This document shows positions 1 through 64,000 of a DNA stretch of 64,000 nucleotides, in pieces (position 1 is the stretch's first letter; each line of letters opens with the position of its first letter). The stretch is from positions 128,001 through 192,000 of the forward strand of contig CBDDCK010000005.1 of NCBI GenBank assembly GCA_965225855.1. Reading direction: 5' to 3'. Below the pieces are notes generated by a model that ran no database searches, was not told the DNA's origin, and was given only the letters and a program-made list of their open reading frames with translations. The stretch comes from Spirochaetia bacterium. Its GTDB lineage: Bacteria > Spirochaetota > Spirochaetia > SP-2023. A program made the position numbers and the translations under genes.

Positions 1-965
1 CGCTTAGTAACTCTAAGCATTTGTGGTATATATCAAGGTTATATTTAGGGTCTTTTGTTATATTTGCAAGTCCCTTTTCTATATTTTCTATCATTTTATC
101 TATAGGCTTTTTATCATTTGCTTTTGTATTTTCTGGCTTTTGAACATAGTGGACTTTATACAATATCTGTGGGGGAATTTCTTTTTTTATGCTTTTTTTA
201 CTTTGTAAGACTGAAGAAACCTCATTGTTTTCTAGGCTATTGTCTCCACTCTGTTTGAATGTGGCAGGTTGAAAATTAGATATTCCCTGCGTTTGTTCGC
301 TATATCCCACATGCCCTGGCCCCTTGTAAGCCAAGTCTTTTGTTTGAAAGAGCAAGGCAATACCTTGGGCATTATCGCCGTACATACTCCATATGGGCAA
401 ACGGTCTAAGGCTTCGGGTGTTTGGCCACCACAAAAGCTGGCCACCATTACATAGGGTATATCGGCACTGTCTTCTATTTGTTCGGGCGCAATGCCTAAG
501 TGGTCCAATAGCACCATTCCTTCGGTGGGGTCGTTGGCATAGGCAATATGGTACATGCGCAATTTGCCTAGCTCCGGTTCTGTGTCGTTGTGTATCGGCA
601 CAAGAAACTTAGTAAATACCGATAGTTTGGTTGTATGGGAAAGGTAGTTTACACTGTCTTTAGATTTGTCTTGTGCCTTATCTTTAGAGTCTTTGCTTAC
701 CTTTAATTCGTCTAATATTTGGTGAACACTTTCAAAGATAGCAAAGATATTTTGGGCAATACTATCTTCATTAAATATTTTTTCTTTATATGTTGCTATA
801 TCTTCACTAGATATGCCGTACCGTAAAGCCATATTGAGATCATTGATACTATTTAAGTAGTCTTGATTTCTAAGGTAAAGAACCGCTCTATTTAAGTAGT
901 TTAGTCCATAATAAGGGTCTAGTTCTATTACCTTTGTATAATCATCTAGGGTTTGTTTTAAGTTT
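1..965 (-). pseudogene. 3' part of the frameshifted TPR gene: further TPR-like unit(s) plus a DUF2971-like domain; runs off the window edge
   Basis: Manual translation gives an open frame NLKQTLDDYTKVIELDPYYGLNYLNRAVLY...LSHTTKL...LRMYHIAYANDPTEG...VASFC...DRLPIWSMYGDNAQGIALLF. The NDPxEG and DxLPxWSxYGD motifs are DUF2971-like. The frame is offset by one base from 966..2078. Confidence 0.7.
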
Positions 966-2078
966 TTATTGTATGGCATAAACAGAACCCCTGCCAGCAT
1001 ATGCTTTTGCTTTGATTTTATTATCCGTAGCTAGCTCAATCGCTTGGGTAAAGTCCGCTATGGCCGTCTCGTATTTTCTTTGTCTTTCGTAAGCAGTTCC
1101 TTTATCAATATATGCCATTGCTTTAAGGTTATCATCTACAGCTAGCCCAATGGCTTTTTCAAATTCCGCTATCGCTTCTTCATACTGTTTTTGCTGTCTA
1201 TAAGCAAGGCCTCTGTTATAATACGCAACTGCTTTGTTGTTATCATTTGTATCTAGCGCAATAACTTGCGTATATTCTGCTATGGCTTCTGCGTATTTTT
1301 TTTGTTCTAAGTACGCAATTCCTATGTTGCCATACGCAACTGCTTTGCCGTTGTTATCCGTAAATAGCTCAATGGCCTCTGTAAAATCCGCTATCGCTAG
1401 CTCGTATTCTCTTTGTTCTCCGTACGCATTGCCTCTGTTGATATACGCAATTGCTTTGCCGTTGTTATCCGTGAATAACTCAATCGCCTCTGTAAAATCG
1501 GCTATCGCTAGCTGGTATTCTTTTTGTTTTAAGTACGCAACGCCCCTACTTCCATACGCCTTTGCTTTGTCGTTGTTATCCGTATATCGCTCAATAGCTT
1601 GGGTAAAATTATCTATCGCTTGTTCGTATTCTCCTTGTTCTTCGTAATAAAAGCCTCTAACAAGATACTCCCCCGCTTTTTGTTCATTGTGTTTTGCTAA
1701 CTCAATGTTTTTTGTAGAATCCGCTTTTGCTTCTGCGTACTTTCCTTGTTTTTCGTAAGTAAATTTTCTGCAAACATATGCAAATGCTTTCGTACTATTA
1801 TCGGTAGCTAGCTCAATGGCCTTTGTGTGATTCGCTATCGCTTGTTCGTATTTTCTTTGTTCTTCATAAATAATGCCTATATTGGTATACGCCTGTGCTT
1901 TGTCGTTGTTATCCGTAAATAACTTAATGGCTTGGGTAAAATCCTCTATCGCTGGCTTGTATTCCTTTCGTTCCCTGTAAGCATTGCCTCTGTCGTTATA
2001 CGCCTCCCCCCTCTGTTCATTGGTAGAATTGGGGTTTTCAATAATCTGTGTGTATTGTTCTATTTCACGGTCGTTCAT
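966..2078 (-). CDS. Tetratricopeptide repeat protein (about 9 repeats of ~37 aa), truncated by a frameshift/stop at 968
   Basis: Repeated AYxNRGxAY...YEQAIADFTQAIEL motif; start overlaps the Mod stop (ATGA at 2075-2078). Confidence 0.85.
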   Translation of the reverse strand: MNDREIEQYTQIIENPNSTNEQRGEAYNDRGNAYRERKEYKPAIEDFTQAIKLFTDNNDKAQAYTNIGIIYEEQRKYEQAIANHTKAIELATDNSTKAFAYVCRKFTYEKQGKYAEAKADSTKNIELAKHNEQKAGEYLVRGFYYEEQGEYEQAIDNFTQAIERYTDNNDKAKAYGSRGVAYLKQKEYQLAIADFTEAIELFTDNNGKAIAYINRGNAYGEQREYELAIADFTEAIELFTDNNGKAVAYGNIGIAYLEQKKYAEAIAEYTQVIALDTNDNNKAVAYYNRGLAYRQQKQYEEAIAEFEKAIGLAVDDNLKAMAYIDKGTAYERQRKYETAIADFTQAIELATDNKIKAKAYAGRGSVYAIQ

Positions 2079-3973
2079 GCCTTATCTCCCTTGTAAAAAC
2101 TCTCGCTTAGGTTAATTTCTTTGTCTGTGCAATGAAAGCGGGTGTCCTTGCGTTCACTGTAGGGCACATATAATTGGTTTAGTTCCAAAAAGTCAATAAG
2201 CGCTTGCCTTTGATTTTCTAGGCTTAGGGCGGAAAAATCTTTTGCGCTCTGCCGTACCTCTTGGGTGTTTAGGCGGTAGTCTAAATCGGGGTTTTGTAGT
2301 AACTCTTGCTGTATTTGGGCAAGCTGCGCTTGGGTGCTGGCCTCGGTAATACGCTCTATAAAAGTTTGGTTGTGCGCTTTCAGCTCTAAATAGACAAAGC
2401 TGCCACCGCCTTGCCAAGCTACATTTTTGCTTATGCCGCCCTGTTCGCCGGCAATTACTTTGGTTAAGCGCTCTACCGCAATAGTTTGTATATAGTCCAT
2501 TTGTTCTATGCCGATATATTGCCTAGCCATTTTGTGGGCCACCGCCGCAGTCGTGCCACTGCCCAAACAAAAGTCCAAAACTAGGTCGCCGGGCTGGGTG
2601 GCGATCTCGATAATCCTTTGTAACAGCCCTTCCGGCTTGGGATAGGCAAAAGCACTATTAGAGCCAAAAATAAGTTCTATTTCTTTACTGCCTTGTTCAT
2701 TTGTTGCAACATCAATTAAAAGAGTATTAGGTATTTGCCCTTCATTATCTTTCAAAAAAACTTTTGCTCTTGGCATTCCTTCCCCGCCTCTAGGGATAAC
2801 GACTAAATTATCTTTTAAGTATTGATCATAAGTCTTTTGGGAAACTCTCCATCTTGCTTTAATTTTTCTGCCGTTTCTTAAATCTAATTCAAACTCTTTG
2901 TTAGGTGAGTTATCTGGTGAAGCAAGAGGTTTTGTCATCCATAAACCACGGGAATCATTATCAGGATTCTTATACATTTCTTTCACATACTCTTGTCGCA
3001 AAGGTATTCTATTTATTGATAAACTATTTTTACTCTTCGCAAATCCTAAAATATATTCATGTATAGGAGCAATCCACTTAGTTAGATTTGCTTGGGTTTT
3101 TCTTCTTTTATAAACTAAACTAGCAACAAAATTCTCCCGTCCAAAGACTTCGTCCATCAGCACCTTTAAATAAGCTTGTTCGTTGTCATCACACTGCACA
3201 AAAAGCACGCCATCGTCTCGCAGCAGCTCGCGCGCTATTTCCAGACGGTTTTTGATAAAGACTAGCCAAGTGCTGTGATTAAAGTTATCGTTGTACAAAA
3301 AGCTATCGTTGCCGGTGTTATACGGCGGGTCGATGTAGATCAGCTGTACTTTTTTGGCAAATTGTTCGTTGATGCTGTGCAACGCAATGAGGTTGTTGCC
3401 CTTGATAATCAAATTGTCGCTAATGGTGTTATCGCTTTTATTGCGTGTAAATTCCCTACATTCGCTTGGGCCCTCCTTAGTATAGCGGCGGGCATTGGTA
3501 AGCACCTTCGGCTCCAGCAAGCGGTCAAGTTCCTCTATCGCCAGTATGCGGTGGTAGTAGCGTTCGCTGCGTTTGGCATCGTCTTTGCATTGACCGCCCT
3601 CCAGTACACAGTCCTTAAACGGAAAGGCCAGTACAATATCCTTGTTTTTCTTTAGATAGTCGCGGTCGTCATGCAAGCCAATTTTGTTACGATAGGCGGT
3701 GTAGCTATTGGCCACAAAGCGTTTGTGCTGTATGTAGTCGATAAAATGGTCGCGCACAAATACCGTAACCCCGCCCTGTTCCAAGAAAAACGCCTTGCGC
3801 GCAGCCGTATCGGCAAACAACAATTCTAGCAAAGAACGGTCGCACTGCTGGGCTAGCTTATACAATAAAGCCGTGTTTAGCTCGCCCTCTTGGTCTAAAT
3901 AGTGGGGCTGGGCTTGTAGCAAAGCTTTTAAGGATTCTAGGCTTAGGGCTGGGGTCTTCATAGTTTCTCCCAT
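2075..3973 (-). CDS. mod: Type III restriction-modification methyltransferase (Mod), beta-class N6-adenine MTase
   Basis: NLIIKGNNL, IYIDPPYNTG, YPKPEGLL, DFCLGSGTTAAVAHKM, YIGIEQMDY and VIAGEQGGISK motifs in type III Mod order. Confidence 0.9.
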   Translation of the reverse strand: MGETMKTPALSLESLKALLQAQPHYLDQEGELNTALLYKLAQQCDRSLLELLFADTAARKAFFLEQGGVTVFVRDHFIDYIQHKRFVANSYTAYRNKIGLHDDRDYLKKNKDIVLAFPFKDCVLEGGQCKDDAKRSERYYHRILAIEELDRLLEPKVLTNARRYTKEGPSECREFTRNKSDNTISDNLIIKGNNLIALHSINEQFAKKVQLIYIDPPYNTGNDSFLYNDNFNHSTWLVFIKNRLEIARELLRDDGVLFVQCDDNEQAYLKVLMDEVFGRENFVASLVYKRRKTQANLTKWIAPIHEYILGFAKSKNSLSINRIPLRQEYVKEMYKNPDNDSRGLWMTKPLASPDNSPNKEFELDLRNGRKIKARWRVSQKTYDQYLKDNLVVIPRGGEGMPRAKVFLKDNEGQIPNTLLIDVATNEQGSKEIELIFGSNSAFAYPKPEGLLQRIIEIATQPGDLVLDFCLGSGTTAAVAHKMARQYIGIEQMDYIQTIAVERLTKVIAGEQGGISKNVAWQGGGSFVYLELKAHNQTFIERITEASTQAQLAQIQQELLQNPDLDYRLNTQEVRQSAKDFSALSLENQRQALIDFLELNQLYVPYSERKDTRFHCTDKEINLSESFYKGDKA

Positions 3974-4018
3974 TTGTTTATACTGTATAACTATAATTTA
4001 TTTGCCTACAGTGGCCAA

Positions 4019-4150
4019 GCTCTCCCCGTATTTAAGGCGGGCTCTTCCCGTATTTGTCTAAAGCTCTTCCCGTATTTAAGGCGGGCTCTTCCCGTATTTG
4101 TCTAAAGCTCTTCCCGTATTTAGGGCGGGCGCTTCCCGTATTTAGCCGGG
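4019..4150. repeat. Six tandem 22-bp units: GCTCTTCCCGTATTT plus a 7-nt alternating segment
   Basis: Units start at 4019, 4041, 4063, 4085, 4107 and 4129; the 7-nt segment alternates between AAGGCGG-type and GTCTAAA. Confidence 0.95.
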
Positions 4151-4246
4151 GCGCTTTTGGGGGATATATTTTAATTGATTTACCAAAATTTTACTATATC
4201 TAAGCTATAAATAAACCGAAATTGACTAGAATAGCAACTAAACACT

Positions 4247-4816
4247 ATGCATATACAACCAATACCTTGCTTGCAAAAATGGCTTTTGCCCTTGCTAATA
4301 CTAGCAATAACTCATGTGGGAATTTTGGCGCAGAATGAGCAAACCAAGAAACGCACCCCGACCCATAACAAAATGGCTAGTGCCTTTGACATTAGCTATG
4401 ACTTGCGAGGCTGTGAAGCCAGCTTTGAAATCATTTGGCAATACTACCAAAACTTAGCGGCCCAAAAAGGACTAGAAGGCAAAGGCCATGGTAAAACCTT
4501 TTCCGACTTTCAGATGTTGCAAACGGGCAAAGGCCTGGGGCGGTTTGCCTCACGGCAAGTAATACCCAACCGAATGCGTTTTGAACGCAATCTTGGTGCC
4601 AGCAAACAAACCTTTGCCATACTGCTTTGGCGCAAACGAGGCCGAGATAGAGCCTTTGTTTTCACCGTACAACGAAGCCTTGACCCCTATGGTAAAAACT
4701 ACTACCCCTTTACTATCTATGAAAGCTTTGCCTTCCCTTGGCCTCTTTGGAATAAACAAAACCCCAAAATTCGCTGTGATCAAGCGCTATTATGGCAAAG
4801 CATTCCCAAGCCATAG
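4247..4816 (+). CDS. Hypothetical exported protein
   Basis: 189-aa ORF with an N-terminal hydrophobic signal-like segment; no recognised domain. Confidence 0.55.
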   Translation: MHIQPIPCLQKWLLPLLILAITHVGILAQNEQTKKRTPTHNKMASAFDISYDLRGCEASFEIIWQYYQNLAAQKGLEGKGHGKTFSDFQMLQTGKGLGRFASRQVIPNRMRFERNLGASKQTFAILLWRKRGRDRAFVFTVQRSLDPYGKNYYPFTIYESFAFPWPLWNKQNPKIRCDQALLWQSIPKP

Positions 4817-5571
4817 GCTCTAAGCTTTCAAAAGGGTTTCCAAACACAAGACTTGGCCCTGCTTGAATTTATTTCTTTACAAACCCCCAAATTTGCATTT
4901 CGTCTGTACAGCCAAAATGCCGAACAACCCCAAACAACTGGGGTAGAAACACAAAATAACAACACGCCACTGCAAGCAGAAACCACCGTTTTACTCAATA
5001 TCGGCAGTGCCCAACAACTTTGCCAATGGCAAAACAATCTATGGGGAAAATGCCTTAGCCCATGGCCTATAGCCAGACAATAAAAATTAGATTGTCCTTG
5101 CAGCCTTTGAAAATGCCTATTGCGTCAATATTTTAGCCGAACAAAAACAAAATATACAAATTTCTGCCATGGTTATCTTTTGCTTAGAACCAGTGGCCCA
5201 GTGTTCCAGTGGCCCTAGCGAATGCCGATGAAGACTTTGATTCTACAGCTCTACAGTACTTGCGCAGATTGCGCCGCCAATGCATATCAGCGGCTTAGGG
5301 CTTAAAAATAAAGCTAGGCCAATTATAGGATAAAAATTAAATTATAACGAATATATGCCGAAAATTACGGTGTTCATCGTTTTATTACCCAATCTGTTTT
5401 GATAGAAACAATAGATTGCGTAAAGAATAGACTGGTTTATGCTATGCCTAGTAGCTTGTTATTCTCTATGAAAACTTTATAAAAATAACAATTTTAAAAT
5501 TTTCACAGAATACACAAACATTGTTATTTATTGCTTGTATGTTTTTATGTATAACTATTGAGGAGGCTATT

Positions 5572-5787
5572 ATGGCAAAAGAAGAAGCAATATCACTAGA
5601 AGGGATTGTAACCGAATCTCTTCCCAATACTACCTTTCGGGTAAAATTGGATAATGGTCATATGATTATGGCATATCTTTCGGGTAAGATGAAAAAATAT
5701 TATATCCGCATTGTTCCGGGGGACAAAGTTACAGTAGAACTATCTCCTTATGATTTAACCAAAGGCCGTATTGTCTACCGAGGTTAA
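5572..5787 (+). CDS. infA: Translation initiation factor IF-1
   Basis: [30 protein letters not shown]...[31 protein letters not shown] upstream. Confidence 0.98.
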
Positions 5788-6086
5788 TTTTTTTTGTGAT
5801 AAAAATACTTGCCAATGATAGTGAAACTTTCTGTTGGGCATTTGTACTCCTCAATAGATTATTGAATTCAATTGAAATTGGATTGTGCTGAAATTCCAAA
5901 TTTTTTATTCATTGCCTACAATTTAGCAATGTCTCTTGTATTGTCTTTGGGATACCTATATGATGTGGCCCTGTTATTTTATTCATTGTCGCGATGCTCA
6001 TTGTGTTCAAATCAATCTACAGTATCTTGTGTTATTTTTAGTGTTTGCAGTATGATTTGCTAAATCGCAAGGAAGGCGTAACATTT

Positions 6087-7139
6087 ATGAAACAATCTCC
6101 ACAGTGTTTGTATTTTAATTTGATACTATGGCTTTTAGGCTTATTCTTGCCGTTTTTAGCATTTTTAACATTGTCTTCTTGTGCTTCAATTAAGCGCAAT
6201 GCCCTCAATTCAGTTGGGAAAATGTTTACTGCAAGCGATGGCAATGGCAATTCGTTCACTCGTGATGCAGACCCTATTTTGGTGGAAGATGCTTTGCCCA
6301 CGATGCTGAAGATGATTGAATTGATGCGTGATGCCGTCCCCGATAGCCCTGACTTAAACTTTGGTGCGGGCCAAATTGCTGTGATGTATGCTGGAGGCTT
6401 CCTACAACCGAAGATAGAGCAGATGAGCTCTTTTACGGAAAAAAAGAAATTGCAAATTCGCACTAAGGCGATGTATCTTCGAGGGCGTGATAGTATTCTG
6501 GAAGGTTTGCGCCAGCGTTACAAACGCAAGGGCTTTGACGAAAAGTTAAAAAATCAAAACCTTGATGACTTGATGGCTTTAATGACGGAAAACGATATTG
6601 CGTTTCTCTATTGGTGTGGCTTATCTTGGTTGGGTGCGTTTGCTTTGGACCCATTTGATTTTGAGCTATTGACTACTGTATCGCGCCCAATTTTGTTCCT
6701 TTGGCGGGCAATGCAAATTGACCCTGAATACGCTGCAGGTAGCTTACATACTTCAATGGTTACGGTAATGGGCTCGCTGCCCAGTTCTCAAGTTGCCGAG
6801 GCTATGAGCCATAGCGTAAATATGATAAAGCCTTTTTTTGAAGAATATTATCGCAGCCGAGGAATAGATGTGAGGGACAAGCGTTTGGTTGTTGAGCATC
6901 ATTTTAGTGAAAGCTTGCGCCTTTCTAATGGGCAAGACCCTAGCCTTTATGTAGCTATGGCCAATTGGGTTAAAGGCAACCAGAAAAAGCCAGATATGGA
7001 TAAAGGCCTTTTTAAAGAATATTTGGAAAAAGCCTTAGCTATCAATGCCGAGGAAAATATATCGAACCGTTTGTTGATTCTTATTTATCAACAGCAAGCA
7101 CAATATCTATTAGAAAAAATAGATGAATATTTCCTCTAG
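6087..7139 (+). CDS. TRAP/TPAT transporter T-component lipoprotein (TatT family)
   Basis: Lipobox LSSC; DADPILVEDALP, YLRGRD and FLYWCGLSWLGA motifs; directly upstream of DctP and DctQM genes. Confidence 0.85.
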   Translation: MKQSPQCLYFNLILWLLGLFLPFLAFLTLSSCASIKRNALNSVGKMFTASDGNGNSFTRDADPILVEDALPTMLKMIELMRDAVPDSPDLNFGAGQIAVMYAGGFLQPKIEQMSSFTEKKKLQIRTKAMYLRGRDSILEGLRQRYKRKGFDEKLKNQNLDDLMALMTENDIAFLYWCGLSWLGAFALDPFDFELLTTVSRPILFLWRAMQIDPEYAAGSLHTSMVTVMGSLPSSQVAEAMSHSVNMIKPFFEEYYRSRGIDVRDKRLVVEHHFSESLRLSNGQDPSLYVAMANWVKGNQKKPDMDKGLFKEYLEKALAINAEENISNRLLILIYQQQAQYLLEKIDEYFL

Positions 7140-7149
7140 GAGAATTTTT

Positions 7150-8160
7150 ATGTTATTTAAGTATATTGGTTTTCATTTGTGTTTACCTTTCGCATTTGGG
7201 TTGGCTTTTGCTTCGGTTTCTCTACAAGCGCAAACTATTTTAAAATTGGCGACTATTACCCCAGATAATACCCCTTGGAACAATACTTTGTATGCTGGGG
7301 TTGAACAGATTGAGAAACTTACTAATGGGCGCGTGCGGATAAAAATTTTTGGCAATGGCTTAGCCGGTGAGGAACGCGAAGTTTTACGAAAAATACGTTT
7401 GGGCTCGGTCGATGCGGGGGTTTTTACGGCACTTTCGTTGAAGTCTGTCGTGCCAGAAACGTTGGTGTTGAGCTTGCCATATTTTGTCAGAAATCAAAAA
7501 GATTTATATAAAATGTTAGCGGAATTGACACCTGATTTTAATCAATCTTTTGCCAAAAATGGTTATGAAGCTTTAGGTTGGGTTTTCTCTGGCTGGATTT
7601 ATATGTTTTATAAAGATGATATTCGCAATCCCAATCAGGTTGGCAAAGTTCGGTTGGGAGTCAATCCAGCCGAACCAGAATTACAAGCAGCTTGGCAAGC
7701 TTTGGGTTTTCGCATGAATACGGTTTCTTTTTCTGATACTTTTATTTCATTGCAGAATGGTCTTTTAACGGGATTTTATGCTACTCCTGTTGGAGCGTTA
7801 GCCTACCAGTGGTTTACTTTTACCCCCCATATGCTCAAATCCAGAGTGGCCCCATTGCTTGGCAATATTTTAGTTTCGAGTAAAAGTTGGCGTAGAATCA
7901 ATCCAAACGATCAAAAAATCATTCGCTCAGAAATGGGCAAAATGATTAAAAATTTTTCCAATGTAGCTGTAGCACAAGATATGAAGGCTTTAGCTGTGAT
8001 GAAGAAAAATGGTTTAAAAGTCCATACCCCAAATGCAAAAGAAGAGCAAGCTTGGAATGATACTTTTCGGGACAAAGGACACCCGCAAGTGATTGGGCAG
8101 AGTAATGCTATTTCTAATGAATTATATGAGCGTGCCAAACAGATTATTCAAATGCGCTAG
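7150..8160 (+). CDS. dctP: TRAP transporter substrate-binding protein (DctP/TatP)
   Basis: LKLATITPDNTPW, TNGRVRIKIF, GEEREVLRKIRLG; signal peptide. Confidence 0.92.
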   Translation: MLFKYIGFHLCLPFAFGLAFASVSLQAQTILKLATITPDNTPWNNTLYAGVEQIEKLTNGRVRIKIFGNGLAGEEREVLRKIRLGSVDAGVFTALSLKSVVPETLVLSLPYFVRNQKDLYKMLAELTPDFNQSFAKNGYEALGWVFSGWIYMFYKDDIRNPNQVGKVRLGVNPAEPELQAAWQALGFRMNTVSFSDTFISLQNGLLTGFYATPVGALAYQWFTFTPHMLKSRVAPLLGNILVSSKSWRRINPNDQKIIRSEMGKMIKNFSNVAVAQDMKALAVMKKNGLKVHTPNAKEEQAWNDTFRDKGHPQVIGQSNAISNELYERAKQIIQMR

Positions 8161-8208
8161 GTAACTCTTTTTAGAGCATATTGTCTTCTAATATAAGGAG
8201 GGAGTTTC

Positions 8209-10203
8209 ATGGCAGTTGGGCCTTTGCTCAAGTTATTCTCTAACAGGATAAAGCTATTTGAACCAATCTTTAGTAAGGTGCGCTTTGCAGCTAAATTATT
8301 CTTCAAATGGATACGGCGATTTGAAGATTTAGTGAATATTTTTGTTGTTAGCTTATTATTTTTTTTACCGTTATTAGAAATTGTTTTGAGGAATTTTTTG
8401 CGAATGCCTGGTTTATATGGTTCAGAGCAGTATTCTGGGCATTTATTATTTATTTTGGCATTGAGTGCAGGGCTTTTTACCCAACGGCAGCAAATGCATT
8501 TGAGTTTATCTATCATCAATACTCATCTGCCGCTCTTTTGCCAAAAAGTGTTGAGTTGTATTAAATTATTTTGGGCTGCCGTAATATTATTGATGATCGG
8601 AATTTCATCTTGGGTTTTTTTGCAGAGTTTCAATTCTGCTGAATTGGTAGGCCTAATTCCTCTGCGATTTGTTTTGTATATTTTTCCTATATCTATAGGT
8701 TTATGGATATTGCGCCTCATGTTGCGCAATCCGCGTATTGCTTCAGAAGAATCTACATTGCCTTTATGGTTACAGGTTATCTTGGTATTGGCAGGTTTGG
8801 CCTTAGCTTGGTATTTATCCCAAATTTCGATCCTGCATTATTACATGAATGATCTTGAATTGCCGTTTGCAGAGCAAGAAAAACTATTTGAAAAAGAAGA
8901 TGCTTGGTTTTACTATTTTGGCAGAATTGGGCCATGGTTTATTGGTTTTACTTTGTTACTTTTTCTATTTGGCTTCCCTATATTTCTAACTTTGGCCGGA
9001 GTTAGTTATATGTTATTTAATCTGAATTTTAGCCCAGTTGAATTGATACCCAATGCCTTTTACACATTATTTACCGGAGAAGGCAATTTAAATTCTTTGC
9101 CATTGTTTGCGCTTGCAGGCTTTGTTTTGTCTGAAGGCAAATCGAGTAAGCGTTTGGTTGATTTTTTTCAACATTTATGTCGCAATATTCCGGGTGGTAT
9201 TGGTATTGTGGTGATTGTAACTAGTACTTTTTTTACAGTAGTAACAGGTGCTTCGGGCGTAACTATTTTAGCCTTAGGTGGTTTGCTTTACGATATTATG
9301 AGAAAAGCCGGCTATAACATTAGTTTTTCTATCGGTCTTCTTACTACATGTGGTAGTATCGGGTTACTCTTTCCGCCGAGCTTGCCCATTATTATTTATG
9401 GCACCAAAGTTGGGGTTAGTATCAAAGACTTGTTTTTGGCTGGAATATTGCCTGGAATTTTAATTACGGTGGTTCTTTGCTTGTTAGTTGTTTGGCACAT
9501 ACACAGTAAGTCCACTCAACCCGTTATCAATGATCCGAGCCTAAAGGCATTGCTGCGCAAAGCTTGGCTAGCTGCCGGCGAGTTATTATTGCCGGGATTT
9601 ATCTTTTTGGCCTATTTTTATTTTAAAGTTACGGCTCGCGAGATCAGTGCTTTAACGGTATGCTACGCTTTGGCTTTAAATTTGCTGATCCATCGAGACT
9701 TTGGTATACGAAATTTATTGCCGATTTTTCGGAGTTTGGCTGTAACTATGGGTGGTATTTTGTTAGTTGTTGGTTTTGCTCGTTCTTATTCAGACCATTT
9801 TGTGTTCTTTAATTTTCATGGTTTGCTACAAGACTATATGGAACAGCATGTATCTAGTTCTTATGCTTTTCTATTTATTGTCAACATTATTTTGTTGTTA
9901 GCTGGTTGCTTTCTGGATATTTTTTCTGCGATATATATTGTTGCCCCGTTGATCAGTTCCTTGAGCCAAGTTTTTATGGTGCCAGCAGAGCAGTTAGGGA
10001 TAATCTTTCTCTCGAACTTAGAATTGGGTTATATTACCCCTCCCGTTGGTTTATCGTTATTTTTGGCATCTTACCGTTTTAAAGTGCCGTTGCTGAAAAT
10101 TTATCAATATGTTGTACCATTCTTTTTAATTTCTTTAGTTTTGGTGTTGTCGGTAACCTATATACCATGGTTATCGACTTGGTTGCCTAGCTTATTTCCC
10201 TAA
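8209..10203 (+). CDS. dctM: Fused TRAP permease DctQ-DctM
   Basis: Many TM segments; LPLFALAG, GASGVTILALGG, GSIGLLFPPSLP and ELGYITPPVGLSLF motifs. Confidence 0.92.
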   Translation: MAVGPLLKLFSNRIKLFEPIFSKVRFAAKLFFKWIRRFEDLVNIFVVSLLFFLPLLEIVLRNFLRMPGLYGSEQYSGHLLFILALSAGLFTQRQQMHLSLSIINTHLPLFCQKVLSCIKLFWAAVILLMIGISSWVFLQSFNSAELVGLIPLRFVLYIFPISIGLWILRLMLRNPRIASEESTLPLWLQVILVLAGLALAWYLSQISILHYYMNDLELPFAEQEKLFEKEDAWFYYFGRIGPWFIGFTLLLFLFGFPIFLTLAGVSYMLFNLNFSPVELIPNAFYTLFTGEGNLNSLPLFALAGFVLSEGKSSKRLVDFFQHLCRNIPGGIGIVVIVTSTFFTVVTGASGVTILALGGLLYDIMRKAGYNISFSIGLLTTCGSIGLLFPPSLPIIIYGTKVGVSIKDLFLAGILPGILITVVLCLLVVWHIHSKSTQPVINDPSLKALLRKAWLAAGELLLPGFIFLAYFYFKVTAREISALTVCYALALNLLIHRDFGIRNLLPIFRSLAVTMGGILLVVGFARSYSDHFVFFNFHGLLQDYMEQHVSSSYAFLFIVNIILLLAGCFLDIFSAIYIVAPLISSLSQVFMVPAEQLGIIFLSNLELGYITPPVGLSLFLASYRFKVPLLKIYQYVVPFFLISLVLVLSVTYIPWLSTWLPSLFP

Positions 10204-10212
10204 AGGTTTGTT

Positions 10213-10779
10213 TTGTTTATGCTTGGGTTCAGGAATTTTTTTGTAGTATTATTGACTATTTCTCCAATATATCTTTATGCCGATGGTTTGTCCGGCGATT
10301 TGGATTTAAGCAGCTTCAGTTTAGCTGGAATTGAAGTATTGTCGTTAGAAAAGCGGATTCGGGCTTTAAATTTTCGGCTTGAGACGTTGGACAAAGCAGA
10401 AGCTGTTGGATTATTTCACTATCGCAATAAAGTCCGAGTGATTAGTCTTTGGGCGTCTTGGTCGCTGCCATCTCGTGCGGCAATGCCGGGCATACAGTCG
10501 TTGTATGATGAATTGAAAGGACAAGGGTTGGTCTGGTTGGCCATTAATTCAGGGGAAGATCGAAGTATTGTAGAAAGTTATGTCCAAAAATATGATAAAT
10601 ATACTTTTCCGGTGTTGCTTGACCCAAAAAATTCTGTTATGCAACAATATAGTGCGCAGAGTTTACCTGCAACTTTGATCATCAATAAAAATGGTTATAT
10701 CGTTGCTTTGGCGGTGGGAAGTGTGGATTGGAGAAATAGAGCTGTTGTGGAAGGTTTCCAAAAGTTGTTAGCAGAATGA
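10213..10779 (+). CDS. TlpA/ResA-like thioredoxin-fold protein with CxxC replaced by SxxS
   Basis: WASWSLPSRAAMP, LAINSGED, FPVLLD and LPATLIINKNG fit TlpA; the ORF translation has no cysteine. Confidence 0.85.
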   Translation: MFMLGFRNFFVVLLTISPIYLYADGLSGDLDLSSFSLAGIEVLSLEKRIRALNFRLETLDKAEAVGLFHYRNKVRVISLWASWSLPSRAAMPGIQSLYDELKGQGLVWLAINSGEDRSIVESYVQKYDKYTFPVLLDPKNSVMQQYSAQSLPATLIINKNGYIVALAVGSVDWRNRAVVEGFQKLLAE

Positions 10780-12623
10780 GAAAGAACGATGATTGTATAA
10801 AATGGGATAATCCTGCCTGGGAATATTTTACTATCCAGAAATTACGTGGTCAAAACTTTGCTGGTGAATGGCCGACTATACCGGAATTTTTACAATATAC
10901 CATAGAGCATTTTCCCGATAACCCGGCTTTTACATCATTTAGTGATAGCAAACAAACTATTACTTATGGTAAATTGGGTCAATATGTAGAGTCTATTGCT
11001 AGGGCTTTGCAAAATCTCGGGCTGCAGTTCGGGGATAAAATTGCCATTATTGGTAAAAATAGTCCAGCTTGGGGTTTGGTATATTTAGCTAGTTTGTGTG
11101 CTGGTTGTGTGGTTGTACCACTTGATGTAAATCAGAGTACAGCCTTTCAGCAACATTTGCTCAAATTTGTGGAAGCAAAAGTTGTATTTCTCGATTGTGA
11201 ACTATCCCAAAAGTTTAGCGGTTCTTACCACAAATTTGTTTTGCAGAATTCTAGTAGTGGCACAAATATTTGGGATTTACTCGAACAATACAAAAAACAA
11301 TTGCATAGAGACTTGCGTGCCTTAGCTTCATTATCTTGTAATGATCTTGCAGCGTTATTGACTACTTCTGGTACCACAGGCAATGAGAAATTGGCGATGC
11401 TCACACACGCTAATTTTACCAGCAATGTGATTCAATCTGTTTACCCGGGATTACAACAAATTTTCGCTACCGATCGCTTTTATCTATTATTGCCGATGCA
11501 CCATTCTTATCCGATGACGGCGGTATTTTTAGAAAGTATTAGCCACGGTAGCGAAATTATTTTCCCGCGAGGCTTGGCTATACAACAAATTATACAGGAT
11601 TTAAAAGACGGTAGAGTTACGGTTTTTATGGGAATACCTCGGTTATTCAATAAAATTCTTCAAGGGGTACTGCAAAAAGTAAAAGTGCAAGGTCCTTTGA
11701 AAAATTTCATTTTCCATTCACTACTAAAAATATCCGATATTTTTGACCGTTTAGGTAAGCCAATCGGTTCTAAATTGTTTGCCAAAGTATTGCAAGCTAT
11801 GGGCTTTGAGCATATTCGCATATTGTTGTCTGGAGCTGGGGTATTGATGCCAGAAGTAGGGAAAAAATATCGGCAGTTGGGGTTGGATTTTATCCAAGGC
11901 TACGGTCTAACAGAAGCAGCACCTATTGTAACATTGAATCCAGCGGGAACGACAGAGCTTCGTTCTGTTGGCCGATTATTGCCTTTAGTAAGTGGGCGTT
12001 TGGAACAAATGCAGGAACAAACTGTTGAAGGCTATTCTGTGGGAGAGCTTTGTATTGATGGCCCGAACAAGATGCAGGGCTACTACAAAAATTTGAGGGC
12101 AACAGAAGAAATTTTTACCGAAGATGGTTGGTTGCGTACAGGTGATATGGGATATTTTGACTCGAAAGGGTATTTTTATATTACAGGACGCTGTAAAAAT
12201 GTAATTATAAATTCCAGTGGGAAAAATATTTATCCTGAAGAAATTGAAGAATTGTTCCAGCTGAATAGTATTTTTGAGCAGGTAATGGTGCGTGGTTATC
12301 AAGAGCAGGATACAGAAAAAGTTGAATTAGTGATTCATCCTAAATTGCTGGAATCAACACTTTCTGAGCTTTCTCAAATTGATCAAAAATCCTTGCTTAC
12401 AAATGAGAAAAATAAATTGGGTGAAATTTTTGATGAAATTATGCAGAAAAAAATACTTAGCAATGTAGCTGAAGTCAACAAAAAATTATTGGCGTACCAG
12501 AAAATTAGCCGAATTCGGCTAGTGCTCGTGCCTTTAGATATGACGACTACCCAAAAGATTAAGCGGTTTTTGGTTGAACAGCGTTTGGCCAAATATGACG
12601 ATGGGCTCATACTAGAATCTTAG
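10776..12623 (+). CDS. Long-chain fatty acid-CoA ligase (AMP-forming)
   Basis: TTSGTTGNEK, QGYGLTEAAP, GWLRTGDMG and ITGRCKNVIINSSGKNIYPEEIE; ATGA overlap with the upstream gene. Confidence 0.92.
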   Translation: MRKNDDCIKWDNPAWEYFTIQKLRGQNFAGEWPTIPEFLQYTIEHFPDNPAFTSFSDSKQTITYGKLGQYVESIARALQNLGLQFGDKIAIIGKNSPAWGLVYLASLCAGCVVVPLDVNQSTAFQQHLLKFVEAKVVFLDCELSQKFSGSYHKFVLQNSSSGTNIWDLLEQYKKQLHRDLRALASLSCNDLAALLTTSGTTGNEKLAMLTHANFTSNVIQSVYPGLQQIFATDRFYLLLPMHHSYPMTAVFLESISHGSEIIFPRGLAIQQIIQDLKDGRVTVFMGIPRLFNKILQGVLQKVKVQGPLKNFIFHSLLKISDIFDRLGKPIGSKLFAKVLQAMGFEHIRILLSGAGVLMPEVGKKYRQLGLDFIQGYGLTEAAPIVTLNPAGTTELRSVGRLLPLVSGRLEQMQEQTVEGYSVGELCIDGPNKMQGYYKNLRATEEIFTEDGWLRTGDMGYFDSKGYFYITGRCKNVIINSSGKNIYPEEIEELFQLNSIFEQVMVRGYQEQDTEKVELVIHPKLLESTLSELSQIDQKSLLTNEKNKLGEIFDEIMQKKILSNVAEVNKKLLAYQKISRIRLVLVPLDMTTTQKIKRFLVEQRLAKYDDGLILES

Positions 12624-12667
12624 CTTATTATATGATTAATCCTTATTTTATCATGTGAGGAGTTTTT

Positions 12668-13528
12668 ATGAAAGTATTGTTACTTGGTTGCGGTAATATG
12701 GGTGGGGCAATGTTGCAAGCTTGCTTGCCTTTGCTGGAAAATATTTGGCAGGAAGTTTGGGTTTTGCGTATGGCTGAAAATCAGCGGCGGAAACTGGAAA
12801 GGCATTCAGATTATAGTCATCTGGCCTCTAAAATACATTTGGCTTCGACTTTTATTGAATTAGATGCCACGGAGCAGCAATTTGACCTAATTATACTAGG
12901 TATGAAACCACAAATTATTCGCGAGCAAATGGAAAATTGTATATTATTTGACAATAATAGTTTGTGGTTTACCATGGCAGCTGGCCTACCGCTTTCTTGG
13001 TATAAAAAATATAAGCCTAACTTGCGCATATTGAGAATTATGCCAAATTTAGGGGCCCAAGTTGGCCAAGGTGCAAATCTGTTTTATAAAGAGCCAACGC
13101 TAACATTGAATTTGACAGAACAGCTTTCGATTGAGCAGTTGACACAGAATATAGGTGTATCGGTTTGGTGCGATAAGGAAACACAATTGGATAATGCCAC
13201 AGTGGTAACGGGTTCAGGACCAGCATATTTTTACTTACTAACTGAGGCGTTGCAGCTTGAATTAGAAAAGCAAGGTTTTTCACTCAAGCAAGCCAGCACT
13301 TTGGCAGAGGCATCATTTTTGGGTGCTGCAGCTTATTTGGCGGATATGCAAGAATTTGATCAACCTAACTTGGCAGGCCATTTGCGTGAGGCTGTTACCA
13401 GTAAAGCTGGAATAACCGAAGCTGCTTTGTCAGTACTAAGTCCGCAATTAATGGCAAGCTTTGCCGAGGCTGTGGTTTGCGGTATTGAACGTAATGAGGA
13501 ATTGTATACCCAATTGGCCTTAGGATAA
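12668..13528 (+). CDS. proC: Pyrroline-5-carboxylate reductase
   Basis: GCGNMGGAM, MKPQ, RIMPN, GSGPAYF, VTSKAGITEAAL. Confidence 0.93.
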   Translation: MKVLLLGCGNMGGAMLQACLPLLENIWQEVWVLRMAENQRRKLERHSDYSHLASKIHLASTFIELDATEQQFDLIILGMKPQIIREQMENCILFDNNSLWFTMAAGLPLSWYKKYKPNLRILRIMPNLGAQVGQGANLFYKEPTLTLNLTEQLSIEQLTQNIGVSVWCDKETQLDNATVVTGSGPAYFYLLTEALQLELEKQGFSLKQASTLAEASFLGAAAYLADMQEFDQPNLAGHLREAVTSKAGITEAALSVLSPQLMASFAEAVVCGIERNEELYTQLALG

Positions 13529-13549
13529 AGTAGAAATAATGATAGAGCA

Positions 13550-14749
13550 ATGACTATTGTAGTAAAAGTTGGTAGTCAATCGCTGTTGCAAGCTACTGGT
13601 AAGCTTGATTGTAATCTTATGGCAGAGCTAGTGCGACAAATTGCTATACTAAAACGCCAAGGCCATACAGTATATTTTATTAGTTCTGGTGCGGTGGCTG
13701 CGGGCCGCGGTATTTGGCAAAATCCTCAAAAGTTAAGTGAGACAGCATCACGCCAAATTTTTGCCGGTTTAGGCCAAGTAGAATTGATGCAAATTTATAG
13801 GCAACTTGCGGCCGAACATCAGCTTCATGCTGTCCAATTATTACTGACAAAAATGGATTTTATTAGCCGTAGTCATTATTTAAATGTGGAACGGTTACTG
13901 CTAAGTTTGCAAGATTTTCCTAAATTGTTGCCTGTGATCAATGAAAACGACAGTGTTGCCGTTGAAGAATTATTATTTACCGATAATGATCAGTTGGCTG
14001 GAGTTCTTTCGCAGCAAATGGAGGCACACTTATTGTTATTGCTTACGGAAGCGCAAGGCATTTATGATAAAAATCCGCATGAAGATGGGGCAGAATTATT
14101 TACACTACTGGGCCCTGATAGTGGGGTTGCTTGGCCTAAAATTGAAGGGAAAAGCCATAGCGGGCGAGGGGGTATTTCGAGCAAGTTAGAGACGGCCCGT
14201 AAAATGAGCCGAGTGGGTTTGCTTACCAGCATTGCTTCTGCCCGTCAAGCAGAAATTATTTTGCGAGTGGTTGCCGCAGCAGAGCATTTTATAGTAATGC
14301 AGAACAACGCCAATCTTCAAGCTGAATTTCAAATCAAAGAAGCACGACAAAAATGGCGCGAAGCATGGGTTGCCCAGCCAGAGCTTGGTACTATGATTTT
14401 ACCTTCTTGTGAAACCCAAATGCCAGAAACGAAAAAAAATTTACGGGGAGTTCGCAAATGGCTCTCTGCTAGAAATTTGGCTGCAGGCCATGCTCGTATT
14501 ATCGTCAATGAAGGATTGGCTCAAAAATTAAAAAGTGGCAGCCAAGCGATTAGTATCTTGCCTGTTGGTATTGTTTCCTATGAAGGGGAATTTTCTAAAG
14601 GGGATTTAATTGATATTTACTCTTTAGAGCAATCAATAAAGCTTGGAATTGGCCTAGCTCGTTACGGCCATCTACAATTGAAAAAAGTTATGTCCCAAAA
14701 AAATCAGGCGATTTTTATCCATTACAATTATCTCCACATTGAAAAATGA
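13550..14749 (+). CDS. proB: Glutamate 5-kinase with PUA domain
   Basis: IVVKVGS, SSGAVAAG, PVINENDSV, FTDNDQLA, GRGGISSKL; C-terminal PUA-like ILPVGI...GEFSKGD. Confidence 0.95.
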   Translation: MTIVVKVGSQSLLQATGKLDCNLMAELVRQIAILKRQGHTVYFISSGAVAAGRGIWQNPQKLSETASRQIFAGLGQVELMQIYRQLAAEHQLHAVQLLLTKMDFISRSHYLNVERLLLSLQDFPKLLPVINENDSVAVEELLFTDNDQLAGVLSQQMEAHLLLLLTEAQGIYDKNPHEDGAELFTLLGPDSGVAWPKIEGKSHSGRGGISSKLETARKMSRVGLLTSIASARQAEIILRVVAAAEHFIVMQNNANLQAEFQIKEARQKWREAWVAQPELGTMILPSCETQMPETKKNLRGVRKWLSARNLAAGHARIIVNEGLAQKLKSGSQAISILPVGIVSYEGEFSKGDLIDIYSLEQSIKLGIGLARYGHLQLKKVMSQKNQAIFIHYNYLHIEK

Positions 14750-14772
14750 GCAATAGAAGCGTTGCAAGAAGC

Positions 14773-15672
14773 TCAAACAAAGCCGTGTTCAGACATGGAA
14801 AAATAGTCTGTTTCAGAAAAGATAATATGATCGAATAGTTTGATTCCCAGTATTTTTGCGACTTCTTGCAAACGTTTGGTGCTTTTTAAATCTTCGGTAC
14901 TGGGTTCTAAATGCCCGCTTGGGTGGTTGTGTGCGATAATAACGCTATTGGCTTGTTCGCGTACAGCATGTGTAAACACTTCCCTAGGGTGCAACAAACT
15001 GCGGTTTACCGTGCCTCGTGTGATGAGCCGAATAGACAAAGCTTCACATGCACCATTGAGATTTAAAGCAATTAAGTTTTCTTGCTGATCGGCAAAGTGG
15101 ACAATTTGCCGGTAAATTGCTTCCGGAGTATTCAATTGTTTGGTGGTAGGGGCGGGCAAACGCCTAGCAAATTCCATTGCAGCCAGTATACAGGTGCTTT
15201 TGCCAAGTCCCATTCCTTTGATGCTTTGTAGGGTTTCCAAATTGGTGGCAAAAGGTTCTTTTAGTAATACGGGCAAAACTTTTGCCGCTAACTGCTCTAC
15301 CGATTGTTCACTGTTGCCGCTACCGAGTAAAAGGCAGAACAATTCAAAGTTACTCAAGCTTGCCACACCTTGTGCTTGTAGCTTTTCACGCGGTTTGAGA
15401 GGGCCTGTTTCAAGCCATTCATCATATTTATAGCCTTCAGCGGCCCATTTTTCTGGTATTTTTTGCTGTTGTTGCTCTTTTGCTTGTGGCGGGAGGCTTG
15501 ATGCGGGTGCTTCAGAGGTAGATTCTAACTGCTGCGCTAAAGGCTTTTGCCTACTCAAATAGCTAGAATCAGCCTTTATAGCAGGGCTTCTTTGTCTTTT
15601 TTTTTGCTCTTCGGCAAGTCGTGCCGCTTCTAGTTCATTGTACAGGGATTTTATTTGATCTAACATATCCAC
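14773..15672 (-). CDS. radC: RadC family JAB-domain protein with N-terminal extension
   Basis: PREKL..GVASLS, HPREVF, IIAHNHPSG, LFDHII. Confidence 0.93.
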   Translation of the reverse strand: MDMLDQIKSLYNELEAARLAEEQKKRQRSPAIKADSSYLSRQKPLAQQLESTSEAPASSLPPQAKEQQQQKIPEKWAAEGYKYDEWLETGPLKPREKLQAQGVASLSNFELFCLLLGSGNSEQSVEQLAAKVLPVLLKEPFATNLETLQSIKGMGLGKSTCILAAMEFARRLPAPTTKQLNTPEAIYRQIVHFADQQENLIALNLNGACEALSIRLITRGTVNRSLLHPREVFTHAVREQANSVIIAHNHPSGHLEPSTEDLKSTKRLQEVAKILGIKLFDHIIFSETDYFSMSEHGFV

Positions 15673-15949
15673 TGTATAAAAGGCAAAAAATTATTTTTAA
15701 GTACTATCGTAAGGACATGCTCACTGCTAAAATTTTTTGCTAGTGCTACAACCCCAAAGGCCACACGCAAAAACACAATAGGTAATTCCATAGCTATGGA
15801 TTGTACAAGTCGATAACTATGGACTAGGTCGGTCCATAATTATCGACTAGGTTGTTTCTGAATATTCAATACAGTGCAACCCACTACCCGCTTGGTAGTG
15901 AATTACTAGCCATATTTGCCCCACAAAAAAAGTCAAGCAAGGCTTGGGC

Positions 15950-16477
15950 TTACATCAATTTAAGCAAGCCCAAGATACCAATAACTAGGCCAATGCCTGT
16001 TCCTATAAACCATTGCAACATCAAAAACCTTTTATCCACTTGTTCAAAGCGTTTGTCCATGTTTTGTTGCATAGCTTCAAAGCGTTTGTCCATGTTTTGT
16101 TGCATAGCTTCAAAGCGTTTGTCCATGTTTTGTTGCATAGCTTCAAAGCGTTTATCGATACTTTGCTGCATAGCTTCAAAGCGCTTGTCGACTTGTTCAA
16201 AGCGCTTGTCCATTTGCTGCATAAAGGTTTTAAGCACTTCTTGGTTTTGTTGCAGTAGCTCCCTTTGGTGCTTAAGCTCTTCTTCCACACGCACCATGCG
16301 TTCTAGTAGTTCAGGCCCATAATTGGGCCTTTCGACTTTGGCGGGTGCTGGCAATGGTTGCTGCGCCAATTGTTCTTTTAGTTGGCGCTGCACTTCCTTA
16401 GCTAAATTTTCTTTTAGTAGGTTTTCGATTAGGTCTTGTATCAAAGCTTGGTCATGGTGTTCGGCTAAATTATTCAC
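15950..16477 (-). CDS. Coiled-coil repeat protein with C-terminal membrane anchor (Bdr/DUF1640-like); 11-aa repeats MQQNMDKRFEA
   Basis: 33-bp tandem repeats at about 16030-16220; C-terminal WFIGTGIGLVIGILGLLKLM. GTG at 16477 chosen as start because a promoter-like motif lies just upstream. Confidence 0.75.
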   Translation of the reverse strand: MNNLAEHHDQALIQDLIENLLKENLAKEVQRQLKEQLAQQPLPAPAKVERPNYGPELLERMVRVEEELKHQRELLQQNQEVLKTFMQQMDKRFEQVDKRFEAMQQSIDKRFEAMQQNMDKRFEAMQQNMDKRFEAMQQNMDKRFEQVDKRFLMLQWFIGTGIGLVIGILGLLKLM

Positions 16478-16718
16478 TACCCCAATATACCCTAAAGTAT
16501 AAGTAAAGCCAAGTGCTTGACCTAAACTTTTTGGTAAAAAGTCAAGCAATAGTTTGGTTGTACCAAGCCCCACCAAAAGGCAAATAAAGTAGTCGATCGT
16601 AAAAACTAGATTATCATAAGCAAAACTATTCTACTACCAAGCGAGTAGTGGGTTACTAGCCATAGTACCCACCCAAAAGGCAAGCAAGGCTTGGCCAAAG
16701 TTTATCTTGTTACAAAAA

Positions 16719-16957
16719 TCTCTTGTTAGGCATTAAGAAATTCTGTTGTTGGGCATTAAGAGACTCTCTTATTAGGTATTAAGAAATTCTCTTTTTATGC
16801 ATTAAGAGACTCTCTTGTTGGTTATTAAGAAACTCTGTTGTTAGGTATTAAGAGACTCTGTTGTTGGGCATTAAGAGACTCTGTTGTTGGGTATTAAGAA
16901 ACTCTGTTGTTGGGTATTAAGAAATTCTCTTATTAAGCATTAAGAGACTCTCTTAAT
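16719..16957. repeat. About ten tandem 23-bp units (ATTAAGAGACTCTGTTGTTGGGC-type)
   Basis: ATTAAG recurs at 16732, 16755, 16778, 16801, 16824, 16847, 16870, 16893, 16916 and 16939. Confidence 0.95.
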
Positions 16958-16989
16958 TTTTATGGCAACGTTTTAGCTTGGTGGTTTTG

Positions 16990-17016
16990 GCCTTGGTATG
17001 TTCTCCATACCAAGGC
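16990..17016 (-). terminator. Hairpin downstream of lipoprotein paralog 1
   Basis: GCCTTGGTATG-ttctc-CATACCAAGGC; a homologous hairpin follows paralog 3. Confidence 0.6.
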
Positions 17017-17070
17017 TGTAATTGATAAAAGCAGCCTTGATAAGAAAACTTACCAAGGCTGAACCAAACC

Positions 17071-19428
17071 CTACTCAACAACTCCTATAACTTCAATAGC
17101 ATTGGTTGGGTCTGCTGAAACACCCATTACAAATCCTGCTGCTACTTTAAGGTTGTATGCACCAGTATCATCACTTTTACCATTCTTAACCAATATCTTA
17201 TCAGCTTCCGCTTTTACACTACCGCTTAAAGTAATTATTAAGACGCTGATAGATGCCCTAAAACCTGTGGCTGTGTTTTCACCTGTAGTTGAGTGCTGGG
17301 GTAATGTGTAGCTCTTACTACCATCACCGGATACAAGCGTCAATTTGCTAAAGTCCCACTCTGCAAATGTTGACGGTAAATTGTCACCGAAAATACGTAA
17401 CAAGCCGTTATTAGCAGAGTAGTATGCGTCATCGATTCTGACTACATACCCACTAACGGTAATAGGGTTATTGCTTGTGTCTTCAGCCCTACCACCGGCA
17501 AATCCTGCTGCTGCTTCCAGGTTGTATGCACCATTATCATCACTTTGACCATTCTTAAACAATATATCTATGGCTTTCGTGTGTTCACTACCCTTTAAAG
17601 TAATCGTTAAGCTTGTTGCACTTGCTGCAGAACCTGTGGCTCTGTTTCTACCGGTTGGGTTGTGCCCTAATAATGGTTGACTCTTACGACCATTACCTGC
17701 GACAAGCCTCAATTTGGTGAAGTCCCAGCCTGTAACTGCTTTTGGTAAATTGACACCTGTAATCACTAACACACTTGTAGCAGCATTGTAGGTTGCACGG
17801 GTAATTGCGGGTGCGGGGTTTCCACTAACGGCCAAGGCTTTGGCTGTATCTAAACCCGCCCAACTACCAGTGCCAACGCTAAGTAACCCATCTTTTAGAC
17901 CATTGCTATCCATACCTGTCTTGCCATTCAGAGTAGCTTTATGTTGATCGGTAAGGTAAAGCCAAAACGCTGTGCCATCGTTTTTCATACGGTACTTACC
18001 TTTTGCAAGACCGCGACTATCTGGCCCAGTGGCATCGTCATCTGCAGTATAGGAACTTAAGGCTAGGCCATCTACCGTAATGGTTTGGATTTGCGCTTGG
18101 GTCGCACTACCTAAGTCAGTACCTTGTACGGTTAGCAGCGCCGTGCCAACATTGTAAGTTGCACTGGTAATTGCGGGTGCGGGGTTTCCACTAACGGCCA
18201 AGGCTTTGGCTGTATTTAAACCCGCCCAAGCACCAGTGCCAACGCTGAGCAACCCATCTTTTAGACCATTGCTATCCATACCTGTTTTGCCATTCAGAGT
18301 AGCTTTATGTTGATCGGTAAGTTTTAGCCAAAGCGCTGTGCCAGCGCTATGCAGGCGGTACTTACCTTTTGCAAGACCGCGACTATCTGCCCCAGTGGCT
18401 GTGGCATCTGCAGTATAGGAACTTAAGGCTAAGCCATCTACCGTAATGGTTTGGATTTGGGCTTGGGTCGCAGTTGTAGCACTTAAGTTAGAACCTTGTA
18501 AAGTTAACAGCGCCGTGCCAACATGGTAGGTTGCACTGGTAATTGCAGCTTCGGGGTTTCCACTAACGGCCAAGTCTTTGGCTGTATCTAAACCCGCCCA
18601 ACTACCAGTGCCAACGCTAAGCAACCCATCTTTTAGACCATCGTTAGCCATACCGGGCTTGGCCTGAAGAGTAGCTTTATGTGGATCGGTAAGTCTAAGC
18701 CAAAGCGCTGTGCCATCGCTTTTCATGCGGTACTTACCTTTTGCCAGACCACGACTATCTGGCCCAGTGGCTGTGCCATCTGCAGTATAGGAACTGAAGA
18801 CTAGGTCATATACTTTGATAGTTTGGATTTGGGCTTGGGTCGCAGTTGTAGCACTTAAGTGAGTACCTTGCAAGGTTAACAGCGCCGTGCCAACATGGTA
18901 GGTTGCACGGGTAATTGCAGCTTGTTCGACTTGTTCAGCTTCAGTTTGCTTAGATGGCTTATCGGGTATATTCCTAACGTCCAAGTCTTTGGCTGTATTT
19001 AAACCCGCCCAACTACCAGTGCCAACGCTAAGCAACCCTTTTTTTAGACCATTGCTACCCACCTTGGCCTCAAGAACAGCTTTATGTTGATTGGTAAGTT
19101 TCAGCCAAAGCGCTGTGCCATCGTTTGCAATACGGTACTTACCTTGTTCAAGACCGTTACTATTTACCCCAGTGGGTTTAGCATCTGCAGTATAGGAACT
19201 TAAGGCTACGCCATCTACTACGATGGTTTGGATTTGCGCTTCTGTAGGACTTAAGTCAGTACCTTGTACGGTTAACAGAGCCGTAGCAAAGTCGTAGATG
19301 GCCTTATTGATAGTCGGCCCAGAAGATGGCACACCATTGTCATCGTTGTCATCGGGTGGGGCGCAGGCCAAGGCCATAAAGGCCAGTAGCCAGGCTACAG
19401 GCAATAAAAATAGTTTGTGCTTATACAT
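17071..19428 (-). CDS. Modular surface lipoprotein, paralog 1 (4 A modules + 2 B modules)
   Basis: GGAGG RBS; signal peptide MYKHKLFLLPVAWLLAFMALA-C; four ~122-aa A repeats (ATYxVGTALLT...GTALWL...WAGL) then two B repeats (WDFSKL...AYNLEAAAGF). Confidence 0.88.
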   Translation of the reverse strand: MYKHKLFLLPVAWLLAFMALACAPPDDNDDNGVPSSGPTINKAIYDFATALLTVQGTDLSPTEAQIQTIVVDGVALSSYTADAKPTGVNSNGLEQGKYRIANDGTALWLKLTNQHKAVLEAKVGSNGLKKGLLSVGTGSWAGLNTAKDLDVRNIPDKPSKQTEAEQVEQAAITRATYHVGTALLTLQGTHLSATTATQAQIQTIKVYDLVFSSYTADGTATGPDSRGLAKGKYRMKSDGTALWLRLTDPHKATLQAKPGMANDGLKDGLLSVGTGSWAGLDTAKDLAVSGNPEAAITSATYHVGTALLTLQGSNLSATTATQAQIQTITVDGLALSSYTADATATGADSRGLAKGKYRLHSAGTALWLKLTDQHKATLNGKTGMDSNGLKDGLLSVGTGAWAGLNTAKALAVSGNPAPAITSATYNVGTALLTVQGTDLGSATQAQIQTITVDGLALSSYTADDDATGPDSRGLAKGKYRMKNDGTAFWLYLTDQHKATLNGKTGMDSNGLKDGLLSVGTGSWAGLDTAKALAVSGNPAPAITRATYNAATSVLVITGVNLPKAVTGWDFTKLRLVAGNGRKSQPLLGHNPTGRNRATGSAASATSLTITLKGSEHTKAIDILFKNGQSDDNGAYNLEAAAGFAGGRAEDTSNNPITVSGYVVRIDDAYYSANNGLLRIFGDNLPSTFAEWDFSKLTLVSGDGSKSYTLPQHSTTGENTATGFRASISVLIITLSGSVKAEADKILVKNGKSDDTGAYNLKVAAGFVMGVSADPTNAIEVIGVVE

Positions 19429-19492
19429 AAGCAATACCTCCAACAAATGGATAAAGATTAGCCAACCCATACGGGCTAGTGTACAGCGCCCC

Positions 19493-19585
19493 ATTTTGCT
19501 AGGGGGGGTGTTGCGTCAAGGCCTATATAAGCTTTTTGTAAGTTTTTTTGTGCTTTTTTATGTTTTGGGCACTTTTTTTGTGTGT
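19493..19585 (-). promoter_or_regulatory. Shared lipoprotein promoter: phased A-tracts, TTGACG, C7 tract, CAAAAT
   Basis: Near-identical to 30588-30680 and 44645-44735; G7 on the plus strand at 19502-19508. Confidence 0.6.
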
Positions 19586-19647
19586 TAGTGTTGTTTAGTG
19601 TTGTAAGGTGGTTCAAAATCCATGCCAATCAAAAGGCTTAAGGGTGT

Positions 19648-19690
19648 TGGCCTTTGTTTGGCCTTTGTTTGGCCTTTGTTTGGCCTTTGG
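19648..19690. repeat. 11-bp tandem repeat (TTGGCCTTTGT), about 4 copies
   Basis: Directly visible. Confidence 0.9.
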
Positions 19691-19691
19691 G

Positions 19692-19852
19692 GGGTGGCAA
19701 AGTGTAGAATTGAATAAAATACTTGATTACACCTCAATTACACTATGGGGCAATCTCCAAAAGGTGAAACATTTAATGAAAATGAAAACGCTATATTATT
19801 CTTTCAGGGGCGTTCAGAATTTGGCCAACGATTGCCGATGATTGTTGTATAG
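19692..19852 (+). pseudogene. Fragment of a type I R-M specificity subunit (HsdS TRD start)
   Basis: Translates GWQSVELNKILDYTSIT, then after a frameshift MGQSPKGETFNENENAILFFQGRSEFGQRLP, resembling the HsdS MGQSP...FFQG..EFG motif. Confidence 0.65.
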
Positions 19853-19903
19853 GTCGTGAATTATGTGCCGATGTAGAAAATTTCATTAAAGACTAGGGTA
19901 TCA

Positions 19904-20002
19904 ATAGGTGCGAGGTAATTCTATTGATAGAATTAGGTAGATTCTATTATATAGGTGCGAGGTAATTCTATTGATAGATTTAGGTCAATTCTATTATATA
20001 GG
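19904..20002. repeat. 47-bp duplication made of ~23-24 bp subunits containing the palindrome AATTCTAT-N2-ATAGAATT
   Basis: ATAGGTGCGAGGTAATTCTATTGATAGA at 19904 and 19951. Confidence 0.85.
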
Positions 20003-20080
20003 AACTTAAGACTAGGTCATATACTTTGATGGTTTGGATTTGCGCTTGGGTCGCACTGGTAGCATTTAAGTTAGAACCTT
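19998..20080 (-). pseudogene. Isolated internal fragment of a lipoprotein A module
   Basis: Translates GSNLNATSATQAQIQTIKVYDLVLSSY; DNA matches about 18786-18870. Confidence 0.88.
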
Positions 20081-20305
20081 TTGCTAATTTTTGGCATTAC
20101 CATTTTTGTCGTTATGGTTACTTTGCCTGTTTTGTTCACTAAGTTTATTGCCTCTTTTCAGAGAATACATGTTTTAAAATAATGCTATTGAACAATATAC
20201 GATCTTATTGATCATATAGTTAAAATTAACTAAATTTTATGCAATTTTTTCTTGACAGTTATTATAAAGTCTGTCATTTTGTTATCTATAGTCAAGAGGC
20301 GTAAA

Positions 20306-21079
20306 ATGGCAGATAAGCAATATAATATAACATATAATTTTTCAAAGCAGACTGCTCTTATTACTGGGGCAGCTACAGGTATAGGGTATGCAATAGCGGA
20401 AATGTTTGCACAAAGCAAGGCAAATATTATACTTGTTGATAAAAGCACAGACATAGGAGAGAAAGCAAATACTCTTGCAAAAAAATATAGTGTAAACACT
20501 ACTGGTATTGAATGTAACATTACCAGTACTGATTGTATTGCGCAGATGAAAGAAACGGCATTACATGCTTTTCCTCAAGTGGATATTCTTGTCAACAATG
20601 CAGGTATTGCTGTGTTAGAAAAAGCAGAAACGCTTGCTAAGGAGCATTGGGATGCGACACTTGCAGTAAATCTTAGTGCCGCTTTTTTTATAACTCAGGC
20701 CTTTGTTCCAGAAATGATACAAAGAAAAAAAGGAAAAATAGTAAATATTGCATCGCAGGCAGGAGTGATAGCACTAGATAAACATGTAGCATACTGTGTA
20801 AGCAAAGCTGGTATTATTTCTATGACAAAAGTGATGGCTCTTGAATGGGGAACATATAATATTAATATCAATGCGGTATCTCCTACTGTGGTATTAACTG
20901 AACTAGGCAAAAAAGCATGGGCAGGAAAAATAGGAGAAGATATGAAGAAAAAAATACCTACCAAACGTTTTGCTTTTCCAGAAGAAATTGCTGCAACAGT
21001 TATGTTTTTGTCCAGTGCTGCGTCTGATATGGTACACGGTGAAAATATACTTATTGATGGTGGATATTCAATTCAATAA
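20306..21079 (+). CDS. Short-chain polyol dehydrogenase (GolD/DthD, D-threitol dehydrogenase-like)
   Basis: TGAATGIG, NNAG, ASQAGVIAL..HVAYCVSK and SPTVVLTELGKKAW motifs. Confidence 0.85.
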   Translation: MADKQYNITYNFSKQTALITGAATGIGYAIAEMFAQSKANIILVDKSTDIGEKANTLAKKYSVNTTGIECNITSTDCIAQMKETALHAFPQVDILVNNAGIAVLEKAETLAKEHWDATLAVNLSAAFFITQAFVPEMIQRKKGKIVNIASQAGVIALDKHVAYCVSKAGIISMTKVMALEWGTYNININAVSPTVVLTELGKKAWAGKIGEDMKKKIPTKRFAFPEEIAATVMFLSSAASDMVHGENILIDGGYSIQ

Positions 21080-22563
21080 TGAATAAACACTCTCTGCAAA
21101 TACAACATGTTTCTAAAAGTTTTGGTGGCATACAAGCATTACGTGATGTTTCCTTTACTGTTGCGAAACGATCGGTTCATGCACTGTGTGGAGAGAATGG
21201 GGCAGGAAAATCTACCCTTATGAAAATTTTAAGTGGAGAGATCAAAAAATATGATGGGAAGATTCTTCTTGATGATAAAATAATACAATGGATTTCTCCC
21301 CATGATGCTTTGTATGGAGGTATAGCAATAATAGCACAAGAGCTTAATCCTCTGCTTGATATGACCATAGCAGAAAATATCTTTTTAGGAAGAGAGCCTG
21401 TTACAATGGGTTTTCTTAATAGAAAGCTATTGTATGCAAAAGCAAAAAAAGCACTTTCCTATTTTGATTTAGATTTTGATGTCTCAAAAAAGCTACGCGA
21501 GTTGAGTATTGCACAAATACAGTTGATAGAAATTGTTAAGGCAATTTCGTATAATTCTGCAGTCATAATAATGGACGAGCCAACATCAGCTATTGGAGAA
21601 CAAGAAACACAGAGATTGTTTGCTATCATACGTAAATTAAAACAAGAGAATAGAACCATAATATATATATCTCATAGAATGAATGAGATATATACCATAG
21701 CTGATGATGTTACTGTTTTAAGGGATGGACATCATATTATAAGCACTCATCTTACTGATCTTTCCTCTGATGAGCTTGTGTACAATATGATAGGGCAAAA
21801 GATAAGTAGCTCATACTTTGTTCCTCCAAAACCTTTGCAAAAAAAGAGTCCTTTATTGGATGTTGTAGCTATTTCAAAGAAGCAACGTTTTACTCACACT
21901 AGTTTTACGCTCCACAAAAAAGAAATACTGGGTATATTTGGGTTGATGGGGTCTGGTCGAAGTACGCTTCTCAAAATGCTATTTGGGATAGAGAAGTTTG
22001 ATGAAGGTTCTGTATTGCTTGAAGGAAAAGAAATAGATTGTAGTAATCCAGCTAGGGCATTATCATCTGGACTTGGTTTTGTCGTTGAAGATAGAAAGCA
22101 AATGGGGCTTATCATAGATCATCCCATTCGTAGCAATCTCACTCTTTCTTCTCTTCCTTCTCTTTCTTTTGGAGGATTTATAAAGCGTTTTGAAGAAAGG
22201 CAAAAAGTTACTGCAACAATGAATGCCTTTAATATAAAAGCAACGTCTCAAGCACAGGCAACCAACAGTCTGAGTGGAGGTAATCAGCAGAAAGTAGTAA
22301 TAGGAAAGTGGGTGCTAACAAGCCCTTCTGTACTCCTATTAGACGAACCTACACGTGGTATTGATATAGGAGCAAAGCATGAAATATATCAATTTATGAA
22401 TAAATATATTGAGGATGAAAGAGGCATTATTATGGTCTCTTCTGAACTTCCAGAGATATTGGCAATGTCCCATAGAGTACTGTTGTTTAAGAAAGGATGT
22501 ATTGTTGCAGAGCGAGAAAGAGCTGATTTTGATCAAGAAGAATTTATGCGTTTAATATCATAG
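21079..22563 (+). CDS. Sugar ABC transporter ATP-binding protein (CUT2, RbsA-like)
   Basis: GENGAGKSTL, DEPT, LSGGNQQKV, DEPTRGIDIGAK. Confidence 0.95.
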   Translation: MNKHSLQIQHVSKSFGGIQALRDVSFTVAKRSVHALCGENGAGKSTLMKILSGEIKKYDGKILLDDKIIQWISPHDALYGGIAIIAQELNPLLDMTIAENIFLGREPVTMGFLNRKLLYAKAKKALSYFDLDFDVSKKLRELSIAQIQLIEIVKAISYNSAVIIMDEPTSAIGEQETQRLFAIIRKLKQENRTIIYISHRMNEIYTIADDVTVLRDGHHIISTHLTDLSSDELVYNMIGQKISSSYFVPPKPLQKKSPLLDVVAISKKQRFTHTSFTLHKKEILGIFGLMGSGRSTLLKMLFGIEKFDEGSVLLEGKEIDCSNPARALSSGLGFVVEDRKQMGLIIDHPIRSNLTLSSLPSLSFGGFIKRFEERQKVTATMNAFNIKATSQAQATNSLSGGNQQKVVIGKWVLTSPSVLLLDEPTRGIDIGAKHEIYQFMNKYIEDERGIIMVSSELPEILAMSHRVLLFKKGCIVAERERADFDQEEFMRLIS

Positions 22564-22571
22564 GAGACAGT

Positions 22572-23546
22572 ATGGGTAAGATACATATTATTAAGCATAT
22601 ATCTAAAAACATAAGTTCTCAGTATGGCATTGTGCTTGTATTTTTCATATTGTGCTTAGCACTATACATAGCAACACCAAATTTTCTAGTATCAAGAAAT
22701 CTTATAAATGTTTTACGACAAATATCAATAAATGGACTCCTGTCCTTAGGAATGACTTTTGTAATTCTTACGGGAGGCATAGACCTATCTGTCGGTTCTA
22801 TTCTTGCCTTTTCTGGGGTAGTAGCGGCAAGCCTTGCAAGTAGTACCAGCGGAGGAATCGTGTCCCCGGTTTCTGTAATAGTAATGCTTGCCATACTATC
22901 AGGTATCATTTTAGGGGCAGTGAATGGTTTTTTTATTGCCTTTCTACGAGTGCCTGCTTTTGTGGTAACGCTTGGTATGCTTAGTATTGCCAGAGGAGTT
23001 ACCTATATTTATTCTGATGGAAAACCTATTCCTCAACTAAGTCCTTCGTTCTTACAATTAGGGCAAGGCACACTGTTGGGAGGTATCCCTTTCCCTGTGG
23101 TGATTGTATTTGTGGCATTTGTTCTGTTATATATTCTTCTTTATTTCACAAGCTATGGAAGATATGTATATGCCGTGGGAGGAAATGAAAAAAGTGCTTG
23201 GGTATCGGGAATAAACATAAAAATAATATATTTTTCAGTGTATGTCATTTCTGGTATTATGGCAGCTTTGGGAGGTATCATTATTACGGCACGTACCACT
23301 GCGGGACTACCACAAGCAGGGCAGGCGTATGAGTTAGATGCTATTGCAGCTGTGGTAATTGGTGGGACAAATTTAAAGGGAGGAAAAGGTACTCTCATAG
23401 GAACGATATTTGGCGTATTGATTATAGGCGTTATAAATAATGGACTAAATTTACTAGGAGTTTCTTCCTATTTTCAACAGGTTATAAAAGGCTCTATTAT
23501 CATTCTTGCAGTGATGTTAGACTCTTTACGATATGCTAATGAATAA
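22572..23546 (+). CDS. Sugar ABC transporter permease (RbsC-like)
   Basis: GGIDLSVGS, VPAFVVTLG, YAVGGNE, YELDAIAAVVIGG. Confidence 0.95.
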   Translation: MGKIHIIKHISKNISSQYGIVLVFFILCLALYIATPNFLVSRNLINVLRQISINGLLSLGMTFVILTGGIDLSVGSILAFSGVVAASLASSTSGGIVSPVSVIVMLAILSGIILGAVNGFFIAFLRVPAFVVTLGMLSIARGVTYIYSDGKPIPQLSPSFLQLGQGTLLGGIPFPVVIVFVAFVLLYILLYFTSYGRYVYAVGGNEKSAWVSGINIKIIYFSVYVISGIMAALGGIIITARTTAGLPQAGQAYELDAIAAVVIGGTNLKGGKGTLIGTIFGVLIIGVINNGLNLLGVSSYFQQVIKGSIIILAVMLDSLRYANE

Positions 23547-23564
23547 AAATAATAAGGAGGCTTT

Positions 23565-24572
23565 ATGAAAAAGTTTTATTTCGTATTGATAACTATACTA
23601 ACAATAGTTATGTCTGTGTTTGTTATGTCTTGTAACAGAGGTAACAAAAAAGTACAGGTGGGAGCTGCTGTGTATGGACTTAAAGGAGAGTTTATGCGTT
23701 TATGGACAACTGCATTGGAACGACATCCAGCAGTAGTTGCAGGCGAAGTGGATATTACTGTTTTTGATGGTAACTACGATGCATCAGTGCAGTACAGTCA
23801 GTTTGAAACAATGGTATCACAAGGATATGATGCGATACTCTTTGTTCCTATTGATATTGAAGCAGGGGTAGCCGCAGTAGATCTAGCAGTAGAAGCTGAT
23901 ATTCCTGTCATAGGGTCCAATACTCGGGTAAATACAAATAAGTTGCACTCGTATATCGGCTCTGATGATGTAATATCAGGTGCTATGGAAGCTCAATCTG
24001 TTGTTGATGGCATGGGAGGGAGAGGCAACCTCGTAATTATAGAAGGCCCTATAGGGCAATCTGCACAAATTCAAAGAAGAGAAGGCAATCTTAAGGTATT
24101 ACAAAAGTATCCTGATATACAAGTTCTGGAAATGAACACAGCAAACTGGTCTCGTGCCGAAGCATTATCGTTAATGGAAGATTGGCTTAATTCTCATCCA
24201 GGACAGATAAATGGTGTTATTGGACAAAATGATGAGATGGCACTTGGTGCTATTCAAGCTATTAAGCAAGCAGGATTGAATATAAAAGATTTTGCTATTG
24301 CAGGGATAGATGGGGTAACAGATGCAATGTACGCAGTGAAAGATAATCAAATGAACAGCATACTACAAGATGCTGTTGGACAAGCACAGGGAGCGTTGGA
24401 TTTGGCACTTCGTGCAGTGTTGGGTGATAATTATGTTCCTAAGGCAGATGTATGGAAAGATTTAGATTGGGAAAATGGTATGCAAAAACTGTATAATGTT
24501 CCTTGGGTTCCAATCACTCTTCAAAATGTAGATGACTTACTTACAACAAGGCAGGCATTGACAAATGAATAA
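23565..24572 (+). CDS. Sugar/polyol ABC substrate-binding lipoprotein
   Basis: Lipobox VMSC; periplasmic binding protein type 1 motifs ANWSR, QNDEMALGA, GIDG. Confidence 0.92.
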   Translation: MKKFYFVLITILTIVMSVFVMSCNRGNKKVQVGAAVYGLKGEFMRLWTTALERHPAVVAGEVDITVFDGNYDASVQYSQFETMVSQGYDAILFVPIDIEAGVAAVDLAVEADIPVIGSNTRVNTNKLHSYIGSDDVISGAMEAQSVVDGMGGRGNLVIIEGPIGQSAQIQRREGNLKVLQKYPDIQVLEMNTANWSRAEALSLMEDWLNSHPGQINGVIGQNDEMALGAIQAIKQAGLNIKDFAIAGIDGVTDAMYAVKDNQMNSILQDAVGQAQGALDLALRAVLGDNYVPKADVWKDLDWENGMQKLYNVPWVPITLQNVDDLLTTRQALTNE

Positions 24573-24644
24573 AAAACTTAGCCGCCGTATTCCAGCTTCC
24601 GATAGGATATTTGTATTAATAAATTCTTTTCATGGAGGTTTAAT

Positions 24645-25610
24645 ATGAAAAAGAAAATTTCTATCGTGGGGCTTGCTTGTTGGCTTTTGGTTTTTAGCTT
24701 TACAGCATTACATGCAAGAGGCAACACCAGTAAGGCTAAATATAAAGTGGCTTATATAGCCCGCGCTCAGGCGGATTCCTTTGCCGCATGGCTGGCAAAT
24801 TCTATTAAAGCAGAAGCCGAAAAATATCCCGATATTGACGTGAAAGTCTTTGATGGGCAAGCATCCGATAGTGTCGAAAACTCGCTTATTGAGAATGCAA
24901 TTGTGAATGGTTTTGATGCAATCATCATTCAACCAAACAACGGTGAGTCGCAAAGACCTTATGCAGAAAAAGTTGTGCAGGCAGGAATCATTTGTATTAC
25001 AACCAATGCTCGTATTGCGGGTATTAAAGGCGCCTCTTCTGTAGATGCAGACCCTTATGAACAAGCTGCGGTACAAGCCCGCGCTGCCTTAAAACAAATT
25101 CCCCAAGATGCCAAGGTGGTTGTTCTTAATGGGCCTCCTGGAAACTTTCATGCCGATCAGCGCCGCCTTAGTTGGAAAAAAGAATTTTTTGATAAACGGC
25201 CGGATGTAAGCATTGTAGGAGAACAAATTGCCAATTGGAATAAAGAAGAAGCCGTCAGTTTGATGGAAGACTGGGTCCAGGCAAACAGTACCATTGATGC
25301 AATTATTTCCATGAATGACAACATGGCCGCCGGTGCTTTAGAAGTGGTGAAAGGCAATCCTAAATTTGCCCAAATTTTGTCCTATGGGGTTGATGGCACG
25401 GCTGAAGCGGCCTTACTAATTAAGGAAGGCAGAATGACTTCCACAACTTTACAAAATGCCTATGAGCTGGCAGAAAAACTACTAATGGTTACAGAACAAT
25501 TATTGGCCGGTCAGAAAAAGCAAATTGATCTAGATATAGGCACTCCGTCTATTACCAAAGACAATGTAGATCAATACATAGAAATGCACCGTCAAGCAGG
25601 GAATCTCTAG
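24645..25610 (+). CDS. Second sugar ABC substrate-binding protein
   Basis: ANWNKEEA, MNDNMAAGA, GVDG; signal peptide. Confidence 0.92.
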   Translation: MKKKISIVGLACWLLVFSFTALHARGNTSKAKYKVAYIARAQADSFAAWLANSIKAEAEKYPDIDVKVFDGQASDSVENSLIENAIVNGFDAIIIQPNNGESQRPYAEKVVQAGIICITTNARIAGIKGASSVDADPYEQAAVQARAALKQIPQDAKVVVLNGPPGNFHADQRRLSWKKEFFDKRPDVSIVGEQIANWNKEEAVSLMEDWVQANSTIDAIISMNDNMAAGALEVVKGNPKFAQILSYGVDGTAEAALLIKEGRMTSTTLQNAYELAEKLLMVTEQLLAGQKKQIDLDIGTPSITKDNVDQYIEMHRQAGNL

Positions 25611-25615
25611 CATAT

Positions 25616-25670
25616 ATATCCAAGATTATTCAATGTCCCCACATTGGTATATCTTGGATATTACTTTCTT
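25616..25670 (+). terminator. Intra-operonic stem-loop after the substrate-binding gene
   Basis: ATATCCAAGAT...CAATGT-cccc-ACATTG...ATCTTGGATAT. Confidence 0.6.
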
Positions 25671-25708
25671 TAGATATTAAGATTCGCCGCTAATAAGTCC
25701 ATAATATA

Positions 25709-27235
25709 ATGGCAAGCAACGTACTCGAAATTGCTGGTATTACGAAATCTTTTCCCGGTGTAAAAGCATTGGAGAATGTATCTCTTTCTATAAAAAAAGG
25801 TTCGGTACATGCTCTTTGTGGTGAGAATGGTGCGGGCAAATCCACTCTAATGAAAATTATTAACGGTCTACACCAAGCAGATGCAGGCAAAATACTTGTC
25901 AAAGGAGAACCTGTACATATCAAGAGCCCGTTTCAAGCCCGAGAATATGGAATTGCTATGATCTTTCAGGAATTAAATTATATCCCAGAAATGTCCATTG
26001 AAGAAAATTTTTATTTGGGGGAGTGGCCTTCCCGCTTTAAAAGTATTTTTCGTAATATCCGCTGGAAAGAACTCCGCAAAAATATTGGAGCACTGTTACA
26101 AAATGAAAAACTTCCCTATTTACCTACAACAAAAATAAAATACCTTTCGATTTCGGAAATACAACATTTGGAAATTTTAAAAGCGGTATCTAAAAATGCG
26201 GAAATTATCATCATGGATGAGCCGAGTTCTGCCATTACAGAGCGAGAAGTTGCGCTATTATTTGAGAAGATTGCCCAACTAAAAAAATTGGGTACGAGTA
26301 TTCTCTATATTTCTCACAAAATGGATGAGATATTCCAAATAGCCGATGATATTACCGTACTTAGAGATGGTCGTGCTATTGAAACCAGAATCAAAGAAGA
26401 TTTTACGATAAACGAAGTGATCTCCCTGATGGTTGGCAGAACCATATCTGAAAATTATCCGCCTAAATATTCGAGCCACTCTGGAAACTCTCTTGAATCC
26501 AATGAAAAAAGCCCCCAGATAGCGATTCAAGTAGAAAATCTATGTAGAGAAAATGTTTTGCATAATATAAGTTTTCACGGATATAAAGGTGAAATTGTTG
26601 GTTTTTCAGGTTTAATGGGGGCCGGTAGAACAGAGCTTATGAGAGCCCTTTTTGGACTAGATAATTTTGGTTTTGGGACCATCCAAATTCACGGAAAAAA
26701 TTGCCGTATTCGCAAGGTATCGGATAGCATTTCCTACGGTATGGCAATGTTAACGGAAGATAGAAAACGTTATGGCATTATACCGATGCGTTCTATTCGG
26801 GAAAACACAACTTTAACGACCTTATATAATTTTTATTCCAAAGGATTTCTGCACAAAAAGAAAGAATTTTTAGGAACGCAAGATATTTGTCAAAAGTTAA
26901 ATTTAAATACGAATGATTATGAAAAAATGATTTGTACATTAAGCGGAGGCAATCAACAAAAAGTAATTCTTGCCAGATTATTATTATTGGACCCAGAAAT
27001 ATTAATTATGGACGAACCTACCAGAGGGATTGATGTTGGGGCAAAGTATGAAATTTATAAAATCATCAGGCATTTGGCGGCACAAGGAAAAACAATTATT
27101 TTTATTTCTTCCGAATTACCAGAATTAATGGGCATGTCCGATCGGATATATGTAATGTCTGGCGGAAAAATCCGCGGAGAATTAACCAGAAAAGAATTTT
27201 CTCAAGAGAAAATTCTACAGCTAGCAGTTTTATAG
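25709..27235 (+). CDS. Second sugar ABC ATP-binding protein
   Basis: GENGAGKSTL, LSGGNQQKV, DEPTRGIDVGAK. Confidence 0.95.
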   Translation: MASNVLEIAGITKSFPGVKALENVSLSIKKGSVHALCGENGAGKSTLMKIINGLHQADAGKILVKGEPVHIKSPFQAREYGIAMIFQELNYIPEMSIEENFYLGEWPSRFKSIFRNIRWKELRKNIGALLQNEKLPYLPTTKIKYLSISEIQHLEILKAVSKNAEIIIMDEPSSAITEREVALLFEKIAQLKKLGTSILYISHKMDEIFQIADDITVLRDGRAIETRIKEDFTINEVISLMVGRTISENYPPKYSSHSGNSLESNEKSPQIAIQVENLCRENVLHNISFHGYKGEIVGFSGLMGAGRTELMRALFGLDNFGFGTIQIHGKNCRIRKVSDSISYGMAMLTEDRKRYGIIPMRSIRENTTLTTLYNFYSKGFLHKKKEFLGTQDICQKLNLNTNDYEKMICTLSGGNQQKVILARLLLLDPEILIMDEPTRGIDVGAKYEIYKIIRHLAAQGKTIIFISSELPELMGMSDRIYVMSGGKIRGELTRKEFSQEKILQLAVL

Positions 27236-27255
27236 CGAAAGGATTAAAGGATTAT

Positions 27256-28215
27256 ATGAAAAAAAGTTACCATATATTGCAAGCCATACAAGAAAAATAT
27301 CGTATTTTTTTTATATTAATTATTATGATTATGGCATCTTCCTTGATTAATCCTAACTTTTTGAGCTTGGCCAATTTATCCAATGTATCCCGCCAGGTTT
27401 CTGTAACGACAATCTTGGCATTTGGGGCAACGATATTGATTATCTGCGGTCTCATTGATTTATCGTGCGGTTCTGTCCTTGCACTATCGGGCTTGCTTTC
27501 GGTTTCTGTATTGAAAAATACCGGCTCGTTGTTTTTTGCATTTATTACGGCAATTGTAGTTAGTGTTGCAGCCAACTTGATTAATGCCATCATGGTTACC
27601 CGATTTCGAGTTCCGGCATTTATTGCCACACTAGCTATGCTTGCCATGGCACGAGGCACTGCGCTGTTATATACCAAGGGGCAAAATATTTATCAAATTG
27701 AAAGATATACTATCTTCAGTCAAAGCTCTGTTTGGGGCGTTCCCACGCCTTTGCTTTTTTTATGCTTCTTTTTGCTGGTTACCTGGTATGTTTTACAGAA
27801 TACCATATTAGGACGGTCTTTATTTGCCATCGGAGGCAATGAAAATGCCGCTATTGCCTCGGGAATCGATTCCCATCGGTGCAAAATATGGGCATTTCTC
27901 ATTAATGGGATTTTTGTCGGAGTGGCGGGAGTTTTATTTATGTCGCGTGTCAATGCTGGTTTACCGAATGCGGCAATTGGCTATGAGCTACATGCACTCA
28001 CCGCTTCTATCATTGGCGGAACCAGTTTTTCCGGTGGTATTGGCACAGCGGCCGGTACCGCCGCCGGAGCATTTATTGTGGGCTTTTTAAACAACATTAT
28101 GAATTTAGCCAATGTAGATTCTTACCTACAGCAAGTAGTACGCGGCTTCGTAATTGCACTAGCGGTTATTTATGATATGCACTCAAAAACACAACGAGAA
28201 TCTAGCCGCTATTAA
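27256..28215 (+). CDS. Second sugar ABC permease
   Basis: IDLSCGS, VPAFIATL, AIGGNE, YELHALTASIIGG. Confidence 0.93.
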   Translation: MKKSYHILQAIQEKYRIFFILIIMIMASSLINPNFLSLANLSNVSRQVSVTTILAFGATILIICGLIDLSCGSVLALSGLLSVSVLKNTGSLFFAFITAIVVSVAANLINAIMVTRFRVPAFIATLAMLAMARGTALLYTKGQNIYQIERYTIFSQSSVWGVPTPLLFLCFFLLVTWYVLQNTILGRSLFAIGGNENAAIASGIDSHRCKIWAFLINGIFVGVAGVLFMSRVNAGLPNAAIGYELHALTASIIGGTSFSGGIGTAAGTAAGAFIVGFLNNIMNLANVDSYLQQVVRGFVIALAVIYDMHSKTQRESSRY

Positions 28216-28390
28216 TAGAAAAAATACTTTTCACTTTTCTTAAAACAAGTCCAGTATAAAACTCTACGCTGATGCAGGACGTGATAACTTTGTGCCATCG
28301 GACATGATAACTCGATTTTTTTCTACTTACCAAGGCTATAATTGGCAAAAGCAGCCTTGATAAATTTTTTAGTGCCTTGCTATGATATAG

Positions 28391-28430
28391 CTTTCCGCCT
28401 TGGATCAAGGCCTTGATCCAAGGCGGAAAG
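28391..28430. repeat. Perfect 40-bp palindrome without a loop
   Basis: CTTTCCGCCTTGGATCAAGG|CCTTGATCCAAGGCGGAAAG. Confidence 0.97.
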
Positions 28431-28679
28431 ATGTATTGCACCAATGCGGAACAATACTTTATACCAAGGCTATAATTAGTAAAAAGCAGCCTTGATAAAA
28501 AAACTTACCAAGGCTGCAATTGGCCAATGCAAGCGTTGCAACAACAAGATACAGCCTAATAGCCCAACAAAAAAGCCAACCAAGCATTGCTTACAGCATT
28601 TACTTGGTTGGCCTGCCCGCTAGCTTTCACTTAGCTGCTCTAAGAGCTATTGGGCAAGTAAGGTTAAACCAAACCCTAC

Positions 28680-30524
28680 TTACCTATTGAAAACTTTAAT
28701 ACCAGTGGTTGGGTCTTCTGGACTACCAGGTACAAATTCTGCTGCTGCTTCCAGGTTATATGCACCATTAGCATCACTATCACCATCGTTAACCAGTATC
28801 TTATTGACTTCCGCTTTTACATTACCGCTTAAAGTAATCCTTAAGCTTGTTGCACCTGCACCAGAACCTGTGGCTTTGTTTGCACCTGCAGTTGAGTGCC
28901 GTGGTAATGAGTATCTCTTTCTACCATCACCAGATACAAGCGTCAATTTGCTAAAGTCCCAGTCTGCAACTGCTCTCGGTAACCTGCTACCACTAATAAA
29001 TAACTCGCCTGTATTAGCTATGTAGGTTACGGAGTTGATCTGGCTTACGTAGCCACTAACGGTAATAGGATTGCTTGTGTCTTCTGCGCTACCAACTGCA
29101 AAGCCTGCTGCTGCTTCCAGGTTGTATGCACCAGTATTATCACTATCACCAGTCTTAACCAGTATCTTCTCGGCTTCCGCTTTTACACTACCGCTTAAAG
29201 TAATAGTTAAGTAGGTTGTACCTGCACGAGAACCTGTGGCTGTGTTTTCACCTGCAGTTTCGTGCTCGGGTAATGGGTATCTCTTACTACCATCACCGGA
29301 TACAAGCGTCAATTTGCTAAAGTCCCATCTTGCAATTGATGTCGGTAACTTGATACCTATAATATATAACTCGCCTGTATTAGCATCGTAGGTTACGGAG
29401 GTGATGCTGGCTGTATACCCGCTAACGGTAATAGGATTGGTTGTGTCTGCTGCGCTACCACCTGCAAAGCCTGCTGCTGCTTCCAGGTTGTATGCACCAG
29501 CATCATCACTATCACCATCGTTAACCAGTATCTTCTCGGCTTTGGCTTTTACACTACCTAGTAACTGAATATCTAAGCCTGTTGCACTTGCACTAGAACC
29601 TGTGGCTGTGTTTCTATTTTCAAAACCTATGGCTCTGTTTTCTTTACCTGTTGAGTGCCGGGGTAATGGGTATCTATTAGTACCGTCACCGGATACAAGC
29701 GTCAATTTGCTAAAGTCCCAGCCTGTAACTGCTTTTGGTAAATTAGTACCTGTAATCACTAACACGCCTGTAACAACATTGTAGGTTGCACGGGTAATTG
29801 CGGCTTGTTCGACTTGTTCGTCTTTAGGTTGCTTAGGCGACTGCTCTTCGACTTGTTCGACTTGTTCGACTTGTTCAGCTTGTTCGACTTGTTCGTCTTG
29901 TTCGTCTTGTTCGTCTTTAGGTTGCTTAGGCGACTGCTCTTCGACTTGTTCGACTTGTTCAGCTTGTTCGACTTGTTCGTCTTGTTCGTCTTGTTCGTCT
30001 TTAGGTTGCTTAGGCGACTGCTCTTCGACTTGTTCGACTTGTTCGTCTTCAGCTTGTTCGGCTGCGGGTACATTCCTAACGTCCAAGTCTTTAGGTGTAT
30101 TTAAACCCGCCCAAGCACCAGTGCCAACGCTAAGCAACCCTTTTTTTAGACCATTGCTATCCATACCGTCCTTGGCCTCAAGAGTAGCTTTATGTTGATC
30201 GGTAAGTCTAAGCCAAAGCGCTGTGCCATCGCTTTTAATACGGTACTTACCTTGTTCAAGACCGTTACTATTTACCCCAGTGGCTGGGTCATCTGCAGTA
30301 TAGGAACTTAAGGCTACGCCATCTAACGTGATAGTTTGGATTTGCGCTTCTGTAGGACTTAAGTTAGAACCTTGTACGGTTAACAGCGCCGTAGCAAAGT
30401 CGTAGATGGCGTTATTGATAGTCGGCCCAGAAGATCGATCATCGTCATCGGGTGGTGCGCAGGCAAAGGCCATAAAGGCCAGTAGCCAGGCTAATGGCAA
30501 TAAAAATAGTTTGAGCTTATACAT
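28680..30524 (-). CDS. Modular surface lipoprotein, paralog 2 (1 A module, long EQ linker, 3 B modules)
   Basis: Signal MYKLKLFLLPLAWLLAFMAFA-C; same modules as paralog 1. Confidence 0.88.
   Translation of the reverse strand: MYKLKLFLLPLAWLLAFMAFACAPPDDDDRSSGPTINNAIYDFATALLTVQGSNLSPTEAQIQTITLDGVALSSYTADDPATGVNSNGLEQGKYRIKSDGTALWLRLTDQHKATLEAKDGMDSNGLKKGLLSVGTGAWAGLNTPKDLDVRNVPAAEQAEDEQVEQVEEQSPKQPKDEQDEQDEQVEQAEQVEQVEEQSPKQPKDEQDEQDEQVEQAEQVEQVEQVEEQSPKQPKDEQVEQAAITRATYNVVTGVLVITGTNLPKAVTGWDFSKLTLVSGDGTNRYPLPRHSTGKENRAIGFENRNTATGSSASATGLDIQLLGSVKAKAEKILVNDGDSDDAGAYNLEAAAGFAGGSAADTTNPITVSGYTASITSVTYDANTGELYIIGIKLPTSIARWDFSKLTLVSGDGSKRYPLPEHETAGENTATGSRAGTTYLTITLSGSVKAEAEKILVKTGDSDNTGAYNLEAAAGFAVGSAEDTSNPITVSGYVSQINSVTYIANTGELFISGSRLPRAVADWDFSKLTLVSGDGRKRYSLPRHSTAGANKATGSGAGATSLRITLSGNVKAEVNKILVNDGDSDANGAYNLEAAAEFVPGSPEDPTTGIKVFNR
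29803..30062 (-). repeat. Nested coding VNTR: 9-bp units (EQV/EQD/EQA) within higher-order units containing SPKQPKD
   Basis: Repeated ttgttcgac / ttgttcgtc / ttgttcagc and three copies of ttaggttgcttaggcgactgctc. Confidence 0.95.
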
Positions 30525-30952
30525 AAGCAATACCTCCAACAATGGATAAAGATTGGCCAACCCATACGGGCTAGTGTACAGTGCCCCATTTTGCTAGGGG
30601 GGGTGTTGCGTCAAGGCCTATATAAGCTTTTTGCAAGTTTTTTTGTGCTTTTTTTATGTTTTGGGCACTTTTTTTGTGTGTTAGTGTTGTAAGGTGGTTA
30701 AAAATCCATGCCAATCAAAAGGCTTGAGATTATTTGAGATACCTTGAGATTGCTTGAGATACCTTGGGTAAAAATTTGTAATACGCTAGACGCAGTCCGG
30801 GTGTTGCGTTGCGTTTCGTATGAAAGTATAAGAATTTGAGTTTTTTGTATCGCAGTACAGCCCAGTTTTTAGCAAAATAATACAATACAATTTTTTGCGA
30901 TTTTTTTAGAGACTGCCACAGTCTCATTGGAAAATCCCTAGGTTGCCAATCA

Positions 30953-31018
30953 AAAAAGCTAGTAAGGTTTTCAGTCAAAACCTTACTAGCTTTTTTCAGA
31001 AACCTTACTAGCTTTTTG
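30953..31018. repeat. Three copies (two direct, one inverted) of AAAAAGCTAGTAAGGTTT
   Basis: The same triple arrangement occurs at 44503-44568 inside the other cassette. Confidence 0.9.
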
Positions 31019-31401
31019 AGACCGTGGCCCGTTACCATGATATTTTGAAAGCATATTGTTGCCCAATTACTGCCGACAATGGCCCATAGGCCGAAAAACA
31101 AAAATTTTTTACTTGTTCCATTTGTGGATTCAGCCGAAAGGCATAAAAAAAGCGGTGCATGGTTTGGTTATCCTGGCACCGCTTTGGCTTTTTGAAGTTT
31201 TGAGCGTTTTTTCTCTGGTTTGGTGTTAAAAATGGATTCTGGCTTTTTCTCGTGCAATGAAAATTTTTTACTTTTTTATTTTGGTTTTACTTTTTTATTT
31301 TGGAAAGTAAGCCAATTTTACCTTCCCATTTGTTCCAAAAAATCCCGAGTTATCACGTCCTATCCCGTTAAGTTATCATGTCCTCTTTCAGAAAGTCTGT
31401 G

Positions 31402-31470
31402 CTTTGCCTTTTTGATATTAAAAGTTTAGGCTAAGCACTTGGCTTTACTTATACTTTAGGGTATATTGGG
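31402..31470 (+). promoter_or_regulatory. Copy of a repeated promoter module (TTGGCT-17 bp-TATATT)
   Basis: Near-identical to the reverse complement of about 16480-16530. Confidence 0.6.
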
Positions 31471-31500
31471 CTAAATTTTATCTACAATGTAGCCAAGACA

Positions 31501-31590
31501 ATGACCGATCAAGAATTAAAAGACTTAGTAGCCGGCGTAGCCATTGCCCAAGACCAAACGATTAAGCAAATCAGAGACTTAAGAGCTTTC
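31501..31590 (+). pseudogene. N-terminal fragment of a coiled-coil / PD-(D/E)XK-like (DUF3782-type) protein
   Basis: MTDQELKDLVAGVAIAQDQTIKQIRDL, cut off by another promoter-module copy. Confidence 0.5.
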
Positions 31591-31591
31591 C

Positions 31592-31700
31592 ATTTGCCTT
31601 TTTTGTTGGGTGCTAGGTCAAACCAAACTCTTGCTTTGATTTTTTACTAAAAGTTTAAGCTAAGCACTTGGCTTTATTTATGCTTTAGGGTACACTGGTC
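31592..31700 (+). promoter_or_regulatory. Third copy of the promoter module (TTGGCT-17 bp-TACACT), upstream of the ECH gene
   Basis: Aligns over about 100 bp with the reverse complement of 16480-16585. Confidence 0.6.
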
Positions 31701-31817
31701 CAGTATAAAATAAACTAAGGAATAGCCGAGTCTCTGAAGTATTTAGGTTCTTATACAATTATTGAAACAAATAAGTTTTACTTGCACTAGTTTAACTATT
31801 CCCGTAAAGTATCTGCT

Positions 31818-32561
31818 ATGATTGAAGTAATCGAAAAGCAATCGGATATGGTTATTGTGCAAATGAACGAGACCGAAGGCCCGAATATTTTTACAGAAAA
31901 GTTTGTATCTAAATTTATCCATATTTGGCAACAATTATGCAAAGTTATCAAACCGAAAGTAGTTATTTTGCAAGGGCGCAGTGATGTATTTTGTGCCGGA
32001 GGTGCCAAAGACACACTCATAGGATTAACCGAAGGCCGTATTAGCGTAGATGATCTAATTATTACAGATTTCATTGTCCAAGCTCCTTTCCCCGTTATTG
32101 CGGCTATGGAAGGCCATGCGATGGGAGGTGGACTTGTTATGGCTGCAGCTTGCGATATAGTACTTGCTTCACACGAAAGCCGTTATGGTGCAGTATTTAT
32201 GAATATGGGATTTACTCCCGGTATGGCGACTACAACTTTATTACCCCAACTGATGGGGCCGTACCTTGCAGCCGAAATGATGTATACTGGCAAACGTTTC
32301 AAAGGAAAGGAACTAGAGGGAAAAGGCTGTAATATAAACTATATAATACCGAAAGCCGAAGTACTGCCTAAAGCTAACGATATAGCCGGACAAATGGCTG
32401 AAAAGCCCAAAGAAAGTTTATATTTACTCAAACATAGCCTTGGAGCTGTAAAGAAAAAGCTTGTAGTGGAAGCCCGTTTACAAGAAGATTTAATGCATAA
32501 AATTTCTTTTAACTTACCAGAGACACAGTCTATAATTAAAGAATTTTATGCAGGCAACTAG
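31818..32561 (+). CDS. PksI-like enoyl-CoA hydratase/decarboxylase of polyketide beta-branching
   Basis: FCAGG, PVIAAMEGHAMGGG, FMNMGFTPGMATT, LAAEMMYTG. Confidence 0.82.
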   Translation: MIEVIEKQSDMVIVQMNETEGPNIFTEKFVSKFIHIWQQLCKVIKPKVVILQGRSDVFCAGGAKDTLIGLTEGRISVDDLIITDFIVQAPFPVIAAMEGHAMGGGLVMAAACDIVLASHESRYGAVFMNMGFTPGMATTTLLPQLMGPYLAAEMMYTGKRFKGKELEGKGCNINYIIPKAEVLPKANDIAGQMAEKPKESLYLLKHSLGAVKKKLVVEARLQEDLMHKISFNLPETQSIIKEFYAGN

Positions 32562-32587
32562 CAAATAAATCGAACTAGGAGTTTATT

Positions 32588-33427
32588 GTGTTTACTATTA
32601 ACATGCAAAAAAAAAATGTATTAATTACTGGAGGAACCAAAGGTATTGGCTTAGGGGCTGCAAAATACTTTGCCCAAGCAGGGGCCCAAGTATACCTTAC
32701 TTATAAATGGGGTTCTGCCGATATGCAAGCAATTCAATCCCAATTTGAGCAAGAATTGAAAGGTTTAGCTCCCATATTTATTCAAGCAGATGTTTCTCAT
32801 GAAGAAGACACCTTAGAAGTAATGGCTGAAATTGCCCAACATTGTGATTTTTTAGATGTATTTATTAGCAATGTTGGTTTTGCCTTAAAAACAGAAAGCC
32901 TTGATGATTATAAAAAGCGTTCACTATATAAAACTTTGGATTATAGTTCTTGGCCGATGGTTGATTACTGCCAACAAGCAAAAAAACAATTTGGTAAATA
33001 CCCCCGTTATGTTTTAGGCGTATCCAGTAACGGCCCAGAACATTACTACCCAGGCTATGATTTTGTAGCAGCTTCCAAAGCTATGTTAGAATTTTTTGGC
33101 CGCTATCTAGCTGTACATTTACAAAAAGAAGGTTCTTGCGTTAATGTTGTTCGGTTTGGTACGGTAAAAACCGAATCTTTTGAATTTATTTTTGGCGATG
33201 AATTTTTTGAGTTTTCGCAAAAAAATGGTGTTGACCCTAAATTCCAATTAACTGCAAATGACTGTGGCCAAGTATTATTTGCCCTTTGTTCTGGTTTATT
33301 TGATTCAATGAATGGACAACTATTACAGGTTGACCATGGCCTGCCATTTCAGGACAATCTGATGAACCATTTTAACTTTCTACAAAATCACAATTCTTGT
33401 GATCATTGGTATGTCGATGCTGGCTGA
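32588..33427 (+). CDS. SDR-family reductase, FabL-like enoyl-ACP reductase
   Basis: TGGTKGIG; YDFVAASKAMLEFFGRYLA (Y-x6-K spacing). Confidence 0.72.
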   Translation: MFTINMQKKNVLITGGTKGIGLGAAKYFAQAGAQVYLTYKWGSADMQAIQSQFEQELKGLAPIFIQADVSHEEDTLEVMAEIAQHCDFLDVFISNVGFALKTESLDDYKKRSLYKTLDYSSWPMVDYCQQAKKQFGKYPRYVLGVSSNGPEHYYPGYDFVAASKAMLEFFGRYLAVHLQKEGSCVNVVRFGTVKTESFEFIFGDEFFEFSQKNGVDPKFQLTANDCGQVLFALCSGLFDSMNGQLLQVDHGLPFQDNLMNHFNFLQNHNSCDHWYVDAG

Positions 33428-33466
33428 ATACATTGATAAAACTAAAGCCTTACAAGGAGCAATATT

Positions 33467-33712
33467 ATGCAAAAAAAAGAAATCATTGCGGTAATTAAAC
33501 AACAGATTGTGGACAATTTGGATGATGTCAATATTGAGGATATAGACCCCAATAAGTCTATGAAAGACTATGGAGCTAATAGTTTGGATATTATAGAAGT
33601 GGTCTCTTGTTCTATGCGTGAATTAAAGATAAAGGTTCCACGAGCAGAATTGGCTGATATTACTACTATTGACGAATTGGCGAATAAATTTGTGGAAGTT
33701 GTCAATTCTTAA
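33467..33712 (+). CDS. Stand-alone acyl carrier protein, AcpK-like donor ACP
   Basis: SMKDYGANSLDIIEVV: the GANS phosphopantetheine motif typical of beta-branching donor ACPs. Confidence 0.85.
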   Translation: MQKKEIIAVIKQQIVDNLDDVNIEDIDPNKSMKDYGANSLDIIEVVSCSMRELKIKVPRAELADITTIDELANKFVEVVNS

Positions 33713-33724
33713 AACTAATTACTT

Positions 33725-33775
33725 AAAAAAATGCCTCTGTAAAATATTTATTCTTATTTGCGGAGGCATCTTTTT
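33725..33775. terminator. Bidirectional intrinsic terminator between convergent genes
   Basis: A-run, ATGCCTCTGTAAA...TTTGCGGAGGCAT, T-run. Confidence 0.7.
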
Positions 33776-33799
33776 ATATGAATTGCAACTATTTTTAGG

Positions 33800-34753
33800 C
33801 TAGATTTTTTGAGTAATAAGAGTAGCGAATATACCTCTAATTGGCAGGCCGTCTTCTGCAACTTTGCCTAGGTGTCCGTAACTTTCGCGATATTCAAGAA
33901 TCGTCCAGCCTTGTTGCATATATAAATATTTTACTTGATCACTGTGAGGTAAGAAATGAAAGCTGCTAGGCCAAATGATTTTTGGGTTCTCACTGGCAAT
34001 GGGGAATACCAACAGATGCAAAGCTCCGCTAGAAGCCCTTTCCATGCAGTGGGATAGTAACGCTGGAGAGGCATCCGCCTGAAGGAATTGTAAGCTAACG
34101 ATAGCCATGGTAATATCGTGGGCTGGAGCTTCACGCCAAGTATTGAGATCGACTTGTTGGACTATGAGTTTCTTCTCTAAATTTTCGGCCTTAGACATGT
34201 TTTCCAATGTTTTAAGACTATTAATATTTTTATCTATTCCCATTACCTTGTATTCTTGATTTTTATCCCCAGCGAAGATGACAGAATTTCGCCCACGACC
34301 ACAACCTAAATCGAGAATTTGAAGCGGGCGCAAACCCAATTGGGGGTGAAGTTGAATGTAATAAGATTTAAAATAAGAAACTTCGCTATGAGGCTGCCCA
34401 AGACCGTTATCATGATTAAATTTTTTATTGAAATATAGATTGGGAATAGTGGAAAATTTTGCAACTCCAGTAATATCAGCTCCTAAATTTTTGAGCTGAA
34501 AAAACTGCCCTGGATAAAGTAAATAAGACTTTGTATCGTTTAAGCTTTTTTCACTACAGAAGCTTAATTGTAAATTCTCTTGTGATTTGCGAGTAGGGCC
34601 CAATTTATATAGGGAAAGTTGCAATTGGGAAGAATGCTCTGGCTTTAATTGCAACCAAGTGCCTTCTGGTACAAGTTGGATATCTTCTTTTGCCAGCGAG
34701 GCTAATGGCACAGTGCGAAATACAATAAGATGCTCTGTTTTGAATTGTAACAT
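33800..34753 (-). CDS. tehB: TehB-like SAM-dependent methyltransferase
   Basis: GTW..L N-terminal domain, PHSEV, LDLGCGRGRNS, GWTILEYRE..GHL, ATLITQK. Confidence 0.78.
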   Translation of the reverse strand: MLQFKTEHLIVFRTVPLASLAKEDIQLVPEGTWLQLKPEHSSQLQLSLYKLGPTRKSQENLQLSFCSEKSLNDTKSYLLYPGQFFQLKNLGADITGVAKFSTIPNLYFNKKFNHDNGLGQPHSEVSYFKSYYIQLHPQLGLRPLQILDLGCGRGRNSVIFAGDKNQEYKVMGIDKNINSLKTLENMSKAENLEKKLIVQQVDLNTWREAPAHDITMAIVSLQFLQADASPALLSHCMERASSGALHLLVFPIASENPKIIWPSSFHFLPHSDQVKYLYMQQGWTILEYRESYGHLGKVAEDGLPIRGIFATLITQKI

Positions 34754-35124
34754 GAGTCGCTCCTAAATTAATGAAAATATATCGGTATTATGTGAGCCAA
34801 ATATTTAGTTAATGACAAAACTAATGACAAAACTTTATTTTTTAGAAAAATAAAGGTAGGAAAATTTATTCAACAGATTATATTTACAAGAAAGGCACAA
34901 AGCTAGAACTATCTTGGGTAAAGAATATAAATAAAATTAACAATAGTGGTTCTAATATTGGGCCAAAACTCAAAGCAAATGAAGAATTATATTTGATTAT
35001 CTAATTTTAGTGATTCTATTATTGCCATATAAAATTTTTCTTGTAAACTAGCGGGATACATAAAAGTGTAGCAGGTTTTGCTATCTTGATTACATTTTTT
35101 TAGACTTTCTAAACAGAGGATTAT

Positions 35125-35541
35125 ATGTTTGAGCGAACTACATTTGGGAAAACTTTAGGAATACTTGAGCGATCGATGCAAGTGGCAAGTATTCGCCGTG
35201 ATGTTATTGCCAATAATTTGTCGAATGCGAGTACTCCAAATTTTAAGCGTAGCCAATTGTCTTTTGAGGCTCAGCTAGGTAGGGCTTTGGCATCAGAACA
35301 AGAGCCCATACTGCCACTCAAGCAAACAAATGCTCGACATATCAATCCTTTTGAATCATATGATTATCGTAAAATTAAGCCACGCCGTACTTTAGATTAT
35401 CTAAGTCAAAGTGATAATAATGGCAATAATGTGGATTATGATCAAGAAGTAGGAGATGCTTTAAAAAATCAAATGCGTTATGAGTCAATGGCAGCATCTA
35501 TTGGTTTTCATTTTGGACAAATAAAAAAAATTTTATCTTAG
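35125..35541 (+). CDS. flgB: Flagellar basal-body rod protein FlgB
   Basis: IANNLSNASTPNFKRS, NNGNNVD. Confidence 0.96.
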   Translation: MFERTTFGKTLGILERSMQVASIRRDVIANNLSNASTPNFKRSQLSFEAQLGRALASEQEPILPLKQTNARHINPFESYDYRKIKPRRTLDYLSQSDNNGNNVDYDQEVGDALKNQMRYESMAASIGFHFGQIKKILS

Positions 35542-35568
35542 AAGATTTTTTGTTAAGGTGTAAATATT

Positions 35569-36027
35569 ATGGGAATTTTTTCAGCAATTAATATTGCTAG
35601 CTCGGGTATGAGCGCACAGAATATTCGCAAAGATGTAATTGCGAACAATATAGCGAATGCAAATACTACGCGTACGCCAGAAGGTGGCCCTTTTCGCCGA
35701 AGCCGGACGATTTTAAAAACGGCCAATTCACAACCTTATTGGCGGTCGCCATTTTTACCAGAAGCTTTAGATAATGGTATTGGTAAAGGGGTGATTGTTG
35801 ATAAGATCGAAAAAGATATGAGTGATTCTCGATTAGTTTATGATCCCACCCACCCCGATGCACAGAAAACTGGAAGATTGGCTGGATATGTGGAATACCC
35901 CAACGTCAATATTATGGAAGAAATGGTTGATATGACAGAAGTTCAACGTGCTTATGAAGCAAATGCTCGGATTGTAGATGGTTCTAAAAGTATGTATAAA
36001 AGTGTTGTTGATCTTTTGCGTGGATAA
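35569..36027 (+). CDS. flgC: Flagellar basal-body rod protein FlgC
   Basis: NIANANTTRTPEGGPFRR, YDPTHPDA, GYVEYPNVN. Confidence 0.97.
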   Translation: MGIFSAINIASSGMSAQNIRKDVIANNIANANTTRTPEGGPFRRSRTILKTANSQPYWRSPFLPEALDNGIGKGVIVDKIEKDMSDSRLVYDPTHPDAQKTGRLAGYVEYPNVNIMEEMVDMTEVQRAYEANARIVDGSKSMYKSVVDLLRG

Positions 36028-36056
36028 TATTATTTTAATTCTTTTAGAGTTTATAT

Positions 36057-36416
36057 ATGAACATAATTCGTGATTTACCTAACTTTCAAGCTAAAACTAT
36101 TCAGCGTCCTGATACCAATTTACGCAGTACCAATCCTTTGCACCTTACAAAAGATGGTCAAATGCCCGGTGTTATTGATAATCAAAAGTCAGAGCTTGGT
36201 ACTTTTGGTGATATGGTTTTAGATGCTTTAGGCCAAACAAATAATCAAATTTTAGACAGTCAATTATTGCAACAGCAGGCTATTGTAAGCCCTGATTCTG
36301 TTGATCCTTCTACTATAGTAGTGAGTATGCTCAAAGCTGATATGAGTTTGAGCTTGACTAAAGCGGTAATTGATCGCGCCATTGCAGCCTATAAAGAACT
36401 AACTACTGTTCGTTAG
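36057..36416 (+). CDS. fliE: Flagellar hook-basal body protein FliE
   Basis: Position; KADMSLSLTKAVIDRAIAAYKEL. Confidence 0.9.
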   Translation: MNIIRDLPNFQAKTIQRPDTNLRSTNPLHLTKDGQMPGVIDNQKSELGTFGDMVLDALGQTNNQILDSQLLQQQAIVSPDSVDPSTIVVSMLKADMSLSLTKAVIDRAIAAYKELTTVR

Positions 36417-36467
36417 TGAATAGATTTTTTAGTAGACTATAAGGAATTTTTGTGAGGGGCGTATATA

Positions 36468-38171
36468 ATGGGTGATTTTTTTAGAAACATCCTTCATGCC
36501 ATAATTAATAATTGGAATAAATGGTCGGCCATTCAGCGTTTCATCTTTATAGGTGTAGTTGTTCTTTTTTTCGCTACCTTTGTCTCGTTATTTTTTTGGG
36601 GTAGTGCTCCAGTTCAGACGGCAATATTTAATATTTCGATTCAAGATCAGAATGTTCTCGATCAAGTGGCGTTGCGTTTAGATCAAGAAAATATTCCTTA
36701 TACAATTAGTAGCGGTAAAATATATGTTGCTGATAGTAAAACAGCTCGAATGGTTCGTGCTCTATTAGTGCAGGAAGATTTAGTGCCGTCGAATATCAAT
36801 CCGTGGTCCGTTTTTGATGTGGATCGTTGGACGACATCGCAATTTGAGAATGATGTTCGATTGCGTCAAGCCATTACCCAAAGTTTGGAGCAACATATTA
36901 CGGCATTGAAGACCATTGATAATGCTTCGGTAACGCTTGTAACGCCTAAGAAAGAGGTTTTCAGGGATTTGCAGGAACCAACTACTGCATCTGTAATTCT
37001 TACCCCTAGGCCGGGTATTAATTTAGAAGAAGAGAAAAAACAAGTACAAGGGATTGTTCGTTTAATTAGCTTTGCTGTTGCTGGATTGGTGCCAGATAAT
37101 ATTACTGTATTGGATAATAATGGTGTAGTTTTAAATGATTTTGAAAGTCTCAGAGATTTTGATCGTCTTGCGTTGGGTGCAAAAGTGCTAAAGCAAAAGA
37201 AGATTGTAGAAGCCGAATTAACTCGAAAAATTTCGCAATCTCTTAGCCGTATTATTGGTAAAGATCGTTTGGAAATTATCAACGTGGCTATTGACTTAGA
37301 TTATATCGACCGCAAAGAACGTTCTAAAGAGTTTTTGCCTATTACTCTAAAGGAAGATGACCCAAAAACACCTTACGATGAGACAGAAGTTTTAGCACCG
37401 GCACCAATTTCTGAAGTAGTAACAAAAGAAAATTTTGAAGGTAGTGCATTTAATCCTGAAGGACCCGCAGGGCAAGAAGGCCAAACTCCACCCGGCTATA
37501 AAGAATTAGAAAATACGCCTGGAAAATACGTTAAAGATTCTACTGTCAATAATTACCAATATGGTGAAAGAGAAAAGGAAGAAACAGCGAGTCCTTTGGA
37601 TATTAAAAAGATTGCAGTTGGTGTTGCCATTGATGGGACTTGGGAGAAAGTTTACGATGAATCGGGTTGGCTCAAAATAGTTAATGGAAAAATTGAAAGA
37701 GAATACAAACCTGTTCCTCCAGATATTTTGGCCAATATTCGCAACGTTTTAAAAGATTCTTTAGGTATCGATGAAACTAGGGGCGATACGGTTACAGTTG
37801 AAAATATACCTTTTAACCGTAGTCTCCAATTTTCTCAAGAAGATGAGGTCTATGAAACAGCTAAGGCACGGCAGCGCATTTTACTGATTTTGCTCGGTGC
37901 TCTAGTTGGGCTTGCTCTCTTGGTGCTATTACTGCGTTTTATTATAAAAGAACGTGATCACCGCAGGCGTGAACGCCAAGAGGAATTGGAACGACAACAT
38001 CAAGCGATGCGTGAAGCTGCGTTGCGTGCAGCAGAAGAAGATATTGCAAATTCCCAGATGGCTGAAGCCAATCGGGGCAATATAGAGTTGCAAGAGAGTG
38101 CTGTAAATTTAACACGTGATAACCCAAAGGGTGTGGCTCAACTAATACGAGTGTGGATGGCAGATGATTAG
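36468..38171 (+). CDS. fliF: Flagellar M-ring protein FliF
   Basis: Two TM segments; ASVILT, AVAGL..DNIT, NPKGVAQLIRVWM. Confidence 0.96.
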   Translation: MGDFFRNILHAIINNWNKWSAIQRFIFIGVVVLFFATFVSLFFWGSAPVQTAIFNISIQDQNVLDQVALRLDQENIPYTISSGKIYVADSKTARMVRALLVQEDLVPSNINPWSVFDVDRWTTSQFENDVRLRQAITQSLEQHITALKTIDNASVTLVTPKKEVFRDLQEPTTASVILTPRPGINLEEEKKQVQGIVRLISFAVAGLVPDNITVLDNNGVVLNDFESLRDFDRLALGAKVLKQKKIVEAELTRKISQSLSRIIGKDRLEIINVAIDLDYIDRKERSKEFLPITLKEDDPKTPYDETEVLAPAPISEVVTKENFEGSAFNPEGPAGQEGQTPPGYKELENTPGKYVKDSTVNNYQYGEREKEETASPLDIKKIAVGVAIDGTWEKVYDESGWLKIVNGKIEREYKPVPPDILANIRNVLKDSLGIDETRGDTVTVENIPFNRSLQFSQEDEVYETAKARQRILLILLGALVGLALLVLLLRFIIKERDHRRRERQEELERQHQAMREAALRAAEEDIANSQMAEANRGNIELQESAVNLTRDNPKGVAQLIRVWMADD

Positions 38172-38235
38172 AATTAAGTACTTCGCCAGCAATTAGATAC
38201 CGGAGGAGTTAAATAGTTCAGAGGAGTATTGTTAT

Positions 38236-39267
38236 ATGTCGAAATTGAAAACGGGGGCAGCAGAACATGAGGTTTTATCGGGTCGCCAGAAAGTTGCTAT
38301 TTTTCTTGTTACTCTGGGAGCCGAAATATCGGCCAATGTATTTCAGCACCTAACTCAAGAAGAAGTCGAAACCATTACTTTTGAGATTGCTCGTTTAGGT
38401 AATATTAAGTCCGAAGATCGCGATCTTGTTCTGCAAGAATTTCAAGAAATGATGATGGCTCAAGATTTTATGGCTTCTGGTGGTGTTGATTATGCCCGCG
38501 AGTTGCTAGAAAAATCGATGGGCGCTGATAAAGCGATTGAGATTATCAATCGTCTAACCTCATCTTTAAAATCCCGTCCTTTTGATTTTGTACGCCGTGC
38601 AGACTCGCAGCATATTCTCAATTTTATCCAACAAGAACATCCTCAGACCATTGCTTTGATTCTCTCGTATATTGATGCGGCTAAAGCTTCTGCAGTGCTT
38701 GGGGGCTTGGACCATGAAATGCAGTCTGAAGTGGCTAAACGCATTGCCAATATGGAACGTTCGTCTCCAGAAGTGATTAGGGAAGTTGAGCGCGTTTTGG
38801 AAAAAAAATTGTCTTCTATTTCTTCCGAAGATTTGGCCATTGCTGGTGGTGTGGATAGTATCGTTGAAATATTGAATACAATCGACCGAGCAACCGAACG
38901 CAGTATTATGGAAAGTTTAGAAGAAGATGATCCAGAGCTAGCCGAAGAAATCCGCAAAAAAATGTTTGTCTTTGATGACATTGTTATGCTAGATGATGGT
39001 TCGATCCAGCGGATGCTAAAAGAAGTTGATCAACAAGATTTAAGTAAAGCTTTAAGGGCTGTAGATGATGGGGTAAAAGATAAAATTTTCCGTAATATGT
39101 CAAAGCGTGCAGCGGCAATGTTGGAAGAGGATATGCAGTTTATGGGTCCTGTCCGTATGAGTGATGTTGAAGATGTACAACAAAAAATAGTTGGTATTAT
39201 TCGTAAGCTAGAAGAAGCGGGTGAAATTATTATTGTTCGTGGTGGTGATGAAGACCTATTAGTTTAA
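38236..39267 (+). CDS. fliG: Flagellar motor switch protein FliG
   Basis: GGVDYARELL, EHPQTIALILS, MFVFDD, MGPVRMSDVE. Confidence 0.97.
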   Translation: MSKLKTGAAEHEVLSGRQKVAIFLVTLGAEISANVFQHLTQEEVETITFEIARLGNIKSEDRDLVLQEFQEMMMAQDFMASGGVDYARELLEKSMGADKAIEIINRLTSSLKSRPFDFVRRADSQHILNFIQQEHPQTIALILSYIDAAKASAVLGGLDHEMQSEVAKRIANMERSSPEVIREVERVLEKKLSSISSEDLAIAGGVDSIVEILNTIDRATERSIMESLEEDDPELAEEIRKKMFVFDDIVMLDDGSIQRMLKEVDQQDLSKALRAVDDGVKDKIFRNMSKRAAAMLEEDMQFMGPVRMSDVEDVQQKIVGIIRKLEEAGEIIIVRGGDEDLLV

Positions 39268-39300
39268 GCGAGAATGAGAGAAGGAGCGGATAAATAGAAT

Positions 39301-40353
39301 ATGAATAAGCGAGACAAGATTTTTCACCCCACGGAAATTATTGATCTTACTCGTCAATCGCAGCGAGAAATTAATATTGCGATACCGAAATTTGACGATG
39401 TTGAAGAAGTTGTTGAGGTATATACAGGCCCTAGTCCTGATGATATACGCCAAGAGATTGCTGGATTGAGAGAACAGTGGCAACGCCAAAAATCACAAGA
39501 GCAAGAAAATCTGCAGTCTAATTTAAATATGCAACGCTATAATTTGAATGAAGAGTTGGAAGAGTTGCGGAAAAATGCTCAAGATAATGCGGAACAAATT
39601 TTGCATAATGCGAAGCAAGAAGCTCAAAATATTGTTGCTCATGCACAGCAGCAAGCTGAGGAAATGCTATCAAATTCCAAATTAAAAATAGAAATTTTGG
39701 AAGATGAAGGTAGGGAAAAAGGTCTGAAAGAAGGTATCAAAGAAGGTTATGAACAAGGTTTTGCTGAAGTAAGGCGGCTGACAAGCCAATTACACTATAT
39801 GATATCGGGGGTGTTGCAGCGTCGCGAAGAAATTATTGCTTCACTAGAGAGTGATTTGATAGATTTGACTTTGTTGATTGCCCGTAAGGTAGTGAAAGTC
39901 CTTTCAGAAAACCAGAAAGATATTGTTATTTATAATACTTTAGAGGCTCTCAAAAAATTGCGTTGTCGTGGTAGTGTAACGTTGCGTGTCAATCCCGAAG
40001 ATTTGAATGTTTGCTTAGAAAATAAGGAACATTTCATACGAGAAGTGGAAAATCTAGAAGGTGTCCATGTAGTTGAGGATCAAATTTTACAGCGGGGTGG
40101 TTGCATTGTAGAAAGCGACTTTGGTGAAATTGATGCTCGGATTTCTTCACAATTGCGTGAAGTTGAAGATAAAATTCTTTCTGTTAGGCCTATGCGTAGA
40201 CGCAGTCCGCGGCGGCTTAGCGAAGATATTATTCGTAAAGATGAAGAAGAATTGGAAAATTTTGTGAATTCCATCTCTGCTGAAAACGAAAGTTCGGCTG
40301 TTGTTTCCAGTACATCACTGCAGAATGATTCTTCCAATGTAATTTCTCCGTAA
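39301..40353 (+). CDS. fliH: Flagellar assembly protein FliH
   Basis: GxxxG repeats, VNPEDL, GGCIVESDFGEIDARISSQL. Confidence 0.95.
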   Translation: MNKRDKIFHPTEIIDLTRQSQREINIAIPKFDDVEEVVEVYTGPSPDDIRQEIAGLREQWQRQKSQEQENLQSNLNMQRYNLNEELEELRKNAQDNAEQILHNAKQEAQNIVAHAQQQAEEMLSNSKLKIEILEDEGREKGLKEGIKEGYEQGFAEVRRLTSQLHYMISGVLQRREEIIASLESDLIDLTLLIARKVVKVLSENQKDIVIYNTLEALKKLRCRGSVTLRVNPEDLNVCLENKEHFIREVENLEGVHVVEDQILQRGGCIVESDFGEIDARISSQLREVEDKILSVRPMRRRSPRRLSEDIIRKDEEELENFVNSISAENESSAVVSSTSLQNDSSNVISP

Positions 40354-40459
40354 TATATGAAAGCCAAAGTTTGGCAAGTCAAAATTTGGCAAGCGGAAAA
40401 TAAAAAATCGAAAACTTCCGTTCACTTTTACTGCATTTGTTATTGCAGAAGGCGTTTTT

Positions 40460-41881
40460 ATGGATACCTTTGATTCTGTATTGCGTTGTCAAGCTGCTCT
40501 TTATAGCTTGGATACAATTCGGTATGGTGGCAGAATTGAGCGAATACAAGGACAAATGCTTTATTGTAATGGGCCTGTTGCTCAAATTGGTGAAATCTGT
40601 CGTATATTCCCCTCAAAGTATAATCCTTATACTCGTCATAGCGTTAGTTCCGAAATAACAAACGAAACTGTACCTGAATTTTATGGTGAAATTGTGGCTT
40701 TGGAGCGAGAGCATTCCTATATACAGCTCTATGATCAACCGAATGGGCTTCGTATTGGCGATGGAGTGATTGCTTTGGGTCAAGAATTAGAAGTCCCTGT
40801 TTCGGAAGAGCTGCTCGGTCGAGTGGTAGACCCTTTGGTTAGGCCTTTAGATAATGGACCGCCAATTACGGCTTTCGTGAAGTATCCTGCTCAACGCGAA
40901 GCGCCAGAAGTAATGTCGCGCCCCCCTATTGATAGGCAATTGGGGGTTGGTGTACGGGCTATTGATGGTTTATTGCCTTTAGGAAGAGGCCAGCGTATTG
41001 GGATTTTTTCAGGTTCTGGTGTTGGGAAATCCACGCTATTGGGTATGATAGCTCGCAATACTGCGGCTGATATAGTGGTCATTGCTTTGATAGGAGAACG
41101 TAGCAGGGAAGTTCGTGAATTTTTAGAGCGAGATTTAGGGAAAGAAGGCAGAGAACGTTCTATTTTGGTTGTTTCGACATCGAATAGTCCAGCACTTTCT
41201 CGAATCCGTGGGGCCTACAGTGCAACAGCAATTGCCGAATATTTTCGCGATCAAGGCAAAGATGTTCTTTTGCTTTTTGATTCTGTAACCCGTTTTGCAA
41301 CGGCAGGGCGAGAAGTAGGTCTTGCTGTAGGTGAGCCTCCGACAGTACGAGGATTCCCTCCCTCTGTTTTTAATAGTCTTCCGTTATTATTAGAGCGTGC
41401 TGGTCGCAATGAAGTTGGCTCGATTACGGGAATTTATAATGTGTTGGTTGAGGGCGGGGATTTGGACGAGCCGGTATCGGATACGATTCGAGGTATTTTG
41501 GACGGGCATATTATTTTGTCGCGGCAATTGGCCGAACGCTACCATTATCCTGCTATTGATGTTCCTGCCTCTGTTTCTCGTTTGGAACAAAAAATTGCAG
41601 TACCAGAATTTATGCCTATTATAGCTCACGTAAAACGCTTATTATCGGTGTATCGTGAACGTCAAGATTTAATTGAAATTGGTGCCTATGCGTCAGGTAG
41701 TAATCCTTTGCTCGATGAAGCTATTGAGCGTTTAGCAGATTTGCAACAATTTTTACAACAAAGCATTCATGAAAATTCATCACTAGAGCAGACATCTCAA
41801 ATGTTGCTTGAATTAGTTGGTGGAGGTTTGCAAAATGAAAAAGTTCTGGATAAAGTGCAACGTTTGAGTGGGGTTAGATGA
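40460..41881 (+). CDS. fliI: Flagellar export ATPase FliI
   Basis: GSGVGKST, LIGERSREV, DSVTRFA, ILDGHI. Confidence 0.97.
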   Translation: MDTFDSVLRCQAALYSLDTIRYGGRIERIQGQMLYCNGPVAQIGEICRIFPSKYNPYTRHSVSSEITNETVPEFYGEIVALEREHSYIQLYDQPNGLRIGDGVIALGQELEVPVSEELLGRVVDPLVRPLDNGPPITAFVKYPAQREAPEVMSRPPIDRQLGVGVRAIDGLLPLGRGQRIGIFSGSGVGKSTLLGMIARNTAADIVVIALIGERSREVREFLERDLGKEGRERSILVVSTSNSPALSRIRGAYSATAIAEYFRDQGKDVLLLFDSVTRFATAGREVGLAVGEPPTVRGFPPSVFNSLPLLLERAGRNEVGSITGIYNVLVEGGDLDEPVSDTIRGILDGHIILSRQLAERYHYPAIDVPASVSRLEQKIAVPEFMPIIAHVKRLLSVYRERQDLIEIGAYASGSNPLLDEAIERLADLQQFLQQSIHENSSLEQTSQMLLELVGGGLQNEKVLDKVQRLSGVR

Positions 41882-42327
41882 AACAATTTCATTTTACTTT
41901 GGAAACTTTACGTACACTCCGTGAAGCAAAATTGGAACAACAGGAACATCATTTGGCTGTGGCCGTTACAGCATATAATCGCAAAAAGGGAGAACTAGAT
42001 GCGAATCGCAAAGCCTGTGCTAAAACTTGGGATAATTTAAATAGCGATCCCAGGCAATCTCATGCAGATTATTTATATGTGCAGCGTTTAGAAAAGCAAA
42101 GTCAGGAAATCGATGCAAAAATGCATGAAACGCACTTGGCAATGGAAGAAGAAAAAAAGCGGTATGCTGCTATGCGCAAAGACCTTCGAGTATTGGAGAA
42201 ACTGCGTGAGAATCAGTACCGTGAACACAAGAGAAAATTGGAATTAGAGCGAGATGAAGAAGCTGCTGAAATGAGCCGAGCGCACAAATTATTCAAATTT
42301 TTGAGTACAATTCCATTTATAGGGTGA
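41878..42327 (+). CDS. fliJ: Flagellar export chaperone FliJ
   Basis: MKQFHFTLETLRTLRE N-terminus, coiled coil, position after fliI. Confidence 0.85.
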   Translation: MKQFHFTLETLRTLREAKLEQQEHHLAVAVTAYNRKKGELDANRKACAKTWDNLNSDPRQSHADYLYVQRLEKQSQEIDAKMHETHLAMEEEKKRYAAMRKDLRVLEKLRENQYREHKRKLELERDEEAAEMSRAHKLFKFLSTIPFIG

Positions 42328-42340
42328 AAAAGGGAACTTG

Positions 42341-42955
42341 ATGATTCAAACGTTAATAAAAAGTATATTACTAGTAATTTTAATTATACTAATTTTGATC
42401 GGCGGTTTAGTTATTTTTGATTGGTTGGGGCTTATCAGTTTGCGCCAAGAATTGGCGCCTATTTTACGTTTAGTTGGTTTGAGTGCCCCTTCTGCTAAAA
42501 GTAATTTCGGTGAAATTGGAGCGGGTAGTAATTTTCTCAATGATGTGCGTTTGCGCCAGCAGTTAGAATCTTTGGAACTCAAGCGCAAGAATTTAGAAGA
42601 ACAAGAAAAAAAACTGCTCCAGCGTTCGGACGAATTAGATGAGAGAGAATTAGCTATTAACCAAGCAGAAGAACAGCTAGAGCAGCAGTTAATATCTTTG
42701 GAAGAAAGAGAAAATTTATACAGCAATCGCAATACCAAGGTAGAGCAGATTGCCCGCAATTTTAATGGAATGCCACCGGCTCAAGCTGTGGCTCAAATGA
42801 ACGAAATGGATGCTCTTTTGGTTGTGGATGTCTTACGTTCTGCCGATCGAATTGCCGTTGAAGAAAATGCCAATTCGCTGGTCTCTTATTGGATATCGCA
42901 AATGCCAGCTGCAAGAGGTGCAGAAATCAATAAATTGTTGGTAGAAAAGCCTTAA
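42341..42955 (+). CDS. flbB: Periplasmic flagellar collar protein FlbB-like
   Basis: N-terminal TM (FDWLGLI), coiled coil, GMPPAQAV and SLVSYWISQMPA; position after fliJ as in spirochaete operons. Confidence 0.78.
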   Translation: MIQTLIKSILLVILIILILIGGLVIFDWLGLISLRQELAPILRLVGLSAPSAKSNFGEIGAGSNFLNDVRLRQQLESLELKRKNLEEQEKKLLQRSDELDERELAINQAEEQLEQQLISLEERENLYSNRNTKVEQIARNFNGMPPAQAVAQMNEMDALLVVDVLRSADRIAVEENANSLVSYWISQMPAARGAEINKLLVEKP

Positions 42956-42975
42956 TATTTTATGCTTAAAAATAT

Positions 42976-44118
42976 ATGGCTAAATCTTTTGGCAACGGCA
43001 TGCTTTCTGAACGAATACAGTTGAAAGCCATTTTTTGGCATTCAATAATGTTTTTGTTGCCTGTCTATTGTGCGTGGCAAGGGTTGTATTTACAAAGGCA
43101 AGTTTGGTTTGGCTTGATGTTGTGGTCTTTGATGGCAATCTTTTTTCTGTTTTTTGTGAAGATGGAAAGCTTGTGTTTGCAAAGCAATGAAAATTCAGAA
43201 CAAAAAAAGAATTATTTTTTATCATTGATCGAAAAGATATTGTTGTTTTTTGGGCGTGCTAAGCTTCAAAAGACAGTAGATACAAGCGAACTCAATACAA
43301 GGCAGAATGTTATTTTTGGAGACTATGCCAATAACGGCAAAGGTCAAATTGCTTGGACAGAACCCGATGATGGTATCAGTATTGAGGCTTATTTAAAACA
43401 GCAGAACAAAGGGAAGGGCAAAACAGAAACAAAAACTGGTTTTGATTGGAACTGGAAAAATAGTAATTCCATTGATGATGAATCGCACTTACTTTTGGAA
43501 AAACAGCGATTTATATCCCCTCAACAATATTTGTGCAATTGGTTCCATGCAGGAATCAAACTATTAAATAAATTTTGGTCGGATTGGGAACAAATATGGT
43601 GCCTTTTTTTCCCTGCTAAAACGTCTCGGTTTTTTGCCTTGGTTTTATTTTGGCTTAGTAGTTTATTATGGTTCCCTGTTAGTTATTGGCTATTGCACAG
43701 CGCGAATGTCAATATTTTAGAATTGGGAGGTTTTATTTATTATGGCCAATCTGCTCGGGGGAGTTTGCTTGTTTTGCTGCTTTTTGCCAATTTGTGTTTG
43801 CCTATATTGACAACTCAAGTCGGTAATAAATTACAGCGTAGTCTTTCGCCGATAGGAAAGTTTCGCATTGTTTATCGTATTTGTGATATTTTCATAGAGT
43901 TGGGTTATTCTCTGGCAAGTTTGCTAGTGCTTTGGTTTTTTATTGCTAGCCGTTTTGGGGTTGCCAGCGGATTGGCTTTGTTATTAATTTTTGCCAATTT
44001 ATATCTAAGTTTGAATTTCCGGCGTAATAACTTAAAAAATGCTTCTAAGCTACTGTTATGGTTTCGTCAAGTGATTTTTCTTAGTATCGCTTTGGGTGTA
44101 TCTTTACATCTCTTATGA
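42976..44118 (+). CDS. Hypothetical integral membrane protein
   Basis: 380-aa ORF with several hydrophobic segments; no recognised motif. Confidence 0.65.
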   Translation: MAKSFGNGMLSERIQLKAIFWHSIMFLLPVYCAWQGLYLQRQVWFGLMLWSLMAIFFLFFVKMESLCLQSNENSEQKKNYFLSLIEKILLFFGRAKLQKTVDTSELNTRQNVIFGDYANNGKGQIAWTEPDDGISIEAYLKQQNKGKGKTETKTGFDWNWKNSNSIDDESHLLLEKQRFISPQQYLCNWFHAGIKLLNKFWSDWEQIWCLFFPAKTSRFFALVLFWLSSLLWFPVSYWLLHSANVNILELGGFIYYGQSARGSLLVLLLFANLCLPILTTQVGNKLQRSLSPIGKFRIVYRICDIFIELGYSLASLLVLWFFIASRFGVASGLALLLIFANLYLSLNFRRNNLKNASKLLLWFRQVIFLSIALGVSLHLL

Positions 44119-44281
44119 CTTATTGGGGTATTAGTCTCAATCCATAGTTATAAATCAGTCAAGGCCCCAAAAAAACTCCCAAAACATAGTTAGACTCCCC
44201 TGGCAGCAGCTTACTTTGTGTTGGGGGGTGGCTTTAATACTCCATCTTTAAGAATACGCCAAGTTCTGTGGGCAAGTTCAA

Positions 44282-44352
44282 TTACATTAATTTGAGCAAG
44301 CCCAAGGTGCTCATAATCAAACCAATAACTTCCCCCCAACCAACAACCCAAG
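44282..44352 (-). pseudogene. 3' fragment of the Bdr-like coiled-coil gene family
   Basis: Ends IGLIMSTLGLLKLM*, homologous to the end of 15950..16477. Confidence 0.7.
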
Positions 44353-44644
44353 GAACACTGTATGGCCAAAGTTGTTTGCGCAAAGAGCCCCGACTAAATA
44401 GTTGATCCGGAACATGATAACTGAACTGGATAAGAAAGACGCGATAACTCGGGATTTTTTTGGGACAAATGGAAGGTAAAAATTGGCTTACTTTCCAAAA
44501 TAAAAAAGCTAGTAAGGTTTCCAAAAAAAGCTAGTAAGGTTTTGACTGAAAACCTTACTAGCTTTTTTGATTTGCAACCTAGGGATTTTCCAACAAACCC
44601 GATCAACACTGTATAGCCAAAGCTAAAGTACCCTAACACTAAGA

Positions 44645-44735
44645 CACAAAAAAAGTACCCCAAACATAAAAAAAGCACAAAAAAACTTACAAAAAGCTTA
44701 TATGGGCCTTGACGCAACACCCCCCCTAGCAAAAT
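44645..44735 (+). promoter_or_regulatory. Lipoprotein promoter: phased A-tracts, TTGACG (44709-44714), C7 (44720-44726), CAAAAT (44730-44735)
   Basis: Conserved before all three paralogs. Confidence 0.6.
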
Positions 44736-44798
44736 AGGGATTTACACACTAGCCCGTATGGGTTGGCCAATCTTTATCCATTTTTGGAGGTATTGCTT

Positions 44799-46517
44799 AT
44801 GTATAAGCACAAACTATTTTTATTGCCAGTAGCATTGCTACTGGTCTTTATGGCCTTTGCCTGCGCCCCGCCCGATGACGATGATCGATCTTCTGCGCCG
44901 TCTAAGCCGACTATCAATAACGCCATCTACGACTTTGCTACGGCTCTGTTAACCGTACAAGGTTCTAACTTAAGTCCTACAGAAGCGCAAATCCAAACCA
45001 TCGTAGTAGATGGCGTAGCCTTCAGTTCCTATACTGCAGATGACGATGCCACTGGGCCAGATAATAGCAATCTGGCAAAAGGTAAGTACCGTATTAAAAG
45101 CGATGGCACAAAGCTTTGGCTTAGACTTACCGATCAACATAAAGCTGCTCTTCAGACCAAGGTGGGTATGAATACCAATGGTCTAAAAAAATGGTTGCTT
45201 ACTAGCACTGGTGCTTGGGCGGGTTTAAATACACCTAAAGACTTGGACGTTAGGAATGTACCCGATAAGCAGTCTAAAGTATCCGATGACAATCAGCCAT
45301 CTAAGCAAACTGAAGACGAACAAGTCGAACAAGCTGAAGAAGTCGAAGAGCAGTCGCCTAAGCAACCTAAAGACGAACAAGCTGAACAAGTCGAAGATAA
45401 GCAGTCTAAGACCGAAACCGAAGATCAGTCGCTTAAGCTACCCGAAGCCGCAATTACCCGTGCAACCTACAATGTTGGCACGGCGCTGTTAACTTTACAA
45501 GGTACTGACTTAGGTAGTGCGACCCAAGCCCAAATCCAAACCATCGTGGTAGATGGCGTAGCCTTAAGTTCCTATACTGCCACAGCCACTGGGGCAGATA
45601 GTCGCGGTCTTGCAAAAGGTAAGTACCGCCTGCATAGCGATGGCACAGCGCTTTGGCTTTACCTTACCGATGACGATAAAGATGCTCTGAATGGCAAGAC
45701 AGGTATGGATAGCAATGGTCTAAAAGATGGGTTGCTTACTAGCACTGGTGCTTGGGCGGGTTTAGATACAGCCAAACCCTTAACCGTTAGTGGAAACCCC
45801 GCACCCGCAATTACCCGTGCAACCTATGATGTAAATAGAGGCGTGTTAGTGATTACAGGTACTAATTTACCGACAACAGTTGCAGAATGGGACTTTAGCA
45901 AATTGACACTTGTATCCGGTGATCGTACTAATAGATTGACATTACCTCGGTTCATATTAGGTATAAGCAAAGCCACAGGTTCTGCAGTAAGTGCAACAAG
46001 CTTAACGATTACTTTAAGCGGTAGTGTAAAAGACAAAGCCGATGCTATATTGGTTAACGATGGTGTTCGTGATGAGTTTGGTGCATACAACCTGGAAGCA
46101 GCAGCAGGATTTGCCGGTGGTAGCGCTGAAGACACAACCAACCCGATTACCGTTAGTGGGTATACCATCATCAACGCATCATACAGCGCTAATACAGGCG
46201 AGTTAACTATTTATGGTAGAGGTTTACCAACAACAATTGCAGAGTGGGACTTTAGCAAATTGACGATTGTATCCCGTGATGGTAGTAAGAGATACACATT
46301 ACCACGGCACTCAACTGTAGGCGCAAACAGAGCCACAGGTACTGTAGCAGCTATAAAAGGCTTAAAGATTACTTTAAGCGGTAGTGTAAAACAGAAAGCC
46401 GAAGCTATAATGCAGGAGAGTTTTACTGTATACAAATTTGAAGCAGCAGCAGGATTTATACCTAGTAGTCCAGAAGAAGTTATTCTTACTAGTTATATTA
46501 GTAGGGATTCTAAGTAA
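44799..46517 (+). CDS. Modular surface lipoprotein, paralog 3 (2 A modules + 2 B modules)
   Basis: Signal MYKHKLFLLPVALLLVFMAFA-C; same modules; intermediate-length EQ linker. Confidence 0.88.
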   Translation: MYKHKLFLLPVALLLVFMAFACAPPDDDDRSSAPSKPTINNAIYDFATALLTVQGSNLSPTEAQIQTIVVDGVAFSSYTADDDATGPDNSNLAKGKYRIKSDGTKLWLRLTDQHKAALQTKVGMNTNGLKKWLLTSTGAWAGLNTPKDLDVRNVPDKQSKVSDDNQPSKQTEDEQVEQAEEVEEQSPKQPKDEQAEQVEDKQSKTETEDQSLKLPEAAITRATYNVGTALLTLQGTDLGSATQAQIQTIVVDGVALSSYTATATGADSRGLAKGKYRLHSDGTALWLYLTDDDKDALNGKTGMDSNGLKDGLLTSTGAWAGLDTAKPLTVSGNPAPAITRATYDVNRGVLVITGTNLPTTVAEWDFSKLTLVSGDRTNRLTLPRFILGISKATGSAVSATSLTITLSGSVKDKADAILVNDGVRDEFGAYNLEAAAGFAGGSAEDTTNPITVSGYTIINASYSANTGELTIYGRGLPTTIAEWDFSKLTIVSRDGSKRYTLPRHSTVGANRATGTVAAIKGLKITLSGSVKQKAEAIMQESFTVYKFEAAAGFIPSSPEEVILTSYISRDSK

Positions 46518-46594
46518 GTAAGGTTTGGTTGTTGCAACGCTTGCATTGGCAATTGCAACCTTGGTAAGTTTTTTATCAAGGCTGCTTTTGCCAA

Positions 46595-46639
46595 TTATAG
46601 CCTTGGTATGGAGAAAATACCAAGGCTATAAATTTTTTT
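46595..46639 (+). terminator. Intrinsic terminator of paralog 3
   Basis: TTATAGCCTTGGTAT-N7-ATACCAAGGCTATAA followed by a T7 run. Confidence 0.75.
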
Positions 46640-46692
46640 ATTAAGGCTACAAATTTTTTTGTCAAGACTGTAAATTTTTTTATTAAGGCTGC
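46622..46692. repeat. 21-bp tandem repeat (AAGGCTATAAATTTTTTTATT-type), 3-4 copies
   Basis: AAGRCT at 46622, 46643, 46664 and 46685. Confidence 0.8.
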
Positions 46693-46753
46693 TTTTGCCA
46701 ATTATAGCCATTCTGGAAAGTAGAAAAAAATCGAGTTATCACGTCCTGCATCA

Positions 46754-47614
46754 CGACCAGCTGGAGACCGAACGCTTAAACTTACAGGCAGAAAAAGTAC
46801 GTTTAGAAACAATTTTAGAACAGCGCAGCAATCTACAAAACCATTACAACAGCAATTGCAATATTTCCAGCAGCAGATGGAACAACAACATAAAGATGAA
46901 ATTAAAAATACTGTCCAGTTGGAGCTTTACTTAAAAAATCTACATAGCAAAACCAATCGGCTTAGCAACGATGCCTATACCTAACCGAGGCCCTTAAAGG
47001 GGATTCTAAACAGCAAGGGGCTTGGGAAGAAATGCAATCCCCGGCCAACGCTACATTATTATTGATTCTAAAGTATCGCTAAAGGCTTATCAGGTTTTGC
47101 TTTCTGCCAAAGCGGAAGAACAGAAATTGTTATTAAAAAAGCACACTGAATCTTTAGCCAAACATATAAAAGACCTTGCCAGCAAGGAATACCAAAAATT
47201 ACTAAGTATGCAAAAAAGCCCAGATTTTGTTTTGCTATTTTGCCCTATCGAAGGGGCACTAGCTGAAGCCTTGCGCCAGACAGCAATTTATTTGAAGAAG
47301 GTTTCCGCCGCCATATTGTGCTTGTCAGCCCTAGTTTATTATTTGTCGTGCTCCGCATTATTGAACAATTGTGGCGTTATGAAAAGCAACGCTCATAATG
47401 TGGCAGAAGTCTATACTCAAGCGGTTAAAATTTTGATAAGCTATCTTTATTTTGTCAGGACATAAGCAAAGTGGAACAGCAAGTGGGCAATTTGCACAAA
47501 AGTGTCGAACAAGCAGTGAACCGACTTTCTGGTGGCCGCCAATCCTTACTTAGACAAGTGCAAAAGTTACAGGACTTGGGTGCCGATACTACAAGAGAAT
47601 TGCCTATTGTTTAG
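46754..47614 (+). pseudogene. rmuC: 5'-truncated, multiply frameshifted rmuC
   Basis: Fragments LTEALKGDSKQQGAW, IIIDSKVSLKAY, HIKDLASKEY and SPDFVLLFCPIEGAL spread over different frames. Confidence 0.85.
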
Positions 47615-47741
47615 CTGAACTTCGTTGCGCTACTTGGTAATTGGCTACCAATCACAACTAGTTGATAAACTACCGTATCCACTGGAATGAGGGCCAGAGG
47701 AAATAGAACGGATACAATAACCCTATAAAGGAAGTTTCTCA

Positions 47742-48755
47742 ATGCCACTCACCTCTCAAACAGAATGCATTGTTCGCGATAATCATATTTATAGTGGGTT
47801 TAGTGATGACCCTTCCAAGTTCTTAATTTATGTTTGGGAAGGTCATTCCCAGCTACACGGTGGCAATCTCAAGATTTCTATGCCGCTAACGGTAGTGTCT
47901 CGCACGCCATTAGAACTAGGGCTAACTACAGACCCGCACACGAAATTGCCTCCTCGGATAACATTAGGTAAACCCATTCCACCAGAACCGCCGATTATCA
48001 TGGGTGGCGGTGTCCCCATCATTGGTTTAACCGCCAGTAGCAAAGTTGACCCTAAAACCCAAAAGCGCAGCGATGAATACAAATTTCTGCGTAGTCAGGC
48101 CTTACCTGCGCAAGAGCGCCACGAATACAAAGCTTATCCTGAAGATATACTCCCTGGGAAGAATACGCGCCACAAGAGGCTCCAAGAGCGCGATCAAACG
48201 ATTTACCACAGTTACCTTTCTCTTTCTTGGCAGTACTTAGGCTTGCAGGAACGCATTTTAGATTGCCTCAACAATCTGGAGTCGATTTGTATTGCCCACT
48301 GTATCCCTAGCGATATGCTGCAGCAATCGCTGTATAAGGGCAGCCAGAATATGCGCTTTAGCAGTGCGCTACGCCACCGTATGGAAACATTTATTTCCCA
48401 AGGTAGGGTTTCCCTTTTAATGGGGAATCTCAAGGCGGTTGCAACGCAAATTGAAGTCATCACAGGGCAAGCGCTGAGCGAGAATGAAATCCACGAGCTG
48501 GAGCGTTTTCAATCCTTTGAAGAGCTCGCTTCTTTGGATCGGGGATTGCCTGTGCTATATCTCTATCCATTCAACAATATTTATGAGCTGGAAAAAGCAG
48601 AGTTGAGCAACAATAATGAGACGAAATACAGCCAGAACACTGGTGGCCCAGCTAGCGATGCACAACAGCCACTGCCGCAATTCCGCTGCCTGCTACAGCC
48701 CGGCCCATTGCAACAGAAATTAGAAAACTATACCGATTCTTCGCTCTACCTCTGA
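47742..48755 (+). CDS. Hypothetical protein
   Basis: 337-aa ORF with an AAGGA RBS; no recognised motif. Confidence 0.6.
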   Translation: MPLTSQTECIVRDNHIYSGFSDDPSKFLIYVWEGHSQLHGGNLKISMPLTVVSRTPLELGLTTDPHTKLPPRITLGKPIPPEPPIIMGGGVPIIGLTASSKVDPKTQKRSDEYKFLRSQALPAQERHEYKAYPEDILPGKNTRHKRLQERDQTIYHSYLSLSWQYLGLQERILDCLNNLESICIAHCIPSDMLQQSLYKGSQNMRFSSALRHRMETFISQGRVSLLMGNLKAVATQIEVITGQALSENEIHELERFQSFEELASLDRGLPVLYLYPFNNIYELEKAELSNNNETKYSQNTGGPASDAQQPLPQFRCLLQPGPLQQKLENYTDSSLYL

Positions 48756-48769
48756 GCATAAGGTGCCAT

Positions 48770-49657
48770 ATGATATACCGCTTGAGTGATGATATACCGG
48801 AAGTTGCTGGCTATGTTGCCCAGTCCGCCCAGATTATTGGTAAAGTACGGATTATGGAAGGCGCATCTGTTTGGATGGGTGCGGTTCTGCGAGGCGATGT
48901 CGAGGCCATTGAGCTAGGGCCCGGCAGTAACGTACAAGAAAATAGTTCACTTCATACCAGCCACGGCTTACCATTGCTGATTGGTCAGAATGTTACCATT
49001 GGCCACAGTGCTACGCTGCACAGTTGTATTATCGGCGATGGGGTTTTAATTGGTATGGGCGCAACGCTACTCGATGGTGCTGAAATTGGCACGGGCAGCT
49101 TGGTTGCGGCTGGTTCCCTTGTAACGCCCGGTAGTAGATTCCCCGAAAATTCCTTTATTGTTGGTTCGCCAGCCAAGCGCCAAAAAGAGCTGGGGCAAGC
49201 TGCCCGTGATGAAATTCTAACTAATGCCAAGTTCTATAGAGAGCTTAGCCGGCGTTACCAAACGGAATTGGTGCCACTACAGCAAAGGCTATACAACCAC
49301 ACCCAAATACAGCAGTTAGCAGAGCAGCAATGGAAGCTTGTTGTCTATGTGCCACTAGAAACCGCAGCAAGCACTTCAAACATCATAGAAGAGCTCAAAG
49401 CAGCTTTATTCCAAGCGGGCGCGGGCGAGATTGGACTGTACCGCAATTGTTGTTGGCAAAGCCAAGGGCAAGGGCAGTTCTTACCGCAAACGGCAAGTCA
49501 GCCTACTATTGGTGAGGCAGGGCAATTGTGCCAGCTAATGGAATATAAACTGGAGATGCTGTGTTCGGTTCGTCATCTAAAGCCAGTCTTAGACGCTTTG
49601 TACCTCATTCACCCCTATGAATGCCCTGCCTACGAGATATACCCTATATATCAATAA
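48770..49657 (+). CDS. Gamma-carbonic-anhydrase-like (YrdA) domain fused to a YqfO/NIF3 PII-like domain
   Basis: AVLRGD, SNVQENSSLH, VTIGHSATLHSC; C-terminal KLVVYVP...AGAGEIG.Y..C...GQF...HPYECPAY. Confidence 0.85.
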   Translation: MIYRLSDDIPEVAGYVAQSAQIIGKVRIMEGASVWMGAVLRGDVEAIELGPGSNVQENSSLHTSHGLPLLIGQNVTIGHSATLHSCIIGDGVLIGMGATLLDGAEIGTGSLVAAGSLVTPGSRFPENSFIVGSPAKRQKELGQAARDEILTNAKFYRELSRRYQTELVPLQQRLYNHTQIQQLAEQQWKLVVYVPLETAASTSNIIEELKAALFQAGAGEIGLYRNCCWQSQGQGQFLPQTASQPTIGEAGQLCQLMEYKLEMLCSVRHLKPVLDALYLIHPYECPAYEIYPIYQ

Positions 49658-49823
49658 TCAATCTGGAACAAGCTAGAGATTATTCTTTCAGCCCTAACTC
49701 AGTATCTATTCTAAAGCCACAACCGACTCACTTTAGGGCCTACAAGATTTTCTCTTCACGGGCTTGGAGTTCTTATCTAGCCGTATTTAAAGATACCTTT
49801 CGTTACTTTCTCTAAATACATTA

Positions 49824-50020
49824 TCAATAAGCCCTGACATAGTCATTCACTAACTCAATATGATCACCATCTTGGGTTAGCAAAAATATACCATTCGCCC
49901 GCACTTGCTCTATCATATCCTCATCAGTGATCAAAGTGCCAAAACCAAAATATAGCTTATGCCCGCTATACTCGGGATAGCTTTCTCTAAACTGTTGAAC
50001 TTTGTTTTCAACCAAGTTAT
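49824..50020 (-). pseudogene. C-terminal fragment of a DUF3782 / PD-(D/E)XK-like protein
   Basis: KVQQFRESYPEYSGHKLYFG...GIFLLTQDGDHIELVND; no N-terminal part. Confidence 0.6.
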
Positions 50021-50216
50021 GCATGCATGTCCTGCACTCTATCCTCTAACCAGCCGATTGGCGCTTGGGACACCTCGCACATTAGCACTATGCAAAGCAT
50101 GTTCTATGATTCTCCAATGGCAAGGCAGTGGGCAAAGCAGTGGACTAATTGGCCCAAGCAGTAAGTGGGGCATGCAGCAAAGCAATTTACCCTTGGAAGG
50201 CCCTTATTAGTTGAGT

Positions 50217-50258
50217 TACAAGAGCTATTCTTGACGGCCGTCAAGAATAGCTCTTGTA
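50217..50258. repeat. Perfect 42-bp palindrome without a loop
   Basis: TACAAGAGCTATTCTTGACGG|CCGTCAAGAATAGCTCTTGTA. Confidence 0.97.
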
Positions 50259-50285
50259 GGGCGTAAGGCTAGCAAAGTTGGGGCT

Positions 50286-50585
50286 TCCATTGATTGCATC
50301 AAACTAGGCTGTTGGGCTTGCCTAAAACGCTGCTAGCCATTAAACGAACGCTATAACTCTATGGTAGAACTAGCACCAGCCAACATGCACTAATGCTACT
50401 CTATACCGATGGTTTGCGTTGGGCTAGGTGAGAACTGCGCCCTGAAGACAAACACCGGAAGGGCTGCGCCGGAATGTCTTGCTAGAAATGATTGATGCAA
50501 TTGCGGGCCTAACGCAACAGCAAGTCGATAAGCTGCAATAGGAAAGCTAGCCTAACAGAAAGTAATAACTACCTAGGCCGTGAAG
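50286..50585 (+). repeat. ~300-bp dispersed repeat, copy 1
   Basis: Highly similar to the reverse complement of 61496-61795. Confidence 0.95.
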
Positions 50586-50665
50586 TGGAATATTTGTAGC
50601 CCTAGCAATTATCCCTAGTTAAAGAGTAATATAATGGGTTCTTTGCGCTGCTATTATTAAAAATC

Positions 50666-51775
50666 CTAGTCCAAATACAGCCGTGGCACTCTGGCGCTAA
50701 TCGAAGTGAGCACTTCATAAGGTATTGTGTTTGTTTGGTTAGCCATATCTTGGGCATTGAAGTGCGGGCCCAATAATTCCACATCTTGCTCTAATAAATG
50801 CTCAAGCGCCACAGCATCATCTTGGCTTTGGGCCTGCGCTGCCCATTCAGTCAAGTCTATCATCATCTGATCCATACAGACATTGCCCACCACAGGGCAT
50901 AACTGATCCCTAAACAAAACCTGCCCCCGATTAGACAACAAGCGCGAATAACCATCGGCATAGCCAATCGGCAGCAAAGCTAGCAATGAGTCCCGTGGTG
51001 CAACCCAAGTACCGCCATACGAAACCTTTGCCCCTCGTGGGACTTTCTTCACCAAACCGATTTTGGTCTTTAAGATCAAGACTGGCAGTAGCTCTGGCAC
51101 ATCTACACAATAACCATAAGCACCTATACCAATGCGCACCATATCAAAATGGCTCTCTGGATAGTGTATAGCTGCTGCTGAATTTGCTATGTGGACACAA
51201 GGCACCGCTATCCCATGGCGATGTAGTTGCTGCACAATCCTTTGGAAGCATTCAAACTGGCGCTGGGTTTGCACAGGGTCGCTTTCAATAGAAGCAAAAT
51301 GGCTACATAGGCCATACAATTCCAATGCATGGTTAAGCCTTACTTGCTGGGCAAGCTGTAACACCTTATCAGGTAGAACCCCGGCCCGGCACATACCCGT
51401 ATCCACCTTCAAGTGGAGCCTCAGCCGCATATTGTGCTTTGCAGCTTGAGTTTGATAATCAGGCAAATAAGCGCAATGGCTGAGCAACGGCTGAAGCTCC
51501 AATTCGCAGATATAGGGAATCTCTTTTCTTAGGTGTGGAGACAGCAATAAAATCGGCTGCTTGATTCCAGCTTGTCGTAGGGCTGCCGCTTCTTCTACCG
51601 TAGCTACTGCAAAGCTATCCACTGGGGAGCGCAAACTTAATTCGCTCAAACCATGGCCATAAGCATTGCCCTTAACCGCCAAACACAGCTTGGTTGTAGC
51701 CTTTAGCTGCGAGCGAAAGAAATTCAAATTGTGATAGAAATTAGGTAAACTGATTTCCGATCGGCTGGCCCTCAT
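50666..51775 (-). CDS. alr: Alanine racemase
   Basis: AVKGNAYGHG, HLKVDTGM, HIANSAA, IGYADGY, GNVCMDQ, PYEVLT. Confidence 0.97.
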   Translation of the reverse strand: MRASRSEISLPNFYHNLNFFRSQLKATTKLCLAVKGNAYGHGLSELSLRSPVDSFAVATVEEAAALRQAGIKQPILLLSPHLRKEIPYICELELQPLLSHCAYLPDYQTQAAKHNMRLRLHLKVDTGMCRAGVLPDKVLQLAQQVRLNHALELYGLCSHFASIESDPVQTQRQFECFQRIVQQLHRHGIAVPCVHIANSAAAIHYPESHFDMVRIGIGAYGYCVDVPELLPVLILKTKIGLVKKVPRGAKVSYGGTWVAPRDSLLALLPIGYADGYSRLLSNRGQVLFRDQLCPVVGNVCMDQMMIDLTEWAAQAQSQDDAVALEHLLEQDVELLGPHFNAQDMANQTNTIPYEVLTSISARVPRLYLD

Positions 51776-51789
51776 ACCTTTAGGGAACT

Positions 51790-53172
51790 TTAGCTATGCT
51801 TCGCCATGGGATTCACAGGTAGGCCTACAGCATAATAAGTAAAGCCCAACTTTGCCAAATACTCTGGCTGGAATTGGGTGCGCCCATCAAACAGCAATGG
51901 GGTCTTTAATTCATTCTTCAGCCTCAGCCAATCAGGGCTAAGAAACTCATGCCATTCGGTCAATAATATCAGGGCATCGGCTTCGGCAACGGCTTCATAA
52001 GCAGAGGCCACATAGTGTAGGGCTGTCTGCTGGTTATCGCTAATGCTATTGCTATCTTCCAAACACACTTCGCACTGCACACGGCCTTTTGGGCAATAGG
52101 CAGAAATACTGGCTCCGGCTTGCAATAATTGCTCTATCAAAACTAAGCTAGGTGCTTCGCGTACATCATCCGTATCGGGTTTATAACTCAACCCCCACAG
52201 CGCAAAATGCTTGCCCGAAAGTGCTTGACTAGAGCCAAAATGCTCACAGATATTGCGAAAGGCCCATTGCTTTTGCTGGTGGTTGCGCATCGTTACCGCT
52301 TTCAAAATACCTGCATTTAGCTTATGCTCCTCAAAACTATGGCGCAGGGCCACCAAATCTTTGGGGAAGCAACTGCCACCATAGCCTACACCGGGGTATA
52401 AAAAGCTGTTGCCAATGCGACTATCGCTGCCAATACCCTCGCGCACATCATGGATATTGGCCCCTACCGCCACACATAAATCGGCAATTTCATTGATAAA
52501 GGAAATGCGAGTGGCCAGCATGGCGTTGGCAGCATATTTCGTCAATTCCGCACTGCGCAGACTCATGCATAAAATGCGTCCTTTCGGGTTGCGATAAACC
52601 ATTGGGCGATATAGCTCTATCATCGTATCTAATGCTTTTGAATCATCACTCCCCAGTACCACACGGTCTGGACTGGAAAAATCGCTAATGGCTTTACCTT
52701 CTTTAAGAAACTCTGGGTTACTAACAACGCTAAAAGAAATTGCAATATTACGGTTTTGCAATTCTTCAGCAATAATTTGGTGCACACGATCCCCCGTGCC
52801 AACTGGTACTGTAGATTTATCAACCACAATTAACGGATGCTCCATTTGCTGGCCAATCTCTTTGGCTACAGCATAAACTGCGGTGAGGTCAGCAGCTCCG
52901 CTTTTCATCATGGGAGTCCCCACCGCAATAAAAATAATCTCTACTGTATCCATTACTTCAGCCAGATTGAAATGGAAAGAGATAGAGCCTTGGCAGATAT
53001 TATTTTGCATTAAGGTGTTCAGCCCTGGTTCGTAGATGGGTAGTTGGTTGTTTTTTAAACTTTCAATGCGCTCTTTGTCGCGGTCAATACAATAGACACG
53101 ATTTCCGTGATTGGCAAAGCAGGCTCCGGAAACCAAGCCAACATAGCCACTACCAATCATTGCAATTTTCAT
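51790..53172 (-). CDS. ugd: UDP-glucose 6-dehydrogenase
   Basis: GSGYVGLV, KSTVPVG, SNPEFL, GYGGSCFPKD, KPDTDDVREAP. Confidence 0.96.
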   Translation of the reverse strand: MKIAMIGSGYVGLVSGACFANHGNRVYCIDRDKERIESLKNNQLPIYEPGLNTLMQNNICQGSISFHFNLAEVMDTVEIIFIAVGTPMMKSGAADLTAVYAVAKEIGQQMEHPLIVVDKSTVPVGTGDRVHQIIAEELQNRNIAISFSVVSNPEFLKEGKAISDFSSPDRVVLGSDDSKALDTMIELYRPMVYRNPKGRILCMSLRSAELTKYAANAMLATRISFINEIADLCVAVGANIHDVREGIGSDSRIGNSFLYPGVGYGGSCFPKDLVALRHSFEEHKLNAGILKAVTMRNHQQKQWAFRNICEHFGSSQALSGKHFALWGLSYKPDTDDVREAPSLVLIEQLLQAGASISAYCPKGRVQCEVCLEDSNSISDNQQTALHYVASAYEAVAEADALILLTEWHEFLSPDWLRLKNELKTPLLFDGRTQFQPEYLAKLGFTYYAVGLPVNPMAKHS

Positions 53173-53381
53173 ATCTGTCCTCGTTATTTTTTACAGTTTT
53201 TGCAAGTGCGAATAGTACGCAAATTTCAGATTTTATCCAAGATAACTAAAGGAATATACTAAAAAAATGAATACAATAACAAACAGCAATAGAGCAAGAC
53301 CAATAGTGTTTTTTATTTACAAATTTATTGGTTTCGTAACCTTGTTCTCGTAGCGTTTGCTAACTATAATCTGCAACAAAT

Positions 53382-55895
53382 TTGTCGGCAATTGACGTAA
53401 TTAATAACCTGGATAGTATTTGTGAACAATCCCTGGATATGAAAACACATTGCGGCGAAACATTCGATGGGACTATTTTTTTGTTGTCATTAAACTCTCC
53501 ATACTTTGGGATTCGCAAATATCGCAGCATAATTCTTACTACTGTGATATTACTGGTATTTATTGTTGCTCCATACACTCTTTCTTATCGGCCTTCCGTC
53601 AACGTAAACAATTTAAGCTATGTTTCGGAAAATACGTTAGAAGCCAAAAAAGCTTACCTAGATGCCTTTGGTAGTCCCGATAGCAATGCATTCTATTTGG
53701 AAGGTATAGACTTTCTTAGTGAAAAAGGTATTAATTTTCTCTATCAATTTGAACAAGATATCCAAGCTCAAATTCCATTTTTAAAAGATAGTAATTCGAT
53801 TATAAAACTATTCCCCCCGAGTATCCACTTACCCTTAGAAATTGGTAGCCCTGAAGCAGAGCGCAACCAAAAGTGGCTAAAGCGTAGAGCACTAAGCAGC
53901 TTGGTTACAGCCAGACAAATTATCTCTGAAGATGGGCGTAAAACTTTATTGGTAATGGATTTTGAAACTCTGCCCAGCGAGCAAGAATTAGCAGTCCAAG
54001 GCCTACCAGTAGAATCTCCATATATTAGCATTGGGCGCGCAATGGAAAAACTTTTGCAAGATTATCTATTGAAATGGGCAAGATTAGCTACCGCGCAAGC
54101 AGACAAACAAAGGCAGGAAAAGCCCACACAAGAATTAAAAATTTGGAGTAGTGGTGCCGCACATATTGTCTACCAACAATTTTCTTTTTATCTCAAAGAT
54201 TTGAGGAAAATATTCATCTTACTTCTTTGCGTCATGCTATTGTTGATTTTTCTGATGTTGCGCTCTTGGTTGGCATTTATTGGTACAATCTCTGTTTCGA
54301 TTCTAGCCAATTGGCTAACAATCGGCTTTATGTCCATACTCGGTTTTAGTGTAGATTTAACCTTCCTAATGATTCCAGTAACCATTGGTATTGCAACTGC
54401 CATAGGCTATTCGGTGCATTTTTATAACCATTTTAAGCATAGCTTGCAACACACAAGCGTTGACACCGCCCTAGCTATTGCTTGGCTACGCTGCATTCAG
54501 CCCATTACTTTTACCGCTCTAACTACTATGTTTTCGTTTTTGAGCTTGTGGCTAGTCCCTATCCCAGCTATACAAGCAACTGGCTATGTCTGCTTGTTAG
54601 AAACTCTACTTATCTATATTTTGACCATGACACTTTTCCCTCTGCTGCTAAGCTTTACCAATTTTAAAGAAAAATATAATAAATTGCAGTTGCATAATAA
54701 CTGGGCACTTTCAGTACAGCTCGAACGCCTAATTAAATTTTCTTTTCGTTTCCAAAAGACGATTCTCAGTTCAGCTTTATTACTATTTCTAATCGGACTG
54801 TATTATATTTCTGGATTGCGCGCCAATTATAAATTTTCCGAATTTATGGGCCAAGAAAATCAAATTGTAAAAGATTTAGCCTACTTAGAGCAAACAGAAT
54901 TTGCGCCTGTGGGGAATGTAAGCATTATAGTTTATAACGAAAATGGACTGTTCATGAATGGGGATGAAGGCATTGCGATGCTGCAAAATTTAAATAAAAT
55001 CCTAAAGGAAATAGAAAAAGAAGATGCCATAAAACATAGTTTCTGGTTGGGTGAGTTGATTGAAGATGCTGCACAAATTAAGGGCCAAAAAAATGGGGTG
55101 GCCTCCATAAGCAGTATGGCCGAGCTAAACGGATTACTATTGCTTTCTAAGCGGCTTAGCCGTTTTGATGCTGCAAGATGGCTATCCCTAGACCAAAAAA
55201 GTTTGCGCATATTGCTGGAAGTGAAAACTTTTGAAAGCCAGCCTTTTATCGCCTTGATCGAAAAATATCGCCAACAAATAGAAACGGCTGCCCCAGGTTC
55301 GCGCGCATTTTTTACAGGCTTTATTATGGATACCAGCCGCGGGGATTTATTGATGACACAAAGTTTTATTAAATCTATTATCTTTTCGATCCTCATTGTT
55401 TTTGCGTTGTTGTTACTGATTTTCCGCCGCTTGTATGTAACCTTAGTGTCCCTAATACCCAATGTCTTTTCTATTGTGATGATTGGTGGGATTATTTCTT
55501 TCTTAGATATTAATTTAAATTCGTTTAATTTTTTGATGTTTCCTATGGTAATTGGGCTAATTGTCGATGACACAATTCATTTTTTTCATACTGTGGTTAG
55601 TCGCTTTGATTCTTCTAAAAACTATAAAATATCTATTAATATGGCTTTAGCAAAAGTTGGGCCGGCTTTAGTGGAAACTACAATTATTCTTTGTACTACA
55701 TTTTCGGTATTTTTCTTTTCCAAATTTCAGGGGCTAGCCTACATGGGGGTATTCACGGTTATCGTAATCTTAATTGCTTTGTATGCCGATTTGGTCTTGG
55801 GACCGCTTTGCCTTTCTCTACTGCCAATAGACAAATTACAGCACAAACCTTTGCCCCGTTTAATGTTGTGGAAACCGATTTCCAAACATAAGTAA
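53382..55895 (+). CDS. MMPL/RND family membrane transporter (start uncertain)
   Basis: Two-fold TM repeat; GIATAIGYSVH, PITFTALTT, GLIVDDTIHF. Confidence 0.85.
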   Translation: MSAIDVINNLDSICEQSLDMKTHCGETFDGTIFLLSLNSPYFGIRKYRSIILTTVILLVFIVAPYTLSYRPSVNVNNLSYVSENTLEAKKAYLDAFGSPDSNAFYLEGIDFLSEKGINFLYQFEQDIQAQIPFLKDSNSIIKLFPPSIHLPLEIGSPEAERNQKWLKRRALSSLVTARQIISEDGRKTLLVMDFETLPSEQELAVQGLPVESPYISIGRAMEKLLQDYLLKWARLATAQADKQRQEKPTQELKIWSSGAAHIVYQQFSFYLKDLRKIFILLLCVMLLLIFLMLRSWLAFIGTISVSILANWLTIGFMSILGFSVDLTFLMIPVTIGIATAIGYSVHFYNHFKHSLQHTSVDTALAIAWLRCIQPITFTALTTMFSFLSLWLVPIPAIQATGYVCLLETLLIYILTMTLFPLLLSFTNFKEKYNKLQLHNNWALSVQLERLIKFSFRFQKTILSSALLLFLIGLYYISGLRANYKFSEFMGQENQIVKDLAYLEQTEFAPVGNVSIIVYNENGLFMNGDEGIAMLQNLNKILKEIEKEDAIKHSFWLGELIEDAAQIKGQKNGVASISSMAELNGLLLLSKRLSRFDAARWLSLDQKSLRILLEVKTFESQPFIALIEKYRQQIETAAPGSRAFFTGFIMDTSRGDLLMTQSFIKSIIFSILIVFALLLLIFRRLYVTLVSLIPNVFSIVMIGGIISFLDINLNSFNFLMFPMVIGLIVDDTIHFFHTVVSRFDSSKNYKISINMALAKVGPALVETTIILCTTFSVFFFSKFQGLAYMGVFTVIVILIALYADLVLGPLCLSLLPIDKLQHKPLPRLMLWKPISKHK

Positions 55896-55985
55896 ATAAG
55901 GCTTAAAAATGGGGATATGATTTGGATTGATTGCCAGAAACACTATTTTTTGCTAGTTTATAGAATCAATTTATAAGGGTTATCG

Positions 55986-57392
55986 ATGAGTATAAAAGAG
56001 CACTACCGCATTGCTTTTATTTCAGGAAAAATGGGAGATGTCGATGGAGTTTCTCTCGAAATAGATAAATGGATCAAAGTTTTGTCCGAGCTTGGCCATG
56101 AGATATTTGTCATTGCAGGAGAGTTTACCAACCAAGTGGAAAATGTGGCGCAGGAAAATCATTTCCAAGTACCAGAAATTAATTTTGATACGCAAACACA
56201 AAAAGAAATAGAAAACATTGCCTTTCCCTATATCACAAGTAACAAACTTTCTATACCAATAGACGAAGTGAGCCATCGCTTGTTGTTAGATCGTATTTGG
56301 AGAGAAGGCATAGATGTTGCCAACAAGCTCCAAAATTTTTTCTTTGAGAATAAAATTGATGTTATGGTTGGTGAGAATACCAACGCCATGCCCATGTCCA
56401 TACTGGCTGGGGTTGCTATTTATACCATTGCAACCGAACGCAATATGGCTTGTTTGTTTCATCACCATGATTTTTGGTGGGAACGCAGCCGTTTTTACAA
56501 TAATCACATTGCAGAGCTACTGAATAAAGTTATGCCACCAAGCGCATTGAGTATTGAACATGTGGTAATCTCATCTTATGCAGAGCATGTTCTATTTACC
56601 TTTAAGCGCATTGCAGCCCACATTGTGCCCAACTGTGAAGATTTTTCCAACCCTCCACTAAAAGATGAATACAACTGTGATCTGCGAGAAAATTTTGGTA
56701 TAAAAAAAGACGAGTTATTTGTGTTACAGCCAACGCGCATTGTACCGCGGAAAAAAATTGAAGATTCAATTCGCTTTTTAGGAGCATTTGCTCGCCATTT
56801 TCCCAAATATAAAGGCAAAATTCGTTTCATTATTTCCCTATATTCGGGTGATGAAGGGCTCAATTACCTACCCTATTTGGAAAATATTGCCGAGCAAGAA
56901 GGTATTTCTATGGAAGTGATTGCTGATCGAGTGGGCGCAGTGCGCGGCACAGATGAGCAAGGGCGCAAAATATACACAAACCGAGATGTGTTAGTGAATG
57001 CGGATTTTGCCACTTATTTACCTGTATGGGAAGGTTTTGGCAACGCATTATTGGAAGCTTGGGCTGCCCGTTTACTTACCGTAGTTAGCACTTATTTAGT
57101 GTATAAAACAGATATTCGCACTATTGGCCCGCGCGGTGTGGAACTAGTGAATAACTATGATGAAGATGGGAATTTAATCATATCGACCCAAGCTCTTGAA
57201 GATTTAGAAACAATCCTGCAGAACTCTGAATTGAAACAAACGATTATTGAGCATAATTTTGAAATGGCAAAAAAAGCGTTTAGTTTAGAAACATTAAAAA
57301 ACACTTTGGATAAAATTTTTACAGATTATAGCGATGAAATACGCGCTTCTCGCAGGAGAATGAAGCGGGCTGAACATATATTCAGTGTCTAA
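55986..57392 (+). CDS. GT4 glycosyltransferase, mannosylglucosylglycerate synthase-like
   Basis: DGVSLEIDKW, HHHDFWWER, QPTRIVPRKKIE, WEGFGNALLEA. Confidence 0.8.
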   Translation: MSIKEHYRIAFISGKMGDVDGVSLEIDKWIKVLSELGHEIFVIAGEFTNQVENVAQENHFQVPEINFDTQTQKEIENIAFPYITSNKLSIPIDEVSHRLLLDRIWREGIDVANKLQNFFFENKIDVMVGENTNAMPMSILAGVAIYTIATERNMACLFHHHDFWWERSRFYNNHIAELLNKVMPPSALSIEHVVISSYAEHVLFTFKRIAAHIVPNCEDFSNPPLKDEYNCDLRENFGIKKDELFVLQPTRIVPRKKIEDSIRFLGAFARHFPKYKGKIRFIISLYSGDEGLNYLPYLENIAEQEGISMEVIADRVGAVRGTDEQGRKIYTNRDVLVNADFATYLPVWEGFGNALLEAWAARLLTVVSTYLVYKTDIRTIGPRGVELVNNYDEDGNLIISTQALEDLETILQNSELKQTIIEHNFEMAKKAFSLETLKNTLDKIFTDYSDEIRASRRRMKRAEHIFSV

Positions 57393-57409
57393 GATTTTTA
57401 GGTACTATA

Positions 57410-58900
57410 GTGGCAAAATACATACACTTTGCGTTAAATGTCAGTATACAGTTTGTCTTACTGATGTTGGCTTATTATGCAGCACTCAGTTTTTATCGCT
57501 ATTATTTTGATGCCGCCTTAAATGCCGTACCCATCTACTTATCGCTTTTGGGGGTATTTTTAGCCGTCTATTTTGTTTTAATGTGGCGGGACTTATATGC
57601 CCACGACGTGCATTCCTACCTAAAAGTTACCACATTCATTATAGGGAAAAACTTAGGGATAGCTATACTTTCGGTAGCTTGCGTCATAATTGCCGAATTT
57701 ATCATTGTCGATGATTTTGAAGTAATTCCCGGGAAAGTCTTTATTTTTTTCGCTTTCGGTGCCGTAGCTTTATTTTTAATGCATATGCTTTATTATTTGT
57801 GGCTAAAAAGCCTTTCATATCATGGTTATTTTCACAAGAAAGTTATGCTGGTTGGGCATTCTAGCAACCGTTTCCATGTTGAAAAGTTCTTCCAAGATAT
57901 GGGAGAAACAAAGGAATTTTGTGGCACTTTGAGTGTGAGTGAACAACTTTCTAGCTCCAAAGAAGCTGAAGAGCCTGTCTGGGTATGGGATACTCACCCA
58001 ATTTGGAACCCTGATAACGGCTCTAACAACGCGCACCCAAAAGAATACCCCCAACATCTTATAGACATTATCTACAAGCATCAAATTGGTGAGCTGGTGA
58101 TTTTTCTAGGGCCCAAACTTTCAGAAAGAATATTGAATTTTATTACCTATATTTGTGATGAAAATGCAATTGGTTACTACATCGTTCCCGATTTATCTTC
58201 CCTACCACGTACCAAACATTGGGATAAATTTTTTTCGTATGTTCCGATAATCGTTCATAATACTACCAATAGAGATAATTTATTTAATATTTCTATCAAG
58301 CGTCTGTTCGATATAATAGTATCTTTGGTTATCCTCGCTCTATTTTTGCCGTTGGGCTTGATCATCAGCCTATTGATATTCCTCACAGATTTTGGCCCGA
58401 TATTTTATGTTAGTAAACGGGTGGGTAAAGATGGCCAAATTATTCCATTCTTTAAATTTCGTTCGATGCATCGGAATGCAGAAAAAATGAAAGCAAAATT
58501 GTTGGTTTTCAATGAACGCACAGGCGATGGCCCACTGTTCAAAATGAAAAATGATCCACGGGCCACGCGCATTGGCCAGTTTTTGCGGCGTACCAGCCTC
58601 GATGAATTCCCTCAATTTATCAATGTTTTGCTGGGCCATTTGAGTATTATTGGCCCGCGCCCCCACTTACCAGAAGAAGTACAACATTACATAGGTAAAG
58701 ATTTTATGCGTTTAGAGTGTATGCCGGGCATATCGTGTTTGCCCCAATTGCGCAATCGCGATCAAATGGGGTTTCATGAATGGATTAACTTTGATCTCTA
58801 CTACCGTAAAAATTGGACTTTGCTTTTAGATTTTTATATTTTTTGGATGACAGGCTTATTGTTCTTAAAATCTTTTTTCACCAATACAAAAAATTCATGA
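57410..58900 (+). CDS. Polyprenyl-phosphate glycosyl-1-phosphate transferase (WcaJ-like priming sugar transferase)
   Basis: IKRLFD, FKFRSM, NDPRATRIGQFLRRTSLDEFPQF, IIGPRP. Confidence 0.93.
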   Translation: MAKYIHFALNVSIQFVLLMLAYYAALSFYRYYFDAALNAVPIYLSLLGVFLAVYFVLMWRDLYAHDVHSYLKVTTFIIGKNLGIAILSVACVIIAEFIIVDDFEVIPGKVFIFFAFGAVALFLMHMLYYLWLKSLSYHGYFHKKVMLVGHSSNRFHVEKFFQDMGETKEFCGTLSVSEQLSSSKEAEEPVWVWDTHPIWNPDNGSNNAHPKEYPQHLIDIIYKHQIGELVIFLGPKLSERILNFITYICDENAIGYYIVPDLSSLPRTKHWDKFFSYVPIIVHNTTNRDNLFNISIKRLFDIIVSLVILALFLPLGLIISLLIFLTDFGPIFYVSKRVGKDGQIIPFFKFRSMHRNAEKMKAKLLVFNERTGDGPLFKMKNDPRATRIGQFLRRTSLDEFPQFINVLLGHLSIIGPRPHLPEEVQHYIGKDFMRLECMPGISCLPQLRNRDQMGFHEWINFDLYYRKNWTLLLDFYIFWMTGLLFLKSFFTNTKNS

Positions 58901-59526
58901 TATTTTTTGATAATGAAAACTGTAAATTATTTTTTATAAGATTTTATCTATTATTTTTGTATAGTACAATAGGATTCTGTATCACCATAATTGGAATGGG
59001 GCAGGCCTATTTTATAGTTCAAAGCTCACCTGTAGGGGAGAATACAGCAGAGTTAGAGCAGCCCAGGCAGCACAGCCTAGGCCAATCGTATGGAAGGCCA
59101 GCCAAGCAATTTGAACAACAGCTACAGCAAACAAACCCGAAAGAAGTTCTAGTTAAGCCCAGTGCTCCATACCCACCATATCCCAACTACCCTGAACCCT
59201 CTATACCCTGCCCGCCACGAACTCCTAGAAGGGCATTGGATAATCAAGAGTACTTGTATTTGAACCATATCTATTTTCAACCATTGACCATAGCGATAGG
59301 CGATTTTGTCAGTTTTGGGTGGCTCACTCTCGTTGGGGCGAACAAGGCCTTGCGTTTAGGGCTGGATGTTTACAATGCAGGTAACAAGATAGCCTTTGAT
59401 GGTGGTTTCTTTGAGTATGTAACTAACGGTAATTTATTTACCGAGTCTAACTTCATTTACCCAGTAGAGCCCATCGCTTTAAAATTTAGCCTTCGCTTTG
59501 GTTTCGATGTAAGTTTTTTCTTTTAG
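58897..59526 (+). CDS. Hypothetical exported protein, possibly outer-membrane
   Basis: ATGA overlap with the upstream stop; hydrophobic N-terminus, Pro-rich linker, aromatic C-terminus FGFDVSFFF. Confidence 0.55.
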   Translation: MIFFDNENCKLFFIRFYLLFLYSTIGFCITIIGMGQAYFIVQSSPVGENTAELEQPRQHSLGQSYGRPAKQFEQQLQQTNPKEVLVKPSAPYPPYPNYPEPSIPCPPRTPRRALDNQEYLYLNHIYFQPLTIAIGDFVSFGWLTLVGANKALRLGLDVYNAGNKIAFDGGFFEYVTNGNLFTESNFIYPVEPIALKFSLRFGFDVSFFF

Positions 59527-59537
59527 ATTGGTTACTT

Positions 59538-60329
59538 ATGTTTGTGTATATTTTGCTAATTGTAACTATTGCCCTATGGTGGGCCTTTTTTCTTATTTTT
59601 CGGCGATACATACAAAGCCAATTGGGTAAGGTAGAATATGTACGCCGTGTGGAAAATGAATTGCAACAATTATTGTTAGATGTCAATCGCAGTGCTGAAG
59701 ATATAACTTTGGTGATTGAAGACCGCAGCCAACAATTGCGCGATTTGCTGGAGAAGGCCGATAAGCTGCTGCAGGACTGTACAAAGGCCAGTGAAAAGGC
59801 AGGACAACAAAATTATAACTTGCAGCAAAACCACTTGCGCCTGCGTGAATTAAAAGAAAGCGCCGAGAGCGCTTTGGAGCGTTTCCAATTGCGGTTAGTC
59901 CATTGGGAAGAACAGCTGAGCCACAGTAGGAAGGAGGCCTATCTTTCTATTGGAGCTAAGCTGGAAGAGGAATTGTCTCAAGAGTTGAGCCTAAAGTTGC
60001 AGCACAAGCTCGATACCGAGTTACAAGCTTTACAAGAACAAGCTATCCAAATGGCTAAGACTATGCTTAAAAGTAATCTTGAGAAGACCTTTGAAGCAGC
60101 TGTTGCAGAACAATCTTACCAACTTTCGGCAGTACCAAGCTCGCCCAAGGCCAAACTCCAGGAGAATAAATTGGCGGAAGGCGAGAACATCATCAATGCG
60201 CAATTGCGTTCGGAAATTGAGTTGTATATTGAGCAAGACCTCGATGCCTTGGTTATTAGTAAGAAAACGGGCGTGCCACTGAATTTAGTAGAGATTATGG
60301 TTAGTATGAAAACTGCAGATAGCTTGTAA
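59538..60329 (+). CDS. Membrane-anchored coiled-coil hypothetical protein with HTH-like C-terminus
   Basis: N-terminal TM, long heptad region, ISKKTGVPLNLVE tail. Confidence 0.7.
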   Translation: MFVYILLIVTIALWWAFFLIFRRYIQSQLGKVEYVRRVENELQQLLLDVNRSAEDITLVIEDRSQQLRDLLEKADKLLQDCTKASEKAGQQNYNLQQNHLRLRELKESAESALERFQLRLVHWEEQLSHSRKEAYLSIGAKLEEELSQELSLKLQHKLDTELQALQEQAIQMAKTMLKSNLEKTFEAAVAEQSYQLSAVPSSPKAKLQENKLAEGENIINAQLRSEIELYIEQDLDALVISKKTGVPLNLVEIMVSMKTADSL

Positions 60330-60359
60330 AAGTGAGCAAAATGCTCCTATTGTGTTGGT

Positions 60360-61424
60360 ATGATACAGCCTTTGAATAAGCAGACCCAGCAGCTAGCTTT
60401 GGAACTACACTTTAGCGCAACGCCAGCACAGGTGGCACTTTACCTTTTGCTTCAAGCGCAGGAACTGGGCTACCAAGATATTACAGAGTTTAGCGAGAGT
60501 GACTGGCTGCAAGCAATAGCACAGTCCGGCCAAGAGTATGGCAATTGGGCCAAATGGCGAGCCTCTCAAGCTATGGCCCAAAAAAAGGCATATGAAGTGG
60601 GCCATAGTGATGCAAAGGGATTGGGGGAGCTTTTGCTGTATGGTAGCCCAAACTATCCTGCAGCCTTGTATCCATTGTTTCGCCCGCCGTTTGTACTGTT
60701 TGCTCAAGGGAAACTAGAAATTATCCATAAAGAGGCTTCTGGTTTTGCGGTTTGCGGTAGCCGCAAGGTAACTTTACAAGGGCGCAGCGATGCTTTTGCC
60801 CTTGTCTATGGGGTTTGCCAAAGTGGCCCGTTTTATTTGGCTAGTGGTTTGACCGAAGGGATTGAGCTGGCAGCTTGTGAAGGGGCTTTAGCAGCAAATG
60901 GCCCTATTGTGGGGGTGCTGTGCTGTGGCTTAAATTCTATTGCACCACAAGAATCGCTGCAAATGGCACAGCGCATTCTTGCTGCTGGAGGTTTATTGCT
61001 TAGTGAGTATCCACCAACGCAGCCACGGCAGCGGTATACATTTTTGCAGCGCAACCGTATTTTAGCAGCCCTTTCTTCCAGTTTAATTATGGTGGAGCTA
61101 GGCCCTAAGACCAAAGCTTTGAACTTGGTAGAGTATGCTTTAGAACTAAATCACGATGTGGCCGTTTTAGGAGATTCTACTGGAGTGGCTAAGCTGCGAG
61201 AACAAGGCTGTTCCCATTGGCCTGATGCTGCGGCTTTGCTGCAAGCTTTGGGTATAGAATGCACAATTGAACAGACCGAAGTCTCACCCAATCATCGCTC
61301 AAGCGACAACCCAAGCCACAATGTTGGCGAATCCGTGGCCCAAAGCGTCTATAAAGAATTATATAACCAATGCCAACGTTATTTAGGCCGCCAAGTTGGT
61401 GGGCCTAGCAACAACCAATCATAA
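60360..61424 (+). CDS. dprA: DNA-processing protein DprA/Smf
   Basis: YPAAL..PPFVLF..G, AVCGSR, SGLTEGI, LLSEYPP, FLQRNRILAALS. Confidence 0.9.
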   Translation: MIQPLNKQTQQLALELHFSATPAQVALYLLLQAQELGYQDITEFSESDWLQAIAQSGQEYGNWAKWRASQAMAQKKAYEVGHSDAKGLGELLLYGSPNYPAALYPLFRPPFVLFAQGKLEIIHKEASGFAVCGSRKVTLQGRSDAFALVYGVCQSGPFYLASGLTEGIELAACEGALAANGPIVGVLCCGLNSIAPQESLQMAQRILAAGGLLLSEYPPTQPRQRYTFLQRNRILAALSSSLIMVELGPKTKALNLVEYALELNHDVAVLGDSTGVAKLREQGCSHWPDAAALLQALGIECTIEQTEVSPNHRSSDNPSHNVGESVAQSVYKELYNQCQRYLGRQVGGPSNNQS

Positions 61425-61495
61425 CCCTAGGATACTTAACCAATAACAGCTATTAGCTAGCCAACACTCAATAATTTAAAACTAAAAGAAATGTT

Positions 61496-61795
61496 CTTCA
61501 CGGCCTAGGTAGTTATTACTTCCTCGTAGGCTAGCTTTCCTATTGCAGCCTATCAACTTGCTGTTGCGTTAGGCCCGCAATCGCATCAATCATTTCTAGC
61601 AAGACATTCCGTCGCAGCCCTTCAGGTGTTTGTCTTCAGGGCGCAGTTCTTACCTAGTCCAACACAGACCATCGGCATAGAGTAGCGGCAGTGCATGTTG
61701 GCTGGTGCTAGTTCTACCATAGAGTTATAGCGTTCGTTTAATGGCTAGCAGCGTTTTAGGCAAGCCCAACAGCCTAGTTTGATGCAATCATTGGA
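61496..61795 (-). repeat. ~300-bp dispersed repeat, copy 2 (inverted)
   Basis: Reverse complement of 50286-50585 with scattered substitutions. Confidence 0.95.
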
Positions 61796-61873
61796 GCGAC
61801 GGCTTTATTATGGGGTGACGTTTGACAAAATAATTTGTAGATGGTATGCTAGCCTCAGTCAGAATAAAGTAAT

Positions 61874-63316
61874 ATGATACACACCCAGCCTGCCCAACCT
61901 AATGGGCTCGAGTTACTCCGCCAACACTACAGCCAAAGAGTCAATGCTCCCCTAGATAACTGGCATGGGTTTTGGCTAAAGCGCTGCTTAGAGTTAGCTA
62001 TTGCTGGTTTAGGCTGTGTGGCACCCAACCCCCTTGTGGGGGCCATATTGGTGCGGCCACGCAAATTTAGCTTAGTCGATTACATACACAAGATGGAAAG
62101 CCTATGTATAGGCCAAGTTTCAGAGTTTGCCAATTGGCAGCAGTATTTTGAAATCTTAGGGCAAGGCTATCACGTTGCTAGTGGGCAACTACATGCCGAG
62201 GCTGCTGCTTTTGTCGATGCAAGCAACAATGGCTATAGGGCAAAGGATTTCCAGCAAGCCGTATTGTACTGCAATTTGGAACCATGTAGCTTCCACTCTG
62301 CAAATAAAAAGCAACCGCCCTGTTGTGAACAAATTATAGACCGACAAGTTGGGGCTGTTGTCTTTGCCAACCATGACCCTAACCCAAAAGTGGAAGGTGC
62401 TATTATTTTGCACCGTGCTGGGGTACTCGTACGCAGTGGAGACTTTGCTCGCCAGTCTGCCATTATAAACCAGATATTCTTCCACTCTATGGCCGATACT
62501 AAAGATTTAGCGAATGCTACCCAAAGCCCTAAAAGACCTTGGGTGAGCTTGAAGTTGGCCCAATCTTTAGACGGCTGCATTGCCACCAAAAGCGGCCATT
62601 CCCAATGGATTAGTGGCCCTGCTGCTCGTGCTATGGTACAAGCTTTAAGGGCCTCACACGGTGCGGTTTGTAGCGGTGTAACCATAGGCCGTAAAACTTT
62701 GGAAGCGGATAATCCTAGTTTACTGCTACGGCCAGAGTTTCTACAACAATTGGCAATCATCAAACATTTAGAAGGCAAAACTCGGCAATGCTTAGCAAGC
62801 CAACAACCTTGGCGCGTTGTTTGGGACAGTAACTTGCACAGCTACAAGTATAACGATACTTGCCCTTTGCAATTTTATCAAGGCCCACATGCGCAGCGCA
62901 GTATTATTATTTGCAACCAAACACCCGATACCACGCAAGTCAATCAATTTACTACTATCGTTTTAAATTCTCCACTACATAGCAGGGCAGGGTTGTATGA
63001 AGGCTTGGCTATTTTAGGGCAAACTCCCTACAATATCCAGCACCTATTACTGGAAGGTGGTTCTCAATTGGCTAGCTCTTTTTTAGCTGCCCATCTGGTA
63101 GATGAAGTATATTGTTTTGTATCGCAACGTTTTATAGGGAATGGCCTGCATAGCTTGGCTGAATTACAGCCTAGTCAAAAAATTGTAACCTTGCCCCAAA
63201 CTTTACAATTGCAGTACAGTAGCAGCATGCCTATTGTAGAACAGGATTACAAAAATTGGAATGGCCCCGATGAGATATTGTGCCATGGCTACTTGAACTA
63301 TATTTTTATACCATAG
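61874..63316 (+). CDS. ribD: Riboflavin biosynthesis deaminase/reductase RibD
   Basis: PNPLVGA, HAE, LEPCS...PPCC, KLAQSLDG, SQWISG, DNPSL, LEGG. Confidence 0.95.
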   Translation: MIHTQPAQPNGLELLRQHYSQRVNAPLDNWHGFWLKRCLELAIAGLGCVAPNPLVGAILVRPRKFSLVDYIHKMESLCIGQVSEFANWQQYFEILGQGYHVASGQLHAEAAAFVDASNNGYRAKDFQQAVLYCNLEPCSFHSANKKQPPCCEQIIDRQVGAVVFANHDPNPKVEGAIILHRAGVLVRSGDFARQSAIINQIFFHSMADTKDLANATQSPKRPWVSLKLAQSLDGCIATKSGHSQWISGPAARAMVQALRASHGAVCSGVTIGRKTLEADNPSLLLRPEFLQQLAIIKHLEGKTRQCLASQQPWRVVWDSNLHSYKYNDTCPLQFYQGPHAQRSIIICNQTPDTTQVNQFTTIVLNSPLHSRAGLYEGLAILGQTPYNIQHLLLEGGSQLASSFLAAHLVDEVYCFVSQRFIGNGLHSLAELQPSQKIVTLPQTLQLQYSSSMPIVEQDYKNWNGPDEILCHGYLNYIFIP

Positions 63317-63330
63317 TGAGAAATGGAAAT

Positions 63331-63951
63331 ATGTTTACTGGAATTGTCGAAGAACTAGGGCTTTTGAAAGCAATACGACATTATCAAGGTTACACACAGT
63401 TGCAAGTTCAAGCCTCAAAAGTACTACAAGATTTGCAATTAGGAGATTCGATTGCAATCAATGGTGTTTGCCAAACTGTGGAAAAATTTGATAGAGATTC
63501 TTTTACTGTTGCTGCCTTTAAGGAAACTTTAACCAAAACAAACTTAGGGCAACTCCAAACTGGCGCATTATTGCATTTGGAACGAGCCTTAACTCTTGCT
63601 ACCCGAATAGGGGGGCATATTGTTCAAGGCCATGTCGATGGTTTAGCTTATGTACATGAAGTGCGCAAGGAAGGTAATAATTATTATCTGCACGTGAAAT
63701 TACCGTCAAAACTAATGAACTTATGCATTTTACATGGCTCTATTTGTCTTGACGGGGTTAGCCTGACGATAGCCAAACTATATAAAGATGGACTAGAAGC
63801 AAATATTATCGCCCATACTTGGCAACACACCATATTCGGCCATTACCGTATAGGCACAGCTATTAATGTGGAATGTGATATGTTCGGTAAATATATTCTG
63901 CGCTTTGCTCAAAACGGCTTACTGAATGGAAATCATTTTGTAGAAACCTAA
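63331..63951 (+). CDS. ribE: Riboflavin synthase alpha chain
   Basis: MFTGIVEE, GDSIAINGVCQTV, GGHIVQGHVDG. Confidence 0.97.
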   Translation: MFTGIVEELGLLKAIRHYQGYTQLQVQASKVLQDLQLGDSIAINGVCQTVEKFDRDSFTVAAFKETLTKTNLGQLQTGALLHLERALTLATRIGGHIVQGHVDGLAYVHEVRKEGNNYYLHVKLPSKLMNLCILHGSICLDGVSLTIAKLYKDGLEANIIAHTWQHTIFGHYRIGTAINVECDMFGKYILRFAQNGLLNGNHFVET

Positions 63952-64000
63952 AAAGAACAAGTAACCACAGCGCAAGATAAAACCGATCGACGTCTGCTTG

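What the first reader, a model, noticed from the sequence alone, without database searches (positions are those of the whole stretch)
28270..46753. Transposon-ended, transposase-less cassettes that each carry one variable surface lipoprotein gene
Seen: paralog 2 (28270-31390) and paralog 3 (44403-46753) are each bracketed by inverted ends of roughly the form TGA-N4-GGAC(A/G)TGATAAC. A second copy of the 12-bp core follows 23 bp inward in cassette 2, 27 bp inward at the left end of cassette 3, and has been cleanly lost at its right end. Homology between the two loci stops at the terminal TGA/TCA, and the right end of cassette 3 abuts a beheaded rmuC. The only intact cargo is promoter + lipoprotein + terminator. 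Known: TG...CA termini with iterated ~22-bp-period sites characterise DDE elements of the Mu, Tn7/Tn5053 and IS21 types. Inference: a non-autonomous element disperses and amplifies an adhesin/antigen family using a recombinase supplied in trans. I do not know of such a system being described. No target-site duplication is visible, so later rearrangement or a different mechanism is possible.
Basis: partly seen in the sequence, partly recalled or inferred. Interest (0 to 1): 0.85.

Follow-up and report, generated by a model that had tools for sequence, protein, structure and literature searches.

The report
Natural mini-Mu cassettes carrying surface lipoproteins
The two cassettes are surface-protein genes wrapped in the ends of a jumping phage that sits elsewhere in the same chromosome, and such phage-ended cassettes helped scatter a very large adhesin-like gene family around this bacterial genome.

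Summary
The genome has 63 such ends (31 left, 32 right). 57 of 63 flank a member of a 108-locus lipoprotein family in fixed polarity (chance 1.6). They are the ends of a ~36-kb B3-type transposable prophage (C5:1.258-1.294 Mb), which holds the genome's only rve-type DDE transposase and a MuB-like ATPase. 5 of 18 paired ends have a perfect 6-bp target duplication (chance 0.03), the B3 signature. A congener's orthologous element has the same end design, at two ends only. These are natural mini-Mu insertion cassettes.

Limits: neither window cassette keeps a duplication. Homology runs past cassette 3's left TGA into four other loci. 68 of 108 paralogs have no end, so recombination also spreads the family. 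No empty site was seen in reads. The fully assembled prophage lacks its left terminal site, and activity is not shown.

Closest known: Tn3-ended TALE cassettes of Xanthomonas, and laboratory mini-Mu. The scan noted natural mini-Mu relics in other genomes (unchecked); none was described as carrying a host gene family. Verdict: new variant of a known kind.

The parts
28270..31390 (-). Cassette 2: natural mini-Mu (left arm, promoter region, lipoprotein gene, terminator, right arm), 3121 bp, no target duplication
28270..28332 (+). Right (R) end: TGA, two 12-bp sites 23 bp apart (28277, 28300); about 63 bp shared with the prophage right end
28486..28517 (-). Terminator-like hairpin downstream of the lipoprotein gene
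   Evidence: consensus match only
28680..30524 (-). Lipoprotein paralog 2, 614 aa: signal peptide with AFA-C lipobox, acidic Q/E linker, four predicted Ig-like beta-sandwich domains
30590..30614 (-). Family-wide conserved promoter-like box (TTGACG followed by a C7 tract), 90 bp upstream of ATG
   Evidence: function inferred
31121..31390 (-). Left (L) end: TGA, two 12-bp sites 23 bp apart (31372, 31349); 261 bp at 95% identity to the prophage left arm
44332..44402 (+). Flank outside cassette 3's left TGA, shared with four other left ends; a module of the lipoprotein upstream mosaic that also occurs without any end
44403..46753 (+). Cassette 3: natural mini-Mu, 2351 bp, no target duplication
44403..44508 (+). 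Left (L) end of cassette 3, two sites 27 bp apart; about 98 bp similar to the prophage left arm
44709..44735 (+). Conserved promoter-like box with C7 tract
   Evidence: function inferred
44799..46517 (+). Lipoprotein paralog 3, 572 aa
46559..46631 (+). Two terminator-like hairpins
   Evidence: consensus match only
46711..46753 (-). Right (R) end of cassette 3 with one 12-bp site (one 23-bp unit lost)
46755..47605 (+). rmuC pseudogene, cut at about residue 94 and frameshifted; head not found
17071..19428 (-). Lipoprotein paralog 1, same family and promoter box but no phage ends (one of 68 end-less loci)

Best explanation
The cassettes are natural mini-Mu elements. A B3-type transposable prophage of this genome left its two ends around a lipoprotein gene: 70-270 bp of left arm and 63-73 bp of right arm, each with TGA and two transposase sites 23 bp apart. 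The phage transposase and its MuB-like ATPase, acting in trans, moved this unit to new sites, cutting with a 6-bp stagger at loosely palindromic NNTANN targets. Later recombination among about 100 similar loci, and deletions next to the ends, separated ends from their duplications, left solo ends and exchanged gene parts. This is why the two window copies have no duplication and why rmuC is beheaded. The cargo is a lipid-anchored chain of Ig-like domains, most likely an adhesin or variable surface antigen. SHOWN: identity of the ends with the prophage ends; single rve transposase with an invariant DDE triad; fixed polarity; 6-bp duplications. INFERRED: action in trans; replicative mechanism; cause of the lost duplications; adhesin role. 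The route explains at least the 40 end-bearing loci, not necessarily the 68 without ends.
For: Ends: 63 ends, 57 of 63 beside a family gene with L upstream and R downstream, 1 in the other polarity; random placement gives mean 1.6, max 7. Exact core 73 times against 0-1 in 5 shuffles. Helper: the only PF00665 match in the genome is a 586-aa ORF, phrog_310 transposase, with a phrog_296 ATPase, GemA, Mor, terminase, head and tail genes. The best phage matches include B3 and BcepMu at 29-30%. D144, D238 and E274 are invariant in 7 of 7 aligned proteins including B3. The prophage's terminal DNA matches the cassette arms at 77-97%. Duplications: direct repeats only at k=6, in 5 of 18 facing pairs, 0 of 18 at k=3-5 and 7-9; null mean 0.028, max 2 in 20,000. 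B3 makes 6-bp duplications (PMC8705779). Control: the orthologous element in congener G002 (54% transposase identity) has the same TGA-N4-site-23 bp-site design at both ends and only those 2 matches in its genome. 26 of 32 right ends leave phage sequence at 63-73 bp, which suggests few founders. Cargo: tandem beta-sandwich model (pLDDT 73.5); the same domain is repeated in giant DUF4347/cadherin/RTX-type proteins.
Against: 13 of 18 pairs have no perfect duplication, including both window cassettes. 68 of 108 loci have no end, and only about 4 loci lacking a left terminus keep a piece of phage left arm. End-bearing genes are not a separate group: nearest neighbour end-bearing for 14 of 40. 5 left ends and 2 right ends share flanks beyond the terminus, which transposition alone does not give. 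The three distant L/R 6-mer matches are not above chance (expected 1.0, P=0.08). No empty site in reads of a second study at the one duplication-flanked cassette tested; one contig there carries 20 bases of the right end at the same junction, below the tool's 31-base rule. The fully assembled prophage lacks its left terminal site and has split virion genes. No near-identical cassette pairs: best full-length protein identity 88%, so there was no very recent burst, or fast reshuffling hides it.
Confidence: 0.82

Rival explanations
1. Hitch-hiking relic. The family expanded mainly by host recombination (ectopic gene conversion among repeat-rich flanks). The phage ends were captured once or a few times, transposed a handful of times, and were then copied passively with neighbouring DNA. 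Transposition is real but minor and over. This rival concerns the share of the expansion and is compatible with the phage origin of the ends.
For: 68 of 108 loci lack ends and have ragged, mosaic flanks with no common terminus. The sequence into which cassette 3's left end is set occurs empty upstream of end-less paralogs, so these existed first. Shared flanks at 7 ends. No empty site seen. The left terminal site of the C5 prophage is lost.
Against: 58 distinct flanks among 63 ends, with a palindromic TA-centred bias (48 of 116 symmetrised centres), need many independent strand-transfer events. Five intact duplications lie far apart. Transposase and ATPase frames are intact.
Confidence: 0.45
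2. Solo-end scars. Full prophage copies inserted beside existing lipoprotein genes and were then deleted, leaving single ends; the gene never moved as cargo.
For: 23 loci have only one end. Fragments of phage genes survive in two end-bounded regions. Partial prophage copies lie at two contig ends.
Against: Independent insertions would not give 57:1 polarity, one shared right-arm junction in 26 of 32 ends, or 6-bp duplications that enclose L + gene + R.
Confidence: 0.07
3. The ends belong to a non-phage element (Tn7/Tn5053, IS21, or a site-specific recombinase system) whose enzyme is elsewhere or lost.
For: TG..CA ends with repeated sites are shared by these families (general knowledge). The assembly is 94% complete. 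Two tyrosine recombinases exist.
Against: The ends are continuous with the prophage and conserved at the congener's element. No 5-bp duplication in 18 pairs. No IstB over cut-off, no Y1 transposase, no serine resolvase.
Confidence: 0.04
4. Assembly artefact: repeats pasted at false junctions.
For: The assembly breaks inside prophage copies (C3 start, C4 end).
Against: Paralogs are at most 88% identical. Duplications are locus-specific. Runs of a second study hold the family and the end region at depths tens of times above unique DNA.
Confidence: 0.02

Closest known systems
Mobile insertion cassettes (MICs), especially the TALE-carrying MICs with TnXax1 (Tn3-family) ends in Xanthomonas (PMC4337579, passages read)
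   Same: A passenger gene of one variable family between transposon ends, with no transposase; cognate enzyme elsewhere; about 45% of family members in cassettes there (55 genes) and 37% end-linked here (40 of 108); solo ends; duplications at only some copies; many copies without ends.
   Different: The ends come from a transposable phage, not an IS or Tn3 element; left and right ends differ; 6-bp, not 5-bp, duplication; the cargo is a surface lipoprotein; all copies are in one genome and dispersed.
Laboratory mini-Mu / mini-D3112 (PMC8705779 passage; PMC5847225 abstract start in listing)
   Same: Phage left and right ends around foreign DNA, moved by transposase supplied in trans; can amplify the cargo in a chromosome.
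   Different: Natural; B3-type enzyme; arms of 63-270 bp; cargo is a host gene family.
Pseudomonas phage B3, BcepMu and Leptospira TG-CA prophages (B3/Tn552-type transposase)
   Same: For the helper: DUF3102-transposase-ATPase-DUF3164-GemA-Mor block, about 36 kb, TG..CA ends, 6-bp duplication.
   Different: Contractile-tail genes; early block in the middle; the C5 copy lacks its left terminal site and has split virion genes; 29-38% transposase identity to named phages.
MITEs and phage satellites ('hitchers', PMC11389934, passages read)
   Same: Depend on a helper's enzyme through DNA motifs only.
   Different: MITEs lack coding cargo. Satellites hijack packaging and carry their own genes; nothing here shows packaging. 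The review has 0 occurrences of 'Mu-like' or 'mini-Mu'.

Membership tests
Mobile insertion cassette (MIC) | Passenger gene between transposable-element ends, no own transposase | tested here: met
   17 loci with L + lipoprotein + R; no other long ORF in the window cassettes
Mobile insertion cassette (MIC) | Cognate transposase on a related element with the same ends | tested here: met
Mobile insertion cassette (MIC) | Target-site duplication | tested here: met
   6 bp at 5 of 18 pairs; not at the two window copies
Mobile insertion cassette (MIC) | Ends derived from an IS or Tn3-type transposon (as described in PMC4337579) | tested here: not met
   The ends are those of a prophage. It works like a MIC but is not an IS- or Tn3-derived MIC.
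Mobile insertion cassette (MIC) | Mobilisation in trans demonstrated | not testable with these tools
   Needs a bench assay; reads showed no empty site at one locus
B3-type transposable phage (helper) | B3-related DDE transposase | tested here: met
   30% to B3, E 3e-52; D144/D238/E274 invariant in 7 of 7
B3-type transposable phage (helper) | MuB-like ATPase, GemA, Mor | tested here: met
   phrog_296, PF06252, PF08765
B3-type transposable phage (helper) | 36-39 kb with head and tail genes | tested here: met
   about 36.1 kb; terminase, portal, capsid, sheath, baseplate
B3-type transposable phage (helper) | TG..CA at both ends and its own 6-bp duplication | tested here: not met
   C5 copy: right end intact, left terminal site missing; the other copies run off contig ends
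B3-type transposable phage (helper) | Intact virion genes, inducible particles | tested here: inconclusive
   C5 copy has split tape-measure and baseplate-J genes; the C4 fragment has a 344-aa J but a split tape measure; sequencing indels are not excluded
Tn7/Tn5053 | 5-bp target duplication | tested here: not met
   0 of 18 pairs at k=5
Tn7/Tn5053 | TnsA/TnsD/TniQ genes | not tested
   No search for these families was run
IS21 | IstA/IstB pair | tested here: not met
   No PF01695 match over cut-off; the single rve gene lies in the prophage; genome 94% complete
Phage satellite | Own integrase/replication genes and packaging into helper particles | not testable with these tools
   Cassettes carry no such genes; packaging cannot be tested

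The most novel reading that the evidence does not exclude
The host has domesticated a transposable phage as an engine for its surface repertoire. The prophage is pinned in place (left terminal site lost, virion genes decaying) while transposase and ATPase stay intact and still move lipoprotein cassettes. Each new copy is a self-contained expression unit with a C-tract promoter and a substrate for domain shuffling, giving a phage-driven antigenic-variation system that covers 8% of the genome.
Probability: 0.2. Interest if true: 0.9.

Novelty: new variant of a known kind. Interest (0 to 1): 0.72.

Why it matters
Mini-Mu elements are known as laboratory tools. Here a natural version appears to have captured a host gene and helped spread a family that now has 108 loci and fills 8.4% of the genome. 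This joins two things usually kept apart: transposable phages as genome shufflers, and the origin of huge variable surface-protein families in host-associated bacteria. It extends insertion cassettes to a new helper class. It is directly testable, because the ends, transposase, ATPase, target bias and duplication length are all defined, and a congener offers an unamplified control.

Tried and rejected
Empty sites in reads: one stretch (L168, with one duplication-flanked cassette and two end-less loci) was laid with 4 of 8 listed runs, all contigs. No joint skipping the cassette among the 15 shown (66 not shown), and contigs cannot show absence. No RNA holder listed. Empty sites in congeners: the neighbours of murJ and dnaJ differ in all 3 congeners, so synteny could not test 2 of the 5 duplicated sites. 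Joining distant L and R flanks that share a 6-mer: no joined junction matched another place in the genome, and 3 matches against 1.0 expected is not significant, so I dropped this as evidence, including the match between cassette 2's right flank and the left end at C5:1352036. IMG/VR scan with the transposase: no relative. The end pattern with 2 mismatches in 4 other genomes was at control level in 3. Lipoprotein not found in 40 relatives with one protein or in 3 congeners with a profile; congeners are 89-92% complete. Pfam gave no family for paralogs 2 and 3; Atlas hits were unnamed clusters. Fold matches are generic (best Z 8.9, rmsd 2.8, 95 aligned, SbsC). My search for ends of the other G001/G002 prophages returned only tandem repeats. 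A second fixed-ended element for the 68 end-less loci: no common terminus seen. Literature: searches listed no natural mini-Mu carrying a host gene family (titles and abstract starts only); one search found only a name list. The library lacks most subscription journals, and no supplements were read.
Full report
OBSERVATION. The 12-bp core occurs 6 times in the window with at most one mismatch, against 0.37 expected, in the positions and spacings stated. Each cassette holds one long ORF, a lipoprotein of 614 or 572 aa. The flanking 6-mers differ, so neither has a target duplication. rmuC begins abruptly two bases after cassette 3, at about residue 94 of a congener's protein; its head was not found. 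The two ends of a cassette are different left (L) and right (R) ends that share only the repeat block.

GENOME-WIDE PICTURE. The window is G000:C5:128001-192000 of a 2.71-Mb, 94% complete assembly. The exact core occurs 73 times, against 0-1 in five shuffles. Requiring a terminal TGA (one TAA) and the matching sub-terminal sequence gives 63 ends, 31 L and 32 R (25 inner-repeat rows were dropped). The lipoprotein family has 117 tblastn loci, 108 of them over 1 kb, covering 8.4% of the genome. 105 of 108 have the conserved start, and 102 of those encode 500 aa or more. 17 loci have both ends, 13 only L, 10 only R and 68 none. 57 of 63 ends lie beside a family gene with L upstream and R downstream, one lies in the other polarity, and random placement gives 1.6.

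TARGET DUPLICATIONS. Of 18 facing L/R pairs (17 single-gene cassettes and one 14-kb unit), 5 have a perfect direct repeat at exactly 6 bp and none at 3-5 or 7-9 bp. The column-shuffled null gives a mean of 0.028 and never exceeds 2 in 20,000 trials. The 14-kb unit matches at 5 of 6. The 58 distinct flanks have a palindromic bias with TA in the centre. Three further 6-mer matches between distant ends are within chance (expected 1.0) and are not used.

THE HELPER. The only PF00665 match in the genome is a 586-aa ORF at C5:1273165-1274925. It lies in a prophage of about 36 kb (C5:~1257680-1293766) with a MuB-like ATPase, DUF3102, DUF3164, GemA, Mor, repressor, terminase, portal, capsid, sheath and baseplate genes. 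Named phage relatives include Komp_PAO1_1 (37.5%), BcepMu (28.9%) and B3 (30.2%). D144, D238 and E274 are invariant in all 7 aligned proteins including B3; reading them as the catalytic triad rests on general knowledge of DDE enzymes. B3 makes 6-bp duplications (PMC8705779, 12 of 19 passages seen). The prophage's ends are the cassette ends: up to 261 bp of left arm at 95% and 63-73 bp of right arm at 92-97%. 26 of 32 R ends leave phage sequence at that point; 6 continue into phage DNA. The C5 copy lacks its left terminal site and has split tape-measure and baseplate-J genes. Further copies run off the ends of C3 (775 bp, 100%) and C4 (about 8 kb, 97-99%), each with its own flank, so an intact helper may be unassembled. 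No IstB over cut-off, Y1 transposase or serine resolvase was found; two tyrosine recombinases were.

INDEPENDENT CONTROL. 2 of 3 congeners encode related transposases. In G002 the orthologous element (54% identity) is bounded by TGA-N4-AGACGYGANAAC with a second copy 23 bp inward at both ends, and these are its only 2 matches. The motif is therefore the end of this phage lineage, amplified only in G000. The closest named genome holding a relative is Candidatus Haliotispira prima (L047), a spirochaete. That G000 is a related spirochaete is my inference.

CARGO. The proteins have a signal peptide with an A(L/F)A-C lipobox, an acidic linker, and variable numbers of two repeat types (15 architectures by motif count). 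The model of paralog 2 is a string of beta-sandwich domains (pLDDT 73.5, pTM 0.44) with generic Ig-like matches. All 91 near-length homologs lie on contigs of G000's sizes or on three short ENA contigs. A profile search finds the domain repeated in proteins of 1,000-7,400 aa; of 15 scanned, 9 have Pfam families, such as DUF4347, cadherin-like, RTX or a T9SS sorting signal. An adhesin or variable-antigen role is a fair inference, not a result. A TTGACN box with a C tract lies about 90 bp upstream in 104 of 105 loci (C7 in 84, C6 in 18); phase variation is a hypothesis.

RESULTS AGAINST A SIMPLE STORY. 68 of 108 loci have no end, ragged mosaic flanks and almost no phage-arm remnants. End-bearing genes are intermixed with end-less ones. 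Five L ends, including cassette 3's, share 70-480 bp beyond the TGA, and two R ends share 52 bp. The sequence in which cassette 3's L end sits occurs empty upstream of end-less paralogs, so such loci existed before that insertion and the junction was later copied by recombination. Contigs of a second study (runs X4, X5, X6) hold the family and the end region at high depth, which argues against artefact. They show no empty site at the one duplicated cassette tested, and one X4 contig carries 20 bases of the R end at the same junction, a hint (below the 31-base rule) that the insertion is shared. No two cassettes are near-identical. Current activity is not shown.

MECHANISM. Most likely (0.82): a transposable prophage donated its ends to a lipoprotein gene, probably by insertion of phage copies beside it and internal deletion. 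The unit was then moved many times by the phage transposase and ATPase in trans. Recombination between paralogs and deletions next to ends, a known by-product of Mu-type transposition (general knowledge), erased most duplications and produced solo ends and the cut rmuC. How much of the whole expansion is due to transposition is open; I put 0.45 on host recombination being the main driver.

COMPARISON AND NOVELTY. It works like a mobile insertion cassette. The closest case is the TALE-carrying cassettes with TnXax1 ends in Xanthomonas, which also show solo ends, partial duplications and end-less family members (PMC4337579, 12 of 17 passages seen). It fails the IS/Tn3 origin of those cassettes, because the ends are phage ends; structurally it is a natural mini-Mu. 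A 2024 review of helper-dependent elements has no occurrence of 'Mu-like' or 'mini-Mu' (PMC11389934, 12 of 43 passages seen). Searches listed no natural mini-Mu with a host gene family, but the library is incomplete. The scan's own unchecked notes report natural mini-Mu relics in other genomes, non-coding or with phage remnants, so natural mini-Mu as such may not be rare; the link to a 108-member surface family is the distinctive part. Verdict: real, new variant of a known kind, interest 0.72.

Noticed in passing
G000:C5:1027022-1041147 (L006:3022-17147): A 14.1-kb L...R unit with a 5-of-6 duplication. It holds two lipoprotein genes, a peptide ABC transporter operon, a MATE transporter gene and small phage fragments: a possible composite transposon carrying host genes.
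   Followed up: partly
G000:C5:1590138-1616622: An R end and an L end 26.5 kb apart face each other with the same 6-mer (ATTAGG) and enclose three more ends: a possible larger composite unit, not above chance alone.
   Followed up: partly
G002:C1:229792-257556 (L033-L035): The congener's orthologous element has intact ends, transposase, ATPase, lysis-like and contractile-tail genes, but no match to G000's terminase, portal, protease or capsid: a headless transposable element that may make a tailocin-like particle. No 6-bp duplication.
   Followed up: partly
G002:C1:257938-275672 (L034-L035): A tandem array of about 12 related ~280-aa lipoprotein genes right beside that element, a different family from G000's.
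   Followed up: no
G003:C1:1792527-1792545 (L045): A solo end-like site of the same phage lineage in a congener where the transposase search found no match.
   Followed up: partly
window 30590-30614 and 44709-44735; 104 loci genome-wide: C7/C6 tract in the conserved promoter-like box. A one-base loss at this place is seen in contigs of run X1, consistent with real C6 paralogs; possible slipped-strand switch.
   Followed up: partly
window 31300-31322 and 46700-46725; both ends of the G002 element: A third conserved sub-terminal motif, an ACTTTCC...GGAAAGT-type palindrome 55-100 bp from the termini, complete in G002 and partial in G000: possible host-factor or repressor site.
   Followed up: no
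G000:C5:1264372-1264473, 1292615-1292855 and about 20 other places: A dispersed 46-bp-period repeat that also sits next to the prophage's portal and baseplate-J genes; no Y1 transposase found.
   Followed up: no
window 31391-31700: Repeat modules and a short gene fragment outside cassette 2's left end, found at about 30 places, many near end-less lipoprotein loci.
   Followed up: partly
G000:C5:1594979-1598895: A lipoprotein gene between two R ends (one phage-type, one cassette-type): the only polarity exception.
   Followed up: no
G000 versus G001-G003: Gene neighbours of murJ and dnaJ differ among all four genomes, although G002 and G003 share the gene upstream of murJ; G000 looks heavily rearranged.
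   Followed up: partly
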